Virus record (IMG/VR): IMGVR_UViG_3300023294_000015
Location: 3,343 to 67,342 of that record
DNA: 64,000 nucleotides
Source: a virus
Reading direction: 5' to 3' (one strand)
Part shown: piece by piece, positions 1 to 64,000 of the stretch
Layout of the letters: each line of letters begins with the position of its first letter
How positions within the stretch are numbered: position 1 is the stretch's first letter
The notes under the pieces: generated by a model
Databases searched by the model: none
Seen by the model: only the letters and a program-made list of their open reading frames with translations
Told to the model about the DNA's origin: nothing
Program-made: the position numbers and the translations under genes

Positions 1-32
1 AATTTTAGAAATAATACAAACTCCAGAAGATA

Positions 33-3000
33 ATGGCTGAACGTATTGAAAATGGGTTTTTTAAAGGTATGGTAAAAGATCTTTCTGATAAAATGAAAGA
101 ACCTTCTACTTATGAAGATGCTCTAGATGTTAGATTAAATTCTAATAGTTCAGATTCTGATAATGTTATAGTAAATATTAAAGGTAATAAATTTTCTTTT
201 AGTGTACCTGATATTCCTAACATATTAACTATTACGCCTGATACAATACCTACTAGCTGGGCAACAAACATAATTGTAGGGCATACTGGAGGTAACAGCT
301 TTGGTAACTCTATTAATGGCAGTACAAATAGTCCTGATGGATTAATGGATGCTATTGAAAATGAATTACGTACAGGTAATGCATTCGTACCATTACAGCT
401 TAATGTAGCTCGTAGTGGTAATACTATTAGAATATGGTCTGTTACAACAGACATACTTACTTTTAATACTAGTGCTACACTTACAACTACTGCATTACAA
501 ATTAATCAAGCTGCTCAAATACCTATTGGTTGGACACGTATTGATGACGATATATATATTATTTCTACAAATAACGATACTGCTATAGGAGGTATTGCAG
601 CTTTTTACAAAGTAACATACGATAAGGTATCATTAGTACCTAATATAACACTTATATACTCAGATGACCTTAGTATGTCAACTAGATTTCCAGTAGCTAA
701 TCCTGGAGGTATTGAGTCTGTTAAAGAAAATGATGAATTTGTACGTACATATTGGACAGATGGTTTAGATGCTAATGATTTTAGGTCTATGAATCTTGCT
801 GACCCTAATATAATGGCTGTACCACCTTTACAATTAGGTATTAAACCTATTGTAGATTTAAAAAAACCAGTATTAAAAAGTATACAAAATGGAGGTTCTA
901 TTACATTAGGGCATTATGAAGTTTCTTATGCTTTAAGAACTGCTGGTGGAGGAATAACTAATTACGCACATGCATCTAATAGTATATATATAAATGAAGA
1001 TTCTTTATCGAGTGGGTATCCAGAGTACCAAGGTGGAGAAAGTGGTATTATTACTTCTAAATCGTTTACTATAACGATACCAGATGTAGATACATCATTT
1101 AATAGTATTGATATAGTAATAATAAAAACTGAAGGAGCTGATGCAAGTCCTTTAATAGCAAAAGTAGCAGAACTTACTATTACTAGCTCTACAGTTGAAT
1201 ACACTTATACAGGAAGTGAACCTGCTGTAATCATTACAGAAGATGCTTTTAATAGACGTAATAACTTATTTGATAAATGTCATGCGATAGCTCAAAAAGA
1301 TAATATCTTATTTGCAGCTAACACTAAAAGAGACCCTTTTAACTTAAATTTTGATGCTAGAGCTTATAGATTTGATAATACACAAGAAGTAATTTTAAAT
1401 GATGTAAGTGCTACTCCTAGCGCACCATATAATTCTGTATTAGATTTAACAGGTCTTGATGAAACTTCTGATGCTATTAATCCTAATCAAAAGATTTACA
1501 AATACCAAGCTGATGGTGTTACTTTAGGTGGTGAGGGTCCAAATATTAAATATAAATTTGTTAATCAAAAATTATTAGCAGATGCAAGAACAGACCCAGG
1601 TTATGTATACCCTTATAGATTACCTTGGAGAGGTAATGCTACTGTTAATTTAGGAGATGGTACATTATATACGGAAGGTAACTATTTTACTGATTTTAAA
1701 TCTCCTTATATAGATCATACCTATAAAGGATACCGTAGAGGAGAAACGTATAGATTTTCATTAGTACCTACAAAAGCCAGTAATGAAGGTTATGCTAAGT
1801 GGATAGGAGATATTCGTATGCCCGATATATTTGAAGATTTTCAAAGTGGATTTGCAGTAGATGCTGCTGAAAATGAAGGTAAAGTATTTCCACTTATGTC
1901 AAAAGCAAATAACGTATGGTATGTAAATACATTAGGTGTAGAATTTACTGTAAATATTCCTGCCAATATTGCAGATCAAATAGATAGTTGGGTTATTAAA
2001 CGTGTCAAATTAGAGCCTGAAGATAGAACTGTTTTGGCACAAGGTATTATTCATATGTGTGTAAGAGATAATTCGCATATTCCCGCTACTTATCATCCTA
2101 CTTTAGGTGAAAATCATTATCTTAATAATATAAGTAGTTTGCCAGATTCTACATTGAATCCTAGTAATTCTTTTTCTGGTAATTTAGAATCATATCCGAT
2201 AGTAACATTTCATTCTCCAGATTTATTATTTGGTAGAGACATTAATAAAAAAACCAATGATAAAATAAGGATTGTACAAGGATTAGGTACTTATCAAACC
2301 ACAAAAGATAATGCTTTACAGCCAGCAATTAAAACCGTATACTCTAAAATATATCATAATATACCTTATGAAGACCCAGCAGGAACCAGTAATACGTTTG
2401 ATGTTAAAGAGATTAGAAATGCTGCTTTTGATGATGATTTTTTAATAGATACTTATCAATTTGAGAATCGTAGTCCTTTTATAACAAGTCCTGATGGTAG
2501 ACGTTCAAGAGGTACAGATACTGCTGCTGTTGTATTAGACAGAGGAATACCTTATGATTTCTATATAAATATGATGGGTTCTACAAGTAATTTTTATCCT
2601 AGAGGTGGCGATGTTGATTTCCATGCTGATAAATACCTAGTAAATTACGAGCGTGAAAACGATGGACAATACGGAGGTCCAGGATATTCAGCACGTTCTC
2701 AAAATGTTTATATTAACACAGGAGCACATGTTATTTTAAATAGCAATACTTTACAACATACAGTTAAGGTTTACGGTGGAGATACTTATGTCAATGTATT
2801 TGACACTTTAAAAATGACCAAAAGTTTTGATGATTTTACTGGAAACAATGAACCCAAGGGAAACGGGGATAAAAGAATAGCAGTAGGATTATACTACCCA
2901 TGCGAATCATTTGTTAATACTGATATGAGACATGGTTATTCAATTAATGGGACTCAAAATCCTATCGGATATATGTATGGTACTGACGACCAAGCACCTG

Positions 3001-4223
3001 ATGCGGAACAGTACCCATTAGATTACGGAGAAGATTTTAAATACAATTATGTATTTTCTGAACAAATGGACACACAACGTTCATTTCCAATACCATTAAA
3101 TACTACTGAAGTTTTAAGACATCCTGTAAGAATATGGGCTTCAGCTCCTAAAGTATATGGTGAACTTGCTGATGCTTGGAGAATATTTGATTCTGAAAAA
3201 TATATTGATATACAAGGTGATTTAGGTGAAATACGTCAACTTATGAAAGCAAGTGATAATATAGTAGCTTGGCAACAAAGAGGTTTTGGTGTAGCATCTG
3301 TTAATGAACGATCTGTAGTAAATGATAATACTGGTGGAGGTATTGTATTAGGTCAATCAGGTGTATTACCTAGATTTAATTATATATCAGAAAGTATAGG
3401 TTCATGGCATCAGTTTTCATTTATAAAATCTCCTAATGGGATTATGTTTTGGGATTCTAAAGATGCAGGACTTTATGTATATAATTCTGAAGGATTAAAG
3501 GATATCTCTGCCGATAAGATTAAAGGATGGTTATACTCTAATACAAGAGGTAACATACTAAAAGTAGATAGTCCTGCACAAAGTGGTAATATAACTCCTA
3601 TGGGTGTCTGTGGTACGTATGACATACGTAATAAAGAATACCTCATTACTTTCTATGATAATGATAGTAACATTAATAACAATGGATTATTTGATATGGT
3701 TGGACGTTCCTTTACAATAGCCTACAATGACACTAAGGATCGTTTTGTGAGCTATAGAAGCTTTAAGCCTACTACTTATATCAATGATGGAAGATATGTC
3801 CTTACAGCTAATCCTAGCGACTTAAATGATTTATATCTACACGATATAGGCGAGAGAGGTGTATTTTATGATAATGTTCCTACGGAATCTAGTATAACAA
3901 TTACAGTTAACCCTATGGCTACTATAACTAAGATATTTGATAATACTGAATTTCTTACTGATGTTATAGATACTAATGGTGTAGAAGTTACGGATGAAAC
4001 ATTTGATAGTGTTACATCTAGTAATTCTTATCAAACAACTGGCATACGTGCTGATATTAAACGTACTTTACGTAATTGGAGACATGCTATTACTTATGAA
4101 TTTGGTACACGTAATAGAATACGTTCCCATTGGATGAAACAAAAGTTTTCATTCCTTAATAATAACAATAAAGAGTTCAAGCTTTATCACATAATAAACT
4201 ATTTTAGAAAAGGTGATAAATAA
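33..4223 (+). CDS. Tail stabilization / muzzle-type protein (P22 gp10-like, crAss-like phage)
   Basis: 1396-aa beta-rich protein. N-terminal FxKGMxKD, central YRRGETYRF...KWIGDIRMP and C-terminal TKIFDN motifs resemble crAss-like tail stabilization proteins. Lies immediately before the ejected-protein genes. Confidence 0.75.
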   Translation: MAERIENGFFKGMVKDLSDKMKEPSTYEDALDVRLNSNSSDSDNVIVNIKGNKFSFSVPDIPNILTITPDTIPTSWATNIIVGHTGGNSFGNSINGSTNSPDGLMDAIENELRTGNAFVPLQLNVARSGNTIRIWSVTTDILTFNTSATLTTTALQINQAAQIPIGWTRIDDDIYIISTNNDTAIGGIAAFYKVTYDKVSLVPNITLIYSDDLSMSTRFPVANPGGIESVKENDEFVRTYWTDGLDANDFRSMNLADPNIMAVPPLQLGIKPIVDLKKPVLKSIQNGGSITLGHYEVSYALRTAGGGITNYAHASNSIYINEDSLSSGYPEYQGGESGIITSKSFTITIPDVDTSFNSIDIVIIKTEGADASPLIAKVAELTITSSTVEYTYTGSEPAVIITEDAFNRRNNLFDKCHAIAQKDNILFAANTKRDPFNLNFDARAYRFDNTQEVILNDVSATPSAPYNSVLDLTGLDETSDAINPNQKIYKYQADGVTLGGEGPNIKYKFVNQKLLADARTDPGYVYPYRLPWRGNATVNLGDGTLYTEGNYFTDFKSPYIDHTYKGYRRGETYRFSLVPTKASNEGYAKWIGDIRMPDIFEDFQSGFAVDAAENEGKVFPLMSKANNVWYVNTLGVEFTVNIPANIADQIDSWVIKRVKLEPEDRTVLAQGIIHMCVRDNSHIPATYHPTLGENHYLNNISSLPDSTLNPSNSFSGNLESYPIVTFHSPDLLFGRDINKKTNDKIRIVQGLGTYQTTKDNALQPAIKTVYSKIYHNIPYEDPAGTSNTFDVKEIRNAAFDDDFLIDTYQFENRSPFITSPDGRRSRGTDTAAVVLDRGIPYDFYINMMGSTSNFYPRGGDVDFHADKYLVNYERENDGQYGGPGYSARSQNVYINTGAHVILNSNTLQHTVKVYGGDTYVNVFDTLKMTKSFDDFTGNNEPKGNGDKRIAVGLYYPCESFVNTDMRHGYSINGTQNPIGYMYGTDDQAPDAEQYPLDYGEDFKYNYVFSEQMDTQRSFPIPLNTTEVLRHPVRIWASAPKVYGELADAWRIFDSEKYIDIQGDLGEIRQLMKASDNIVAWQQRGFGVASVNERSVVNDNTGGGIVLGQSGVLPRFNYISESIGSWHQFSFIKSPNGIMFWDSKDAGLYVYNSEGLKDISADKIKGWLYSNTRGNILKVDSPAQSGNITPMGVCGTYDIRNKEYLITFYDNDSNINNNGLFDMVGRSFTIAYNDTKDRFVSYRSFKPTTYINDGRYVLTANPSDLNDLYLHDIGERGVFYDNVPTESSITITVNPMATITKIFDNTEFLTDVIDTNGVEVTDETFDSVTSSNSYQTTGIRADIKRTLRNWRHAITYEFGTRNRIRSHWMKQKFSFLNNNNKEFKLYHIINYFRKGDK

Positions 4224-4238
4224 TATTAGAAAATAATA

Positions 4239-4270
4239 CTTGACAAATGACTTTAAATAATGTATCTTTG
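4239..4270 (+). promoter_or_regulatory. Bacteroidota sigma70-type promoter (-33/-7)
   Basis: CTTG-N20-TATCTTTG matches the TTTG-N19-21-TAnnTTTG consensus; it ends 9 nt before the ATG at 4280. Confidence 0.7.
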
Positions 4271-4279
4271 TAAATCAAT

Positions 4280-6343
4280 ATGGGAACTTTCAATAAACAA
4301 ACACGAATAAAAGACTTTGAGGGATTACCTCATGCGTTAAAAGGATTAGATTATACTGATGATGCTGAAGTAGAAGGTGGTGAAAAAGCTTATACTCCTA
4401 GAGGTTCTAAGAATGAATTTATATTTCGTAAAATATCTAAGCACATTAAGGAACTTAAAGCTGAAGATAATAAACGTCAAAATAGACCTGTAGGAGATAG
4501 AATTTCAGATATATCATTTGATGCTGCTGCTACAGAGATTATACTTAAAGAAGTTAATGATTTAGTCTCTGAAGGTATAGATCCTTTTAATGTAGAAGGT
4601 AATCAAGACCAAAATGAGTTTAAAACTGGTGGTGTTAATTATGCTACTGGCGGTACTAATAGACCTAGATACAGCACACCTACTATAAGTGACGATGCTA
4701 ATACTAATAATATAGACCCTAATTACGCAAATGAAAACATAGGATTTACTCCTACATCAAGCCCAACAACGATAAACCCAGGATCTAATCTTAACACCAA
4801 TACTAATAATGTTGGTCTTGGTACAACACAAGAAAATCCCACACAGCTTAATAATTTTTTTAGTGCTCCAAAGCAATTTGGAAACGAATCATTCAATGCT
4901 GGCGAAGATTTTACAAATGAAAATTCGTTTTTGCCTAATGAAGATCCTTTATTTGCAGACCCTCAAAGATATAATGAAGCTTCTGTAATGCCTAATACGT
5001 CTGCACCTATAAAATCCGATACAGCAGTACCTTCGACTACAGCAAAAGCATCAACTGGTTTCAATACGGCTACTGCAGCAATTAATGCGGCTAGTACTAT
5101 GTATGACACATTCAAAAAACCAAATACTGTAAATCAAGATGCAATGCAAAATAAAGATTACATCGACACAATGGCTAAGATTGCAAAAAAAAGAAAAGAC
5201 CTTACTACAGGAACTGCTATAGCAGGTACAACAGCAGTAGCATTAAACGCAGTGCCCGTATTTGGACAAATTGCATCTGCCGTTGTAGGCGCAGGTACAG
5301 CTATTGCAGGGGGTGTAGGTACAGCAGCATTAGATAAAGAAGAAAAAACAGCATTATCAGATGCAAATGCTTTTATAAAAAACGAAAAAAGTAGGGCTGC
5401 TAGAGGTAGATTTCAAGGTGAAGCTGAAGTTCCTAGAACAAGATATAATGATACAACAGAATTTAAGAATGGTGGTATGAAAAAGAAATATGCAGGTAAC
5501 TATGGTTCTGTAAGACCTACTGATCCTAATGACCCATCTAACGACCCTTGGAGTACTGAATTTGATAGTACACCTACTATGAATCCTCTATATAATACTA
5601 CTGGTGTAGAAGGATTATCAGGAGATGAACTTCAAACAGCTTTTTTAGATAGATTAAAAGTTAGTGGTGGTACAGGGCAAGATAGACTTTCTACTAATAA
5701 ATTACCACAAGTAGATTATAAATCTATGTTTGATAATGCTAATAATGCTGTTAATTTAGATGAATACTCTAATATACCTACAGATGAAGCTGCTATACCT
5801 CCACCTAAAAAAGAAGGTATGACTCCTGAACAAATTAAACAATTGTATCAAGGAGTATTAAGTTTTGGAGGTAATGCAGCAAGTTCATTGGCTTATTTAG
5901 CAAAAGAACCTAAAGATGGTGATCCAGTAAATTACCCTACATTTAAAAGTGGTAGAATGTCTGCACAACATCAATTAAGAGCAGCTAGAGATATGGGAGC
6001 TACTGCAATGGAAGTAGCTAGACAATCAGGTAGAGCTGACCCTAGTACATTAGCAACTTTAGCTACAAGTGGTTCTCAAAATGTTGCAGGTATACGTGAA
6101 AGTGTAGCTAATACTAATATATCACTTCAAGCACAAGAAGATCAAATTAACAATGGTACTATAATGAGAGCTATGCAAGATGAAGCTGCTAATAAAGGTG
6201 TAGCACAATCTAATTATTATGAAGCTATTGATGGTTTAGGTAGAGCAGGTGCTGGTACAACAAGACAAATGAATACTATGGATACTAACGCAATGCTTAG
6301 AGAGATGTATGAAAATACATTTGGAGTAGCTAAAACAGCATAG
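4280..6343 (+). CDS. Virion cargo/ejection protein with Gly/Ala-rich membrane segment
   Basis: 687 aa with no Cys. AEVEGGE motif, F/YxxGG repeats, hydrophobic TAIAGTTAVALNAVPVFGQIASAVVGAGTAIAGG segment; position after the tail gene. Confidence 0.55.
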   Translation: MGTFNKQTRIKDFEGLPHALKGLDYTDDAEVEGGEKAYTPRGSKNEFIFRKISKHIKELKAEDNKRQNRPVGDRISDISFDAAATEIILKEVNDLVSEGIDPFNVEGNQDQNEFKTGGVNYATGGTNRPRYSTPTISDDANTNNIDPNYANENIGFTPTSSPTTINPGSNLNTNTNNVGLGTTQENPTQLNNFFSAPKQFGNESFNAGEDFTNENSFLPNEDPLFADPQRYNEASVMPNTSAPIKSDTAVPSTTAKASTGFNTATAAINAASTMYDTFKKPNTVNQDAMQNKDYIDTMAKIAKKRKDLTTGTAIAGTTAVALNAVPVFGQIASAVVGAGTAIAGGVGTAALDKEEKTALSDANAFIKNEKSRAARGRFQGEAEVPRTRYNDTTEFKNGGMKKKYAGNYGSVRPTDPNDPSNDPWSTEFDSTPTMNPLYNTTGVEGLSGDELQTAFLDRLKVSGGTGQDRLSTNKLPQVDYKSMFDNANNAVNLDEYSNIPTDEAAIPPPKKEGMTPEQIKQLYQGVLSFGGNAASSLAYLAKEPKDGDPVNYPTFKSGRMSAQHQLRAARDMGATAMEVARQSGRADPSTLATLATSGSQNVAGIRESVANTNISLQAQEDQINNGTIMRAMQDEAANKGVAQSNYYEAIDGLGRAGAGTTRQMNTMDTNAMLREMYENTFGVAKTA

Positions 6344-6344
6344 T

Positions 6345-8111
6345 ATGCCAGATCCTACTAAAAAGCCTTTAGGTGGTGAGGAAGATACTAAAGATGTCTC
6401 TAAGGTCTATTCTCCTACTATCGAAGAAGGGACTAACATTCGTGTTCTACAAAAATTTTTAAACGAATCTTATCCTGAATTGGGTAAATTAGGAGAGGCT
6501 ATTGCTGAAGACGGTAAGTGGGGAGAAAATACCCATAATCTCTATCAAAAATTTAAAAGTGATAATCCTAAAAGTGACGGAGAAAACAGAAGAAATATAA
6601 GAGAGGGCGCACCAGTTACAGGGTTTTTAGAGGCTGCTTTTCCTGGAGCAATGACTACTATATCTGCCATTACTGATGATATTTTCAGAAAGCAATTTAT
6701 GGATTATGGTTCTAATGATAAAAATCCAATTAGAACCGAAGGAGATTTTACAGAAGATCAAGTTGGTGTTTTACGGGATATAACTAGAAAAAATTTAGCT
6801 GCTGGAAAATCATACATAGATTATAAAGATTATGAAACGGTTAGACCAAGTAAAGCCTACAGTTCAAATTCTGGAGTAAAAACTGCGGTATCATTACTTA
6901 CAGACCCTGCATTTCAAACTCAATCTGTATTAGGTAGAGCATCTATAGTGACAACACCTCAAACATTTACATCTGAACCAGATACTTTAGTTCTCGATAA
7001 TTATGATTTTAACAATGATGCATACACACATTTGAATAGAAATGGAACATCTACTGATAAAATAAAAGAATCGGTTGGAAAAGCAAGTAGTCCATATGGC
7101 TTTGTAAGAAATGTGGCTCAATTATTTGGTAGCCAAGAAGGTGATACTTCAGCTAAAAAATATGCAGTAAAAACTAGTTTTGAAGATGGTGGGTTAAGAA
7201 GTGATCCTACAGATCCTACTAAACCGTTAAACAATGGAAATACAGGTATTAATAATTTAGGGGTTTTACCTGATAATTATTTAAATAACATTATTAATGA
7301 AGATTTATTAATACAAGAAAATAATAGATTAGCATCTAATTATGCTAAAGCTAATCCTAATAGTGTTGTACAACAACCTATTAATAATGACAAAATAGAT
7401 TTTCCTAATACAGATAATAGATCAGCTAATTATGTAGGTAATCCTAATTGGGCATTTGCAGCACCTAATATGACTGGTAAGCAAAGAGCTGATGCTGAAG
7501 CTTATCATAGAGATATTATAGGTGGTGAACTATTAGGTTTAGGTGTTATGAAAGGTATTGAAAAATTACCTCAAATAAAAAATACAGTACAACAAGCTGG
7601 TAAATATCTGACAGAAGAAACTCCCTTAAAAAATACTTATAAATATAATCCTTTAGCTTTTAAACCAGATTCAGAATCTTATTATAGAATGCTTGGAAAT
7701 ACTGGTTATAAAGATGCTGCTGAGAGTGGTGTTTTAAGGGCTGCACCCAAAGGAACAAGTAATAATTGGATGATGGATAATACTGATAATGCTAATAAAG
7801 TATGGTTCAATAAAGGTATTCCTATGAATGAAAGGATTGATAAATCTTTATATATGGGTTATAAAGGACCTGATTTTGTAGAATATAAAGGTTCATTATT
7901 AGAAAGCCCAAGTAAAAAAAGAATTTATGGATATTCAGAATCTCCAATTCCTATAGATAATAATTCTAAATTCTATACTGAAGATTGGTTACAAGGATAT
8001 AAACAAATAGAGAAACCTAACTTCCATAACGGAGGTATACACAATATAAATAGAGCTAACATATCAGAAACATTTGATGAGATGATGCTTAAACCTTACT
8101 TAAACAAATAA
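6345..8111 (+). CDS. Putative virion internal protein, two modules separated by FxxGG-DPxDP
   Basis: 588 aa. N-terminal LQKFLN...EDGKWGENT resembles a peptidoglycan-binding (PG_binding_1) motif. FEDGG and FHNGG motifs. Confidence 0.45.
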   Translation: MPDPTKKPLGGEEDTKDVSKVYSPTIEEGTNIRVLQKFLNESYPELGKLGEAIAEDGKWGENTHNLYQKFKSDNPKSDGENRRNIREGAPVTGFLEAAFPGAMTTISAITDDIFRKQFMDYGSNDKNPIRTEGDFTEDQVGVLRDITRKNLAAGKSYIDYKDYETVRPSKAYSSNSGVKTAVSLLTDPAFQTQSVLGRASIVTTPQTFTSEPDTLVLDNYDFNNDAYTHLNRNGTSTDKIKESVGKASSPYGFVRNVAQLFGSQEGDTSAKKYAVKTSFEDGGLRSDPTDPTKPLNNGNTGINNLGVLPDNYLNNIINEDLLIQENNRLASNYAKANPNSVVQQPINNDKIDFPNTDNRSANYVGNPNWAFAAPNMTGKQRADAEAYHRDIIGGELLGLGVMKGIEKLPQIKNTVQQAGKYLTEETPLKNTYKYNPLAFKPDSESYYRMLGNTGYKDAAESGVLRAAPKGTSNNWMMDNTDNANKVWFNKGIPMNERIDKSLYMGYKGPDFVEYKGSLLESPSKKRIYGYSESPIPIDNNSKFYTEDWLQGYKQIEKPNFHNGGIHNINRANISETFDEMMLKPYLNK

Positions 8112-8114
8112 CAA

Positions 8115-11087
8115 GTGGCTAACAGATTTACTCAATTTTCAGCAAAAGAATTTCAAGATACAATAGACCCATTACCTATTGGAGCTATGATGCAAATGGG
8201 TCAAATAAATCAAGGACGTAATGATGCTATGAATATAGCCTTAGGTAAAGCTGAAGCTGGTTTAGGTTTAAATGCAGGTTATGCTACACAAGGAGAGTAT
8301 GCTAACAAAGTTGAACAAGACTATCAAACAAAATTTAATGCTATATCTGATGCATATGCTACAGATGGAAATTATAGAGCTGCCGCAAGAGGATTATCTA
8401 AGTTTTCTCAAGAAAGAGCTGCTGACCCTAGAATCAAACTAATACAGTCTGATTATGATACAAAGAAATTTGTTGATGACCGTATAAATGCAAAAGGTTA
8501 TGGTGTTAGCAGTCGTTTTGGTGCTCATGATGATAAAACTGGACAATGGAATGTTGGTGATTTAGAAGCTATGGCTGGTAGAAACGAAATGATTACTGGT
8601 GCTCATTATAATTTTCAAGAAAACGTATCAGACCTTAAAACATACTCTCCTTATATTGAAAAAATAAAACCTATTATAGATGATCAATATACTTTAGTAA
8701 ATAATCCTGAAACTGGTAAACCTGAGTATAGACATAAACAAACAGATAAAATATTAGATTATGAAGGTGTAAAGAACCACTCTATAAAGTTTCTTAGTTC
8801 ATTTAGGAATGATGATGGTACTATTAATATGGAAGCATTAACTGCTTTAGATCCTGAAATGGCTCAAAATGCAGCTTGGAAAATGGAGTCTTTAAAAAGA
8901 GAAGGTAGAGAAGGGCAATATAAATGGGATTCTTTATTTGATAATTATATGAATATTGCAGAATTATCATTCTTTACAGAAGGTAAGCAAAATCTTACTG
9001 GTGCTGGTGCTGATGGGTCTAGTGAATACGGACAAGAATCATCAATACCACTTAGACCTATCGGGGAAATAGATTATAATGTTGTTAACGCTACAAATAC
9101 ACCTGCTGGAGAAATTACTAATATAGCCAATATGTCAAAAGCCATTGGTACAAACGCACTTACAGGTATAGATTCGGAAACTGGATATTCATTGAATGAT
9201 ATGAGTTATGCTCCAAGTAGAACATTTAATCCTCAAGAACGTAGAGATTATGATACAACATTTATAGAAAAACAAAGAAATATATATGCAAGTACTTTTG
9301 ATGTTATTCATAATAAATTAAAAGAAAATAATAAACCTGTTCAAATGCCTGACGGAAATTGGCAATATAAAACAGAGCCTTCAGAAGTTGAAGAACAAGC
9401 TCGTCAAGATACAGATGCTATGCTGTTAAAAAGACGTAAAGCTTCAAAATCAACTAATGATGCCGCACTTAAAACTCTTTCTGAAGGGGATGAAGTACCT
9501 ACCGAGGAAAAAATAAAAGAAGAATTAAATAAGTTAACTCCTGGAATAAGAGCTGTTTATGATGCTACTATTGATTATAAAAACCTTTTGGATGAAACTA
9601 AAGATTTTACTGATAAACATGGTGGTTTTTATATTTCAGAAAAAAGTAATGGAATTTCTTATAAAAAATGGGCTGAAGAAACTACAAGATTAAGCGATGA
9701 AATGGATAGAGCTTCTAGAGTCAAGCTTGTTAAACATAAGTTGAGAGATGATTTTATTATTCAAAATGATCAACTCATTCCTAAAAAATACGAAAAGTAT
9801 TATTCTAATTTAAACGAAGCTATTGAGTCTAACTTTGGACAAGAAGAGTTTACTACTACAGGATATTTATTGACAAAGACAGATGGAGATCTTACATCTA
9901 AGGAAATACCAATGTCTCATAAAATTATCAACGATGCTGCGATTGCTCGTATGCAAGGAGGTACAGGTGTTTACTATAAAGGCTCACCTTTGAATGCTAT
10001 GACACAACCTGATGGGGAAGACGGTCAAAATATAAAAAGTTTATACGTAGCAGGTACTGATAATGACACTCATGATTTTAGTAATGGTAATTACGTTCCT
10101 AGAAGTTTTTACTTTGATAATATTAACGATAAGTGGATGGTAAGAGGGTTATTCTCTACAACTAAAGATGGAGAAATAATTAAAAGTTCCGAATATGATG
10201 TTGATGTTACAGATAATATGCGGCAATTTATGACAAATCCTCAAATGAAAGAAGTTATTGCGACAGACAGAGCCGTTGATATTATCGAAGGTACTTACAA
10301 AGGTACTTCTACAGTGGCTAAATTTGGAAGACCCGATGATGTTACAGGATCATATGGAGATATTGTTGTATCTGTAACACCTACTGGAAGTTATTCAATA
10401 TCAGGAAAAGTATTTGACCCTGAAAAAGGTACTGTAAGGAGTATTACTGAAATGCTAGTAGAGGCAGGAGAAAACCCTTTAAAAATGAATAAAGTAGATG
10501 CTAAAGAACATTTATCTTCTATATTTAAAAATCAAATGTATTATGGTGAACAAGAAAAAGTAGGTACTACATCTTTAAACATCCCAAAAGAATTTAAAGC
10601 AGATGTCGATTATGCATTCAATACTATAGGTAATTATGAAAGTGAGGGTAACACAGGTGAGTACAATGCAATGAACCAAGGAGGTGCTGATGAGGGACGT
10701 GAGGTTTTCAATGGGGGAAATAGTTATAACATTATTGGTAAACGTGTCGTAGACATGACTATATCAGACGTAATGAAACGTCAAAACATACCAAAAGACA
10801 GTAAGGATAGTGGAGATAGGATTCATGCGGTTGGTAAATTTCAATTTACAAAAGATACTTTCAAAGAGTATGCTGATAAATTGAACATTCCTTATGATTC
10901 AAAAGTAACTCCTGAAGTACAACAAAGAATGGCATTAGAGCTTATAAAAGATGAAGCCAAACGTACTACATCAAGGAGTAAACTAAAAGAACGTCTTAAA
11001 ATTAGATGGGTTGGATTAGAAAAAGCTTCTGATGCTGAATTAGAAAAGCTTATTGATAGTGCATTTGCAATAGGTAATAACCTATAA
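8115..11087 (+). CDS. Ejection protein with C-terminal lysozyme-like (muramidase/transglycosylase) domain
   Basis: 990 aa, GTG start. C-terminal YES..GEYNA...MTI..V...AVGKFQFTxxT...PEVQ...W is a lambda-lysozyme-like signature. Confidence 0.65.
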   Translation: MANRFTQFSAKEFQDTIDPLPIGAMMQMGQINQGRNDAMNIALGKAEAGLGLNAGYATQGEYANKVEQDYQTKFNAISDAYATDGNYRAAARGLSKFSQERAADPRIKLIQSDYDTKKFVDDRINAKGYGVSSRFGAHDDKTGQWNVGDLEAMAGRNEMITGAHYNFQENVSDLKTYSPYIEKIKPIIDDQYTLVNNPETGKPEYRHKQTDKILDYEGVKNHSIKFLSSFRNDDGTINMEALTALDPEMAQNAAWKMESLKREGREGQYKWDSLFDNYMNIAELSFFTEGKQNLTGAGADGSSEYGQESSIPLRPIGEIDYNVVNATNTPAGEITNIANMSKAIGTNALTGIDSETGYSLNDMSYAPSRTFNPQERRDYDTTFIEKQRNIYASTFDVIHNKLKENNKPVQMPDGNWQYKTEPSEVEEQARQDTDAMLLKRRKASKSTNDAALKTLSEGDEVPTEEKIKEELNKLTPGIRAVYDATIDYKNLLDETKDFTDKHGGFYISEKSNGISYKKWAEETTRLSDEMDRASRVKLVKHKLRDDFIIQNDQLIPKKYEKYYSNLNEAIESNFGQEEFTTTGYLLTKTDGDLTSKEIPMSHKIINDAAIARMQGGTGVYYKGSPLNAMTQPDGEDGQNIKSLYVAGTDNDTHDFSNGNYVPRSFYFDNINDKWMVRGLFSTTKDGEIIKSSEYDVDVTDNMRQFMTNPQMKEVIATDRAVDIIEGTYKGTSTVAKFGRPDDVTGSYGDIVVSVTPTGSYSISGKVFDPEKGTVRSITEMLVEAGENPLKMNKVDAKEHLSSIFKNQMYYGEQEKVGTTSLNIPKEFKADVDYAFNTIGNYESEGNTGEYNAMNQGGADEGREVFNGGNSYNIIGKRVVDMTISDVMKRQNIPKDSKDSGDRIHAVGKFQFTKDTFKEYADKLNIPYDSKVTPEVQQRMALELIKDEAKRTTSRSKLKERLKIRWVGLEKASDAELEKLIDSAFAIGNNL

Positions 11088-11105
11088 TAACATAAAAATA
11101 ATTTA

Positions 11106-14100
11106 ATGGGTATATTTGATCCTATAGTAGAGAATGGGGAGTTAGATCGTAATAATCAACCTATAAAGAGAAGAAAATCATCTAATGATATATTTCAAGT
11201 CCCTAATGAGCAAATAGGCAGTGCTGTTTCAGGTGGACGTATAGATACATTTTCAAATTACGAAACATCATTTGATGATGCTATACAATTTTCTCCAGGA
11301 CAAAATAGAGAAGCTGTATTATCTGCCACACAATCAGGATGGCAACAAACCGCTAATGCTTTAGCACAAGGAGCTTCTACAGTTGTTTTAGGAGGTTTAG
11401 AAGGATTATCTTATTTTGTTGATGCTGACCAAGCAATAGGTATAGTTAAAGGTACTGAACAAGAGTATACTAACTGGTTTGCTGAATCTATGAAGCAAGC
11501 TCAAGAATCTGTTAAAGAGTTTGCACCTATATATCGTAGTGAAGCTGCACAAACAGGTTTTGCACCTGGAGATGCTAGTTGGTGGGCTTATAATGCAGAA
11601 AGTATAGCAACAAGTTTATCATTGATGATTCCTGCTTATGGTATGACTGCATTAGCTTCTGGAGCTAGTAAGCTAATGAAAATAAATAAAGCATTAAAGA
11701 CTATAGCTACACCTGCTCGTATAAAAGGTATTTCGAGTGCTGTATTTTCACGATATGCTGAAAACACTATGGAAGCTAATGAAACCTTTAATAGTTCATA
11801 TCAGCAATTATTACAGCAAGGTGTAGGTGATGAAGAAGCTCGTATGAGAGCAGGTGAAGCAGCTTCTAAAGCGTGGAATACCAATTGGGTAAACTTAGCA
11901 ACAGACGTTATACAATATAACGTACTTAGCAAAGGTTCTAATATGGCTACACAAGCTTCTAAAGAGTTTCGTGAAGGTTTAGGAGATAGAGCATTTAAGT
12001 TTGCTAGAGATGTAACTGCTGAAGGTCTTGAAGAAGGTGGTCAATTTACAATATCTAAAGAAGCAGAACGTACAGCATTAGATAAAAAAGCTAGTTACTT
12101 TGAATTAGAAGGTTTAGGAGGTCGTTTAAGTGATTATATTGAAGACCCAGAATTTAAAGCTGCTGTAACACTTGGTGCAGTTGGTGGAGGTTTCTTTTCA
12201 GGCGCACAACAAATATCAGATACTGTTGGTGACAGAACAGAAAGATTACAAGATGCTGCATTAGCTATATATGCAGGTATAGATAAGCATGACTTAAATA
12301 CTGTAGCAAAAGCAAAAGGTGGTTTACTTTTAAACGAAATATATAAATATGCAAGTGAAGGTAAATTAAATGACCTTAAAGAACATTACAAACAAGTTGC
12401 TGAAGTATCTGATGCAGACCTTGAAGCTGATGGTTGGACTAAAGAAGCTATAGCAGATAAAAAAGTAGCAGATAAACAAATAGCAGAAGACCTTGAATAT
12501 ATTGGAGAACAGTATGTAAATATATTTAGTGATAAAACTACTTCTGAAGCTGTTAAAAAAGAACAACTTGCAAGTTTTTATACTAAACGTCTTTTAGGAC
12601 GAACTATGAAAGATATTGAAGCTAGAACTTCAAAACTTAAAACAGAAGCTTCTATAGGAACAGATTCTTTACATATAGATCTTATGGAGCAATTAGCTCT
12701 TAATAAGCATTATATTGAAGGAAAAAGACAATATAACGATACAGAAGACAGTTCTGAAAATGATGCTTTAAACACGGAACTTAATTTTAAGATTAAAGAT
12801 AGTTCTAAAAAGATAGCAGAAATAAAAAAATCACTTACTGACATAGGTAAATTACCAATAGCTCCATCATTTGCTGAAGAATCAGAACTTGATAAACAAG
12901 TTATGCAAAAGGTTGAAAATGAAGTACAGATAGGTATGACGGATAATATCCTTAATAAACTATCTACTAAAAAAGGACAAGAAGTTTTTGATGCTGATGA
13001 ACCATTAAGAAAAGCAGAAGCTTTTAAAAATAGAGTACTTGCTACTGTAAATAATGAAACATCTTTAGAAGAACAAGAAAAACTTCTTAATGATGAAACT
13101 GTAGGTGCTGCTGTTAAAGCTAAACTTACAATATTAGCTAATGCTGCTAGTAAAGGAGTAATAACAAATCCTACTACAACAGAAGACTTCTTAGAAAGGT
13201 ATGCTAGTAAACCATTACTTAAACGTGAATTAGCAGCATTTGCTAAAAAAGGACTTAATGTAAGTGGTATTACTGATGCACAATCTTTTGTAGATAAGTA
13301 TAATAGTAATAAAAATTTTAAAGATATTGTAGATAGGTATTTTGAAAATAAAATACTTGAATCTTTTAATCAAGAACCATTACCAGATATTGATGTTGAA
13401 GCTAATCAAGCTTCTCCAACTCCAGATAACGGTAATAATAATCAAGCTAGAGAGATTAGTTTTGCTAATAAATTAAATGTACAAAGTAATCCTTATGTAA
13501 TGTATACAATGAAGGATGGAAAAATTAAATTCCTTCAAACAAAAGATGTATCTATTACTAAAGCTGACCCAAGTACATTTGAAAATCTTGAAGAAGGTGG
13601 TCCCCATGTACTATACGATAATGATGGAGAACCTATTAGAAGTGAGCTTAATACTATTGAAATTGAAGGAACTGACAATACAAGTGCTAAAACTAATATT
13701 GAGAAAAGAAGAACAGAAGAATTAGATAAATTAAGTAAGAGAGACCGTTTTCAAATAGAAGAATCTTTTCAAAAAGATGCGACTTCTAATGTTGAAGTTG
13801 TGAAAATGATTGGTAAAAAACATTCCAAAGGAAATCAGTATAAAGCTTCTTTTCAAGACCATACGTCAAAAGGATTTGAAGAAGACCCTTACATGATGAT
13901 AATAAATGTCAGAAAACCACAGATAAATACTGATGGTGTAATGACACAAGGAGCTGAAGTTTTAGTTGGGCATTTTGATTCTAAGGAAGCTGGTGAAAAA
14001 TATCTTAAAAACCTCAAAGAACAAGTAAAACAAAAAGAAAGTAAAATTAACTCTAAATACGATACTGAATTAGCTGCTTTAAATGAATCAACTTCTGAAA

Positions 14101-17100
14101 CTATAGAACTTGTATCTGATGAAACTTTTCTAGCATTAGATGATGTAAATACTAAACTTATTGGTAATCCAATTACATTTACAATGTTTTTAGATTCTAC
14201 ATACTCACCTACTAAAGTAAGTAAAGATGATTTTACTATTATTACTAATACTGTTATTGATGGTAAATTAGTACGTATAGGTACTCTTAGGACTACTAAA
14301 AATACAAATGATAGTTCTGATAATCAAGATGCTAAACGATTAAGACAAGCTGTTTATGATGATTGGAAAGCTAGTGGAGAAACTACTGGTGAATATACTT
14401 CTGGTGTAACTGATGTTATTATACACAGTAGAGAAGTAGGTGACTTTGCTATTACTCAAAATTGGCAGTCACCCCACACTATTCTTAATGAAGGAGAACC
14501 TTTGTTTTTTGGTGCTGTAGATACTACTGAAAAAGGTGAAGTAGATATACACACTAATAGTGGAGAAGTTAAATTTAGAATACCTCGTGAAAATATACTT
14601 TATAGAGGAGAATCAGAACTTGCAGATAGAAAAGGTGCTATTGTAATGTTTGTTAAGATGGTGAGTGGTATGTATCATGCTGTTAAGTTATATACAACTA
14701 ACCTTAGTGAGCATCCTAAAGAACAAGCTGAAGTATATGACATCTTAGATAAGTTAGATGAGAAAATTACTTCTACTACTAATGTTGATGAAATAGCTAA
14801 ACTTATTGCTGATGCAGAAATTAAAGTTTCAAAGAATATTTACTTAAAATTTAAATATGAAAAAGGTAAATATCATACATTAGATATTGATAAAAAAACT
14901 GGTGAAGTAAGAGTTGTATCTGAAGCTATGACTTTAGAAGAGTTTAAAACTAAACTTGAAACTAAGGTTATGAATATTGACCTTGACCAACTTAACACTG
15001 GAAATTATAATGAAAAAGTATCACAAAACGGTTGGTTAAAAAGTAACTTACCTAAAGGTAATCATACTTATGCTTCTATGGTACATCTTAAAGTACCTAA
15101 AGTATTTAAAAATACTAAAGTTACTTCTGAAAAAGTTACTAAAACAGAAGCTGCTTCTGTAAGTGAGGTGAAGGATATTGAGTATAATAATTTTATTGAT
15201 AAAGGCGAAGTAACTAAAGAACGTATTAATTCTTTAGTTCAAAAAGTAAAAAATAACGCAACTTTATCTTCTAGAGAGATGGAAATGTTTACTGATAAAA
15301 CATCAGAAATAAATGCTATTATAGCTGCTGAACCTCAAAAAGAAGAAATAGAAGTATCACCTACACCTACAGAAAGACCTAAAAGAGGACGTTCTACACT
15401 TAGAAGAAATCGAGAAGTAACTGAAGACGTTTATGAAGTTTGGGATGAAAAGACTGAAACTAAATGGTTTAAAGAAACTTATCCTAATACACCACTTACA
15501 GTATTAGATGATATGAAATCTATTGGTGTAGCTGGTGGAGTTGATTTATGGGGTTTATTTACAAACAGTTCTGTATATATCTCTAAAAATGCTAAAACAG
15601 GTACAGCATACCACGAAGCATTTCACGTAGTATTTAACACTTTATTAACACCAAATGAACGTAAAGATATTCTTACTAATACTAAAGATAAAACTAAAGG
15701 TCTTATTAATAAAGAAGAAGAGCTGGCAGATCTTTTTATGGAATACAAACTTACAGAAGGTAATGCTACTGAGGGTCTTACAGCTAAAGTATTGGACTTC
15801 TTTAAAAGGTTATATCATCTTATCCAAATTGCAGCAGAAAGAGTAGGTCTTAAAAATGCTCCTTCATTAAATAGTTATTTTTATCGTATTGATAGAGGTA
15901 GTTATGGTAAATTTAAAGTTCCTGCATTTACTAAAAATGTAACTAGATTTAGCGTTAAACCTACACAAAAACAAGGTTACTTAAACCCTAGAGAAAAGAC
16001 TTTATCTATAGCATTACTAAATGGTATATTATTAAATGATGTTCTTAATGAGTATCGTGATGAACTTAATATACCTAATGCTGATGATTTAACTGTTATT
16101 AAGAAAGTTATAGCACACGGTAAGAATACTAAATATAATGATTATAGTCTTGAAGGTATGTACTCAAGAGTATATGATTTTGTCAAAGAAGAACATGAAG
16201 TTCTTACGGAAGAACTTGCTGATGAAAATACTATAAAAGAACTTGATAAATTATTACTTACTTTAGGAAAACCTAATGCTACTACTAGTATGATAGAATT
16301 TACTCCTTTTATGGAAAGAGTAGTAAATGGTCTTAAAATACATGGTATTAAAATTACATCTGAAAACAAAGCTGTTGATTCATTTGAAAGTATTGAAGAT
16401 GACACTCAAGCAGAAGAAGAAAGTACAGTTCGTGAAGGTTGGCAAGATAAAGGTAGATTTGATTCTGCGATAGATAAATTTTCTCAAAAGTTTAAAGCAT
16501 TACTTGCTAAGATACCTACTAAAGAAGGAAAATTTGGTGGGTTCGCAACATATGAACCTACAAATACTACAAGAAATACTTTACTTACTGTATTGCCAGG
16601 TTCTAAAACTGAAGCTGAAATGCTTCAACGAGTAAAAGACCTTGTAGTTAAATTTCCTAATTATGAAATACTTCAATCTGAACTTGAGAATGATAAAGGT
16701 ATGTTGCGTGAAGTTTGGAGAGCTATTGGACAACGAAGTAATACATCATTTGTTACTGCACAAATTAAAAGGTACACTAATACAAATAAAACAACTGGTG
16801 AAAAAACTTTTAATGTAGAAAGTTCTGTATTTGAATCTAACAGACAATCTATACATAAAGATATTATTGCTCAATGGCAAAATCAATTATATACTTCTAA
16901 AGACTTTAATGCAGAAAGTAATACAGTAAGTATAAAACATCTTGATAAAGCAATTGAAAAACTAACAGCTATACAAAAGGATTATAATAAAGCATCTAAC
17001 ACTTCTGATGCTTTTGAAAATGCTGAAGAGAGTGCTATAAAAACTGTATCAAATATAATGAATTATATTCATATACCTATTACAGAAGCTGAATTATCTC

Positions 17101-20100
17101 ATATGTTTGCTGAAGGTACATCTGGACGTAGTAAATTAGCTGTGTTCTTAGGTAATCCTAATAGTTTAGGGCTTATTAATGTAGTAAGTACTATGCAAAG
17201 AGGTGTTGATCCTTATGCACAAGGTAGTCAGAATGATCGTAACGCACTTACTACTATAGCTAAAGCAATAGCTGAGTTTCAACCTTCAATGTCTCAAGTA
17301 GCTTTTGTTAGCAGTGAAGGTAAAATGGTATATCCTACTTTACAAGCTAGGTTTGCTACAGATCATTTAAATCGTATGAAAGGTATTGCAAATAAAGAAA
17401 CCATAGCTTTCTTTAAAGAATACAAAAGTGATCCTTACTTTAAGTATTCATCATTTTTAGATGATATGGCTAATAACCCCAGTATAAATCTTAAAACTCG
17501 TATTGCTATATTTGACGGTGTTAACGAAGATGGTAAGAAAAAAGCAAGTGTATATTCAGAAATGAGTAAACAACAGCTAGAATCTACTAAAATGAATTTG
17601 TGGTTTAATCGACATCCTGATAGAAAAGTAGAAGACCCATATGGTTATTATCAATTTCCTGTATTAGCAGATGTTGGTACTATGATGACATTATATCATA
17701 AGAAATTTACTATGGAAGAAGTTACAGAACGTCTTAGATCTTCTGCTAAACAAGAACGTAGTATGATACAATGGGTTAACAAACAAATAGAACCTGTTCA
17801 AGAAAAGTTTGATAATTGGTTAAAAGATGTACTTGATGAAAAAGTTGATGTTAAAGACATTAGACCTTTACCTATAGAACTTCAAAAAATACCTACTCAA
17901 TTACTTATTAACGGTAGAAAGTATAATACATTTACTATCTTTAACGAAGAAACATTTGATGATGAAGATGGATTTAATGATTTAGTAGATAAGTTTACTA
18001 AGCAAAAATATGAAGAAGAGTTACAATCTATGTTTGATGAAAATATATTAAGTAAAAACGATAAAGGTTTTATTACTGATACATCTAATACAGTTGATAG
18101 TAGATTCTTTAAAAATACTAATAATCTTGAAAAATATATATACAATAGTATGTATATGAACTTTCAATTAATGACTGTTTTTACAGGTGATATTGCTTAT
18201 TACAAAGGTAAAGGTAATGTTAATATGGAAGATGTATTTAAACGTGTTAAACAAATATATTCACCTGGTGAGCGTTTAGGTGTTGATATTAATAATACAT
18301 TTAATGGAGTAAATGTAAGACCTGAATACCATATTGCTTATGTAAGAGATGCTACTGAACAAAATAAAATAGTTACTGAACATAAAGCTATTATTGAAAA
18401 AACATTTCCTGGAGAAGCTAATAAAAATGTAAGAGCTGCTTTTGGTCTTGGTACTAAAGGTGATGGTCTTAATAATACTGATGCGGCTACTTGGATTGAT
18501 ATATTCAGACTTAGAGAGATATATTTAGGTACTGAACAATGGACAGATGCTCATAATGATATTTATAACAGTATTATGGAAGGTAAGTCAATACCTGCTA
18601 ATGCTGCTATAATTATGAATCCTATTAAACCTTTTGTATATGGACATACTAAAGTTAATATCAATAAAGATAATAACTTAATAATACCATTTCAACATAA
18701 GAATGCTGAATTTTTACTTTTACCACAAATGGCTAAAGGTAATCCTCAAATGCAAGCTATTCTTGAAAAAATGGGTTATACATTTAAGAAAGATGGTAGT
18801 TTTACATTTGATACTAAAAAGCGTGTAATTGATGCTTTAATGTACACTTCTGCTGTTAAAGTAGGGCAATATGATGTACTTGGTAATATCAATGAAGTAA
18901 CTAATCTTAATAAACATACATTCTCTAATGCTGATTACAGTATTCAGATGGCTACTCCACAACACCATTTAGATGCTAAGAATTTATATGGCAGTCAATT
19001 TAGAAAACTATTAATGCAAGGTATTGAAATGGATAAAGATTATTTTTATCCAGATGGTACAAGTATTACAGGTAAAGATTTATTTAATCAATATCAAGAA
19101 TATATACAACTTAACTTACAAGCATCTGCTGATAAACTTAAAGCTGAATGGCACGATGAAAGTGGTACATTTAATAAAGAAAAGTTTGTAAATCGTCTTA
19201 GAGAAGAAATTAAAGATAAAGAATATGGTGATTATTTATTAGAAGCACTTGATTGGTTAGATGATTCTAAAACTAAAACTGTATTACCATTGTGGCATCC
19301 TACAATTGTTGATATGGTTGAGAAGATGTTTAATTCATTCTATAAGAATGGTATAACTAAACAACCTATCAATGGAGCTTCATTATATAATGCTTCATCT
19401 CATGGACTTGAAAAAACTAACGATAAAGGTCTTAGAAAGCCTGAAATAAAGTTTAACGAAGATAAAAGTATTAATTACTTTGAGGCAATTATGCCTATAA
19501 CATCTAAACGTGTTATTCAAAAGTATATGAATAGTGATGGTACTATAGATATTGAAAGACTTAATAAAGTAGATCAAAAACTACTTATGGGTATATTTTA
19601 TCGTATTCCTACAGAAAGTTATTATTCAATGTTTCACATTAAAGTAATAGGTTATACACCTTCAGGAATGATTATTCTACCTGATGAAATTACTACTATT
19701 GCAGGATTGGATTTTGATATTGATAAACTTTATGGATTACTATATAATCTTGAAAAAGCTGAAGGTGAATTATTACCTGATGAATATGCTAAGTGGGAAA
19801 CTGCTGATAATACTCCTCAAATAAATACTAAAACTGGTAGAACTTTTACTAAGTCTAATATATCTGGTTATGATCCTGAGAGAGGGCGTATTGATTATGC
19901 TAAACGTAATGAATTAGAGTGGGATGATGAAGCTGGTAGTTTTAGAAAAGAAACTGAAATTAAAGCTGTAGTATCTGGACCAGAAACTAAAGAATCTCGT
20001 GATAATATGATAATTGATATTGCTTGGGCTGTATTATCAAGTGAATATACTATGCAACAACAATTATCAGTTGGTAACTTTGATACTTACAAAAGTGCTA

Positions 20101-22865
20101 AAGATGCTGTATTATTTAATCAACCAAGTAATACTAAAAAAGATCTTAATATTCTTAGATTATCTACAGGTAGAGAAGTATTTGAACGTAATATGACAGG
20201 TTTAAAACTTATTGGTATAACAGCTAATCACACATCTAATCACTCTTTAATGATACATGGAGATTTCTATTTTAGAGATTCTATTAAGATTAATGGTTAT
20301 AATGAATCATCATTGTCTAATGAGAAAAACAAAGATGGAGCTAGAATAGGTAAAAACTTAGCAGAAGGTTCTGCTTTTACAGTAGATAATGCTAAAGACC
20401 CATTATCATCATTTTTAAATATAACTACTGTTACGATAGATGTAGTAATAGCTATGCAACGTACAGGTGTTGATATTGATACATCAGTAGCTTTTATAGC
20501 TAATCCTATATTACGTAAGTTTACACGATATGAACAAGCTCTTACAGGTAAAGACAGTAAAAAGGAAGCTGTAATTAGACTTAAAGCTGAATTACGTGAA
20601 GAAATGTCTAAACGTAAATTTAATGAGTTTAACGCATTTCACGAAAAAGGTGCTCAAAATACATTAACTTTAAATGTAAGTTTTAATAAAGATGGTGCTA
20701 AACGATATACAGGTTCATTAGGAGATTCTATTAAAACTGAAGGTAAGAAGTTATCTGAACTTACAGAAAATGAATTGTACGTACAAAATGAAGTATTAAT
20801 ACTCTTTAGTGAGACTTTAGAGAAAGCTAACGCACTTGCTAAAACTATGGGAGGTATGCGTTATGATTCACTTACTAATGCTCCTACAGGCTCTATAGCA
20901 CATACTGAAGTACTTGCTAGAAAAGTAGAAATAGCTGAATCTTATTCAGATGTTATTATAGGTTTTAAAGAGTTTTTTGAGGGAGGTAAAATACCTTATG
21001 TAGCTGGCTTTTATAACTTAGGTGTTAAACCAGTTAAAAATGATTATTTGAAAGCTACAGGTTCACCTTATGCTAAAGATAATGGTATATTTAAAGAAAT
21101 TATAGATTTATTTAATAGTTATTCAGAAGACGGATTAACTCCTGAAGAAATGAATGATCTTTATAGAATGACTATGACATCATTTGCTACTGACTTTCAA
21201 ACATACACACATTCTGAAATGAAACGTGTAATGTCTGAATTACCTAGTAGAATTACAGCTTATAATAAAGCTAATCCTGAAGGAGCTTTTTCAATATTTA
21301 TGAGAAATTTTATAGTTGTAAATGTAAAATACGATAAAGAAACTGGTGAAATTAAAGGTGATAAAAGAGTAGCAAGTATATTATTTAATCGTTTAGGTAA
21401 AGATAGAGATCATCAAGACGAATTAAGAAATGTATGGCAAGAAATGTTATATTCTAGTAAACCAGAAGAAGTTCAAATTGCTAAAGATTTAGATAAGTAT
21501 GCATTCTTTAGTACAGGATTTACATTTGGTAAATCTACATTTAAAGACCTTGTACCAATAACATATATGTCTGAACTTGTAGATGATAAAGGTGTTACTT
21601 TTACAGGTCACTTACAAAAAAACTTTGATAGTGAAACTTTTACTCCAGAGCAAAAGATGGAAATTGTAACCCAAATAGTAAGAAATAAGTATAGGACTAT
21701 GTATTCAGTACCAATGCTTAGATTAGATGAAATACAAGAATATGAGCTATTAGGTGAAAAAGGCAATAGATCATTAACTGTTGGAGATTTACCACAATTA
21801 ATGATGAAAAGTACAAACCCTATTTATACAGCATCTGCTAAAAACCCAAAAGAATTAGCTCTTATGAATAAAAACCCTAGTCTTAAACGAGTAGATTTTA
21901 TTAAAGTACCTATTCAAGAAGGTAATAAAACTGAAATGATACTCATGAAGAAGAGTCAGTTTATAGAAGGTATTAAAAATCAAATAGTATATCGTGAGAT
22001 ACAAAGATTAGGTGTACATAATGAGACTATAGAAATGTCATTACCGCATGCTGTTAAAGGTGTATTCTTAGAATCATTTTATAATGAACTTATAAAACAA
22101 ACACTATTAGATTTGACTAAAGTAGCTGCAAGTAATGTTGATGTAAGTGACTATACTGATGATATTAATTTTGGAGGAGTAGTTAAACCTGTTGTTAAAC
22201 CTATTGTAATAAATAATAAAATAGATATATCTGTTAAAAATATATTCACAGTAAAACCAATACAATCCGTTGATACTAAAGCCGTACATAAAGCAAGTAT
22301 AGCTACACAATATATTGGATTTGCAGAAGGTATTGAAGGTAGCTCAACAGGTTTATATGCTAAACAAGCTGGTAAATTTGCTAATACTGGTAATTATAAT
22401 CCTAATGATATAATATTTGTATCTGTAGGTGGTAAAAGAGGTAATGAAACTTTAAGAGCTGAACAGCAAACTAAAACTATTAAAGAAGCTATTAAAGCTA
22501 TAGAAGCAGGTGCTAGTATTATCACTGATAATAAAGATTATGTTGATAGTAATTCTTATAATGAAGGAGAAAAACGACTTAAATCTAATTTAGAGACTAA
22601 AGGATATAAATATTCTGAAATTACTGTAGAAGGTCATAAAATAGGAGTTTGGAATAAAGTTAAACAAGAAACCACACAACCTACATCTACTGTAACTAGT
22701 AAAGAAGGAATTATAACTGATAGTGGAGTAAATATTACTAAAGAACAATTAAATACTATTAATAATAACTTTAAACAGTTTGATATACCTAGGATTACAG
22801 AAGATTGGTTTAATGCTAGACCTAAAGAAGAACAAGATAAAATTATAGAGTGCTATGGCAAATAA
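11106..22865 (+). CDS. Giant virion polyprotein containing a two-barrel virion RNA polymerase and a zincin-like peptidase
   Basis: 3919 aa. GLDFDIDK catalytic motif at 19710-19724, preceded by YRIPT and followed by VDNAKDP, as in the phi14:2 gp66-type RNAP. HEAFH...EELAD zincin at 15612-15626. N-terminal AEGLEEGGQ and Gly-rich membrane segments. Confidence 0.85.
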   Translation: MGIFDPIVENGELDRNNQPIKRRKSSNDIFQVPNEQIGSAVSGGRIDTFSNYETSFDDAIQFSPGQNREAVLSATQSGWQQTANALAQGASTVVLGGLEGLSYFVDADQAIGIVKGTEQEYTNWFAESMKQAQESVKEFAPIYRSEAAQTGFAPGDASWWAYNAESIATSLSLMIPAYGMTALASGASKLMKINKALKTIATPARIKGISSAVFSRYAENTMEANETFNSSYQQLLQQGVGDEEARMRAGEAASKAWNTNWVNLATDVIQYNVLSKGSNMATQASKEFREGLGDRAFKFARDVTAEGLEEGGQFTISKEAERTALDKKASYFELEGLGGRLSDYIEDPEFKAAVTLGAVGGGFFSGAQQISDTVGDRTERLQDAALAIYAGIDKHDLNTVAKAKGGLLLNEIYKYASEGKLNDLKEHYKQVAEVSDADLEADGWTKEAIADKKVADKQIAEDLEYIGEQYVNIFSDKTTSEAVKKEQLASFYTKRLLGRTMKDIEARTSKLKTEASIGTDSLHIDLMEQLALNKHYIEGKRQYNDTEDSSENDALNTELNFKIKDSSKKIAEIKKSLTDIGKLPIAPSFAEESELDKQVMQKVENEVQIGMTDNILNKLSTKKGQEVFDADEPLRKAEAFKNRVLATVNNETSLEEQEKLLNDETVGAAVKAKLTILANAASKGVITNPTTTEDFLERYASKPLLKRELAAFAKKGLNVSGITDAQSFVDKYNSNKNFKDIVDRYFENKILESFNQEPLPDIDVEANQASPTPDNGNNNQAREISFANKLNVQSNPYVMYTMKDGKIKFLQTKDVSITKADPSTFENLEEGGPHVLYDNDGEPIRSELNTIEIEGTDNTSAKTNIEKRRTEELDKLSKRDRFQIEESFQKDATSNVEVVKMIGKKHSKGNQYKASFQDHTSKGFEEDPYMMIINVRKPQINTDGVMTQGAEVLVGHFDSKEAGEKYLKNLKEQVKQKESKINSKYDTELAALNESTSETIELVSDETFLALDDVNTKLIGNPITFTMFLDSTYSPTKVSKDDFTIITNTVIDGKLVRIGTLRTTKNTNDSSDNQDAKRLRQAVYDDWKASGETTGEYTSGVTDVIIHSREVGDFAITQNWQSPHTILNEGEPLFFGAVDTTEKGEVDIHTNSGEVKFRIPRENILYRGESELADRKGAIVMFVKMVSGMYHAVKLYTTNLSEHPKEQAEVYDILDKLDEKITSTTNVDEIAKLIADAEIKVSKNIYLKFKYEKGKYHTLDIDKKTGEVRVVSEAMTLEEFKTKLETKVMNIDLDQLNTGNYNEKVSQNGWLKSNLPKGNHTYASMVHLKVPKVFKNTKVTSEKVTKTEAASVSEVKDIEYNNFIDKGEVTKERINSLVQKVKNNATLSSREMEMFTDKTSEINAIIAAEPQKEEIEVSPTPTERPKRGRSTLRRNREVTEDVYEVWDEKTETKWFKETYPNTPLTVLDDMKSIGVAGGVDLWGLFTNSSVYISKNAKTGTAYHEAFHVVFNTLLTPNERKDILTNTKDKTKGLINKEEELADLFMEYKLTEGNATEGLTAKVLDFFKRLYHLIQIAAERVGLKNAPSLNSYFYRIDRGSYGKFKVPAFTKNVTRFSVKPTQKQGYLNPREKTLSIALLNGILLNDVLNEYRDELNIPNADDLTVIKKVIAHGKNTKYNDYSLEGMYSRVYDFVKEEHEVLTEELADENTIKELDKLLLTLGKPNATTSMIEFTPFMERVVNGLKIHGIKITSENKAVDSFESIEDDTQAEEESTVREGWQDKGRFDSAIDKFSQKFKALLAKIPTKEGKFGGFATYEPTNTTRNTLLTVLPGSKTEAEMLQRVKDLVVKFPNYEILQSELENDKGMLREVWRAIGQRSNTSFVTAQIKRYTNTNKTTGEKTFNVESSVFESNRQSIHKDIIAQWQNQLYTSKDFNAESNTVSIKHLDKAIEKLTAIQKDYNKASNTSDAFENAEESAIKTVSNIMNYIHIPITEAELSHMFAEGTSGRSKLAVFLGNPNSLGLINVVSTMQRGVDPYAQGSQNDRNALTTIAKAIAEFQPSMSQVAFVSSEGKMVYPTLQARFATDHLNRMKGIANKETIAFFKEYKSDPYFKYSSFLDDMANNPSINLKTRIAIFDGVNEDGKKKASVYSEMSKQQLESTKMNLWFNRHPDRKVEDPYGYYQFPVLADVGTMMTLYHKKFTMEEVTERLRSSAKQERSMIQWVNKQIEPVQEKFDNWLKDVLDEKVDVKDIRPLPIELQKIPTQLLINGRKYNTFTIFNEETFDDEDGFNDLVDKFTKQKYEEELQSMFDENILSKNDKGFITDTSNTVDSRFFKNTNNLEKYIYNSMYMNFQLMTVFTGDIAYYKGKGNVNMEDVFKRVKQIYSPGERLGVDINNTFNGVNVRPEYHIAYVRDATEQNKIVTEHKAIIEKTFPGEANKNVRAAFGLGTKGDGLNNTDAATWIDIFRLREIYLGTEQWTDAHNDIYNSIMEGKSIPANAAIIMNPIKPFVYGHTKVNINKDNNLIIPFQHKNAEFLLLPQMAKGNPQMQAILEKMGYTFKKDGSFTFDTKKRVIDALMYTSAVKVGQYDVLGNINEVTNLNKHTFSNADYSIQMATPQHHLDAKNLYGSQFRKLLMQGIEMDKDYFYPDGTSITGKDLFNQYQEYIQLNLQASADKLKAEWHDESGTFNKEKFVNRLREEIKDKEYGDYLLEALDWLDDSKTKTVLPLWHPTIVDMVEKMFNSFYKNGITKQPINGASLYNASSHGLEKTNDKGLRKPEIKFNEDKSINYFEAIMPITSKRVIQKYMNSDGTIDIERLNKVDQKLLMGIFYRIPTESYYSMFHIKVIGYTPSGMIILPDEITTIAGLDFDIDKLYGLLYNLEKAEGELLPDEYAKWETADNTPQINTKTGRTFTKSNISGYDPERGRIDYAKRNELEWDDEAGSFRKETEIKAVVSGPETKESRDNMIIDIAWAVLSSEYTMQQQLSVGNFDTYKSAKDAVLFNQPSNTKKDLNILRLSTGREVFERNMTGLKLIGITANHTSNHSLMIHGDFYFRDSIKINGYNESSLSNEKNKDGARIGKNLAEGSAFTVDNAKDPLSSFLNITTVTIDVVIAMQRTGVDIDTSVAFIANPILRKFTRYEQALTGKDSKKEAVIRLKAELREEMSKRKFNEFNAFHEKGAQNTLTLNVSFNKDGAKRYTGSLGDSIKTEGKKLSELTENELYVQNEVLILFSETLEKANALAKTMGGMRYDSLTNAPTGSIAHTEVLARKVEIAESYSDVIIGFKEFFEGGKIPYVAGFYNLGVKPVKNDYLKATGSPYAKDNGIFKEIIDLFNSYSEDGLTPEEMNDLYRMTMTSFATDFQTYTHSEMKRVMSELPSRITAYNKANPEGAFSIFMRNFIVVNVKYDKETGEIKGDKRVASILFNRLGKDRDHQDELRNVWQEMLYSSKPEEVQIAKDLDKYAFFSTGFTFGKSTFKDLVPITYMSELVDDKGVTFTGHLQKNFDSETFTPEQKMEIVTQIVRNKYRTMYSVPMLRLDEIQEYELLGEKGNRSLTVGDLPQLMMKSTNPIYTASAKNPKELALMNKNPSLKRVDFIKVPIQEGNKTEMILMKKSQFIEGIKNQIVYREIQRLGVHNETIEMSLPHAVKGVFLESFYNELIKQTLLDLTKVAASNVDVSDYTDDINFGGVVKPVVKPIVINNKIDISVKNIFTVKPIQSVDTKAVHKASIATQYIGFAEGIEGSSTGLYAKQAGKFANTGNYNPNDIIFVSVGGKRGNETLRAEQQTKTIKEAIKAIEAGASIITDNKDYVDSNSYNEGEKRLKSNLETKGYKYSEITVEGHKIGVWNKVKQETTQPTSTVTSKEGIITDSGVNITKEQLNTINNNFKQFDIPRITEDWFNARPKEEQDKIIECYGK

Positions 22866-25800
22866 TTGTGTAAACATTAAAAGTAGAGAATTTAAGAAAC
22901 TTGTTGTAGATACAAGCTTACATCCTGTAGTTTTATCAGGTAAAGTTTCTTTATGGCAAGATAAAAATGGTGTAGAGAATTACCCTACTAAAGAAGATAT
23001 TATTGACTCTTTTAGTGATGAAAATGTGATGTTTAATATTCCTGATAATCCTATAAAGAAATTAAGTAAAGCTGAAAAACTTAAAAATCTTACAGAAACT
23101 TTTAGTATAGGTACTACGGGTTATTTTGGTAAAATGTTAATGGTTGATATTATAAAACCTAAACTTAAAGAGCTTGGATATACTTTAAAACCTACATCTA
23201 ATGCTAATGGATATTATATAGTAAATGATAAAGGTAGAAGATATATACCAGCTAAAAAAATCAAATACACAGCTCCTAAATGGTTTAAAGCACCTGATTA
23301 TAGTAAACCTGCTGTAAAAGAAACTCCTAAAGTTAATAAAGATTTATTTGGTAATGATGTAATGTTTCAATTAGACAATAAAGTAAATTATACAATCTCA
23401 GAAAATAAAAGTAGTTATATTTTAGAAGAGGAAGGTGCTGAATACTTTATAATGAGAATAGATAAATTTGAAGATGTAAACAATGGTGTTTTATATTTAG
23501 ATGATATATCTACTCCAACTCTTTATAGTCTAGGATTACTCACGAAAAAAACTTTTAATTATTCTACTGGGAATAAAATAATAATTACTTCTGCAATATA
23601 CAAGTCCAAATCTCCAATTAAAGCATTAGCTAAAGTAACAGAATTTTTAGCTAGTAAAAACATAAATACATTATCGTATAATTTTAACGATTATGTAAAA
23701 AACAAACCTATAATAGATAATATTTATAAAAGTTTTATAAATAATACAAAGGTAAATAAAACTTTACAGGAAGTATTAAGAGATAGAAATACTACATCTG
23801 AAACATCTGATTATTTAAACGGTTTAATTCAAGAAATACAAGATAATTTAGTTGATAAATTAGGAGTTTCGTTAAGTCTTGTAGAAGTAATTCCTTTTAT
23901 AAATATTTCTTATGAAAATGATAAGTTGTTTTTAAATGTAAACTTGGAAAAATTACAAGTATTATTTAATAAAAGTAATACGTTTTTTCAAAAAGAATCT
24001 ACTGAGCAACCAGTAGATCCTAAAATTGATGATGCTATGACACGATTGATATCTGAACTAGGTATTGATTTAATTAATTATAATGAGTATGCTGAATACT
24101 ACGAGCAAAAAGAAGGTAAAAAACTTACTGCCGTAGCTGTAGCTGATATGTTTAATAAAGTTATAGCAGTTAAAGAAGGTCATGCTGATAAAAGTACTCT
24201 AGCACACGAAGTAGGTCATTTTATTGAATTTGCATTACATAATGATAAACGTATTATGTTTGCTATTGAAAATGTACACTTAACAGAGCTTTGGCAACAA
24301 AAGTCTGAGCAGTATATGCAGGAGTATAATAATGATGAAAACAAAGTACGTAGAGAGATTGTAGGGCAATTAATAGGATTATCTTTAAGTGATAATGTAA
24401 AAAATGAAAAACCTTCTTGGAAACGTCTTATGTTACAAGTATGGAATAAGTTCTTAGACTTCTTTACGTTTGGTTCTAAAGCTAAAACAACACGTATAAG
24501 GAACTCTATTGATGCTATAGCTAAAGAAACACTTAAAGATAGTAGTAATGTCAAGAAAGGCTTAGAATCACAAGTATCTAATAAAAATAATGTATTATTT
24601 GAATTAGACCCTAAAGACTTTAAGAATAGTAGAATACTTGAAGGTGAACTTAAAACTTTAAAATCAGCATTAAGTATTATTGTAAATAAAATTAATGTAT
24701 ATAAAAAAGCAGGAACTGAAGAAATTACAACTACAGAAAGGGATCTTCGTGATGTATTGTCAAAAGCTATAAGAGATGTTGATGATAGAGATGTTGATGA
24801 TTATAACAAGAATTATGTTACTATGGGATTAATCAACTTTATAGCTAGAATGGAAGAAGAAGCACAATTTATAATTGAACGTGTTGATATTATAGAAGAA
24901 GCTATACAAGACGGTGTATATAATAATGAATTAGATCAACTTTCTAAACTTCTTAAACAGATGAATGATTATATGCTAGTATATGAACCTTTACTGGAAG
25001 ATTTAATGCCTACTGTTAAAAAGCTAAAACGTAATTCTACTGAAGATGTTGAATTGTATGATAAAATACTAAAGGCTTTTGATACTATTGATACAGGTAT
25101 TAAAACTATGAAAAAAGATTATGTAAAGCATACTAAGTTTATACTTATGTCAGTAGCTAAAGATATTTTTAACGGAATGGAAAATTTAGCAAATAATCCT
25201 GTAAAATTAAAAAGAGAATTAGATTTATTTGAAGCTCAATTAAGTGAAAAAGTAGGAGATCTTAGTTTTGCACAAACTTATATTGATGCCGCAGGTACTT
25301 CTCATGATGCAGTAATAAAACTTATAGATAGATTATATAAAGAAACCAAAGAAGATACAAATAAAGAAGTTCTTGATATTAATAGAGATATTATTGATCT
25401 TCATGAAAACTTTGTAGAAGCAGGAGGAAGAACTACTAAATTTATGGCTGAATTAGATAAAGATGGTAATGTTACTGGTAATATTGTAGGAGAGTATAAC
25501 GAAGCTCAATTTAATGAAGCTAAGAAAGTATTTACAAGTAAGTTAGATAAAGAATATGGATTGCCAGAAGCTAATACAAGAGATGAGTATATAACTCGTG
25601 ATAAAAAATGGTATGCTCTTACTGAAAGTCAAAGATCATCTTATTGGGGAGCTGTGGAAGTATGGGAAACTAATAATACAGAAACATCACCAAAGTTAAA
25701 AGAACTTCTTAATACTAAATATAATAATATAATAAAATCAATAATACCTCTTAAACATGATAGAGATATTTTATATGCTTTACTTGATAAGTACCCAAAC

Positions 25801-27882
25801 AATAAAACAGATCATAGAGTCGATAAAAAAATGATGGATGAGCTTAAAGAGTCTAATAAAGCTCTTTATAATAATTTTACTAAAGTACGGCTTACATTTC
25901 GAGAATGGAGAAGTAAACGTGAATATGCTGATTTTGCAGGAAATATAACATATAAGAAAGAATTAGCTATACCTAAATTATCAATTTATGGTAATAAGCA
26001 ATATACAGCTATTATGAGTAATCCTACCGAAAAGAAATATTACGAAGGTATGATGAAAATACGTAAAGATTTATTAAAATCTCTTCCAGAGGAGATTGTA
26101 AATTCTATGCTTATGGTTCAAATACGTAAAGACTTTATAGAACGTATTAAAACTGATCCTAAACGAACTATGCAAGAATCTTACAAAGATGCTGTTGAAA
26201 AGCGTGAAACTGACTACGATTATGGTGTAAAGACGTTTAATGAAGATAAAACTCAAATGAAACATATTCCTATATTGCATTATAGGAAACTTGATAATAT
26301 GAAAGATCTTTCGTTAGACTTTACAGCAGGAATGATGATACTTGCTGATATGGCTATTAATTACAAAAACAATAATAAAGTAATTAATATTGTGAATATT
26401 ACAAGCGATGTACTTAAAGTAAGAAAAGTATTCAAAGCTACAACTGGAATAGAAGGTGGTATAAATAAAATAACTGATAAATTTATGCTCAATAATACTA
26501 CAGCATTAGAAACTGTTGGCGGTAGAGGTCATCTTAGATTTCAAGAATATATAAACACAGTTTTTTATAACGAACTTAAAGATGATGACCAAGGTACTAC
26601 TTTTGGTTTTGATACTTCTAAATTAGCAGATGCTCTTATTAAGTATACAGCTATGAACTCTTTAGCATTAAATATCTATGCAGGATTTAATAACGTAATG
26701 CTTGGTAATATAATGCTACGTGAAGAAGCTTTTGTAAAAGAATATATTAAACATAAAGATTTATTATTTGCTACTAAAACTTATTGGAGAGAATTGCCAT
26801 CATTAATGATTGATATGTTAAAATTACGTTCTAATAATAAAATGAGATTAGTCTTTGAAGAACTAGATGTTTTTCAAGATCATGGGCAACGAATACAAGA
26901 AGTAAATGCTGATAGAACTAACTTTGGTAGAATGTTTAGTTTAAGTAATATGTTTATTATTAACAAAGGAGGTGAGCATCAAATTCAAGGTCGTTTAGCT
27001 TTAGGAATGATGAGTAATTTAAAACTTAAAGATAAGAACGGAAATGAAATTAATTTTTATGATGCTTATGAAGTAGATAATTATCGTCTTAAACTTATGG
27101 AAGGTTTGACTAAAGAAAATGGTAAACCTTTTACTGAAAAGGATATTAAATCTTTTAAAATAAAACTTAAAAAAGTTAATAATGATCTTCATGGTATTTA
27201 TAACTTAACAGATAGAGCACTTATACAGAAATATTGGCAAGGTAGAGCTGCTATGTTATTTCGTAAGTGGTTACGTCCAGGTTGGAATAGAAGATTTCAA
27301 AGTCATGATTATGATTTTAGTCTTGATAAAGATATAGAAGGTATGTATGTTACAAGTACTAAGTTTGTAGTATCTCTTTATAAAGAATTACAAGCTGCTA
27401 AATTAACTTTTGCAACAGCAGGAGAAGCATACGATAAATTAGAAGATTGGCAAAAAGCTAATATCAAACGTAATATAGCAGAAGTAGGTTATTTTGTAGC
27501 ATTAATGGTTGCTGGTACACTACTCGCATCAATTGCAGGAGATGATGATGATGATTGGTTACTTAATATGACAGCTTATCAAGCTAATCGTTTAAGTACT
27601 GAAATAGGTTTTTTTGTGCCAGGATATAACGCTACACAAATTACTACCTTGATACAATCACCATCTGCTACTATTAATCAAATTGATAAAATAATGGATC
27701 TTGTAAAAGTAATAGACCCATTTATAATAGGTAATAACGATCCTTTCCTTAGAGAATATCAATCAGGTAGACATAAAGGACAAACTAGACTTAAAATATG
27801 GTCTAAAAGAACTATACCTATGTGGGATTCAGTAGATAGTTGGTTTTATCCAGAAGAAAAATTAAAATTCTTTACTAACTAA
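22855..27882 (+). CDS. Large virion ejection protein with zincin-like HExxH domain
   Basis: 1675 aa. HEVGH at 24205-24219; largely helical; C-terminal hydrophobic VGYFVALMVAGTLLASIAG. Overlaps the end of the RNAP gene. Confidence 0.65.
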   Translation: MANNCVNIKSREFKKLVVDTSLHPVVLSGKVSLWQDKNGVENYPTKEDIIDSFSDENVMFNIPDNPIKKLSKAEKLKNLTETFSIGTTGYFGKMLMVDIIKPKLKELGYTLKPTSNANGYYIVNDKGRRYIPAKKIKYTAPKWFKAPDYSKPAVKETPKVNKDLFGNDVMFQLDNKVNYTISENKSSYILEEEGAEYFIMRIDKFEDVNNGVLYLDDISTPTLYSLGLLTKKTFNYSTGNKIIITSAIYKSKSPIKALAKVTEFLASKNINTLSYNFNDYVKNKPIIDNIYKSFINNTKVNKTLQEVLRDRNTTSETSDYLNGLIQEIQDNLVDKLGVSLSLVEVIPFINISYENDKLFLNVNLEKLQVLFNKSNTFFQKESTEQPVDPKIDDAMTRLISELGIDLINYNEYAEYYEQKEGKKLTAVAVADMFNKVIAVKEGHADKSTLAHEVGHFIEFALHNDKRIMFAIENVHLTELWQQKSEQYMQEYNNDENKVRREIVGQLIGLSLSDNVKNEKPSWKRLMLQVWNKFLDFFTFGSKAKTTRIRNSIDAIAKETLKDSSNVKKGLESQVSNKNNVLFELDPKDFKNSRILEGELKTLKSALSIIVNKINVYKKAGTEEITTTERDLRDVLSKAIRDVDDRDVDDYNKNYVTMGLINFIARMEEEAQFIIERVDIIEEAIQDGVYNNELDQLSKLLKQMNDYMLVYEPLLEDLMPTVKKLKRNSTEDVELYDKILKAFDTIDTGIKTMKKDYVKHTKFILMSVAKDIFNGMENLANNPVKLKRELDLFEAQLSEKVGDLSFAQTYIDAAGTSHDAVIKLIDRLYKETKEDTNKEVLDINRDIIDLHENFVEAGGRTTKFMAELDKDGNVTGNIVGEYNEAQFNEAKKVFTSKLDKEYGLPEANTRDEYITRDKKWYALTESQRSSYWGAVEVWETNNTETSPKLKELLNTKYNNIIKSIIPLKHDRDILYALLDKYPNNKTDHRVDKKMMDELKESNKALYNNFTKVRLTFREWRSKREYADFAGNITYKKELAIPKLSIYGNKQYTAIMSNPTEKKYYEGMMKIRKDLLKSLPEEIVNSMLMVQIRKDFIERIKTDPKRTMQESYKDAVEKRETDYDYGVKTFNEDKTQMKHIPILHYRKLDNMKDLSLDFTAGMMILADMAINYKNNNKVINIVNITSDVLKVRKVFKATTGIEGGINKITDKFMLNNTTALETVGGRGHLRFQEYINTVFYNELKDDDQGTTFGFDTSKLADALIKYTAMNSLALNIYAGFNNVMLGNIMLREEAFVKEYIKHKDLLFATKTYWRELPSLMIDMLKLRSNNKMRLVFEELDVFQDHGQRIQEVNADRTNFGRMFSLSNMFIINKGGEHQIQGRLALGMMSNLKLKDKNGNEINFYDAYEVDNYRLKLMEGLTKENGKPFTEKDIKSFKIKLKKVNNDLHGIYNLTDRALIQKYWQGRAAMLFRKWLRPGWNRRFQSHDYDFSLDKDIEGMYVTSTKFVVSLYKELQAAKLTFATAGEAYDKLEDWQKANIKRNIAEVGYFVALMVAGTLLASIAGDDDDDWLLNMTAYQANRLSTEIGFFVPGYNATQITTLIQSPSATINQIDKIMDLVKVIDPFIIGNNDPFLREYQSGRHKGQTRLKIWSKRTIPMWDSVDSWFYPEEKLKFFTN

Positions 27883-27900
27883 CAAAATAATAGAACAACA

Positions 27901-27934
27901 AAAAAGGGAGATACAATTAAGTATCTCCTTTTTT
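27901..27934. terminator. Bidirectional rho-independent terminator
   Basis: AAAAAGGGAGATAC-AATTAA-GTATCTCCTTTTTT hairpin at the point where the + and - gene blocks converge. Confidence 0.85.
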
Positions 27935-28084
27935 ATGATTTATACATTCATATACACTAGATAATCTTCCATCATATCTTAAAGTATATCTCCACATTGT
28001 AGTACCTTTAGGAAATTTATTATTACAAAAAAAACAATCATGTGGTACTTTTACTTTAGACAATCTTGTTGAGATTATTTTCAT
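27917..28084 (-). CDS. Small zinc-finger-like protein (55 aa, not in ORF track)
   Basis: Translated by hand: MKIISTRLSKVKVPHDCFFCNNKFPKGTTMWRYTLRYDGRLSSVYECINHKKGDT; CxxC...CxxH. Confidence 0.55.
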   Translation of the reverse strand: MKIISTRLSKVKVPHDCFFCNNKFPKGTTMWRYTLRYDGRLSSVYECINHKKGDT

Positions 28085-28104
28085 CCTAATATTATTTTAT
28101 AAAT

Positions 28105-28950
28105 TTAAAAACCTAACTTTTTATCTTTAGAAATATTATAAGAATCAATATTCATTATTTTATCAATAGCAAATTGTTTAATTGTATCTAAAGTTTTACC
28201 TTTTAATTCTTTAGAAAATTCAATAATTTCATTTTCAGAATGTAATTTATTTATCATAGCGTAAAGTATTTTGTATACATCATCTTCAGATTGAATACCT
28301 TCTATTTTGATACAGTATTTAAATCTTGATGGTCTATTTTTAATAGCATCTGGTATCATACTAATGTAATTAGTAGTACCAAATACAATACAATTATCAA
28401 TTGATAAATTACCATCAAGCATCATTTTTAAACGACTTTCTAGATCTTGTTTAATTAACACATCCATTTCTTCAAATACAATAACAATTGGATTATCTTG
28501 AATAGCTCTAACTTTACTTATAAATTCCCAGCAGTCTTTAATTTTGTAATTTTGAGAATTAATATGAAATACTAAAACATTATTACTTTCAATGTATTCA
28601 GAATACAGTTTTTTTATAATAGTAGATTTACCAGTACCTTCATCTCCATAAAGTAAAATGCCAACTTTGTGATAAAACCCCAAACTTGAAATTTCTTTTT
28701 TGACATCTTTGTTAAAAAATGTTTTTAATAGTAATTCTATTTTATCTCTATCAGGATAATTATGCTCTTTAGGTTTTTCTATATTAGTGTTTAATTCAAC
28801 TAAAACTCTATTGTCAGGATGCTCTAAATATGATATATCATATACACCAGCTTCAAGTGTTTTAGTAGATTTAACAGTATCTAAACTAGAAAATCCTATT
28901 TCATTATTTTCATAGTAATGAAATGATTTTAGTTCTGTTGTATTACTCAT
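28105..28950 (-). CDS. AAA+ ATPase (classic clade)
   Basis: GILLYGDEGTGKST Walker A, VFEEMD Walker B, GTTN...DAIKNRPSRF second region of homology, C-terminal KLGF. Confidence 0.85.
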   Translation of the reverse strand: MSNTTELKSFHYYENNEIGFSSLDTVKSTKTLEAGVYDISYLEHPDNRVLVELNTNIEKPKEHNYPDRDKIELLLKTFFNKDVKKEISSLGFYHKVGILLYGDEGTGKSTIIKKLYSEYIESNNVLVFHINSQNYKIKDCWEFISKVRAIQDNPIVIVFEEMDVLIKQDLESRLKMMLDGNLSIDNCIVFGTTNYISMIPDAIKNRPSRFKYCIKIEGIQSEDDVYKILYAMINKLHSENEIIEFSKELKGKTLDTIKQFAIDKIMNIDSYNISKDKKLGF

Positions 28951-29174
28951 TTTATATTATCTAAATTGTAAGCGTTTTCAATTCTACGTTGTGCAGTACT
29001 ATTAACAACATACCGATCTTTTGCTGCAATCTCTAAGGCTGCTTTTACGTGTTGTGTAGCAAACTTAATCATACTTTCTTCACTTATATCGTAAGTACAT
29101 TCATCATCTATTTCAAAACCTTCATTAATATGATTATCTTGTAATAGTTTTCTAGCTGTTATTATTTCACTCAT
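28947..29174 (-). CDS. Hypothetical phage protein
   Basis: 75-aa ORF with ATGA-type coupling; MIKFATQHVKAAL motif typical of Bacteroidota phage small proteins. Confidence 0.6.
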   Translation of the reverse strand: MSEIITARKLLQDNHINEGFEIDDECTYDISEESMIKFATQHVKAALEIAAKDRYVVNSTAQRRIENAYNLDNIK

Positions 29175-29560
29175 TTATTTAAACTTTCTTCGTATTGTAC
29201 TTTAATAATCTTTAATAATTCAGGATTATTAAAGTTATACATATCTGGTATATCTAATACTGTAATTTTATCTTCGGGAATACCTAACTTATGAAGTTCT
29301 AATTTTACAGTATTGTAATTTTCCTTATTTACAAATATAATTTTATCTGCCCATAATACTAATGCTTCTGAAATAGGTATTAAAGCATAACTTTCTTCAG
29401 TACCGCAATTTCTTACATTATAACCATATTCTTTAATAAGAAAGTTCTGTAATGTAGCTGACCTTAGTAACCCTGCTGAACATACTGTTAATATTTTCTT
29501 AGTATCTCCTTGAGAATGATTAGTTATATTGTAAAGTTGATTTTTAGTTCCTTTTATCAT
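29171..29560 (-). CDS. Low-molecular-weight protein-tyrosine-phosphatase-like protein
   Basis: VCSAGLLRS (CX5RS P-loop), WADKI, DIPD. Confidence 0.85.
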   Translation of the reverse strand: MIKGTKNQLYNITNHSQGDTKKILTVCSAGLLRSATLQNFLIKEYGYNVRNCGTEESYALIPISEALVLWADKIIFVNKENYNTVKLELHKLGIPEDKITVLDIPDMYNFNNPELLKIIKVQYEESLNK

Positions 29561-29587
29561 TTATTTATTTATTTAATTTAATTAAAA

Positions 29588-29753
29588 TCAACAGAAGTAA
29601 GATTCGATACTTACATTATAGTGTTATATTCAACTCTCTTCACGGTTGCCGCAGAGATGTGTGGCTCTATACTATATTACCAATTTAACGTCTATTTATC
29701 ATATTTGCTATAGAGCTTAATTCAGCACAAATACGCTTCCGTCACTCTGTTGA
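29588..29753 (-). ncRNA. tRNA-like structured RNA A (166 nt, expanded D-loop and variable region)
   Basis: Terminal stem TCAACAGAG/TTCTGTTGA; T-like arm GTAAG-TATCGAAT-CTTAC; internal helices CGTATTTG/CAAATATG, TATAGT/ACTATA and GCTCTATA/TATAGAGC. It fills the intergenic gap. Confidence 0.6.
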
Positions 29754-29766
29754 AATTAATTAATTA

Positions 29767-32391
29767 TTATCCTCCGCACTTACTACTTCCACAGCTTTTA
29801 CAACTAAGACAACCTTCTTCCATTACTATATTAGAGCTATCACCACAGTTTTCACACTTGGCTTTTTCAATAATACGCTCTGTACGTGCATATTTCTTTA
29901 AAGTACGGCTCAACGCCTTACCAAAAGAAGTTATGTCACCAGAAGTCTTCTCAAGCTGTTCTACAAGGAACGTTACGTCACTTCCATGTCTTAAAGAAGT
30001 GCTGCAAAGTCTCGTTATAATAGCTTCTTCACCTGTCATTTCAGAAGTTATATTTTCAGAATATAATTCTCCATTTGTATAAAGATCATATCTACCTTCT
30101 TTAAGTTTAAGCAATTCACCATTTTTAATATCTGTAAAATGATGTAATGCAAATACTTCATAAGGTTTACCATCATACAATCCTATAATAACATTCCATT
30201 TAGTACCTTTAGATACAGTAGTGTATATTTCAACTTCTAGTGAATCTGGTCTTTTAAGAGCATCTTTATACTCAAATGTATCAGTTTTCTTTTCATTATT
30301 GCTTACTAATACACCTGTACGACTTCCTTCTACATAAACTGTAACACCTTTAAGTTTAAGTTCATATGATTTCATATAGATATTTTGAACCTCTTCTAAT
30401 GTAACTGTTTCAGGTAAATTAAGTGTACTGCTAATTGCATTTGTAGTATATTTTTGGAGTATAGATTGCATTTCTACTCTTTTTACCCAATCAATATCAT
30501 TAGCTGTACTACCATACCAAGGAGATTCTTCAAAGCATTGTTGTAAATCTTCATTTGACATTGTTGGTATATCACCTTCTACAAAATGAGGATGTCCAAT
30601 ATTAATCCAATCTTTAAATTTACTATGTAACACAGGAAATTCTTGCCATGAATCTTTGTTTTGATCGACAAAATCTACTCTTACATCTTTATCAGATGGA
30701 TTAACTTTCTTTCTACGCATATAAAATGGCATAAATAGTGGTTCACAACCTGATGATGTACCTGTAAGAATCGAAACACTTCCTGTAGGAGCAATTGTTG
30801 AAAAGCTGACGTTACGTCTACCATATTTAGCCATACGTACTGATTGTTCATGAAAATCAGCTCTTAAATAAAAATAAAAACTATTAGCTGGTTTGTAAAA
30901 TCCTTCTTCATTTAAAGCAATACCTTCTTTTATTGCATCAAATCCTTCAAATGAACCTCTCAATATAGATAAATCAATTGTACAATCTAATTCTCCACGC
31001 ATTTTAGTAGACATTACTAACTCTACAATTTTTAAAGCTTGATCAGAATCATACTTTAGATTTAATGCGGCTAACATATCAGCTAAAGCAGTAATACCAC
31101 TACCAGTACGTCTACCTGCTTTTGCAGCTTTCAATATATTCTGCCATAAAGTAAGTTCTGTAGCTTTAACTTCTACAGGTTGATTATCAGATTCTATCTT
31201 ACATATAATATCTTCAACATTTTCAATTTCAAGATCTACTAAATCATCCATCAATCGTTGTTGTTCATAAGCAATTTTATACACTAACTCAAAATCAACT
31301 TCTGCTGTATCTGTAAATGGATTCTTAACCATTGAAAACAAATTCATACACATTAGTCGGCAAGAATCGTATGGTTGTAAAAATTGTTCACCACATGGAT
31401 TACTGCTTACAGGTGTAAACTCTGGATACACACTATCAGGTGACATATCAAGAACATTATCCCAAAACATTAAACCTGGCTCTGCATTTTCTTTAGCTTG
31501 AGTTACAATAGTATTCCAAAGTTCTTTAGCTTTGATTTTTTTAAATGATGAACCTACTACAAATCCAGTTTTTAATGTGTTATATTCTGCATCAATTAAA
31601 GCTTCTTTGGATGTATAATCAAAACCAAATAAATCTTCCTCTATAATATCACATGGAAATCTAAGAGTGTAATCAGTATCATTCTTAACAGCTTCCATAA
31701 ACTCATCATTAAGACGAATTGATATATTAGCTCCTGTTACTTTACTTCTATCAGATTTGATTGTAGCAAACTTCTCTACATCTGGATGATTAATATCAAT
31801 AGATAGCATTAAAGCACCTCTTCTGCCGTTTTGAGCTACTTCTCTTGTACCATTAGAAAACCTTTCCATAAATGACACAACGCCAGTAGAAGTTCCCGCA
31901 GAATTAGTTACTGACGTTCCTTCTGGACGTAAATTAGAAATGTCTTGTCCAACACCTCCTCTACGTTTCATCAGTTGCACTTGTTCTTGTTCTGCTTTAA
32001 ATATACCACCATAGCTATCTAAAGCTGATGGTATTACAAAACAATTACTTAAACTAATAAACTTATCTTTTCTACCAAGACCATACATAATAGAACCTTG
32101 CGGTATAATGTATTTAAAATCTTTGAATAATTCATATATAGTTTCTTGCGTTAAAGAACTTCTTTCAATTCCATAATCACTTAAAGAATCTATTAATCTA
32201 TCTGGATTTCTTACTGTTTGTAAAAGAGTATATTCTTTGTCTGAATAACTACTTTCAATTCTAGCAAATTCTTTTGCTAATCTTTTATGCATTTGGTCGT
32301 AATGAACTTCTCCTTCTGCTGCATACTTACCTTGCCAAACCGATATTGCGAGTTCATCCCCCCCAAACATTTCTTTTTTCACCTCTTCCAT
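29767..32391 (-). CDS. nrdJ: Class II (adenosylcobalamin-dependent) ribonucleotide reductase
   Basis: SNCFV, RRGALM, SNPCGEQ, TIAPTGS and KGVTVY motifs; C-terminal CxxC...CxxC zinc ribbon; no NrdB small subunit nearby. Confidence 0.9.
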   Translation of the reverse strand: MEEVKKEMFGGDELAISVWQGKYAAEGEVHYDQMHKRLAKEFARIESSYSDKEYTLLQTVRNPDRLIDSLSDYGIERSSLTQETIYELFKDFKYIIPQGSIMYGLGRKDKFISLSNCFVIPSALDSYGGIFKAEQEQVQLMKRRGGVGQDISNLRPEGTSVTNSAGTSTGVVSFMERFSNGTREVAQNGRRGALMLSIDINHPDVEKFATIKSDRSKVTGANISIRLNDEFMEAVKNDTDYTLRFPCDIIEEDLFGFDYTSKEALIDAEYNTLKTGFVVGSSFKKIKAKELWNTIVTQAKENAEPGLMFWDNVLDMSPDSVYPEFTPVSSNPCGEQFLQPYDSCRLMCMNLFSMVKNPFTDTAEVDFELVYKIAYEQQRLMDDLVDLEIENVEDIICKIESDNQPVEVKATELTLWQNILKAAKAGRRTGSGITALADMLAALNLKYDSDQALKIVELVMSTKMRGELDCTIDLSILRGSFEGFDAIKEGIALNEEGFYKPANSFYFYLRADFHEQSVRMAKYGRRNVSFSTIAPTGSVSILTGTSSGCEPLFMPFYMRRKKVNPSDKDVRVDFVDQNKDSWQEFPVLHSKFKDWINIGHPHFVEGDIPTMSNEDLQQCFEESPWYGSTANDIDWVKRVEMQSILQKYTTNAISSTLNLPETVTLEEVQNIYMKSYELKLKGVTVYVEGSRTGVLVSNNEKKTDTFEYKDALKRPDSLEVEIYTTVSKGTKWNVIIGLYDGKPYEVFALHHFTDIKNGELLKLKEGRYDLYTNGELYSENITSEMTGEEAIITRLCSTSLRHGSDVTFLVEQLEKTSGDITSFGKALSRTLKKYARTERIIEKAKCENCGDSSNIVMEEGCLSCKSCGSSKCGG

Positions 32392-32906
32392 TGTTCTCCT
32401 CTTATTATCTTATTTATTTGTGATTTACCCACATTAAAATGATTAGAAAGTTTTTCAGTAGATATTCCCTCCTTGTTAAATTTCCTAATGTTATCTACTT
32501 TATCCCAAGTTAATTTAGCACTTCCGCTTAGTTCTCCTACAGCGCCTTTGTTTAAATTAGTATCATATGCATGTTTTACATTTTGAGAACGTGTACACCA
32601 TTCTAAATTGGAGTAATGATTATTTGCTTTATTTCCATCTTTATGATTTACTTCTGTGTAATTAAATGGATTATCTACAAATTCACTAGCTACAAGTCTA
32701 TGAATTAAATGATTATTAAAAGTTATATAGTATGTATTAGCACTCAATCTTGCTTTTAATAAAAATGGTTCAACCGTACCTTTTCTATTTCTATAGCCAA
32801 CCTTGTGTAAAGTCCCTATATTAGCTATGTCCCCAAAATTAGATACTGCATGTTTTCCATTTTCTAATAATTTCCAATCTTTACCAACTTCACTTATTTT
32901 ATCCAT
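32379..32906 (-). CDS. HNH homing endonuclease (NUMOD4-HNH-HTH)
   Basis: VSNFG, IHRLVA..F, VNHKDGNKANNHYSNLEWCT..N..H motifs and a C-terminal HTH; overlaps the nrdJ start. Confidence 0.9.
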   Translation of the reverse strand: MDKISEVGKDWKLLENGKHAVSNFGDIANIGTLHKVGYRNRKGTVEPFLLKARLSANTYYITFNNHLIHRLVASEFVDNPFNYTEVNHKDGNKANNHYSNLEWCTRSQNVKHAYDTNLNKGAVGELSGSAKLTWDKVDNIRKFNKEGISTEKLSNHFNVGKSQINKIIRGEQWKR

Positions 32907-33072
32907 GTTCCATTTTATATGTTATGTCGAAATTACTCCTAGTTTCTTGAGTAGCACTATACCATCTTTCTCTAAGATACATTAAATCAACTATTTCTGC
33001 TTTCTCAATGTCTTTATAACCATCAGAAAGGCTATCCTTCAATATTTGCTCCTTGTGTTGTTTCTTTGACAT
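32899..33072 (-). CDS. Hypothetical 57-aa protein (not in ORF track)
   Basis: MSKKQHKEQILKDSLSDGYKD...MEHG fills the gap and overlaps both neighbours. Confidence 0.4.
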   Translation of the reverse strand: MSKKQHKEQILKDSLSDGYKDIEKAEIVDLMYLRERWYSATQETRSNFDITYKMEHG

Positions 33073-33571
33073 CTGTTCTTCTATTAATTATAAAACTAAA
33101 ATCTGGTTCTTTAAAGTTAATTGATTTCATAACTTTACCGTCTGACATCCTTTTAACTACATATAATTCACCCACTAATTCAAATGTGGTAGCCATATGT
33201 ACTCCCATTTTATTAGGATGTTTACCTAATTCATAAGCAATAACTGTATCAAGAGCTTCTTGTCTAGTTTTACAAAACTTACTCATATTGCTAATATAAC
33301 CAGCTCTAGTGATATCATTTACATTTAAACCATGCATTAACGCAAGTTGTGTAATTGTATGTAATGAATCATATATACCATCACATATTTCTGTAAGGTC
33401 ATTAGCAGCTATTGCACTATACAACTCATTAGTTTCTTCTTTAGTTATATCAGTATATAACTTTCTAAGACTTATATCCATCAATTGTGGTTGATTTGGT
33501 TTTTCTTGACCGATAGTTTTTAACCACATTGCTACACATGAATGCATAGGTACTATTTTTGTTTCTTTCAT
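33032..33571 (-). CDS. MazG-like/all-alpha NTP pyrophosphohydrolase
   Basis: EETNEL...EICDGIYD acidic motif, SNMSK, DGKVMKS..F..PD. Confidence 0.8.
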   Translation of the reverse strand: MKETKIVPMHSCVAMWLKTIGQEKPNQPQLMDISLRKLYTDITKEETNELYSAIAANDLTEICDGIYDSLHTITQLALMHGLNVNDITRAGYISNMSKFCKTRQEALDTVIAYELGKHPNKMGVHMATTFELVGELYVVKRMSDGKVMKSINFKEPDFSFIINRRTDVKETTQGANIEG

Positions 33572-33574
33572 AAT

Positions 33575-33979
33575 TTAATCTTTAATTAATATCTTATTTT
33601 TTTTACGGTATTCTACTTCTTGTCTGTAGTATTTAAGGTATTTATTATCAGGTCTTAATAGTTTTTCATAACTAATACATTTTTCAACCCAATTATTACT
33701 CATTTCATTAAGAGGTACATACTTCAATTCTTCAGTACCATTTTTACCTCTACCACCTCTATACAGCACTTCTCTAATTTCTTCATAAGAAGCATCTGAG
33801 TATATTGATAAATCTTTTGAAGGATATTCATTATCAATAGAATATCTTTGATATGAGTTACCCCCATCAACCATTGCTTTACCACAAGAACAAGTAACAT
33901 AATCATGTACATGATGAGAAATTATTATTTCATTACAGTTAGTACACTGTCTTTGGTTTATTATTAAATGTTTTTCCAT
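33575..33979 (-). CDS. Conserved phage protein with zinc-ribbon N-terminus
   Basis: CTNC...HDYVTCSCG..MVDGG..Y.R motif followed by an RGKNG domain. Confidence 0.7.
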   Translation of the reverse strand: MEKHLIINQRQCTNCNEIIISHHVHDYVTCSCGKAMVDGGNSYQRYSIDNEYPSKDLSIYSDASYEEIREVLYRGGRGKNGTEELKYVPLNEMSNNWVEKCISYEKLLRPDNKYLKYYRQEVEYRKKNKILIKD

Positions 33980-33984
33980 TTTTA

Positions 33985-34797
33985 TTATTTAAATTTTTCT
34001 TTTTTTCTTGCTAAGAACATTTCACAATCAGAATATATATAATTATAAAACAGTTCTATGTACTTTTTTTTGTAAAATACAATATTAAACAATCCCTTTT
34101 CGTTTTGATAAACTTTCGGGTCAATATTTAATTCTTGTTTCAACAATAGAATTAACCAATTTTTAAATAATAATGAATTAGTAAAAAATAATACTTTTTT
34201 ACCTGAATTGTTTTTACCTATAGACCCATCTCCTTCAAATACTCCTCTAATAAAATGTCTAATAAATTTATTAGGAATTTTAATTTCACCAATTGTATTA
34301 CTCTTATTATTAGTAACTCCTAAATTTAATAAGTCGTAACACATTTTTTTATTATCTATTGAAAATCTATATAATGGTTTACAATAATAATTTGTACCTT
34401 TTTTATATCTTGCTTTTCTATAATTTAAAGGTTTAAACCCGTTAAATATTTTAATATTAAAGTAATCTAAGATGTGTCTATCATTTTCAACTATCGTTAA
34501 AGAAATTGTGTGTTTTCTAGAACCTAAATAAACATTACCATCAGAGGCTATCCAACCTAAAAAATAGGCTTTCCATTCACAGTCTACATTGACAAATAAA
34601 TTACTATCTATTTTATATTTTATAGCAGCTTCTGATGGAGATCTTAACAAGCCTAACTTACTCAAAAACTTTTGAACACTGATAGTTTTTAAATTGTATT
34701 TCTCGGCAATCTTCCTTGATGATATACCATTATTATAATTCTCTATTATTTCTTTTTTAAAATTAGTTGGTATTCTTCTTACATTAAAATTCTCCAT
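33985..34797 (-). CDS. LAGLIDADG homing endonuclease with N-terminal HTH
   Basis: Two motifs, YFLGWIASDG and FIRGVFEGDG; C-terminal L.RK. Confidence 0.9.
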   Translation of the reverse strand: MENFNVRRIPTNFKKEIIENYNNGISSRKIAEKYNLKTISVQKFLSKLGLLRSPSEAAIKYKIDSNLFVNVDCEWKAYFLGWIASDGNVYLGSRKHTISLTIVENDRHILDYFNIKIFNGFKPLNYRKARYKKGTNYYCKPLYRFSIDNKKMCYDLLNLGVTNNKSNTIGEIKIPNKFIRHFIRGVFEGDGSIGKNNSGKKVLFFTNSLLFKNWLILLLKQELNIDPKVYQNEKGLFNIVFYKKKYIELFYNYIYSDCEMFLARKKEKFK

Positions 34798-34798
34798 T

Positions 34799-34927
34799 TC
34801 AAACTTCTTTTATAATAATCATTCTTACAAAAGAAGATACTGATAACCCTAACTGGTCAGCTTTTTTTTTGATTTTTTGTTTTAATTCTGAATTAACTCT
34901 AATTAGAATGTCTTTTTCTTTTATCAT
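34799..34927 (-). CDS. Ribbon-helix-helix (CopG/Arc-like) DNA-binding protein, 42 aa (not in ORF track)
   Basis: MIKEKDILIRVNSELKQKIKKKADQLGLSVSSFVRMIIIKEV; its stop lies 1 nt before the LAGLIDADG start. Confidence 0.7.
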   Translation of the reverse strand: MIKEKDILIRVNSELKQKIKKKADQLGLSVSSFVRMIIIKEV

Positions 34928-34946
34928 ATCTCTATATTTTATACTA

Positions 34947-34978
34947 CAAAGATACTACATTTTTACATCACTTCCTAA
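34947..34978 (-). promoter_or_regulatory. Bacteroidota-type promoter for the RHH-LAGLIDADG cassette
   Basis: Minus strand reads TTAG-N20-TATCTTTG, ending 19 nt before the RHH ATG. Confidence 0.65.
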
Positions 34979-35015
34979 TTTTTAATGTTAAGAAATTGTT
35001 AACATTTTATCTTTT

Positions 35016-35150
35016 TCATGGTAATACACCTCCGTCAACCATATATTCATACCCGTTTTTATCAACATAACTTTTAAAATCATGTCTATCATGAGATGTA
35101 AGTATAGTACCATCTGGCGTTTGTATTCTATTGCATAATATTTCTTTCAT
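35016..35150 (-). pseudogene. Truncated 5' homologue of gene 33575-33979
   Basis: MKEILCNRIQTPDGTILTSHDRHDFKSYVDKNGYEYMVDGGVLP* aligns with NQRQCTNCNEIIISHHVHDY...AMVDGG and stops 3 codons after MVDGG. Confidence 0.7.
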
Positions 35151-35160
35151 AATTTATTGT

Positions 35161-35436
35161 TTAATCTACTTCTATTAATTCACCTTCTTTAAAAGGTACT
35201 TCACAATAATAATGTTCTAATCTGTTTACAAAATGATAATCGTTAATTATTGTACAATCTCCATCACCATCTATAAGTGTCCATATTTTACGGTCTTTAG
35301 TAGCTTGATTAAAATCTTCAATAGTCATATTATCACCTCTAGGGTCTACATCCATTAAACCACCACCATCATATTCTTTTGGTTTATATTTTTCTATCCA
35401 ATCAAAATCATCTATTATTGTATATTCTTTACTCAT
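35161..35436 (-). CDS. Hypothetical protein
   Basis: 91 aa; IWTLIDGD...HFVNRL.YY motif; coupled to the UDG gene. Confidence 0.65.
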   Translation of the reverse strand: MSKEYTIIDDFDWIEKYKPKEYDGGGLMDVDPRGDNMTIEDFNQATKDRKIWTLIDGDGDCTIINDYHFVNRLEHYYCEVPFKEGELIEVD

Positions 35437-36047
35437 TCTTTATTTTTAATATTCCAATTAATTTCTTCTTTTTCAAGCATCCATAAATGTGCGTTAGCAA
35501 ATGTAAATACTCCATTTGGAGGATTACTATCTTTAGACATATCTATATACATATACCCAAATTTCTTTAGTTTACTCAACACAACATCCATAAAAGGTTT
35601 CCACAATTTAACATGTTTATCTACATCTTTACTATCAGCAGTCAATCCTAAGTTTAATAATAAAACTCCTTGTTCTGCTAATCCTTCTAATGTATAATCA
35701 AAGTCTACATTTAATACACCTAAATCAGATTCTATACTTTTATGTATATTTTTAATACTTCTTGTTAATCTATCAGTCACATTCAGATCGACACCGAAAG
35801 CTAAGCCTGTAGCTGAACTTTCTGATTTGTAAGGGTGTAACCCAATCAAAACCACCTTTACTTCATCAAATGGTGTCTTTCTGAACGCTTTGAAGATGTC
35901 TGCTTGCGCTGGACATACTTCTACCTCTTTACGTCTTTGTAATAGCTTTTGACCGATAGTATTAAACTCTTCAGAATGTAGAAAATCTTTTAATTGATTA
36001 TACCAACTTATTCCAAATAGTTCAATAAATCTTTCTTGTTGTGTCAT
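35433..36047 (-). CDS. ung: Uracil-DNA glycosylase family 1-like protein (degenerate active site)
   Basis: IFKAF..TPFDEVKVVLIGLHPY, ATGLAF, L..QGVLLLN..LT and H..LW.PF motifs. GQDPY is replaced by GLHPY and there is no HPSP motif. Confidence 0.75.
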   Translation of the reverse strand: MTQQERFIELFGISWYNQLKDFLHSEEFNTIGQKLLQRRKEVEVCPAQADIFKAFRKTPFDEVKVVLIGLHPYKSESSATGLAFGVDLNVTDRLTRSIKNIHKSIESDLGVLNVDFDYTLEGLAEQGVLLLNLGLTADSKDVDKHVKLWKPFMDVVLSKLKKFGYMYIDMSKDSNPPNGVFTFANAHLWMLEKEEINWNIKNKE

Positions 36048-36406
36048 TATTGTTGTTTATTATACCAGTTAATAAACTCTACAACTGCTAAATAACAATC
36101 TTTTTGATTATTTAATCCATCTGAAACCATTACTATATCGCAATCATCATTAGTAAAATAAAATAAAGATTCTCTATTATCTATATAACTCCATATTTTC
36201 TCAACTACTGGCATTAACCAATCCCAAGATAAATGAAATTGGTAATCATTTTCGTCTGCTGGATAACAATGACATGAATCATTTAACATTGGTATATCAT
36301 TTATATGATAATATTTATCTCCGCTACTGCCCGTTTTATAAAGTATCTCTTTATACTCTATCTGAACATATTCAGCAATAAGCTTATTATTTTCTTCTAT
36401 ATTCAT
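36047..36406 (-). CDS. Hypothetical protein (WDWLMPVVEKI family)
   Basis: ENNKLIA...SWDWLMPVVEKI...VVEFINWYN; paralogue of 38401-38763. Confidence 0.65.
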   Translation of the reverse strand: MNIEENNKLIAEYVQIEYKEILYKTGSSGDKYYHINDIPMLNDSCHCYPADENDYQFHLSWDWLMPVVEKIWSYIDNRESLFYFTNDDCDIVMVSDGLNNQKDCYLAVVEFINWYNKQQ

Positions 36407-37164
36407 CTTATATCTTCTGTTATATAACTCATTCTGAAAGTTTCTCTTTCATCATCAATAGTACTTCTAAGCTCTGCATCTCTATGTATTGTTTCTCCTA
36501 TCTTCTTTTCAAGATAAGCTTTATACACTAGACTTTTAGATAATTGTAATCTTAATTGATGGTCTGGTTGACCTAAGTAACCATGAAATTTATATATTGA
36601 ATGTTTAGCTTCTTCAGATAACTTAGAAAATTTACTTAATGTAAGCATTGTGTAATCTCTTACAAAATCATCATCTAACTTCATAGTAAATAATGTAAAA
36701 GTATTAGTTAATTGTTCTTCTTTTACACATCTAGTAGAGGTTCTAAATTTATCAATTAATCTGGTATATCTAATATCAATCTTTAATGGTTTTTTTATTA
36801 ACATCCATATAATACCTTCTTGATTACCATGTTCTTCATGATATAAAAAAGCATTCATAAAGAAATCCGAATAACACATTTCTAATTCATTACTACCAAA
36901 CAAAGGCACTAACATCATTGATGTATCAGTACGTTCCATACAAGTAGATTTATAGTTATTTGGTCCCACACGTTTAATCATATTAATACGATGCCATCCT
37001 AAATCTTCTGTGTATAAATCATCACCTTTCCATAATAATCTTTTATCATTATGTAAAATACCTTTTAACAGTCCTTCTTTTTCAGTACAATTAACTTCTG
37101 TAATACCTTTATAATTAAGCAAATTAATATCAATTGTACGTCCTGTTTTTCCTACGATTTTCAT
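36403..37164 (-). CDS. Hypothetical protein
   Basis: 253-aa ORF coupled to both neighbours by 4-nt overlaps. Confidence 0.65.
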   Translation of the reverse strand: MKIVGKTGRTIDINLLNYKGITEVNCTEKEGLLKGILHNDKRLLWKGDDLYTEDLGWHRINMIKRVGPNNYKSTCMERTDTSMMLVPLFGSNELEMCYSDFFMNAFLYHEEHGNQEGIIWMLIKKPLKIDIRYTRLIDKFRTSTRCVKEEQLTNTFTLFTMKLDDDFVRDYTMLTLSKFSKLSEEAKHSIYKFHGYLGQPDHQLRLQLSKSLVYKAYLEKKIGETIHRDAELRSTIDDERETFRMSYITEDIR

Positions 37165-38225
37165 TCTAATTGATTTACTTCATTGTAAGCTTTACTAAAT
37201 ATATCAGAAATAATAAAACCCTTAGTTGCATAAACAAGTCTACTGTATTCCCATTTGTCAGTTTCTTGATGCCACTTGAGTTGTTCTATTAAATTTAATA
37301 TGCCAGAATGATACTTGCCAAATTTATCAGTACCACCATAAATAGCAGCATTCAAATCAGTATCACTAGCTATCATTTCAATAGGAGCAAAAGTAACACT
37401 CTTCTCCGCAAATATAAAGCTAAAATTAGAAACTGTATAATCAGGGTAATTATTATCCCTCCAATTAGACACACCAAGATGATACATACCAGCTTGATAA
37501 ATATAATCATATTTAATAATCGTTGGTTGTACGTCATGATTTTTTACTGATGTTGTTTTAAGGTCGATAGGTTTAATTGTTTTGGTTTCATGATTAATAT
37601 ATACAATATCTAACATTACTTTACAATCATCCCAGAGTACTACTAATTGATAAATTACTTCTTCATGCTCACTAATTTTATAACGCATTTGGTCTTTAAC
37701 CAAATCATTTACAAAATACTTACCGAAATTAGGATCACTACGTAATATACGTTGCATCAATACTAACTTATCATGTTCTTCTCTTTCTAATACAATTTTA
37801 CCAATAGATTTACCATATTCATCTAAGTATCTTTCACCTACTGAATCTGTAAATTCTTCAATAAATGTATCTTTTTTAGGATTTTTAATGCCAGCTTCAT
37901 CATAAGCAAAGCTATACAAATCAGAATAACTAATTTGATCTATTACAATACCTTGTATATTATCAATACATACATTTATAAATTTACCTAAATTAGTAGC
38001 ACCATTAGTATGTGGGTTAGTTAATTGCATTATATGAAATCTTTCATCTACAATCTCTTGAGAATCAAACATCATACAATCAAATGCATCACCTAATCGT
38101 AATGCATCACTTTCTTCATTCATACCAAATTCAATCATTTTTTTTGCTAACAACGGATGCTTACGTAGCTCCATAAGGAGACTACGCGATATAGCACTTG
38201 TTGCAAAATATTCTTTTCTATTCAT
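37161..38225 (-). CDS. PD-(D/E)xK exonuclease (RecE/ExoVIII-like)
   Basis: YF...AISRS.L, G.AFD, KVMLDIV...IDLKTT and Y..QAGMY motifs. Confidence 0.8.
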   Translation of the reverse strand: MNRKEYFATSAISRSLLMELRKHPLLAKKMIEFGMNEESDALRLGDAFDCMMFDSQEIVDERFHIMQLTNPHTNGATNLGKFINVCIDNIQGIVIDQISYSDLYSFAYDEAGIKNPKKDTFIEEFTDSVGERYLDEYGKSIGKIVLEREEHDKLVLMQRILRSDPNFGKYFVNDLVKDQMRYKISEHEEVIYQLVVLWDDCKVMLDIVYINHETKTIKPIDLKTTSVKNHDVQPTIIKYDYIYQAGMYHLGVSNWRDNNYPDYTVSNFSFIFAEKSVTFAPIEMIASDTDLNAAIYGGTDKFGKYHSGILNLIEQLKWHQETDKWEYSRLVYATKGFIISDIFSKAYNEVNQLE

Positions 38226-38400
38226 TTTTTATTTCTTTTAATTCAAGTTGGTATTTCTTACCATCTTTAGTTTCAATAATACCATCATTACTAATAGTTT
38301 TTACAGTTTTATAAACATCTCTAAAAGGAATATTTAAACTTTTAGTAATTGCCCTACCATAATGGGAGCTTGCTGTTGAGTTAAATCTCCAAGAGTTCAT
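38218..38400 (-). CDS. Hypothetical protein
   Basis: 60-aa ORF tiled between neighbours. Confidence 0.55.
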   Translation of the reverse strand: MNSWRFNSTASSHYGRAITKSLNIPFRDVYKTVKTISNDGIIETKDGKKYQLELKEIKNE

Positions 38401-38763
38401 TTATTTATTATTTTCATTATGCCACTGTATAAAATTTATTATTGCTTTGTATACAGGAGTAAAATCTTTTTCAAATTGATAATTAAAATTATAATCGTAT
38501 CCTTGACCAAAATTATGTATACAACAATTTTTATTAGATATTAACTGTACAGCAACGTCTAATCTTTTTATTTTATCAACAACCTCCATTAACCAATTCC
38601 AATCAGTGTCAAATTTTAAATTATATTTAAAATTTAACTGGTTATTTAATGCCCAAAAATCTTCAGAAACCCATACAGTAACATTATTTAATTGTGGGTG
38701 CTTAGATAATGTAGCACCCATAAATTTAGCAATTAACATATTGTTTTCATAATTACTCATCAC
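38401..38763 (-). CDS. Hypothetical protein (WxWLM family paralogue)
   Basis: ENNMLIAKFMG...FDTDWNWLMEVVDKI...FIQWHN. Confidence 0.65.
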   Translation of the reverse strand: MMSNYENNMLIAKFMGATLSKHPQLNNVTVWVSEDFWALNNQLNFKYNLKFDTDWNWLMEVVDKIKRLDVAVQLISNKNCCIHNFGQGYDYNFNYQFEKDFTPVYKAIINFIQWHNENNK

Positions 38764-39239
38764 ACTAATTTTAAATTATTAATCTCTAACTGTTTTTTAA
38801 CATACAATTGTTCTTCAATCATATCACCTATTACTGTAGGCATTATATTTTGTAGATAATTCTGTTCTTGAAAACCTAAAGATACATTTTTTAACTGGTA
38901 AGTTATTTTTTTAGTATCTTTAGTTTTAATATCTATTGTGTAATCTCCATTAATAACAGCTTCATCATGTAATTTTTTATAATGCTCTACAACATCAATA
39001 TAAATCATTGTGTAAGTTACTAAAGGAGAAATGTATGTCCCCTTTAAATATCTAATTTTTTTGCATATTACACCTGATTGTGCTCTAACACCATTTCTAT
39101 AATTTTTCATAATATTAGTACCAGATAAAGCCATATACAAAGGAACCATAGTTTGATGTTCTATAATAGGTAATTTAATAAAACAATCATGTTCTTTTAA
39201 GTATTCTTTTTCAGAATTACTTACTACTTTAAATCTCAT
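38760..39239 (-). CDS. Hypothetical protein coupled to the E1/ThiF gene
   Basis: 159-aa ORF with a 4-nt overlap with the E1 stop. Confidence 0.6.
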   Translation of the reverse strand: MRFKVVSNSEKEYLKEHDCFIKLPIIEHQTMVPLYMALSGTNIMKNYRNGVRAQSGVICKKIRYLKGTYISPLVTYTMIYIDVVEHYKKLHDEAVINGDYTIDIKTKDTKKITYQLKNVSLGFQEQNYLQNIMPTVIGDMIEEQLYVKKQLEINNLKLV

Positions 39240-39916
39240 TCTTCTATAGTTATAAGATTAATTTCCATATCTTCTCTGAATTTAAAAGGTATAGTTCTCA
39301 TGGGTAATCCCATTTTAATATTAGCTAAATGATTAGTAAACATTACTGTCATTCTAGCACCTATTAAAGCACCTGTGTGAGATGTATTTTTTAAAGAACA
39401 TATCTGTGGTGGAATTTCAGAATCATCAAAGAGAGTTTCTCTATAGCGGTCTTCATTACCTTTAGTTACAGTATATACTTCATAATTCTCAATAGTCATA
39501 CGACCATCAATAAATAACTCCCTATCTTCACGTTTGAACCATTGTTCAAACATAGCTTTACGTGCTATCATATTATCAAAGCATGAAAAGCATACAGTAC
39601 TTACATACGTACCTTCTACAAGCTTTTGATTTACTGGGAATAGCTTATCATCATCAGCTTCTGTATAAGCCTTTATAAGGTCTATAACAGCTTCTGTTTT
39701 ATTTTTACCTATTGCACTTTTAGGAAATAATTGACCTGAAAGATTTATTATTTCTACTATATCATCATCATACATAATTAATGTATGGTCACCTGCTCTG
39801 GCAATATCTAATGAAAGATGAGTACCGATAGTCCCTAGACCACCGATACTTACCTCTCTTAGTTCACCAAACCAATCAACACTTGAATAACGTGCTCTTG
39901 ATTCTTTAATTTTCAT
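39236..39916 (-). CDS. E1-like / ThiF-family adenylating enzyme
   Basis: GLGTIG, YDDDIVE..NL..Q, GKNK, CFDN..AR and FIDGRM motifs. Candidate catalytic Cys in PPQICS (39398-39400). No zinc CxxC pairs. Confidence 0.88.
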   Translation of the reverse strand: MKIKESRARYSSVDWFGELREVSIGGLGTIGTHLSLDIARAGDHTLIMYDDDIVEIINLSGQLFPKSAIGKNKTEAVIDLIKAYTEADDDKLFPVNQKLVEGTYVSTVCFSCFDNMIARKAMFEQWFKREDRELFIDGRMTIENYEVYTVTKGNEDRYRETLFDDSEIPPQICSLKNTSHTGALIGARMTVMFTNHLANIKMGLPMRTIPFKFREDMEINLITIEE

Positions 39917-39918
39917 AA

Positions 39919-41067
39919 TTATTCCATTATTATTTCACCATTAATTTCATAAGCTACTAAATCTTCTGCACAGTTTTCAAATACTTCTACTAAATGCTCT
40001 ACTTCAGATTTCCATTTTGGAACACCTAAGTAAGTTTTAAGAATACTTTTACATTTGTTAATACCTTCAGACATACAATCTTCACCAAACTCATCATATG
40101 AATTAGTGATAAGATATTGTCCAATGTCATCTAAACGAGTATCAAAATCATCAGGACTTAATTTAGTAAGTTCCATTAGTATTTGACCAATTTCTTTAGT
40201 TGGTTTATCACTACATGACAAAGCCATTTTAAGAAATGTGGCGTACTCTCTATTAAGTTTTTTATCGTTATTAGCAAGCTTTAAAGCTATTTGTTTACCG
40301 TAACCATATCCATATTCATTCCAATCTCTGTATGCTGTAATACCTGCTCTACCATAAGATAATTGTTTAGCTGCTGCTTTAGCCTCATTAGCTACAACTT
40401 CTGCTTTAAGTTCATCAATACGAGTTTGCATTACATCATCATTCCATATAATGTTTTCTTCAATTTTAACATCAAGGTCAAACATAATCATAACTTTTTC
40501 TGCTGGAAATTCCATAGTATGCTCCGTACCAGTTTCATTGTAAACTGCTTTATTAGCGGGAATGTCTACAAGTTTAACTACTTTACATGAATTTACTTTT
40601 GCAAAGTTTACAATTAAAGATAAATAATATGAATCTCCATCATACTTATCTACATTATTATGTAATTCTTGTAAATCAGTTCCAGAAAAGAAAGTTTTCA
40701 TATCATGATGAGTATGGCAAAATCCTGTTCTACTCATAAAGTAAGAAGGTATTCTCTGGTCCATTTTACTTAATTCAGAAGCATGATTATCACTTTCTGT
40801 ATAAGTTTCTGAACCAATACCCATAGGGTAAATATCAGCAATTTTAACTATAAAATTAGCTGGATCATTAATACTACCAGATACTTTATCATAAGTAATA
40901 AAAGCACACCATTCTGTACTTCCGATTTGCTCATGAAGCATGTTAATACGCTTTTGTACATAATCAGTAATTATTACTGTACCCCTACCTTTAAGTTCAA
41001 TTACTGGGTATTTAATTACTGGTGTTGGTTTTGTTGTTACTGGACTTTTTGTTATTGTTTTATTCAT
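39919..41067 (-). CDS. JAB/MPN+ metallo-isopeptidase with helical C-terminal extension
   Basis: EW (catalytic Glu) ... HTHHDMKTFFSGTD (HxH...SxxD), then YLSLIVN. Confidence 0.85.
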   Translation of the reverse strand: MNKTITKSPVTTKPTPVIKYPVIELKGRGTVIITDYVQKRINMLHEQIGSTEWCAFITYDKVSGSINDPANFIVKIADIYPMGIGSETYTESDNHASELSKMDQRIPSYFMSRTGFCHTHHDMKTFFSGTDLQELHNNVDKYDGDSYYLSLIVNFAKVNSCKVVKLVDIPANKAVYNETGTEHTMEFPAEKVMIMFDLDVKIEENIIWNDDVMQTRIDELKAEVVANEAKAAAKQLSYGRAGITAYRDWNEYGYGYGKQIALKLANNDKKLNREYATFLKMALSCSDKPTKEIGQILMELTKLSPDDFDTRLDDIGQYLITNSYDEFGEDCMSEGINKCKSILKTYLGVPKWKSEVEHLVEVFENCAEDLVAYEINGEIIME

Positions 41068-41074
41068 AATTTGT

Positions 41075-42163
41075 TTAATTTACAATTTCGTATTCTTCTT
41101 CAAATTTATATACAGATAGTAAATCATTTATATGGTTTGTTAATGTATATACTATGTTATTATCTACATGTTTAAATATAGTAGAAATATATTGTTCATA
41201 CTTATTAACATCTGTAGGTTTACAATTTACAACTACATATTTATCATTAAAATAAACTTCTGATATTTTTGATGATGATTGTAGTTTTGAATAATATTCT
41301 AATTTACTGGGGTCGTATTTTTTACTGTCTCTATTAAAATCATTTTTTTGTACTATTACTTTATTACATACATTAACTAAAGAATCATGTTCGATTTTTA
41401 TATTATTATTTGTATCTAACCAAGTTTTAATACCCGACTGTCTTAAAATGTTAAGAATTATAGGCTCATAACCTATTATATTACTGGTTGAGTTTATACC
41501 TAATGAGTTACCATAAATATTAAACATATAACAATAAGGTATTCCTTCAATACTTTCCCACCTAATAAAACTATCAATTATTAAAAATAAATCAGTAAAA
41601 TCAATGTTTTTTAAAAATTTGTAAGTATCTGTAATATGAGCTAGTTCAGAAGAACCTAAACACATATCTTGAAATTTACAATGGGTATTTGCTATATAAA
41701 TCATATCTTCTATAACACTACTTTCATTTGGTATACAATGACTAAACAAATAACCTTCTTTTAATTCAAAAGCAGTGTAATTATCTCTAAACATTTTAAA
41801 ATGTTTAAGATAATATTTATTATCAATTTTATGATAATTTAAAGTAAATTTAGTATATACACCTTTAATAAAATGTTTTTCATCTTTACTATTAAAAACC
41901 TCCACATCTCCATAATAAGTAAGTACGTGATACTGACCAGTTAATGTAAATTGAATATCAATATTATCTACATTTTCATACGCAAAATGATACTCATTAA
42001 ATACTTTGTTAAGTACTTTGTATAACTCTTTATATTTACCAGTTTGACTGTATACTTTTTTAGTAGGTATTACATCAGATTTAGCATCTTTAGTAAAATA
42101 ACCTGTATTACTTTTAAATGAGAAGTATAACTCATTTTCTTCAATGTTAAGTTTAAATATCAT
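41075..42163 (-). CDS. Putative prokaryotic E2-like (UBC-fold) protein
   Basis: YLFSH...MCLG (Cys at 41660-41662) followed by helices and WES.EG.PY; lies between the Ubl and JAB genes. Start moved from 42232 to the ATG at 42163 because the upstream part overlaps a terminator hairpin. Confidence 0.6.
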   Translation of the reverse strand: MIFKLNIEENELYFSFKSNTGYFTKDAKSDVIPTKKVYSQTGKYKELYKVLNKVFNEYHFAYENVDNIDIQFTLTGQYHVLTYYGDVEVFNSKDEKHFIKGVYTKFTLNYHKIDNKYYLKHFKMFRDNYTAFELKEGYLFSHCIPNESSVIEDMIYIANTHCKFQDMCLGSSELAHITDTYKFLKNIDFTDLFLIIDSFIRWESIEGIPYCYMFNIYGNSLGINSTSNIIGYEPIILNILRQSGIKTWLDTNNNIKIEHDSLVNVCNKVIVQKNDFNRDSKKYDPSKLEYYSKLQSSSKISEVYFNDKYVVVNCKPTDVNKYEQYISTIFKHVDNNIVYTLTNHINDLLSVYKFEEEYEIVN

Positions 42164-42180
42164 ATGATGTTTAGTTATGA

Positions 42181-42221
42181 AGAAATATAAAGAGAAGTGT
42201 AACTTTATGTCACACCTCTCT
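42181..42221 (-). terminator. Intrinsic terminator/attenuator after the Ubl gene
   Basis: Minus strand AGAGAGGTGTGAC-ATAAA-GTTACACTTCTCT followed by TTATATTTCT. Confidence 0.65.
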
Positions 42222-42235
42222 CTATTCCTCAATTA

Positions 42236-42781
42236 TTATTTACCGCAAAGAGTTTTTGTCTTTACAACAAGAGCATCAAACTCAGCATTCAATTGTGTAA
42301 GACTTACACCACCAATTACAGCAAGTGATTGATTACTCAAAGCATCTACCAATACGTCTAATGCTGCATAAACTCCATCAAGAGCATCTCCTAATGTAGA
42401 CACTTCATCGTCTGATTTTTCTTGAAAGCTATTTACAAGCTCTGCAAGTACATCAGCACTTTGAGAATTGTATTTTGCAAAATGTGCAGCACCTTCATCA
42501 GAAGTATGATACTGTTCTTTTGCATAAGCTAAGTTTGCTGCATACTCAGAAGCACCAGCATTCATTTTAGCAGGTGTTACAAAGATATAAACATCATCTG
42601 CATCGTTAGGAATAAGTGCATCCCCATCTACGAGGTCTGTCTGTGTACCACGGATTACTACTCTACATCCTGCATAATTTACAGTAGGTGTAGCTGCTTT
42701 TAAATCATCAAAAGTTCTACCAGTCCAGCTTTCGAGTGTTACAGGTGCTCCTCCATTTGCTTTAATATGTACGTTACTCAT
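42236..42781 (-). CDS. Ubiquitin-like (beta-grasp) protein precursor with C-terminal helical extension
   Basis: Residues 1-76 fit a beta-beta-alpha-beta-beta-beta pattern (VHIK, VTLE, TFDDLKAA, RVVI, TDL..GD..IP, VYIFVTP) and end in KMNAG76; about 105 aa of acidic helical tail follow. Confidence 0.65.
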   Translation of the reverse strand: MSNVHIKANGGAPVTLESWTGRTFDDLKAATPTVNYAGCRVVIRGTQTDLVDGDALIPNDADDVYIFVTPAKMNAGASEYAANLAYAKEQYHTSDEGAAHFAKYNSQSADVLAELVNSFQEKSDDEVSTLGDALDGVYAALDVLVDALSNQSLAVIGGVSLTQLNAEFDALVVKTKTLCGK

Positions 42782-42806
42782 TTGTTTTTATATTTAATTG
42801 TTATTG

Positions 42807-43064
42807 TTATTTGTCAAGAAAACTTGTGTATTCTTGCATAAAATTATTGTATCCATCTTGTATATCAGAAAAGAAATCTACTTCTTCTTCCAATACACTA
42901 AGGTTCATTGCTCCTCCCAAAATATTGGATTCACCCATATCATACAGAGCTTCAATTTCTAATCTTATTTGTTTTACATTTGACGTTTCGAGTCTTTCTC
43001 GTGTCAATGATAAAACTTTCTCAAGACTATCGAGTGTTTCCTCTGATAAATCATTACCAAACAT
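42807..43064 (-). CDS. Acidic hypothetical protein
   Basis: 85-aa ORF tiled in the operon. Confidence 0.6.
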   Translation of the reverse strand: MFGNDLSEETLDSLEKVLSLTRERLETSNVKQIRLEIEALYDMGESNILGGAMNLSVLEEEVDFFSDIQDGYNNFMQEYTSFLDK

Positions 43065-43438
43065 TATAGTTTTGTTATTTGTACGTTTTCAAATTTATCT
43101 ATATAAGAATCATGATTAACAAGAAAGTCAATTTTATTTGCCCATCTCTTATTCATTCTATCAGCGATAATCCATTTACCATCATATACATTAGTACCTT
43201 CTATCAAAACAGAATCTCCACCTTTAAAGTGTAATTCTAAATCTCGACTTACTGCTATATATTTATGTGCTAATGCATCATCAGAGTTAATTTTATACCC
43301 AAACGCGGTAGTGAGGTAATCCTCATTACATTGTGCAGGTGTTGCCTGATATACCGTTGCTGTTACAGTCACAGGTTTAGACATTTTATTAACTCTATGA
43401 AATGATAAAATCATCATTACCATTACTATTTTAAACAT
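43064..43438 (-). CDS. 3D-domain (MltA/RlpA-like) cell-wall protein
   Basis: TATVY, IAVSRD, GD.V.I, ADRMNKRW.NKID motifs; hydrophobic N-terminus. Confidence 0.75.
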   Translation of the reverse strand: MFKIVMVMMILSFHRVNKMSKPVTVTATVYQATPAQCNEDYLTTAFGYKINSDDALAHKYIAVSRDLELHFKGGDSVLIEGTNVYDGKWIIADRMNKRWANKIDFLVNHDSYIDKFENVQITKL

Positions 43439-43794
43439 GTTTTACGTATTAGTTCTAAAAAATCTTCCAAATGCATGTGTACATATTCTCCCCGTTTCAT
43501 AAATCTACCATTGTCTGCTTTTCTGGTCTGTCTGTCAAATATGACATTCATTTGACCCTCTTCGATTGGCATTTCATCTATAATTTCAGGATACTTTAGT
43601 ATCTTAGAATAATTTTTACATTGTACATTCAAGAAACCTGTATAACATAAATCAACCTTTTGGTTATCTCTATTTCTACTTTCTGCTCTTGAAGTTACAC
43701 ATTTAGGATAAAACTCTTTAAGTAATTTCCCACAATAGAGTTCAAAATTATTACCAGCCGAACGATTGCGTGAACCACCTCTCTTTATTGTCAT
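43426..43794 (-). CDS. Holliday junction resolvase (PD-(D/E)xK)
   Basis: R..GNNFE, KVDL and NVQCK motifs. Confidence 0.75.
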   Translation of the reverse strand: MTIKRGGSRNRSAGNNFELYCGKLLKEFYPKCVTSRAESRNRDNQKVDLCYTGFLNVQCKNYSKILKYPEIIDEMPIEEGQMNVIFDRQTRKADNGRFMKRGEYVHMHLEDFLELIRKTCLK

Positions 43795-43806
43795 ATCTCT
43801 CTCCTC

Positions 43807-44751
43807 TCATCTACTTAAAGATCTAATTATTAATTCATTTGTACTCTCTTTACCATATTTTTTACAATGGTCTGTCACATCTTTAGTATCATCATCGTTG
43901 AATATCCCACTTATTCCATACTTATCGCTGTGACGTTGTACAAAAGCTTCTCCTGAAGCATCAGGGTCACCCCATATTAGTACACGATTAAAACGACTTA
44001 ATATATCTTCCATTATAGGTTCTGGTACATCAATTGATTCTGCTTGTGGTGCAAACGCTGTTATATTAAATTCATTCAGTAACATTACGTCTTTATAAGA
44101 CTTTTGTATGATACATAATTCACCTTTTTCAGGTAATAAATCATACCCTTGTAATGTCATACCTCCTGATATGAACCTCATTTCCTCTTCATGGGGTCTG
44201 TATATCTTCCATTCGTTAAGTAAATTGTATGCATAGCTTGGTGTATTACACGTCCACCATCCATAATTACTCATATGAAATCTTGATATAGGTACAACTC
44301 GAAATTTATTTAAAGTTCCAGTAGATATTCCCCATGATTGCCACCATTGTACGTCTTCAGTATTAGCTTTCCTACGTTGTATTTTTATTTCAGGAAACGC
44401 ACGTTGTTTACGTACTATATGTTTCTTAGGTATATATAGTGATGGAATGGACTGACAATTCATATCAGCCCAAACCATCTCTAACATACTTTCAAAATCT
44501 AACATAGGAAACATTAGAAGTACAAAATTAAAAACTTCACCTTTAATACCTGTACCGTAGTCAATAAATTTTAAATTCCCGTTATTGCCGTAATATAGTC
44601 TAAATGATGGCGTTCTGTCATCACCTCTTAGAGGAGACTGAATCATCTCTCTGATACTTATATTATCGCCTATGTAACGTTTATAAATTTCTAATTCACT
44701 TACTTTAGACAGAATGATGTCCGTACTAATACATGCTCTTACGTTCATCAT
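43807..44751 (-). CDS. DNA primase (DnaG/TOPRIM, crAss-like)
   Basis: SPLR.D..PSF, F.DYG.G..G, KIYRP, LQGY..LP, KS.KDVM, DPD..G and KD.TD motifs. Confidence 0.85.
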   Translation of the reverse strand: MMNVRACISTDIILSKVSELEIYKRYIGDNISIREMIQSPLRGDDRTPSFRLYYGNNGNLKFIDYGTGIKGEVFNFVLLMFPMLDFESMLEMVWADMNCQSIPSLYIPKKHIVRKQRAFPEIKIQRRKANTEDVQWWQSWGISTGTLNKFRVVPISRFHMSNYGWWTCNTPSYAYNLLNEWKIYRPHEEEMRFISGGMTLQGYDLLPEKGELCIIQKSYKDVMLLNEFNITAFAPQAESIDVPEPIMEDILSRFNRVLIWGDPDASGEAFVQRHSDKYGISGIFNDDDTKDVTDHCKKYGKESTNELIIRSLSR

Positions 44752-44774
44752 TATTAAAGACTGTTTTTATTTAT

Positions 44775-45590
44775 TTACCAAGCATTAGCTGTAGTAGCAG
44801 TTGTAGTTCCTACTGCTTCACCAGTATCAGGAGTTCCTCCTACAGTCCATTTTTGCCATACAAAGCTATTTTGGTAATCATCTTTAAATTCATTACCATC
44901 TTTAGCAAATTCAGTAGTAAATGCTTTATTCATATCTTGATAGCTACGAGTAACTAGTTTGCGATAGAATGATTGATAGTAACGATCTGCTTTACCATCT
45001 TCACCTTCTACAGTACGTACTCCCACTAACAAACCTACTCGGTTGCCAGTCTTTTGAGCAGCTCTCATATATCCTTGAAGCTCACTAAAATCTCCATTAA
45101 AGATAGCATCCCAATCTTTTAAACCAAATTTATCACCAGTTTTACCACCTTTATGATTCAAGTAAGCTTGCATAAATTGAATAAACTCTTCTTCTCCTTG
45201 ATAAGCAGGACGTACACCTTCTGTATTATACCATGAGGTATAATTTGAAGGAATTGTTTCTCCTTCTTTCCACCAACCTGTTTGTGCAACAGAATTAATG
45301 TGTTGCGTAGTCCCTGTATTTGTTGAAACACGCTTTGCTCTTGTAATAAAGAATGATTTTTTCTCGGTCACTTCAGCTTCAGGCTGTCTCAACCAAAAGT
45401 CAATACGTACTCGTACATTACCATCATCATCTGCTCCTACAGGAATTGTTGGTGCTTTAGGCTCTTTAAAACCTAGTACACTAGACATTTCCTCAACTGT
45501 AGGTGCAATAGCTACTACTTCAAAAGTATTAGCACCAGTAAAGAGTTCCTTCTCACCAATTACATTCTCACTTCCATCTCTTACTTGCAT
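44775..45590 (-). CDS. Putative single-stranded DNA-binding protein
   Basis: LFTG...VVAI.PT..E, RIDFWL and RPAY.GEE motifs; flexible tail ending in an aromatic residue; position between ATPase and primase as in crAss-like phages. Confidence 0.6.
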   Translation of the reverse strand: MQVRDGSENVIGEKELFTGANTFEVVAIAPTVEEMSSVLGFKEPKAPTIPVGADDDGNVRVRIDFWLRQPEAEVTEKKSFFITRAKRVSTNTGTTQHINSVAQTGWWKEGETIPSNYTSWYNTEGVRPAYQGEEEFIQFMQAYLNHKGGKTGDKFGLKDWDAIFNGDFSELQGYMRAAQKTGNRVGLLVGVRTVEGEDGKADRYYQSFYRKLVTRSYQDMNKAFTTEFAKDGNEFKDDYQNSFVWQKWTVGGTPDTGEAVGTTTATTANAW

Positions 45591-45628
45591 TCTTTTCTAT
45601 TTTAAATTAATTATTGTACTATCGTTTA

Positions 45629-45964
45629 TTAAAATTCTACTTCTTCTGTTTCAAAAATACCTTCTACTAATTCTTCAGTAGCAGTTACTGTTGTAGAAAT
45701 TGTTGTATTATTCATTCTTGGTAAAGTTTCAATTGTACGTTCTCCTTCATCAAGTACAAACATTGGCATTGCTACTTTCTTAAATCGAATACCTTTCAAT
45801 CGTTCATCTCTAAATGCTAAAGTTATTTGGTCAGCACTTAAATTATAATGTTCTTGAATTGACCCAAGTTCTGCATTATAATTTTTATCATCAATTTTTC
45901 GTGTCATTCCATTAGATAACATAAATCTAATGTCTTCAATGTTTAAAGTTTTTTGTTCGTTCAT
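45629..45964 (-). CDS. Hypothetical protein (possible HTH)
   Basis: 111 aa, L.NGMTR...IQEHYNL motif, acidic tail. Confidence 0.55.
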   Translation of the reverse strand: MNEQKTLNIEDIRFMLSNGMTRKIDDKNYNAELGSIQEHYNLSADQITLAFRDERLKGIRFKKVAMPMFVLDEGERTIETLPRMNNTTISTTVTATEELVEGIFETEEVEF

Positions 45965-45999
45965 TTTTATTTATTTAATTGTTATTGTTTACTATTTTA

Positions 46000-46692
46000 T
46001 TAATACGATAATAGTTTTTCAACTATCAAGTTATAATCGTTTGGTATCATACCTTCTAATAAACCTTCATTACTTCTTGCCGTATTCATACCACTATTCT
46101 GTGTTTCAAGAAGGTATTCTGGATCACCAGATTCTTCGTTTCTAGTCACTTTAGTATATAATACCATTTCAAGCTTACCTTCAATTTGCATTTTACTGTT
46201 GGCTAACTTACCTAGAGTTTTCAATCTAACTTTAGATTCATTACCTTCTTTATAAGTTTCTGTATGCCCTGTAATAAATGCAATCTTATCGTCTTCAAAC
46301 ATACCTTTATCAATACCCATTTTAATATGACTAATGATATCTTTATATTCTTTAGGTACTACATGATAAGGCATTTTAGGGGTATTTTTTTTACCATAAA
46401 CTTCTCTGCCACCTTTCCAAGTTGGATTTTTATTGTCTGCATTGAACCATATATTAGTATCTGTAGGTAATGTTTTCATACCAAATGATTTTCCAGTACC
46501 AGGACTTCCAAGTATTAAAACAGTCTCAAAACCTAAATTTTGAAGCTGTGTCATAAAATCAAATATTGAAATTCCGTAATCGAACCATTGGTCATGCCCA
46601 GGTTTCTTTTTATCACTAGCGTATTGATTATCTTGCAACGCAGTCAACGTATCTACACAAATAGTTCTTATCTTCTTTTTCTCTTCACTCAT
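46000..46692 (-). CDS. Sak4/AAA_24-like ATPase with rearranged motif order
   Basis: GSPGTGKS Walker A, NADNK, ITGH, KTLGK, IEG and TARS motifs. The Walker-B-like ICVDTLT segment is at the N-terminus. Confidence 0.75.
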   Translation of the reverse strand: MSEEKKKIRTICVDTLTALQDNQYASDKKKPGHDQWFDYGISIFDFMTQLQNLGFETVLILGSPGTGKSFGMKTLPTDTNIWFNADNKNPTWKGGREVYGKKNTPKMPYHVVPKEYKDIISHIKMGIDKGMFEDDKIAFITGHTETYKEGNESKVRLKTLGKLANSKMQIEGKLEMVLYTKVTRNEESGDPEYLLETQNSGMNTARSNEGLLEGMIPNDYNLIVEKLLSY

Positions 46693-46695
46693 TCT

Positions 46696-47868
46696 TTAAT
46701 TGTTATATATTTCTTTTACTCTATTGTAAACATGAATCATTTCTGGGTCATTTGATGATGGTAATTCCTTAAAAATATTACAAGCACCGTCAAAATACAA
46801 TGGTGTTCTAATGTTAGATTCACCATCTCTACCTTTTAATTTAAGTAATAACCTAAAATGATCTTGTAATCTAGTAATATCATAACCTTCACATTCTTCT
46901 ATTTGATACCTATCAGGAGCAAATAATCCAAATACATCATCAGCATCTCTAGCAGTTAATTTATTATCTCCTAAACCAGCTAATGAAGGTAACAACTTTT
47001 CATCAATAGAACCTCCTTTAAATGTAAACTGTTTTTTCTCAGACTCAGCCGATTGTTGTTGAACTACAACTATAATATTATTATATTTATCACGTAATTC
47101 TAAAGCATATCTACTACTAAACAAACTAATTGTTTGATGTAAATTAAGCATTTGACCATCTTGTTTTTCTGTATGTAACAGACTTATGTGGTCAATAATG
47201 CACATTATATATAGCTCTGGATCATCTGGTATAAATATATCTTTAACAGAAGTTATTACTTCAGATATTAATACTTTTTTATAAGTCCAATGTCCTTTAC
47301 GTTCATTATAATCTTTCATTATTTTGAAAATACCCGTAGGATTTTTCACATTGTCGATTATAGTAACATACTTTTCAAGGTCTGCAAAATATTCTTCTCC
47401 TTGTTTAATTAATTCTAATATCTCTTGGGATAAAAATGAACCTACTTTACCAACAGATCTTAATTGTTTAATAGAGACTCTCCTGTGGTGTTTTGTATAT
47501 AACCAATAGGATATAATTGACATCATAAACTTTTCTTTATTTTCTTCAAGAGAAAAAAAGAATATTTTTAATCTAACATCAGTTTCTGGATTATTCTTAA
47601 TAAACTCATATGAATTTATTACATATAGAAATCTAGTAAACTTTGATTTAGCTACTCCTGATGATGCTGTAATTATTGCATAAGTACCTTTTTCAACTCC
47701 TGGATGAAATTGAGCAGTTCGGTCAAATGGTAGAGGTATACAATTTACATTACCTAAAGCAGCACGTTCTTGACGATGCTCAATTTCTTTAAGTGCTTTA
47801 TAAAATACTCCTTCCCCATTTAACTTCTTCTGTTCCTCCATTTTTACTATCTTCTTCGTATGCATCAC
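46696..47868 (-). CDS. DnaB-like replicative helicase
   Basis: ASSGVAKS, FFSLEE, IIDHISLL, VVQQQ, RDAD.V.GLF.P and K.RDG motifs. Confidence 0.8.
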   Translation of the reverse strand: MMHTKKIVKMEEQKKLNGEGVFYKALKEIEHRQERAALGNVNCIPLPFDRTAQFHPGVEKGTYAIITASSGVAKSKFTRFLYVINSYEFIKNNPETDVRLKIFFFSLEENKEKFMMSIISYWLYTKHHRRVSIKQLRSVGKVGSFLSQEILELIKQGEEYFADLEKYVTIIDNVKNPTGIFKIMKDYNERKGHWTYKKVLISEVITSVKDIFIPDDPELYIMCIIDHISLLHTEKQDGQMLNLHQTISLFSSRYALELRDKYNNIIVVVQQQSAESEKKQFTFKGGSIDEKLLPSLAGLGDNKLTARDADDVFGLFAPDRYQIEECEGYDITRLQDHFRLLLKLKGRDGESNIRTPLYFDGACNIFKELPSSNDPEMIHVYNRVKEIYNN

Positions 47869-48364
47869 ATAATGTTGCTAGTAGTGATGTACTGTTTTTA
47901 CTAATCATATACTCAGCAGTACTCATAAAAGCGTATCCTTCTTTTCGTTTACTTTCAACATACTTAGCTGTTGCAGCTAGTATAATTTCATCAGTTATTT
48001 TAGGATGTTTACTTTTAAAAGTTATCATCTTAGCTATAAGATTATCTAAGTTACTCTTTACAGGTATACCACCAGACTTTATTTTTGCTGGGAATAACTC
48101 TCTAAATTTCTCTGTTAAATCTTTAACATCAGATTGTGTTACTGTTTTCTTAATTGTAATTTTCATAAAAGTTTCACTAAGAAACTTTATACTCTTTTCT
48201 GTAAGTACTCCTTCAGAATCTAAATAATCAAATTCTTTTAAAAAACTTATATTGGACATTTTACCTAATGGTATATTTTCTATATTCTTTAGTGAATATA
48301 AATAAAATGCTTCATTTGGTGTAACTCCCTCTCCTCTCAATCTTTCTTCATCTACACCTATCAT
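47798..48364 (-). CDS. Hypothetical replication-associated protein
   Basis: 188 aa; F..LFP..., I..AT..YV and YMI.K motifs; directly upstream of the helicase. Confidence 0.5.
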   Translation of the reverse strand: MIGVDEERLRGEGVTPNEAFYLYSLKNIENIPLGKMSNISFLKEFDYLDSEGVLTEKSIKFLSETFMKITIKKTVTQSDVKDLTEKFRELFPAKIKSGGIPVKSNLDNLIAKMITFKSKHPKITDEIILAATAKYVESKRKEGYAFMSTAEYMISKNSTSLLATLCDAYEEDSKNGGTEEVKWGRSIL

Positions 48365-48367
48365 TTT

Positions 48368-48544
48368 TTATTGTTTTACTTTAATTTCATCTAAAATAAA
48401 TTTAAGACTTATTAATAATAAAACTATTGGTAAATAAATTTCCCAATTGTCTGTTTTTCTTATCCATAAAGAACCAGCTATAGCTCCTGCTGCTACAGCA
48501 ACAAACTTATTTATAATTCTATTTATACTTGTTAAATATTTCAT
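48368..48544 (-). CDS. Small membrane protein (58 aa, not in ORF track)
   Basis: MKYLTSINRIINKFVAVAAGAIAGSLWIRKTDNWEIYLPIVLLLISLKFILDEIKVKQ; two hydrophobic segments. Confidence 0.5.
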   Translation of the reverse strand: MKYLTSINRIINKFVAVAAGAIAGSLWIRKTDNWEIYLPIVLLLISLKFILDEIKVKQ

Positions 48545-48554
48545 TTTTTTTAAT

Positions 48555-49163
48555 TTATTGTTTACTCATTGATTTAGGAATCTCATCATCTTTAATAGTA
48601 ACTTTAAACCCAACATTACCTGCTGTGTGAAATACTACTATACCTTCAGGATTCATAAAACCTTCTACAGCATAACTACCTGTTATTTTAAGTATATCTA
48701 ATGTATTATCAATAGCTAAACTATTAAACATTCCTTTATATAATATAGGAACTGTATTAATACCTTCTGGTAATACATCTTGATATTTTATAACACGTAA
48801 ATCTGCTTTAGGTACTAACAAAGGAGTTTTACCATGTTCACACCATCTTACAGTATTAAACAAAGAAAGTCTTTTTTCACCTTTAGACAATCCGTAACCT
48901 CTTTGTATTCCGCTTCCCCACCATTCACCAAAATGACGACCTACACCTAATTGTAGTATAGTATCTTTATTACCTTCTACCCATTTTGCAAAACCATGAT
49001 TATCATCTTGTGGTGTAATCCAACGTGTTCTACTACCAGCAATAATATCACCATCTTCTGTAATAAGTATTTGAGCGTTAGTACCATCTATTTTTTCAGT
49101 AATGATAATATCTCTATTTAATCTTCCCATTTTAGGAAAACCGTGAAATTCTAATTCTTTCAT
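48555..49163 (-). CDS. RNA ligase (Rnl2-like nucleotidyltransferase domain)
   Basis: Motif I TEKIDGTN, GSR, FGEW.G.GIQ, motif IV EGIVV, motif V FK. Confidence 0.85.
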   Translation of the reverse strand: MKELEFHGFPKMGRLNRDIIITEKIDGTNAQILITEDGDIIAGSRTRWITPQDDNHGFAKWVEGNKDTILQLGVGRHFGEWWGSGIQRGYGLSKGEKRLSLFNTVRWCEHGKTPLLVPKADLRVIKYQDVLPEGINTVPILYKGMFNSLAIDNTLDILKITGSYAVEGFMNPEGIVVFHTAGNVGFKVTIKDDEIPKSMSKQ

Positions 49164-49166
49164 ACT

Positions 49167-49355
49167 TTAATATATTAATCCTAAGTTATTTGCAATATAC
49201 TCTGCTTCTTTATCATGCATTCTTCTTAATTCACACAAATATGCAGCAATCTCTTCGTTAGTTTCAAATATGAGGTCTTTTTGAAGAATACCACTTGACC
49301 TACTGTAAACTATTAATTTAACTTTCTTCTTAGCTTTTCTTTTAAATTTTCCCAT
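49167..49355 (-). CDS. Hypothetical protein
   Basis: 62-aa ORF tiled in the operon. Confidence 0.5.
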   Translation of the reverse strand: MGKFKRKAKKKVKLIVYSRSSGILQKDLIFETNEEIAAYLCELRRMHDKEAEYIANNLGLIY

Positions 49356-49372
49356 ATTTGTTTATTTTATTA

Positions 49373-49543
49373 TTAAGTATTTGCTTTTCTACCACCTGTA
49401 CTAGCACCATGTACACTAGGTGCTGTTAATATAACTTTTTTCATAGCACTATCACAACACACATAACTTGGTGTATCATGTATACCATGAATCTTCTCTA
49501 CTTCTTTACCACATTTAAGGCATTTATAATCGTATGTTGGCAT
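49373..49543 (-). CDS. FmdB-like zinc-ribbon protein (56 aa, not in ORF track)
   Basis: MPTYDYKCLKCGKEVEKIHG...VCCDSAMKKVILTAP. Confidence 0.75.
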   Translation of the reverse strand: MPTYDYKCLKCGKEVEKIHGIHDTPSYVCCDSAMKKVILTAPSVHGASTGGRKANT

Positions 49544-49546
49544 TAT

Positions 49547-49798
49547 TTATTTAATTAAATTATCTGGTAATTTATCAACAATTTCATACCACTCGTCTAA
49601 TATTTCAAGTCCTGATATACAATTACTAGTGTGATGAAAATGTGTATTTCCTTGAGAAATAAAGTGTTTACTGTTAAATTTATAATCACCATCTTCAAAT
49701 TCTAAGGTAAAAATACCATCTTTACAAATATAATAAGAATATGAATATATTTCTTTAGTATATTTATATCGTGTTCTAACTATAGTTTCTATATCCAT
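49547..49798 (-). CDS. Hypothetical protein
   Basis: 83-aa ORF coupled to the helicase stop. Confidence 0.5.
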   Translation of the reverse strand: MDIETIVRTRYKYTKEIYSYSYYICKDGIFTLEFEDGDYKFNSKHFISQGNTHFHHTSNCISGLEILDEWYEIVDKLPDNLIK

Positions 49799-50997
49799 TA
49801 TTCAAATTTTATTTCATTAATATTATTATAATACATTACATTAAACTCTTCCATAGGTATTTGTGAACTAAATGATTCATACCATGATTCTTCTTGAGTA
49901 TCATTAGTTACAATTATATACACATTACCTATTTTATTATCGTTCTTACGTAATCTACCTGCTTGTTGAATAAATCTACCATGCTCTGAGTAATAACTCA
50001 TAAGTATTACATTATCAACTTTATTTAAATTAGCTCCTTGAACTAACATATTAAAGGATGCTATTACATCTATCTTGTCATTATCAAAATCTTCACGTAT
50101 TTGATTATTTAAAGCATCTCTAAGCTTCTTACTTTCTTTAGCTCTATTAGACCTTACAACATTAGGAGTAATTAGCTCTAAGCTATCTATATGATTACCA
50201 AAGAGAATTGATTTACCTTTTACTTTTGTAAGTAAATCTTTAGTAAGTTTTATTTTAGAAGGTAAGCTATAAAGCATATTAGCTCTTTTAGCTATAAACA
50301 TACGTCCTAACTTAAACTTACCACCTAATTGACATTCAGTACATTTATCATTGATATATCTATACTGTAATGCTTCTGTAGTGTAGAAAGGTTTCTTTTT
50401 AGTACCTGATAATATACTTCTAGTAACCTTATCAAGATTATGATATATTATATGTATGTTTAATTCTCTACTAGCTTTATCTTGCTGTGCATCACCTATA
50501 TCATACACATAGCATACAGGAGCAATTTGATTTAACAAACTCATCTTAGTATATTCTTCTGTACCAATAAGGTATTTCTTTTTAGAACGCAATGTAGCAC
50601 TTAAACCTAGTAATTTATCATAAGTATTGTTGTAAAAAAATATACCATATGTTAAAGTACATGCTGAATGTATTTCATCTGCAATTACTAAATTAAAATG
50701 TCTATTAGACCATCTAAACGCAGATTGATAACATGCAAACTCAAGTTCTACATGATTTAATATATCAGTACCAAATATTTCATCATACTTAGCTATATCA
50801 TCATATAAATCTTTCTCACGTTGAGTTGTCTCAGCAAGAAAAAGAACTTTACATCCTTTTTCTTGCTTTAACATTGCATCTAATGAAATCCATGTTTTAC
50901 CGATGCTAGTCGCAATTTCGACAGTTGATAAACAACCACTATCTTCCCAATGTTGACCAGCTATTAGTTGGACTTCTCTTCTGCGATTATCAAACAT
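49798..50997 (-). CDS. Superfamily 2 helicase (DExH)
   Basis: ATSIGKT, IADEIH, GLSAT, L.QGAN and QQAGR motifs. Confidence 0.88.
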   Translation of the reverse strand: MFDNRRREVQLIAGQHWEDSGCLSTVEIATSIGKTWISLDAMLKQEKGCKVLFLAETTQREKDLYDDIAKYDEIFGTDILNHVELEFACYQSAFRWSNRHFNLVIADEIHSACTLTYGIFFYNNTYDKLLGLSATLRSKKKYLIGTEEYTKMSLLNQIAPVCYVYDIGDAQQDKASRELNIHIIYHNLDKVTRSILSGTKKKPFYTTEALQYRYINDKCTECQLGGKFKLGRMFIAKRANMLYSLPSKIKLTKDLLTKVKGKSILFGNHIDSLELITPNVVRSNRAKESKKLRDALNNQIREDFDNDKIDVIASFNMLVQGANLNKVDNVILMSYYSEHGRFIQQAGRLRKNDNKIGNVYIIVTNDTQEESWYESFSSQIPMEEFNVMYYNNINEIKFE

Positions 50998-51694
50998 GAT
51001 GATCTACTTCTAATTCAACATTACGAGTTTGCATCAAATCTTTTATTTCATCATACGAGTAAGGTCTAAACTCTTTATGAGTATCAAAACCTACATCCAT
51101 AGTTCTAAAGTTCTTAACATAATACTGATCTCCAATCCATTGAGGATTAGATATTTCTGGTGTCATAGCATCTAAAGTACCATGTGAATGCCCATAAAGC
51201 ATCCAAGCACCTTTATGGCTGTTGTGCCACACCCGCATTGCGTAATGAGACATTACTACCAATTGCTTAATAGGTTTAATACCACGTTCTTTAGGAGATT
51301 CTTCAGTTATATATATTTCAAGATATTCTTGTACTGAACTAAATATATCTCTTACATTACTAGCGTTCTTACGAATTTCTTGGTCATGATTACCTAGAAT
51401 CAAGTGAACATTTTTACATTTGATATTATCTCTAAACTCAAAAATCTTACTAACATGCTCACCTGTTTTATAGTTTCCAAATGACCAATCACCAAGGCAG
51501 AATAAAACATCGTCTTTAGCAACAGACTTATTAATGTTGTCTATTAATACTTTGTTGTGTTCTTCGACAGTATCAAAAGGTCTGCATTTAGAAGTGTTTT
51601 CCCAACCAGAAGTTCCTCTAACTAATCCTGCGTGATGATAATGAGGATCACTACAGAAGAATATGTTTTTATTTTTATTTATCTGTATTTTCAT
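50990..51694 (-). CDS. Calcineurin-like metallophosphoesterase
   Basis: SDPH, LGD, GNHD, SHY, GHSH and DVG motifs. Confidence 0.9.
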   Translation of the reverse strand: MKIQINKNKNIFFCSDPHYHHAGLVRGTSGWENTSKCRPFDTVEEHNKVLIDNINKSVAKDDVLFCLGDWSFGNYKTGEHVSKIFEFRDNIKCKNVHLILGNHDQEIRKNASNVRDIFSSVQEYLEIYITEESPKERGIKPIKQLVVMSHYAMRVWHNSHKGAWMLYGHSHGTLDAMTPEISNPQWIGDQYYVKNFRTMDVGFDTHKEFRPYSYDEIKDLMQTRNVELEVDHHV

Positions 51695-51711
51695 CAGTTA
51701 TTCTATATTTT

Positions 51712-52109
51712 TTAGTTTACAAATTCAACATTATCTTCTATCCAATCAGCAATTTGCTCAAAAGAATATCTCATATCATCATTTAACTGTACTAATTCGC
51801 TAACAAGAGTATTAGCAGAAGCAGAGCCTTTTAATTCTTTTGGTATTTTGCTTAATATAACTTTTGTAAAATCACGATCTTTTGTTTCTTCATTTTCAGA
51901 AGCCAAAACCATCCCATAATCGTTATGATGATTTTTAAGATAATGTAATGGGTATTCCATTTTAACACAAACACCTATACAACAATAACCATTTGTAGTT
52001 GTATCATATAAAGTTTCTGTTGTTTGTTGGTATTTTCCACTACGTAATTCAGCTACCCATTTTTCAGCAAAAACTTTTGGTAATTTATACTTTTTTTTTC
52101 TTTTTTCAT
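51712..52109 (-). CDS. Conserved phage protein whose natural ATG is out of frame across an A9 run
   Basis: The frame of the 82-aa ORF extends upstream as KYKLPKVFAEKWVAELRSGKYQQ...GYCCIGV. The only ATG (52109, overlapping the polB stop) needs one extra A to be in frame. Confidence 0.6.
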
Positions 52110-54067
52110 AATTTATTTAGTATTTTGTTAGCTTCTTGTATGTAATATTTAATATTTAAATCGTAATCATCTTCATAATATCTATTAAACATGTTAACTT
52201 TTTGACCAGCTTCAACTTGAGATACTCGTTCTTTACGTACTATTACATCTTCATCAAACATAAATAAATCTAGTTGATTAGGATATTTTTCTCTGTGTTC
52301 TGCAATACAGTCTTTAGCATTCATATTGGGTGGTAATACTTTAAGTAATTCTACACCTTGGTTAGCTACAAAGTATCTATTAGTCTTCGGCAAATCGTTT
52401 ATAACGTACTCTCCTTGAGTCCAATGTCTAGTTTTATACTTAGCATCACCTCTGGCTCTTACGGATGCACAGAAGTCATATATACCATAAGCTTTAACAT
52501 TTATATCTTCATATTCAGTTACATGCATATGATTTGTTATCGTTTCTTCTGGAGATATATCAAATAAGCATTTACGAGCAATCGCTATTGATACTATTCT
52601 ATTAGAATGATTTTTATGATACTGTTTATCAATTTCATAAAAACCTTTATACTTAGCTTTTCCATCTGTTGTAACTGCTATATAGTTATTTACATTAGAT
52701 ATAAACATAGCTTTATATTCGACTTCTTCTAATTCTAAAGATGTGAGTTCTTCCCATTTTTTCATAAGCTGTTTAACAGCATTATATTCTGTACGTGGTA
52801 CTTTGATACTAATACCGTCTGTATTAGCTTGTAATAACTCTGCTTTAGTTCCTAATAATATATTCTCAGTAAGTAATGATAATAGTAGTTGTCCATTTAC
52901 TGTAATAAACATTGTAAATTTAGGATCATATAAAAATGAATATACATCATTACTTTTTCCATAAGCAGAATTAAGAGCTATCTTCATTCCATAATTTTCA
53001 GGAGTTCCTTTAGCAAATGTTTTACGTGTTTCAAACATATCTTCATATACCTCACAAAAGTCTTTACCTAAATGTTCTGGGTATTGTTTATTACGAATTG
53101 CTATATTCGGATAATAGCTGATTACATCAATGTCTAGTATCATCCAATGGTCGTTATTCTTATAAGTACCACTATTTATACAAGCATGTAATCCTCCTGT
53201 ACCATAATCATATTTAATTCCTCTGAACACAGTAGAATGTTCTAAATCTCCTTTAGTATCTTTAACTATAGTTCTTTGAAATTTATCTAATACTTTATTA
53301 AATTCTACAGTTTTAAATTTTATATAAGGTAATATGATATTTAATATATTTATTCCTTTTCTAAAAGTTCTTAATTTATTTACTTCCCACTTAGGTTTAT
53401 TAAGTTTTTCCGATATAGCTTTTAAAATTATGTCAGAACCTATTTTCATATCAGGAGCATCATATAAGTCAAGATTGTATGTTTCAGATAATCCTTTACG
53501 TAAATCTCTTTCTCCTTGTATTTCATTATAAAAAAGTTTTGTTGCTTTTACATCATGATGACAATATGCTGTAACTTCTAAAGATTGTTCTTTATTAATG
53601 TGCATATCTGGTGAATATGGTAAGTCTTCTATATTCTCCATACGCATAGCAACTTCTACTGCCTTGAGTGAAGTTCTACGTGCTGCGTTCGTAAACCCCA
53701 TTAACTTATAAAGGTCTAATTGGGGTACTAAGATGTTTTTAGGTGGTATCCATACTTTCTCATCAGACTCAATTAATTCATTCTTAGAGTACAAGTAAAT
53801 CATTGCGCATACCTCTTCAGCATTTAATAAGGTAATTACTCTTTTATTATTTAAGATGTAATGTATGACAGGATAATCATAACCAGAGTTATTAAATCCT
53901 ATCATAGCAATACCATCTTTCATTCTGTCTATAAACTCTCTTATTGTATTCTTTGAATCTGAAGAATGTAGCGAATATTCATATTTTCCTTCTCCTTCAG
54001 CGTCATGTCCTACATATAAGAAAAAATTAGGATATACTTCTATATCCGCTACTTCTTTTTTGTACAT
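52106..54067 (-). CDS. polB: DNA polymerase family B
   Basis: Exonuclease motifs DIE, GFN...YD and YC..DV; polymerase motifs DVISYYPN, KIALNSAYG and NTDG. Confidence 0.92.
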   Translation of the reverse strand: MYKKEVADIEVYPNFFLYVGHDAEGEGKYEYSLHSSDSKNTIREFIDRMKDGIAMIGFNNSGYDYPVIHYILNNKRVITLLNAEEVCAMIYLYSKNELIESDEKVWIPPKNILVPQLDLYKLMGFTNAARRTSLKAVEVAMRMENIEDLPYSPDMHINKEQSLEVTAYCHHDVKATKLFYNEIQGERDLRKGLSETYNLDLYDAPDMKIGSDIILKAISEKLNKPKWEVNKLRTFRKGINILNIILPYIKFKTVEFNKVLDKFQRTIVKDTKGDLEHSTVFRGIKYDYGTGGLHACINSGTYKNNDHWMILDIDVISYYPNIAIRNKQYPEHLGKDFCEVYEDMFETRKTFAKGTPENYGMKIALNSAYGKSNDVYSFLYDPKFTMFITVNGQLLLSLLTENILLGTKAELLQANTDGISIKVPRTEYNAVKQLMKKWEELTSLELEEVEYKAMFISNVNNYIAVTTDGKAKYKGFYEIDKQYHKNHSNRIVSIAIARKCLFDISPEETITNHMHVTEYEDINVKAYGIYDFCASVRARGDAKYKTRHWTQGEYVINDLPKTNRYFVANQGVELLKVLPPNMNAKDCIAEHREKYPNQLDLFMFDEDVIVRKERVSQVEAGQKVNMFNRYYEDDYDLNIKYYIQEANKILNKL

Positions 54068-54462
54068 TATTTTATTAATTTAAGTGCTTCTTGTAATGCT
54101 AATTCTAAACATTCCTCGTAAGTACCGAATGTTTCATTTAGTTCAAAATAATTACTTTGTGTGTGACGATATTCATAACTTGTTATGATATATCCCCATT
54201 CATTAATACTGCCTTTTTTAATATTAGGTAATAAAACTATAATTATATTATGTTCTTCTTTCAGCCAGCGTTGTAGTAAACTTTGCGAATATACTTTAAC
54301 CTTATTTTCTATATCCCATCTTGAAATAATCATTTGAAATTTATTTCTTAGTATGACTCTTCCTGAATTATTAAAATTAGCATAAGCATTATTACTTTTT
54401 AAATTACAACCCTTCTTTTTAGCTAAAATAGCTGTTTCATACGTAATTAATTCTTCAGTCAT
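54067..54462 (-). CDS. Hypothetical protein
   Basis: LITYETA.LAK.KG, QSLLQRWL.E.H and TYEE.LE..LQEAL motifs typical of Bacteroidota phage proteins. Confidence 0.65.
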   Translation of the reverse strand: MTEELITYETAILAKKKGCNLKSNNAYANFNNSGRVILRNKFQMIISRWDIENKVKVYSQSLLQRWLKEEHNIIIVLLPNIKKGSINEWGYIITSYEYRHTQSNYFELNETFGTYEECLELALQEALKLIK

Positions 54463-54953
54463 TTTATTAATTTTTTAGTTTTAGCATTAAATTGTAAACT
54501 ATGTAAAGGACAAGTTATTACTCCATTTACAGGTTTTACTTGTGATAAATCATAACCTCTATGTGGACATTTACCTTTATGAATACATTTATGTTTTAAT
54601 TTACTTTTTTTTATAAAATTAATAGGTGTACTATATTCAAACCTTTCATCAATAACAGGTAATACAAAATATTCAATTTTACCATGTACTTTTTCATTAG
54701 GTCTTCCTATATTTAAAAACCTATATCTAGTACTTCTATCAGCATCTTTAGAAATAACTCCTCCTTGTTTTACAAACCTAGTATCTATATGATAATGATA
54801 TTCTTTTTGTCCATTTTCAAAATCATTATGTTTTAAATATAATACAGGTGTTATATTAGGTATTAAATCTTCATCTATAGTTGTGATGCAAGGTACTAAA
54901 AAATACTCATCAATTTCTATAGGTCTTTTAACATCTTTAATGTTTTGAATCAT
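54459..54953 (-). CDS. Protein with C-terminal Rieske [2Fe-2S] motif
   Basis: CPHRG...ITCPLH.LQF; N-terminal H.D...HYHID.RF. Confidence 0.75.
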   Translation of the reverse strand: MIQNIKDVKRPIEIDEYFLVPCITTIDEDLIPNITPVLYLKHNDFENGQKEYHYHIDTRFVKQGGVISKDADRSTRYRFLNIGRPNEKVHGKIEYFVLPVIDERFEYSTPINFIKKSKLKHKCIHKGKCPHRGYDLSQVKPVNGVITCPLHSLQFNAKTKKLIK

Positions 54954-54976
54954 ATTTTATTAATTTTAATTTGTTG

Positions 54977-55091
54977 TGGGAGCAGTAGGAATCGAACCTA
55001 CATATATCCTTATAATGGTTTTAGCTAACTCTTGTCTACCATGTGATACTACCCCTATGTGGGGCTGTGTATGCCATTCCACCATACTCCC
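54977..55091 (-). ncRNA. tRNA-like RNA B (Leu-type D arm, 5-nt anticodon loop, ~50-nt variable region)
   Basis: Acceptor GGGAGTA/TGCTCCC-A; D arm GTG-GAATGGCATA-CAC; GCCCC-ACATA-GGGGT; T arm GTAGG-TTCGATT-CCTAC. Confidence 0.7.
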
Positions 55092-55219
55092 GTGTACAGT
55101 CCATTTTTGTTATTCTAATTAAGAGGGCTGTGTCCCTATAACTCAAATCTTCAGGTCGCTATCCTGCTTCTTCTTAAATATCACAGTAGTTTTAAATTAC
55201 CCCTAGACTACCAACTATG

Positions 55220-55666
55220 CTAATAATTTATATATGCTAATTCTGCGTCTTTAATTGTATCAAATGTACCAATGTATTTAGTTTTTCCATTAATAAATTT
55301 TGAAGCAATATATTTATTTAATTTTCTATGTTTATGTACTCCTTTTACTAAAATTTTACCAGAAGCTCTTTTGTTTAATTGATTCGCACTTCTAGTTACA
55401 AATTTACAATTTTCAGGATAATAACCTAACTCATTATTTTGTCTATCTATTTGTAAACCTTCTTTATAATTAGAATTAATAATCCAACTATAAAAATTAT
55501 CATAATTCAACCATTCTTGACAAATAGTAATGCCTCTACCCCCATAATTCTTATAATCTAAATTTTTAAGGTTTAAACATCTATTTTTAATAGATTTCCA
55601 TACTAAATATAATTTAGTATTTTTACCATGTCCATTAGTAGTAGGACTTTTCCATTTTCTATTCAT
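55220..55666 (-). CDS. HNH-type endonuclease with AP2 DNA-binding domain
   Basis: LY.VW..I..RC, YGGRGI.IC.EW, IDR.NN..GY.PENC, then GV....Y.A...NGK.KYIGTF.T...A..AY. Confidence 0.85.
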   Translation of the reverse strand: MNRKWKSPTTNGHGKNTKLYLVWKSIKNRCLNLKNLDYKNYGGRGITICQEWLNYDNFYSWIINSNYKEGLQIDRQNNELGYYPENCKFVTRSANQLNKRASGKILVKGVHKHRKLNKYIASKFINGKTKYIGTFDTIKDAELAYINY

Positions 55667-55730
55667 ATCTTTAAAAAACTAGTTTCTATTTAAGATTACC
55701 CCATTTGGAAACTAGCAAAGCAAATTGCTA

Positions 55731-55880
55731 ACATACGATTTAGAGGTTTAGTGGTTGATAGTTATTACTCATAACCTTAATCAAACTTACCTGTCTTCGA
55801 TCCTTTACGCTTCAGGCTATTATCATTATATTCAACTTACTACATTTTAATCTCTCCTTACGGCATGAGCTACGTATGTC
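55731..55880 (-). ncRNA. Putative structured RNA
   Basis: Closed by GACATACG/CGTATGTT; contains CC-GTAA-GG and TTGAT..GTTAT-GAGTA-ATAAC.ATCAA hairpins; no ORF. Confidence 0.4.
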
Positions 55881-55987
55881 CTTCTTCCTTGATACTGATA
55901 AATCAGCAATAAACGGTGTTTCCAGATTATACTTGAGCAAGTTCCTTTATTGTTTACAAAAGGTTTATTAGTTGAATTTATAAATTA

Positions 55988-56332
55988 TTATGCACTCAAA
56001 CTAGCTAGAGTTTCCTCTAGGAAAGTAAGTTTATTGTTATGGTCTTTCAAAGCTTTTTCAGCTAGAAGTACACGATTCTTAGCAGCAACCAATTGTTCTA
56101 CATAATAATCTCTATCAGCAATTTGATTACCACCATTAACTTTAGCTTTATCAAGCACTTCAATTGCGTTTTCTACATCATCTTCTAGTTTAATGACATC
56201 CCCTTTTTGAGAAGCAATTTGTACTTTCAATGCTGAATCAGCACTACGAAATGCTTTTTGAGCTTTTACTCCTGAATCGTCACCTTCTACTAATGCTACG
56301 AATTGTTTTACGAATGAATTTAATTTTGACAT
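55988..56332 (-). CDS. Coiled-coil hypothetical protein
   Basis: 114 aa, Ala/Lys/Glu-rich helical sequence. Confidence 0.7.
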   Translation of the reverse strand: MSKLNSFVKQFVALVEGDDSGVKAQKAFRSADSALKVQIASQKGDVIKLEDDVENAIEVLDKAKVNGGNQIADRDYYVEQLVAAKNRVLLAEKALKDHNNKLTFLEETLASLSA

Positions 56333-56367
56333 TTTGTTTTTTGTTTTTAATTGTTATTATTTATTGT

Positions 56368-58740
56368 TTACTCTTCTAATACTAATAATTGTGTTTTTAT
56401 TGATGTTACTTTCTTAGGTTTATCAATAAAAATTAATTCATCATCAAATGATAATAAATTATTTTCTTTTTCAACCCATGTAGTTTTTGGATTATAAAAA
56501 GGACTACAACCTATTCCGTAATTTATTACTAATGGTTTTTCTTGATTATAACTACCATTTGCAATATCATACCAATAATTATGACCTTTTAAAGAATCTG
56601 TCCAAAAGAAAGCACGATGTAATGCAGAATGTATACCATCAGCTCTTGCATTTAAATTATACTTACCTATAGGATGTTTAAAATGATTTGTAAAAGCTGA
56701 CATACGAATAGGGTCTGGTAACTGTTGTAACCAATAACCTATTGTATTTGTATTAAATGAACGACTATAAGCTTCTTTAGCTAATAAAAGTAAACATGAA
56801 TCTACACCCATTACGTAATCACTTTCTGGAGCACATACAATACCATCTGAAGTTAATTTGTAATCATCTTTAACCTCTGGCATACTAATTATCTCAGCCC
56901 ATTTACCATTACTATATACATTAGATACCCAACCATATTCACCTTTTTTAGATTTAAAAGATAAGTGTTTGGGAAACTCGCTAGGATTTTCTAAATCATG
57001 TGACAATACAGTATGTATATCTTCATTGTTTACATGTGCAGGTCTAAATTCACACCCAACAGGATAACGTCTTTTAGCTTCAGCTAATAACTTTTCTTTA
57101 TTCATTGTTTTAGAAGTATTAGGTGAAAAACCAACAGGCATAAGTTCCCATAATGTACCTATATCAGAATTTCTGTAAACCCAAGCTCCATAAATATCTT
57201 GAATTTTATTATTGTTCTCAGTAATTAATACATATCTCCCTATATCAACCTTTGCACGGTTAGGTTTATTTACAAGTGCTTTTAAATACCTACCAGTTAA
57301 ATCTTCTTCATTTGTTTTAATTTTAATTTGATTAATATTAGTTATACCATTTTTATACGCTTCTATTTCATCTGTTGTAGCTGCTCTCCATTGAGAAGGT
57401 TTACTATAACTAGTGTATCCTTTTTCAGTATATACAAGATTATTGCTGCTAGATTTTAAAAACACTTTATAGATATCACCATTTTTTCTACAATTAATAA
57501 CATCTTCAAGGCTAACCACAATAGTACCTATTTCATATTTACCAAATACTAACATCTTTTCTTCTTTAGGTTTAATTCCTGTAATTGTTTTAGCAAACTC
57601 TTCAGCTTCAACTTTAGTAGCAAACCATTTAAGACTATCTCTATATTGATTACAAGGAATAGTACCACCTTCAAATCTTAATGAACATGAAATAATATCA
57701 GTACCTTTATTTTCAATAGTATCAACAGTTCCTTTAGGATGCCCACCATAATCTTTAAGAAATACTACATAAGTACCAACAGACCATTCTTCAACAACAG
57801 GTGCTGCAATAAAACGTTTTAACTGTTCGTCATATGCGTAATATGCGTCATATGCTGCTTTTGTAGAAATTTTATAATCTGTAGTATTACCGCTAATAGG
57901 GTTTTCAAAATTAATAGATGCAATAATTTTCCCATTTATTACTATACATTGTGTAGCTTTATCATAACTATCTACTTTATACACAGTACCTACAGTATTA
58001 TAAGATTTTCCTCCATTACCTTTAATACACTCAACATACTCAGGAATAACATTAACAGGTTTAGCTTGAGCTTCAAATGCTTCTTGCGTAGATACCTTGT
58101 AATAATTTTTCCAATCGCCATGAGAACAACAATGATTATTTCCACCATGAATATCTTCAAACGTACTCATGATATATTGAACTTTGTAGATAACGCCTAG
58201 TTCACAATTACCTGATGTATAATCAACTATAAACTCAATATAACTACCTTTTTGAGGAATTGTGTCTTCAATTACAGGTTTAACTATCAAATCTACATGC
58301 CCTTCTGGTAAATACTGTTGAATTTCTTCTAAAGATATTTCAGATACTAATTTAACATTATTAAATCCTCCTAAACCTCTATGTACACCAATAGATATAT
58401 ACTCAATATTATCAAAGTTATTACTGTTATATTTTATAATGTAAGGAACTCCTGGGTGATATGCAAATACATTATACCATTTACCATCTACAAAATCATT
58501 ATTTTTAGTAGCTTCTACACTAATACGATTCTTTAACTTATACTCAGCTATTTCAGTTGGCGTTGCAAGTCTGCAATTTTCATGGTGTACACCACAACCA
58601 TCTTTTATTTCAGCTCTTAAATACCTATGACCTACTTCTTTTACTTGAAATATAGGTCTATCTTTAGATTTACGATGGTCATTATATTCTTTAGTATCAC
58701 ACCATACCCACTCATCTACTTTAAATTCATTATCTTTCAT
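56368..58740 (-). CDS. Mosaic multi-module hypothetical protein
   Basis: 790 aa built from about 60-80-aa beta-rich modules ending in RLATPTEI, VSTQEAF, ISTKAAY, FATKVEA and RAATTDEI. Confidence 0.7.
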   Translation of the reverse strand: MKDNEFKVDEWVWCDTKEYNDHRKSKDRPIFQVKEVGHRYLRAEIKDGCGVHHENCRLATPTEIAEYKLKNRISVEATKNNDFVDGKWYNVFAYHPGVPYIIKYNSNNFDNIEYISIGVHRGLGGFNNVKLVSEISLEEIQQYLPEGHVDLIVKPVIEDTIPQKGSYIEFIVDYTSGNCELGVIYKVQYIMSTFEDIHGGNNHCCSHGDWKNYYKVSTQEAFEAQAKPVNVIPEYVECIKGNGGKSYNTVGTVYKVDSYDKATQCIVINGKIIASINFENPISGNTTDYKISTKAAYDAYYAYDEQLKRFIAAPVVEEWSVGTYVVFLKDYGGHPKGTVDTIENKGTDIISCSLRFEGGTIPCNQYRDSLKWFATKVEAEEFAKTITGIKPKEEKMLVFGKYEIGTIVVSLEDVINCRKNGDIYKVFLKSSSNNLVYTEKGYTSYSKPSQWRAATTDEIEAYKNGITNINQIKIKTNEEDLTGRYLKALVNKPNRAKVDIGRYVLITENNNKIQDIYGAWVYRNSDIGTLWELMPVGFSPNTSKTMNKEKLLAEAKRRYPVGCEFRPAHVNNEDIHTVLSHDLENPSEFPKHLSFKSKKGEYGWVSNVYSNGKWAEIISMPEVKDDYKLTSDGIVCAPESDYVMGVDSCLLLLAKEAYSRSFNTNTIGYWLQQLPDPIRMSAFTNHFKHPIGKYNLNARADGIHSALHRAFFWTDSLKGHNYWYDIANGSYNQEKPLVINYGIGCSPFYNPKTTWVEKENNLLSFDDELIFIDKPKKVTSIKTQLLVLEE

Positions 58741-58755
58741 AATTAAATAGTTTAT

Positions 58756-58790
58756 AAAAGAAGAGTAGTATATTTCAACTACCCTTCTTT
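58756..58790 (-). terminator. Intrinsic terminator-like hairpin
   Basis: Minus strand AAAGAAGGGTAGT-TGAAATAT-ACTACTCTTCTTTT. Confidence 0.6.
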
Positions 58791-58803
58791 AATTAATAAC
58801 TTA

Positions 58804-59040
58804 CTAAGATATTTTAACTATATCTCTTTTACCATAATTCTCTCTGGTAATGTAATTAAATACATCACCAATTTTACCATTTAATGTCAACTTACGTAAA
58901 GTAGGTTGGTTAGCAATTCTAGGTTTACCAAGTGGTTGACCTCTATCAATAAACTCTTTACCATGATTAGTAGTTTGTACTATTACTAGTACTGGTTGTC
59001 CATTGTAAGGACTTGTAATCATTCCTATTAATTGACTCAT
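58804..59040 (-). CDS. Hypothetical protein
   Basis: 78-aa ORF with ATGA coupling. Confidence 0.6.
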   Translation of the reverse strand: MSQLIGMITSPYNGQPVLVIVQTTNHGKEFIDRGQPLGKPRIANQPTLRKLTLNGKIGDVFNYITRENYGKRDIVKIS

Positions 59041-59300
59041 ACTGTTATGTCTTTTTTAGATTTAACTTCGTTTGTCTTGTTTTTAATAACTGTTAATAGT
59101 GCATCTTTATAGATACCACCTAAACAACCTTCAGTATACATTTCCTTACAATCATCTAATGATAGTTTAGAATATGTTTCTACTTTTTCATTGTAAGCAG
59201 CTTCTTTGATTTTTACATCACCTCTAGTCAACCTACGTTGTCCTAGATTACTACCCATTGCAACTACTTGTCTGTTTGTTCTCAATTTACTTTTAGGCAT
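59037..59300 (-). CDS. Hypothetical protein
   Basis: 87-aa ORF with A-rich leader. Confidence 0.6.
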   Translation of the reverse strand: MPKSKLRTNRQVVAMGSNLGQRRLTRGDVKIKEAAYNEKVETYSKLSLDDCKEMYTEGCLGGIYKDALLTVIKNKTNEVKSKKDITV

Positions 59301-59339
59301 TTGTTAATTGTTTTTAACGGTTTATATTAATTTTAATTG

Positions 59340-59405
59340 TGCATCTCAGATGGACTCGAACCATCGTTACATATCCCTATGTCTGTTCCTATTAATTATG
59401 AGTGC
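59340..59405 (-). ncRNA. Minimal tRNA-like RNA C
   Basis: GCACTCA/TGAGATGC-A (one bulge); ACATA-GGGA-TATGT; T arm GATGG-TTCGAGT-CCATC; no D stem. Confidence 0.5.
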
Positions 59406-59503
59406 TTATTTTTTTAGTCATTTTAAAAGTTTTTAAAGATTAGAGTATATGACAAGCGGTTATTACTGGATATGTAATAACTTTATTCTAGTGACTCTAA
59501 TCT

Positions 59504-59710
59504 TTAGTTCATTTGTACTAAAGCTAATAATACATCATCATGTTCTTGTACAAACAGTTCAGATTCATTAGTATCATTACAGTTAGCTATTGTTTGTATT
59601 AAGCTGTCTCTACGATTGATTAACATATCTCTATCGTAATTACTTATAAGCTGTATTAAAGCGTTATCCTTGGGAGTCAAGCCGACTTGGTAATTCTTTT
59701 TCGTTATCAT
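59504..59710 (-). CDS. Hypothetical protein
   Basis: 68-aa ORF. Confidence 0.5.
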   Translation of the reverse strand: MITKKNYQVGLTPKDNALIQLISNYDRDMLINRRDSLIQTIANCNDTNESELFVQEHDDVLLALVQMN

Positions 59711-59827
59711 CTATTGGGTCTTTAAGTGAATGTATATCTTTATTGTATTTAACATCGCATTCAACACATTCGTATCTAAAATTCTTTCTGTTGTATTGAA
59801 AATCATGTTGTTTGTTGTTTTTACATT

Positions 59828-60046
59828 TCATATTATTTCGTTTTCATTAATAAATTTATTAAGATAACCTTCTTGAAAATGATAACCAGGTATATGTAAC
59901 ATGTCTTTATCATCTTTTTGAACTTGTTCAATATGCTTTTGTTTAGGTTCTTTTGATAACCTGTAAGTTAATAATTGTGTTTCAGCATCAAATCCTGTAA
60001 TAAATATAGAATTTTCTGCTGAAGTAGGTATCATTTGTATAATCAT
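59828..60046 (-). CDS. Hypothetical protein
   Basis: 72-aa ORF. Confidence 0.5.
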   Translation of the reverse strand: MIIQMIPTSAENSIFITGFDAETQLLTYRLSKEPKQKHIEQVQKDDKDMLHIPGYHFQEGYLNKFINENEII

Positions 60047-60342
60047 GGTAATTTGTTTTTATCAGTAGTAAAATAAAATCCTAATATCCAAAATCTCCAG
60101 AAATATACTTGATTAAATATATCCCAATACTTTTGAACATAAAATATTCTATTAAAGAATATATTGCTTTCATTCATAATAATTTGTTTTAAATAAATAA
60201 AAATATATATGGCTGCTGCATAAGTTGACCATTAAAGATACGATTACAATCTTCACCATATATATACCTACTAACCAATCTTCATTGTTTTACTTCATAA
60301 CAGCTTTTTGCGGCTATTATAAGAGTGTTAGTAGGATTAGTA

Positions 60343-60534
60343 TCATATTATTTCAAATGAATGATAGCCTGTATTACCAGCAATTTGTTGTGCTAATGCA
60401 GCCCAATTACCATCAAATCTTTCTTTATCATTACCTTCCATCTTAGGCTTACATACTTGTGATGATGTTTTTTCAGCATTAAAGTATACAATAATACCTG
60501 AAGCTGATGGTTTACTTTTCTTGTTATTTAACAT
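60343..60534 (-). CDS. Hypothetical protein
   Basis: 63-aa ORF with A-rich leader. Confidence 0.55.
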   Translation of the reverse strand: MLNNKKSKPSASGIIVYFNAEKTSSQVCKPKMEGNDKERFDGNWAALAQQIAGNTGYHSFEII

Positions 60535-60571
60535 AATATTTAATTTAATTGTTTATAATAATTTAAGAATT

Positions 60572-60930
60572 TTAATCTAAATAGTTAATTTCAATACTCT
60601 TTCTACCAGCAGCTTTTAATTTAATTTCTGAAAGATACTGATTGTTTTGCATTGTTGTAATGTAAAGCTTGTACAATTTAGTGTTTAATATCCTGTCTAG
60701 TTTATTTACTTTAGGTATGACTTCGTAATCATCGAATGGTGTATAATCTCCACCAGAAGACATAGAGTTAGGGATTATCATCATTTTATCCTCCTTAACC
60801 ATTATACGTACATTAGGAACGTAGTAAATACCATCTTTAGTGTTAGAAATTTCAAGTAAATTTAATACTTCTTTAATTGTATGTTCTCCAATATTTAATT
60901 TAGAATCACCTCTTACTGTATATTTTTTCA
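60572..60930 (-). CDS. Hypothetical protein
   Basis: ORF 60572-60994 in the track; the probable start is the MKKY ATG near 60930. Confidence 0.5.
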
Positions 60931-61257
60931 TTTTATAATAGTTTAATATGTTTACGTAATTTAGTACCATACCATAGGTGTATATTCTTACCAAAGTATA
61001 ACCTTGGTGAATAAAAGTATTCTACAATACTTACTGCGATTGAAATAAATAATAATATTTTCATTGTTTAATTGTTAATTTTTAAAAGAACTCCTGTAAG
61101 CCTATAATACTTATTAATACCGCCATATAACCTACTCTAATTTGGTTGAGCTAGTACCACCTATAATTGGACAGGAGTTAATACTATACACATTATCCTT
61201 GGTAACAAATGTCAAATACTTCTTTTACCTTTCAAATGATTAATAGTATGTAATGTA

Positions 61258-61449
61258 TGAGAGAGTCAAACTGAATACCCGCTACTCTCGCTTTGGGTTC
61301 TGTACTTCACTCTTTCTAACTACTCTTTTAAAGTATGTTAGTTATAGCTTTTCCTCCCAGTATACCGTCAACTTGCTAGCTGTCTTGGTATTCTAAGGGA
61401 CTCAGTATTTATGGCTAATTACTCCATGTTTTTTTAATGACTTCTCTCA
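61258..61449 (-). ncRNA. Putative structured RNA
   Basis: Closed by TGAGAGAAGTCA/TGACTCTCTCA; internal CTAAC/GTTAG helix and GC-GAGA-GT tetraloop; GC higher than the flanks. Confidence 0.45.
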
Positions 61450-61456
61450 ATGATTA

Positions 61457-61543
61457 TGAACGGGTGTGAGGACTCGAACCTCACTCATTATAAAGATTGA
61501 ACTTTATAATTTCTCATTTTCACGACTAGTATATGAACCCGCT
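61457..61543 (-). ncRNA. tRNA-like RNA D (9-bp anticodon-like stem, 6-nt TTCAAT loop)
   Basis: AGCGGGT/ACCCGTT; TCAT/ATGA D-like stem; ATTATAAAG-TTCAAT-CTTTATAAT; GTGAGG-TTCGAGT-CCTCAC. Confidence 0.6.
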
Positions 61544-61549
61544 TATTTC

Positions 61550-61830
61550 TTCTCGTTACTCTTTATTATACATCGCGTACAATGCATATTTCCCAAGTCT
61601 AGTAGACGATTACCGCTATTTACCTAGTTTGCAATATTTATACCTGCCAGTTACCACACTGGATGTTATTTTCGCTTTAAGCCCCTACCTCACGGACTAC
61701 TCAAGTAGTTGGGTTAACACATTCAAACAAACAACACTCTTTGGTAGAGCTGTAATCTCGTGCTTCGCCACTCTCGCAGGTCACATCATACTGTTGTTAT
61801 CATCAGGCTTAATATTTATTGTTTTCTCAT
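61550..61830 (-). ncRNA. Putative large structured RNA
   Basis: TTAAGCCT/GGGGCTTAA closing helix; GNRA hairpins GC-GAGA-GT and CC-GTGA-GG; GCTCT/AGAGT, ACTAC/GTAGT and CCAGT/ACTGG stems with G-U pairs on the minus strand. Confidence 0.5.
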
Positions 61831-61895
61831 GTCATAAGCTAACAATAGCATTACAACTATGTAAATTATAAATGCTACTGTTAGATTACTCATGA

Positions 61896-62054
61896 TTAAT
61901 TAATTACTGGTTTAACTACTAGATTACCCCAACGTGGAGTTTTAGCAGACATAATTGCTTTCCAATATTCTTCTTGTGAAGTTTTGAATTTAGCAGAATT
62001 ACTACGTAGTTCTTTGTAAGCTTTTTTAGCTAGTTTAACTTGATTGTTTGGCAT
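61896..62054 (-). CDS. Small basic protein (52 aa, not in ORF track)
   Basis: MPNNQVKLAKKAYKELRSNSAKFKTSQEEYWKAIMSAKTPRWGNLVVKPVIN. Confidence 0.55.
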   Translation of the reverse strand: MPNNQVKLAKKAYKELRSNSAKFKTSQEEYWKAIMSAKTPRWGNLVVKPVIN

Positions 62055-62160
62055 AATTATTTAGTTTAAAAGTGATTTCTATATATTGCTCCTGCTATTA
62101 TTGTTGTTGCAGTACCTACTATTATAGCTAATAATAAGTAACCTAAGTATGTTAGTATTA

Positions 62161-62820
62161 TCATATGTTTTCTTTAATATAGCTTCTAACATAACTACTA
62201 TCTAATCCCATAACATTAGAGAAATCTCTAAGTATATGATTAACTTCATCTCTTGACCAATTATCTTTAATAGTATGAATTGCAATCTCATTGTGTGAGT
62301 TTACTTTGAGTCGTAATGGTAATTCTATACCATTTTTATCATGACCAAACCCTACACCCCATTCCGTTAATTCAACCATAACTTCATCAATACCACCTAG
62401 TTTACAATACTTTTCAATAAATGATTTACTAGGTTGTGGATATATTCTATCAAAACCATCTAACAACATTTGATTTTTTATTCTTTTATCAGTTGTTGCT
62501 ATTATTTTAGATTGTTTATAATAATTAATTCCTTTTTCATGTTGTACAACTGTTGAAAGTTTGTCTGTGTCAGTATTTACTAATTTCCAATCACCTTCTT
62601 TAATATCTGAATCATCTACAATGTATAAATGATTAATATAAGTTTTAATACCATTACCATTCCATGCATGTCCGTTAGATGTAACACGTTTACATTTAAG
62701 TGCTTCAAGTTTACCCCAACTGTATTCTCTTGAATCATTAATGAATATATCTCCTTCAGATACTTGATTAATTTGATTTTTTGCAGGTAACATAATTACC
62801 TTTGCTCTTTTAACTTCCAT
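62161..62820 (-). CDS. Hypothetical protein
   Basis: 219 aa; VIMLP, HLYI..D..IKEGDW, KIIATTD and PQPS.SFIEKY motifs typical of Bacteroidota phage proteins. Confidence 0.7.
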   Translation of the reverse strand: MEVKRAKVIMLPAKNQINQVSEGDIFINDSREYSWGKLEALKCKRVTSNGHAWNGNGIKTYINHLYIVDDSDIKEGDWKLVNTDTDKLSTVVQHEKGINYYKQSKIIATTDKRIKNQMLLDGFDRIYPQPSKSFIEKYCKLGGIDEVMVELTEWGVGFGHDKNGIELPLRLKVNSHNEIAIHTIKDNWSRDEVNHILRDFSNVMGLDSSYVRSYIKENI

Positions 62821-62845
62821 TTGTTTAGTTTTAAGATTTGTTTAT

Positions 62846-63259
62846 TTAATAACCTGTAAATTGATAATTAATAATTGATTTATTACCAAGTGTATTTACT
62901 TTATAGTATTTAGGGTTTAAGTTTACGTTTATAAACTCTGGTTCAGCATGTAAATGAATTATACTACCTGTTTCAAAATGTAATTCTTTACTTTTAAATT
63001 CATTTAGTTTAGAGTTATATTTGATATAGAATATTACTCCTGATCTTATATGAACTACTTTGATTTTAATATAAGAAGTTAGAAATGATATACCAGAATC
63101 ATTAATCCAATAAATACCATTTGTTTTTAATCTAGGAAATTTACGATTATTACAACTGTGAGTATGAAGATTAATGTTTACTATACCCTTATTCATTTTT
63201 ACCATACTTATATTGACTTGTTCAGAGTCATTTATAAAATTGAGATTCCAATATTTCAT
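62846..63259 (-). CDS. Hypothetical protein
   Basis: 137-aa ORF with A-rich leader. Confidence 0.55.
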   Translation of the reverse strand: MKYWNLNFINDSEQVNISMVKMNKGIVNINLHTHSCNNRKFPRLKTNGIYWINDSGISFLTSYIKIKVVHIRSGVIFYIKYNSKLNEFKSKELHFETGSIIHLHAEPEFINVNLNPKYYKVNTLGNKSIINYQFTGY

Positions 63260-63561
63260 TTGTTTTTGTTTAATTCAAACCATTGTATTGCATAATTATA
63301 TGCACTAAGCATTTGTGCTAATTCTATATTTGATTGTGGAGTACGTATATCTACAATCATATCTTTTCTTTGTTTAATATATTCCTGAATAACAGGAATC
63401 ATATGTTCTGGTTGTAGCATTTTTAATGTTTATTAAATTTTTAGTTCCTATTTGCTATCAAAAGCATATACATCTGTTAAGACTGTAATAGGAATACCCA
63501 TTGCACTCAATTGTAATAATAGCAAGGTTGGTGAATGTTTATTTAGAGTTAAAATATTTAA

Positions 63562-63855
63562 TTAACACAATTCTTTAATCATCAATTTTTCTTTTTCTTC
63601 AATGATATTAAATTGTACTTGATTCTTTTTAAGTCTGTATGTTTCTAATTTACGGAATCTTTTAGGGTCAAATCCGTAATAATCATATCCTCCAGTATTA
63701 TATTCACTTCCGTTATTAACTCCTTCAAAGAATAAACTATCAGTTTGATTTTCATCTTTTTGAATATTTATTATAATGTAATGATTACCTTTCATTGCAT
63801 TTAAACTTCCAGTTAATGAATTTTTAATACAAACTACTTTATCTCCTATTTTCAT
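63562..63855 (-). CDS. Hypothetical protein (SH3/KOW-like start)
   Basis: MKIGDKVVCI...RFRKL. Confidence 0.6.
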   Translation of the reverse strand: MKIGDKVVCIKNSLTGSLNAMKGNHYIIINIQKDENQTDSLFFEGVNNGSEYNTGGYDYYGFDPKRFRKLETYRLKKNQVQFNIIEEKEKLMIKELC

Positions 63856-63873
63856 AATGTTTTCATGATTTAT

Positions 63874-64000
63874 TTATTTCTTTGCTTTCAATTCGTATTC
63901 AATCCCGTCAATAATAACGGTTTTACCACCATAATTTTCTTTAGGTCTGTTGTCTTCAATAGTACCATCTGAGTTCTCATAGTAGGTTTTATTACCATTG
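63874..64000 (-). CDS. 3' end of a protein cut by the window edge
   Basis: ...NGNKTYYENSDGTIEDNRPK...VIIDGIEYELKAKK*. Confidence 0.55.
   Translation of the reverse strand, partial: NGNKTYYENSDGTIEDNRPKENYGGKTVIIDGIEYELKAKK

Follow-up and report, generated by a model that had tools for sequence, protein, structure and literature searches.

The window analysed, a stretch of 64,000 nt, is part of the genome of an uncultured marine crAss-like phage, in which the initial annotation had described four dispersed tRNA-shaped RNAs on the minus strand (elements 1 to 4). The exact T-arm box GGTTCGANTCC was found three times in the window (54988, 59352, and 61470), always on the minus strand. The expected number was 0.006, as estimated from 1000 dinucleotide shuffles, six of which had one match and none three; the three exact boxes are thus far beyond chance. 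They belong to elements 2, 3, and 4, all of which lie on the gene strand. These T boxes, together with folding, support the tRNA-like shape of elements 2 to 4 but not of element 1, which had neither a T box nor a model match.

Analysis of the whole window with ARAGORN returned 0 tRNA genes, in agreement with the previous statement that it holds no canonical tRNA, and allowing introns yielded two forced calls only. Folding reproduced the annotated 5-, 4-, and 6-nt loops of the “anticodon” hairpins of elements 2, 3, and 4, respectively, and in none of the three was a 5-bp anticodon stem with a 7-nt loop, U33, and an anticodon found. Direct reading likewise confirmed that CCA is not encoded in any element. 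An acceptor stem stacked on a T arm, ascribed to all four, was complete in elements 2 and 4, in which the T arm with the GGTTCGANTCC box stands on a 7-bp acceptor stem, and was present with a 1-nt bulge in the acceptor of element 3, whereas element 1 failed entirely. No mismatch was observed in the T stems, the replacement hairpins, and the acceptor stems of elements 2 and 4. Acceptor pairing alone is nevertheless weak evidence, since a loose scan for a T arm with at least 6 of 7 acceptor pairs gave three hits in the window vs. a mean of 2.2 in shuffled sequences. The description of these RNAs as tRNA mimics unable to decode fits elements 2 to 4 and does not extend to element 1.

Element 1 (29588..29753, minus strand) is a structured region between genes that is closed by a 9-bp stem and contains a hairpin whose loop has 8 nt (TATCGAAT) in place of the canonical T box. 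It gave no tRNA model match at E ≤ 10, and its folding energy (z -1.8) was equalled by 6 of 200 shuffles, and thus it was dropped as a tRNA-shaped candidate. Probably its resemblance to a tRNA is fortuitous, or the stretch belongs to an unrelated structured region (3′ UTR or terminator) of the ribonucleotide reductase gene; in a 61% RNR relative, element 1 is absent and the same position carries a terminator-like hairpin only. An old, decayed tRNA relic is possible, given that the element begins, like a tRNA, with a stem followed by UG and that its hairpin would become a canonical T arm if one inserted A were removed, both according to direct reading.

Element 2 (54977..55091, minus strand) is a tyrosine-type tRNA body of 115 nt, in which the acceptor stem has 7 bp, the D arm contains GG, a T arm is present, and the discriminator is A. 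The Rfam scan of the whole window had shown no match at gathering thresholds, yet element 2 scored alone reached 37.3 bits against the tRNA model (RF00005), above the curated cut-off of 29 bits. In this alignment the acceptor, D arm, and T arm agree with the model, and a 58-nt insert falls at the anticodon arm, which is replaced by the hairpin GCCCC-ACAUA-GGGGU and about 44 further bases. The first 7 and last 25 bases (32/32) are identical to those of the tRNA-Tyr(GTA) genes of two other phage contigs (L140 and L141) and of a tRNA-Tyr-like gene in a third (L139). Element 2 therefore resembles the bacterial and phage class II tRNA-Tyr(GUA) in acceptor, discriminator A, T arm, and a 3-bp D stem with a GG loop, but differs from it in having neither the GUA anticodon nor the 7-nt loop, in carrying the insert in place of both the anticodon and the variable arms, and in receiving no ARAGORN call. 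Its interior had no match among 2.9 million viral contigs.

The tyrosine-type acceptor, discriminator A, and T arm of element 2 would also suit a decoy or sponge, by which element 2, and perhaps element 3, would occupy a host tRNA-targeting nuclease or another tRNA-binding factor outside translation. According to one report (PMC11555353), tRNA-Tyr is degraded by the host PtuAB of retron-Eco7, and phages respond by supplying a tRNA-Tyr of their own. In addition, RNA repair typically pairs an RNA ligase with a metallophosphoesterase, and the phage has a gene for each (48555-49163 and 50990-51694, respectively). The published counter-measure is, however, a working tRNA and not a mimic, and a decoy role is considered improbable.

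Seven nucleotides past element 2 and 4 nt ahead of the next ATG lies a 13-nt trailer, ATTAAAATTAATA (54958..54970, minus strand). Just two exact copies of it occur in the window, and the second (59325..59337, minus strand) is located 3 nt past element 3. The latter (59340..59405, minus strand) spans 66 nt and is a tRNA-like relic; its T arm, which contains the exact T box, is perfect, and it has a hairpin with a 4-nt loop and the bulged acceptor stem but no D stem. Its score against the Rfam tRNA model (14.7 bits, E 0.13) was below the cut-off of 29. Local alignment of element 3 with element 2 and its trailer gave a score of 36 vs. 19 ± 3 for shuffled sequences, a value reached in 0 of 300 shuffles. 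On this sequence comparison, element 3 is a shortened paralogue of the 3′ half of element 2 plus trailer.

The nearest relatives compared belong to a group with about 60% polymerase identity. In a more distant relative (L103, polymerase 54% identical), the slot of element 2 holds a tRNA-Leu and that of element 3 a tRNA that is Rfam-positive with an aberrant anticodon. The positions are syntenic, indicating that the slots of elements 2 and 3 are old tRNA-gene slots. In the initial annotation, ordinary tRNAs at these sites in close relatives were to indicate recent pseudogenisation; this is borne out in part, in that L103 has an ordinary tRNA in the first slot and an aberrant one in the second. 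The accompanying argument that differing sequences with paired stems speak against decay compares paralogues or different tRNA types within one genome and is thus not orthologue covariation.

Element 4 (61457..61543, minus strand) is an 87-nt minihelix. Its acceptor stem has 7 bp (AGCGGGU/ACCCGUU), the T arm, with the exact T box, has a 6-bp stem and the loop UUCGAGU, and an AU hairpin of 8-9 bp bears a 6-nt loop. Its fold (z -3.98) was not equalled in any of 200 shuffles. It matched neither tRNA nor tmRNA models at E ≤ 10, its T arm and acceptor were unmatched in the 2.9 million viral contigs, and a 19-mer from it had one chance match only in the genome collection. Since neither the interior of element 2 nor the top of element 4 has an outside match, the elements may be recent one-offs.

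Element 4 sits within a cluster of non-coding RNA, between two modules. Module A (61640..61812, minus strand) is a conserved structured non-coding RNA directly 5′ of the segment with element 4; it is present in 6 further phage contigs, has no Rfam match, and showed 28 pairs predicted by RNAalifold, 7 of them with compensatory changes. The module B-like domain (61257..61450, minus strand) is closed in the predicted fold by UUGAGAGAAGUCA / UGACUCUCUCAU, and the closing strands UUGAGAGA...UCUCUCAU are common to the relatives. Module A is followed immediately by module B in four of the six relatives, and a tRNA-Leu gene adjoins the pair in L133.

In three relatives (L002, L081, and L092), module A is followed by a permuted tmRNA, with Rfam tmRNA_permuted (RF04321) scores of 72.1, 56.8, and 62.1 bits, respectively, against a tested threshold of 47 bits. 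Element 4 occupies the same slot: module A precedes it, and a DUF805b-like motif and the next ORF follow, although in the window DUF805b matches only weakly (11.6 bits, E 4.4). Element 4 could accordingly be what is left of the acceptor piece of a two-piece (permuted) tmRNA. Phage tmRNAs of this kind are known from marine phages (Buchholz et al. 2022; PMC9004378). Like them, element 4 combines a T arm and an acceptor helix without an anticodon arm. The layout fits as well, in that the T arm and the 3′ strand precede a 5′ strand, with GAC 12 nt after the latter, as in the relatives. This second 5′ acceptor strand AGCGGGU (61277-61283), followed by AUUCAGUUUGAC (together 61265..61283, minus strand), would then mark where the coding piece formerly began; presumably it resembles the 5′ end of tmRNA, which in the relatives reads GGGGGUG-(A/C)CUGGUUUUGAC. 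Against this, Rfam tmRNA_permuted had no match at 61000-61900 (E ≤ 10), and genome-wide its sole match (7.9 bits) was on the T loop of element 2 and not at the site of element 4. Direct reading revealed no G3-U70 pair (the acceptor reads A1-U72, G2-U71, C3-G70) and, downstream of element 4, no tag frame with a hydrophobic or AA end, while the tmRNAs of the relatives have the G3-U70 pair and a tag frame ending in ...RLAA. Similarity to these tmRNAs was at shuffle level for the coding piece (18-19 vs. 18 ± 2.5) and limited to the T loop for the acceptor piece. Moreover, the minimum-energy fold has the 3′ acceptor strand of element 4 paired with the upstream AGCGGGU and not with the second copy. 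An origin of element 4 from a tmRNA is thus possible but rather unlikely.

Among the roles offered in the initial annotation, that of RNase P/Z processing signals fits the context of the elements best, because the 3′ ends of elements 1 to 3 lie 23-39 nt ahead of the next start codon and modules A and B are kept apart by element 4. In a compact genome, however, a start codon is near any intergenic element, which makes the argument from position weak. A RelA or A-site role is unlikely for RNAs without an anticodon. We tentatively favor, at somewhat less than even probability, the reading that elements 2 to 4 are tRNA-derived relics retained as candidate RNase P/Z processing marks, by analogy with the t-elements of plant mitochondria. 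Elements 2, 3, and 4 would have arisen from genes of tRNA type in the region of early genes, element 2 as a tyrosine-type top half, element 3 as its shortened paralogue, and element 4 within the non-coding RNA cluster where relatives hold the permuted tmRNA; element 1 would stand outside this family. The parts retained are those recognized by tRNA-end-processing enzymes, namely the T loop and the stacked acceptor/T-arm helix, to which element 2 adds the D-loop/T-loop elbow, and the part lost is the 7-nt anticodon loop needed for decoding. Host RNase P would act at the 5′ terminus of every element, and cleavage past the discriminator base would fall to RNase Z or a 3′ trimming enzyme. These cuts would divide long early transcripts, giving the downstream message a defined short leader of 23-39 nt at elements 2 and 3 and separating modules A and B at element 4, and small tRNA-like RNAs would be released as by-products.

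The main rival to processing marks is that the elements are plain pseudogenes, i.e., functionless leftovers of a shrinking phage tRNA/tmRNA cluster whose tops would be intact only because decay set in recently. The content of tRNA and tmRNA genes does vary widely among relatives, from 5 tRNA genes in L103 and a tmRNA in L002, L081, and L092 to neither in L003/G001; the 88.9-kb relative G001 has zero tRNA-like elements, indicating that they are dispensable for the phage family. Homing-endonuclease genes adjoin the elements (HNH, 55220-55666), element 3 resembles a deletion derivative of element 2 and has a bulge in its acceptor stem, and no homologue of the altered interiors was found among the viral contigs. 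On the other hand, the anticodon arms were replaced by perfect hairpins rather than eroded by point changes, the replacement hairpin of element 2 is GC-rich within a genome of 30% GC, and the stems of elements 2 and 4 have zero mismatches. The top of element 2 equals working tRNA-Tyr genes at 32 of 32 positions, whereas similarity in the bottom half is wholly lost. Simple pseudogenisation is regarded as the less likely account, although a serious one.

Small RNAs of comparable kind are known from other systems. Phage T4 species 1 RNA (rnaC/rnaD) comprises small stable non-decoding RNAs of the T4 tRNA cluster that are matured by tRNA-processing enzymes, and the phage elements are like it by description, as non-decoding small RNAs among tRNA genes. 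Bacterial Y RNA-like YrlA has a tRNA-like module with a T arm and a D arm and no decoding function; its RNA ends form the Ro-binding stem and its acceptor-like helix is capped. The phage elements, in contrast, end at the acceptor stem, no TROVE/Rsr domain was detected among the 49 ORFs scanned, and no Rfam Y RNA match was found. A parallel to the proposed processing marks is provided by the plant mitochondrial t-elements (Forner et al. 2007; PMC1920247). Like elements 2 to 4, these are non-canonical tRNA-like folds in which an acceptor-like stem and the GGTTCRANYCC T arm are kept; they are located beside the ends of mRNAs and define these ends through cutting by RNase P and RNase Z that is thought to occur and partly shown. 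The phage elements differ from them in belonging to a bacterial virus, and element 2 further differs in its full D arm and tyrosine-type identity set.

Discussion of phage tRNA genes usually centres on help with codon usage or on the replacement of tRNAs that host defences have destroyed. If the proposed reading is true, non-decoding tRNA-shaped RNAs with an intact enzyme-recognition half would point to a third use, in transcript organisation or the baiting of host factors, and RNase P/Z would carve both early transcripts and non-coding RNA clusters. It is a rather unlikely extension that Crassvirales in general maintain anticodon-less tRNA “top halves” as punctuation for such carving, with products that would be CCA-tailed and, for element 2, possibly a tyrosylated defence decoy. 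In the literature on crAss-like phages such elements were not described among the matches listed, one of which, a Crassvirales paper, notes low-scoring tRNA pseudogenes in passing. The same region exposes two conserved RNA modules that are as yet unnamed, and, as the relatives show, some marine crAss-like phages carry permuted tmRNA genes.

The initial annotation had proposed four tRNA-shaped, non-decoding RNAs on the minus strand, each with an acceptor-like helix stacked on a T arm and none followed by CCA. In agreement with that proposal, no canonical tRNA was detected in the window (ARAGORN, 0 tRNA or tmRNA; Rfam at gathering thresholds, 0 matches). Folding revealed an acceptor helix abutting a T arm in element 2 (54977-55091), element 3 (59340-59405), and element 4 (61457-61543), with internal hairpin loops of 5, 4, and 6 nt and fold z-scores of -2.07, -1.67, and -3.98, respectively, and no CCA is encoded after any of them. 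The conserved T-arm sequence (T box) GGTTCGANTCC occurs exactly three times in the window (54988, 59352, and 61470), always on the minus strand, while 1000 dinucleotide-preserving shuffles contained on average 0.006 copies (one match in 6 shuffles, three in 0). A loose scan, accepting any 5-bp stem with a T-like loop and at least 6/7 acceptor pairs within 200 nt, found 3 candidates against a shuffle mean of 2.2, so the exact T box and the covariance-model scores carry the statistical weight, and acceptor pairing does not. The anatomy did not hold for element 1 (29588-29753), which has no T box, an 8-nt loop, a fold z-score of -1.8, and no tRNA model match at E ≤ 10. A record with a 61% identical ribonucleotide reductase carries only a terminator-like hairpin at the corresponding position, and the ORF downstream of element 1 had no homologue in 5 related records. 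Element 1 is a false member and was not accepted as tRNA-shaped; elements 2, 3, and 4 are real tRNA-derived, non-decoding elements.

Other readings of these sites were rejected. With introns allowed, ARAGORN reported two genes: at element 2, a tRNA-Val(cac) interrupted by a 23-nt intron, and a tRNA-Ser(act) that ends in element 3 and whose 671-nt intron spans ORFs. The stems of both are poor, group I introns were not matched, and no bacterial mechanism for such intron-containing tRNAs is known. At a lowered threshold, the program returned 202 "genes", which is noise. An origin as attP sites or 3' fragments of host tRNAs was discarded because matching 5' strands are present, and in element 2 a D arm too; the ORFs scanned included no integrase.

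The window, 64 kb long with a GC content of about 30%, comes from a linear virus record of 67.3 kb whose completeness CheckV puts at approximately 63%. Up to about 28 kb, its plus strand carries large virion genes, including a 3,919-aa ORF and a 1,396-aa protein of the crassvirus muzzle family (PF25731, E 1.7e-140) that shares 26-28% identity with the muzzle proteins of crAss-like phages. The minus strand carries the replication and early genes, encoding DNA polymerase, primase, helicases, ribonucleotide reductase, RNA ligase, and metallophosphoesterase, together with two HNH endonucleases and one LAGLIDADG endonuclease. The RNA ligase (PF09414; 48555-49163, minus strand) and the calcineurin-like phosphoesterase (50990-51694, minus strand) lie on either side of a helicase gene, a pairing reminiscent of RNA/tRNA repair modules. 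All four elements are intergenic and on the gene strand. A promoter and terminator scan of 54500-62300 showed no enrichment, and the ORF downstream of element 2 had no homologue among cultured phages. The nearest available sequences were marine metagenome contigs. No polymerase relatives turned up in a single-protein scan, and profile scans recovered loci at no more than about 61% polymerase identity, besides one 2.4-kb fragment of 99% identity that stops short of element 2. Among protein records, a 790-aa protein of the window is listed for 8 contigs as long as 69 kb, and a 17.9-kb contig carries a polymerase of 89% identity.

Scored alone, element 2 reached 37.3 bits with the Rfam tRNA model (cut-off 29), the alignment covering the acceptor stem, D arm, and T arm, with a 58-nt insert replacing 15 anticodon-arm model positions. 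The D arm is class II-like, with a 3-bp stem and GG in the loop. A 21-nt stretch of the 3' half was found exactly in three viral contigs, in two of them inside genes that ARAGORN identified as tRNA-Tyr(GTA), and in the other inside a tRNA-Tyr-like gene. The first 7 and last 25 bases of element 2 are identical to these genes, indicating that its entire acceptor/T-arm half and its discriminator A are of the tyrosine type. The bottom half consists of a GC-rich hairpin (GCCCC-ACAUA-GGGGU) with some 44 bases after it and bears no likeness to tRNA-Tyr; a pattern built on this interior had 0 matches in 2.9 million viral contigs. A hidden GUA anticodon was rejected on direct reading, since the sole U-GUA falls within the T stem.

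Element 3 gave a weaker tRNA model score (59345-59402, 14.7 bits, E 0.13), and its acceptor stem pairs only with a 1-nt bulge. Local alignment of elements 2 and 3 with their flanks scored 36, compared to 19 ± 3 in shuffles, a value reached by 0 of 300. The aligned part comprises the bases preceding the T arm, the T arm itself, and a trailer, ATTAAAATTAATA, whose only two exact copies in the window lie 7 nt past element 2 and 3 nt past element 3. Judged by this alignment, element 3 is related to element 2, and it reads like element 2 minus the long interior. Element 3 is directly preceded, on its upstream side, by a long hairpin whose outer stem has 10 bp and inner stem 8 bp (59435-59505, minus strand; z-score -4.03, 1 of 200 shuffles as stable). 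In a distant phage (L066, 340-460), an 18-bp stem closes around two T-arm-like hairpins, one of which shares 17 identical nt with the T arm of element 3; ARAGORN called no tRNA there.

Regarding related loci, ARAGORN found no tRNA in eight loci of the closest group, and an 88.9-kb relative (G001) had none above the Rfam cut-off. Among 10 further loci, 8 lacked tRNAs, L107 had one, and L103, whose polymerase is about 54% identical, had five (Gln, Asn, Arg, one of undetermined isotype, and Leu(UAA)). Protein comparisons at 7 loci revealed a gene order common to L103 and the window, consisting of homologues of a small gene (58804-59040) and a large gene (56368-58740), followed by the polymerase. 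Upstream of this small/large pair, in the same placement as element 3, L103 carries an aberrant tRNA (1748-1819; Rfam 41.8 bits) reported by ARAGORN as "tRNA-???" with a 2-base "anticodon", and thus a non-decoding tRNA look-alike occupies this slot in a second phage lineage. The tRNA-Leu of L103 lies between the gene pair and the polymerase, as element 2 does. This synteny indicates that the sites of elements 2 and 3 are long-standing tRNA slots, and the descent of elements 2-4 from tRNA-type genes is well supported. Tyrosine-type element 2 faces a leucine tRNA, so that recent decay of an orthologue is not demonstrated; the presence of tRNAs at these sites in a relative, which the initial annotation would have read as recent pseudogenisation, was confirmed in part, without that reading following from it.

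Element 4 lies in a 750-nt ORF-free stretch. Its acceptor stem (AGCGGGU/ACCCGUU) is perfect over 7 bp, its T stem has 6 bp, and it also carries an AU hairpin. It matched neither tRNA nor tmRNA models, its T arm and acceptor pattern had 0 matches in viral contigs, and the single match of a 19-mer from it in the genome collection fell in a Rhodospirillaceae MAG, at a position lacking a tRNA. The 5' part of the ORF-free stretch contains a non-coding RNA domain, module A (61640-61812, minus strand). A gapped pattern for this module hit 9 viral stretches, of which 7 were true matches from 6 distinct contigs; it lies at 2117-2300 in L132, 6325-6545 (minus strand) in L133, 275-475 in L134, 10917-11112 in L136, 9903-10135 in L137, and 2115-2310 in L138/L002. 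RNAalifold on 7 sequences predicted 28 pairs, 7 with compensatory changes, and no Rfam match was obtained. As a conserved structured RNA, module A measures about 170-230 nt; UCAUCUG/CAGAUGA forms its closing helix, and it also has one long-range helix and two hairpins, whose loops read (G/A)CCAA(A) and UGG(C/U)A. In L136, two copies of a promoter-like repeat flank it.

A second domain, module B, is closed by conserved strands (UUAUUGAGAGA ... UCUCUCAUCUUAUUG) around an interior that varies, and its placement relative to module A is not the same in all phages. It lies within about a dozen bases 3' of module A in four of six relatives (L132, L133, L134, and L137), where the closing strands read UUGAGAGA...UCUCUCAU; it precedes module A in L002 (2008-2117) and is absent from L136. 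In the window, module B spans 61257-61450 (minus strand) with closing strands at 61438-61450 and 61257-61268, which leaves about 187 nt, including element 4, between the two modules. The interior of module B in L137 and the window holds a AAGAGUAG motif like that of the DUF805b RNA. In L133, the A-B pair adjoins a tRNA-Leu gene within a tRNA array.

Two-piece tmRNAs are typical of Alphaproteobacteria, some beta and gamma lineages, and cyanobacteria. Permuted tmRNAs of this kind were found immediately behind module A, or in its region, in three relatives with about 60% polymerase identity: L002 (2334-2515, 72.1 bits), L081 (1265-1549, 56.8 bits), and L092 (123-372, 62.1 bits; Rfam cut-off 47). 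Their presence in marine crAss-like contigs hints at the host range of these phages. All three possess a G3-U70 pair, their tag frames end in ...RLAA, and a DUF805b RNA motif (39.7-44.7 bits) follows each one; ARAGORN missed them all. No tmRNA was found in L003, the locus of the 88.9-kb relative. Two-piece tmRNAs are documented in marine phages (PMC9004378).

In the window, the tmRNA slot is occupied by element 4, together with a weak DUF805b-like match (11.6 bits, E 4.4). A second AGCGGGU (61277-61283) is followed by AUUCAGUUUGAC, which we take to resemble a tmRNA 5' end, a layout that fits a decayed permuted tmRNA. However, the Rfam tmRNA model did not match, neither a G3-U70 pair nor a tag-like frame is present, apart from the T loop, the region resembles the relatives' tmRNAs no more than shuffled sequence does, and in the minimum-energy fold the upstream AGCGGGU copy is the partner of the element 4 3' strand; such an origin of element 4 is kept as a rather unlikely hypothesis. 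The two AGCGGGU copies (61537-61543 and 61277-61283, minus strand) are about 260 nt apart, one upstream and one downstream of the T arm, and could therefore form two mutually exclusive acceptor helices.

Elements 2-4 retain the 12-13-bp acceptor/T stack and the T loop, and element 2 also the elbow; these are the parts gauged by RNase P, RNase Z, and the CCA-adding enzyme. The parts required for decoding have been lost. The replacement hairpins are perfect, no mismatch occurs in the T stems or in the acceptor stems of elements 2 and 4, and element 2 combines a top half identical to that of working tRNA-Tyr genes with an unrelated bottom half; on sequence grounds, this looks more like replacement with retention than point-mutational erosion. 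The next start codon lies 23 nt past the end of element 2 and 39 nt past that of element 3; element 4 stands between modules A and B. Among described systems, plant mitochondrial t-elements are the nearest analogue: their ends match mRNA ends, and RNase P/Z cleave them (PMC1920247). On these grounds, we tentatively favor a role of elements 2-4 as putative processing marks, with plain relics a somewhat less likely alternative. A putative decoy role for the tyrosine-type element 2 would be in line with the targeting of tRNA-Tyr by PtuAB (PMC11555353) and with the RNA ligase and phosphoesterase encoded by the phage, and is considered quite improbable beside processing marks.

Further RNA features were observed in the window and in related loci. 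A 129-nt stretch upstream of an HNH gene (55837-55965, minus strand) shares 75% identity with 4190-4305 of the related locus L019 and ends with CAUGCCGUAAGGAGAGAUUAAAAUGUAGUAA, which reads as a ribosome-binding-like site, an AUG, and then two stop codons; a related motif, CAUGCCGU, occurs near or within module B of L132 and L137. The DNA polymerase gene of L019 contains a group I intron (7568-7841, Rfam 90.5 bits), and that of L103 is also split, into two ORFs about 1.1 kb apart. In L003, a Twister-P1 ribozyme-like match (3823-3882; 56.7 bits, cut-off 67.2, E 7e-11) sits in a 650-nt ORF-free gap of the early region and, if real, would represent another RNA-processing element in that region.
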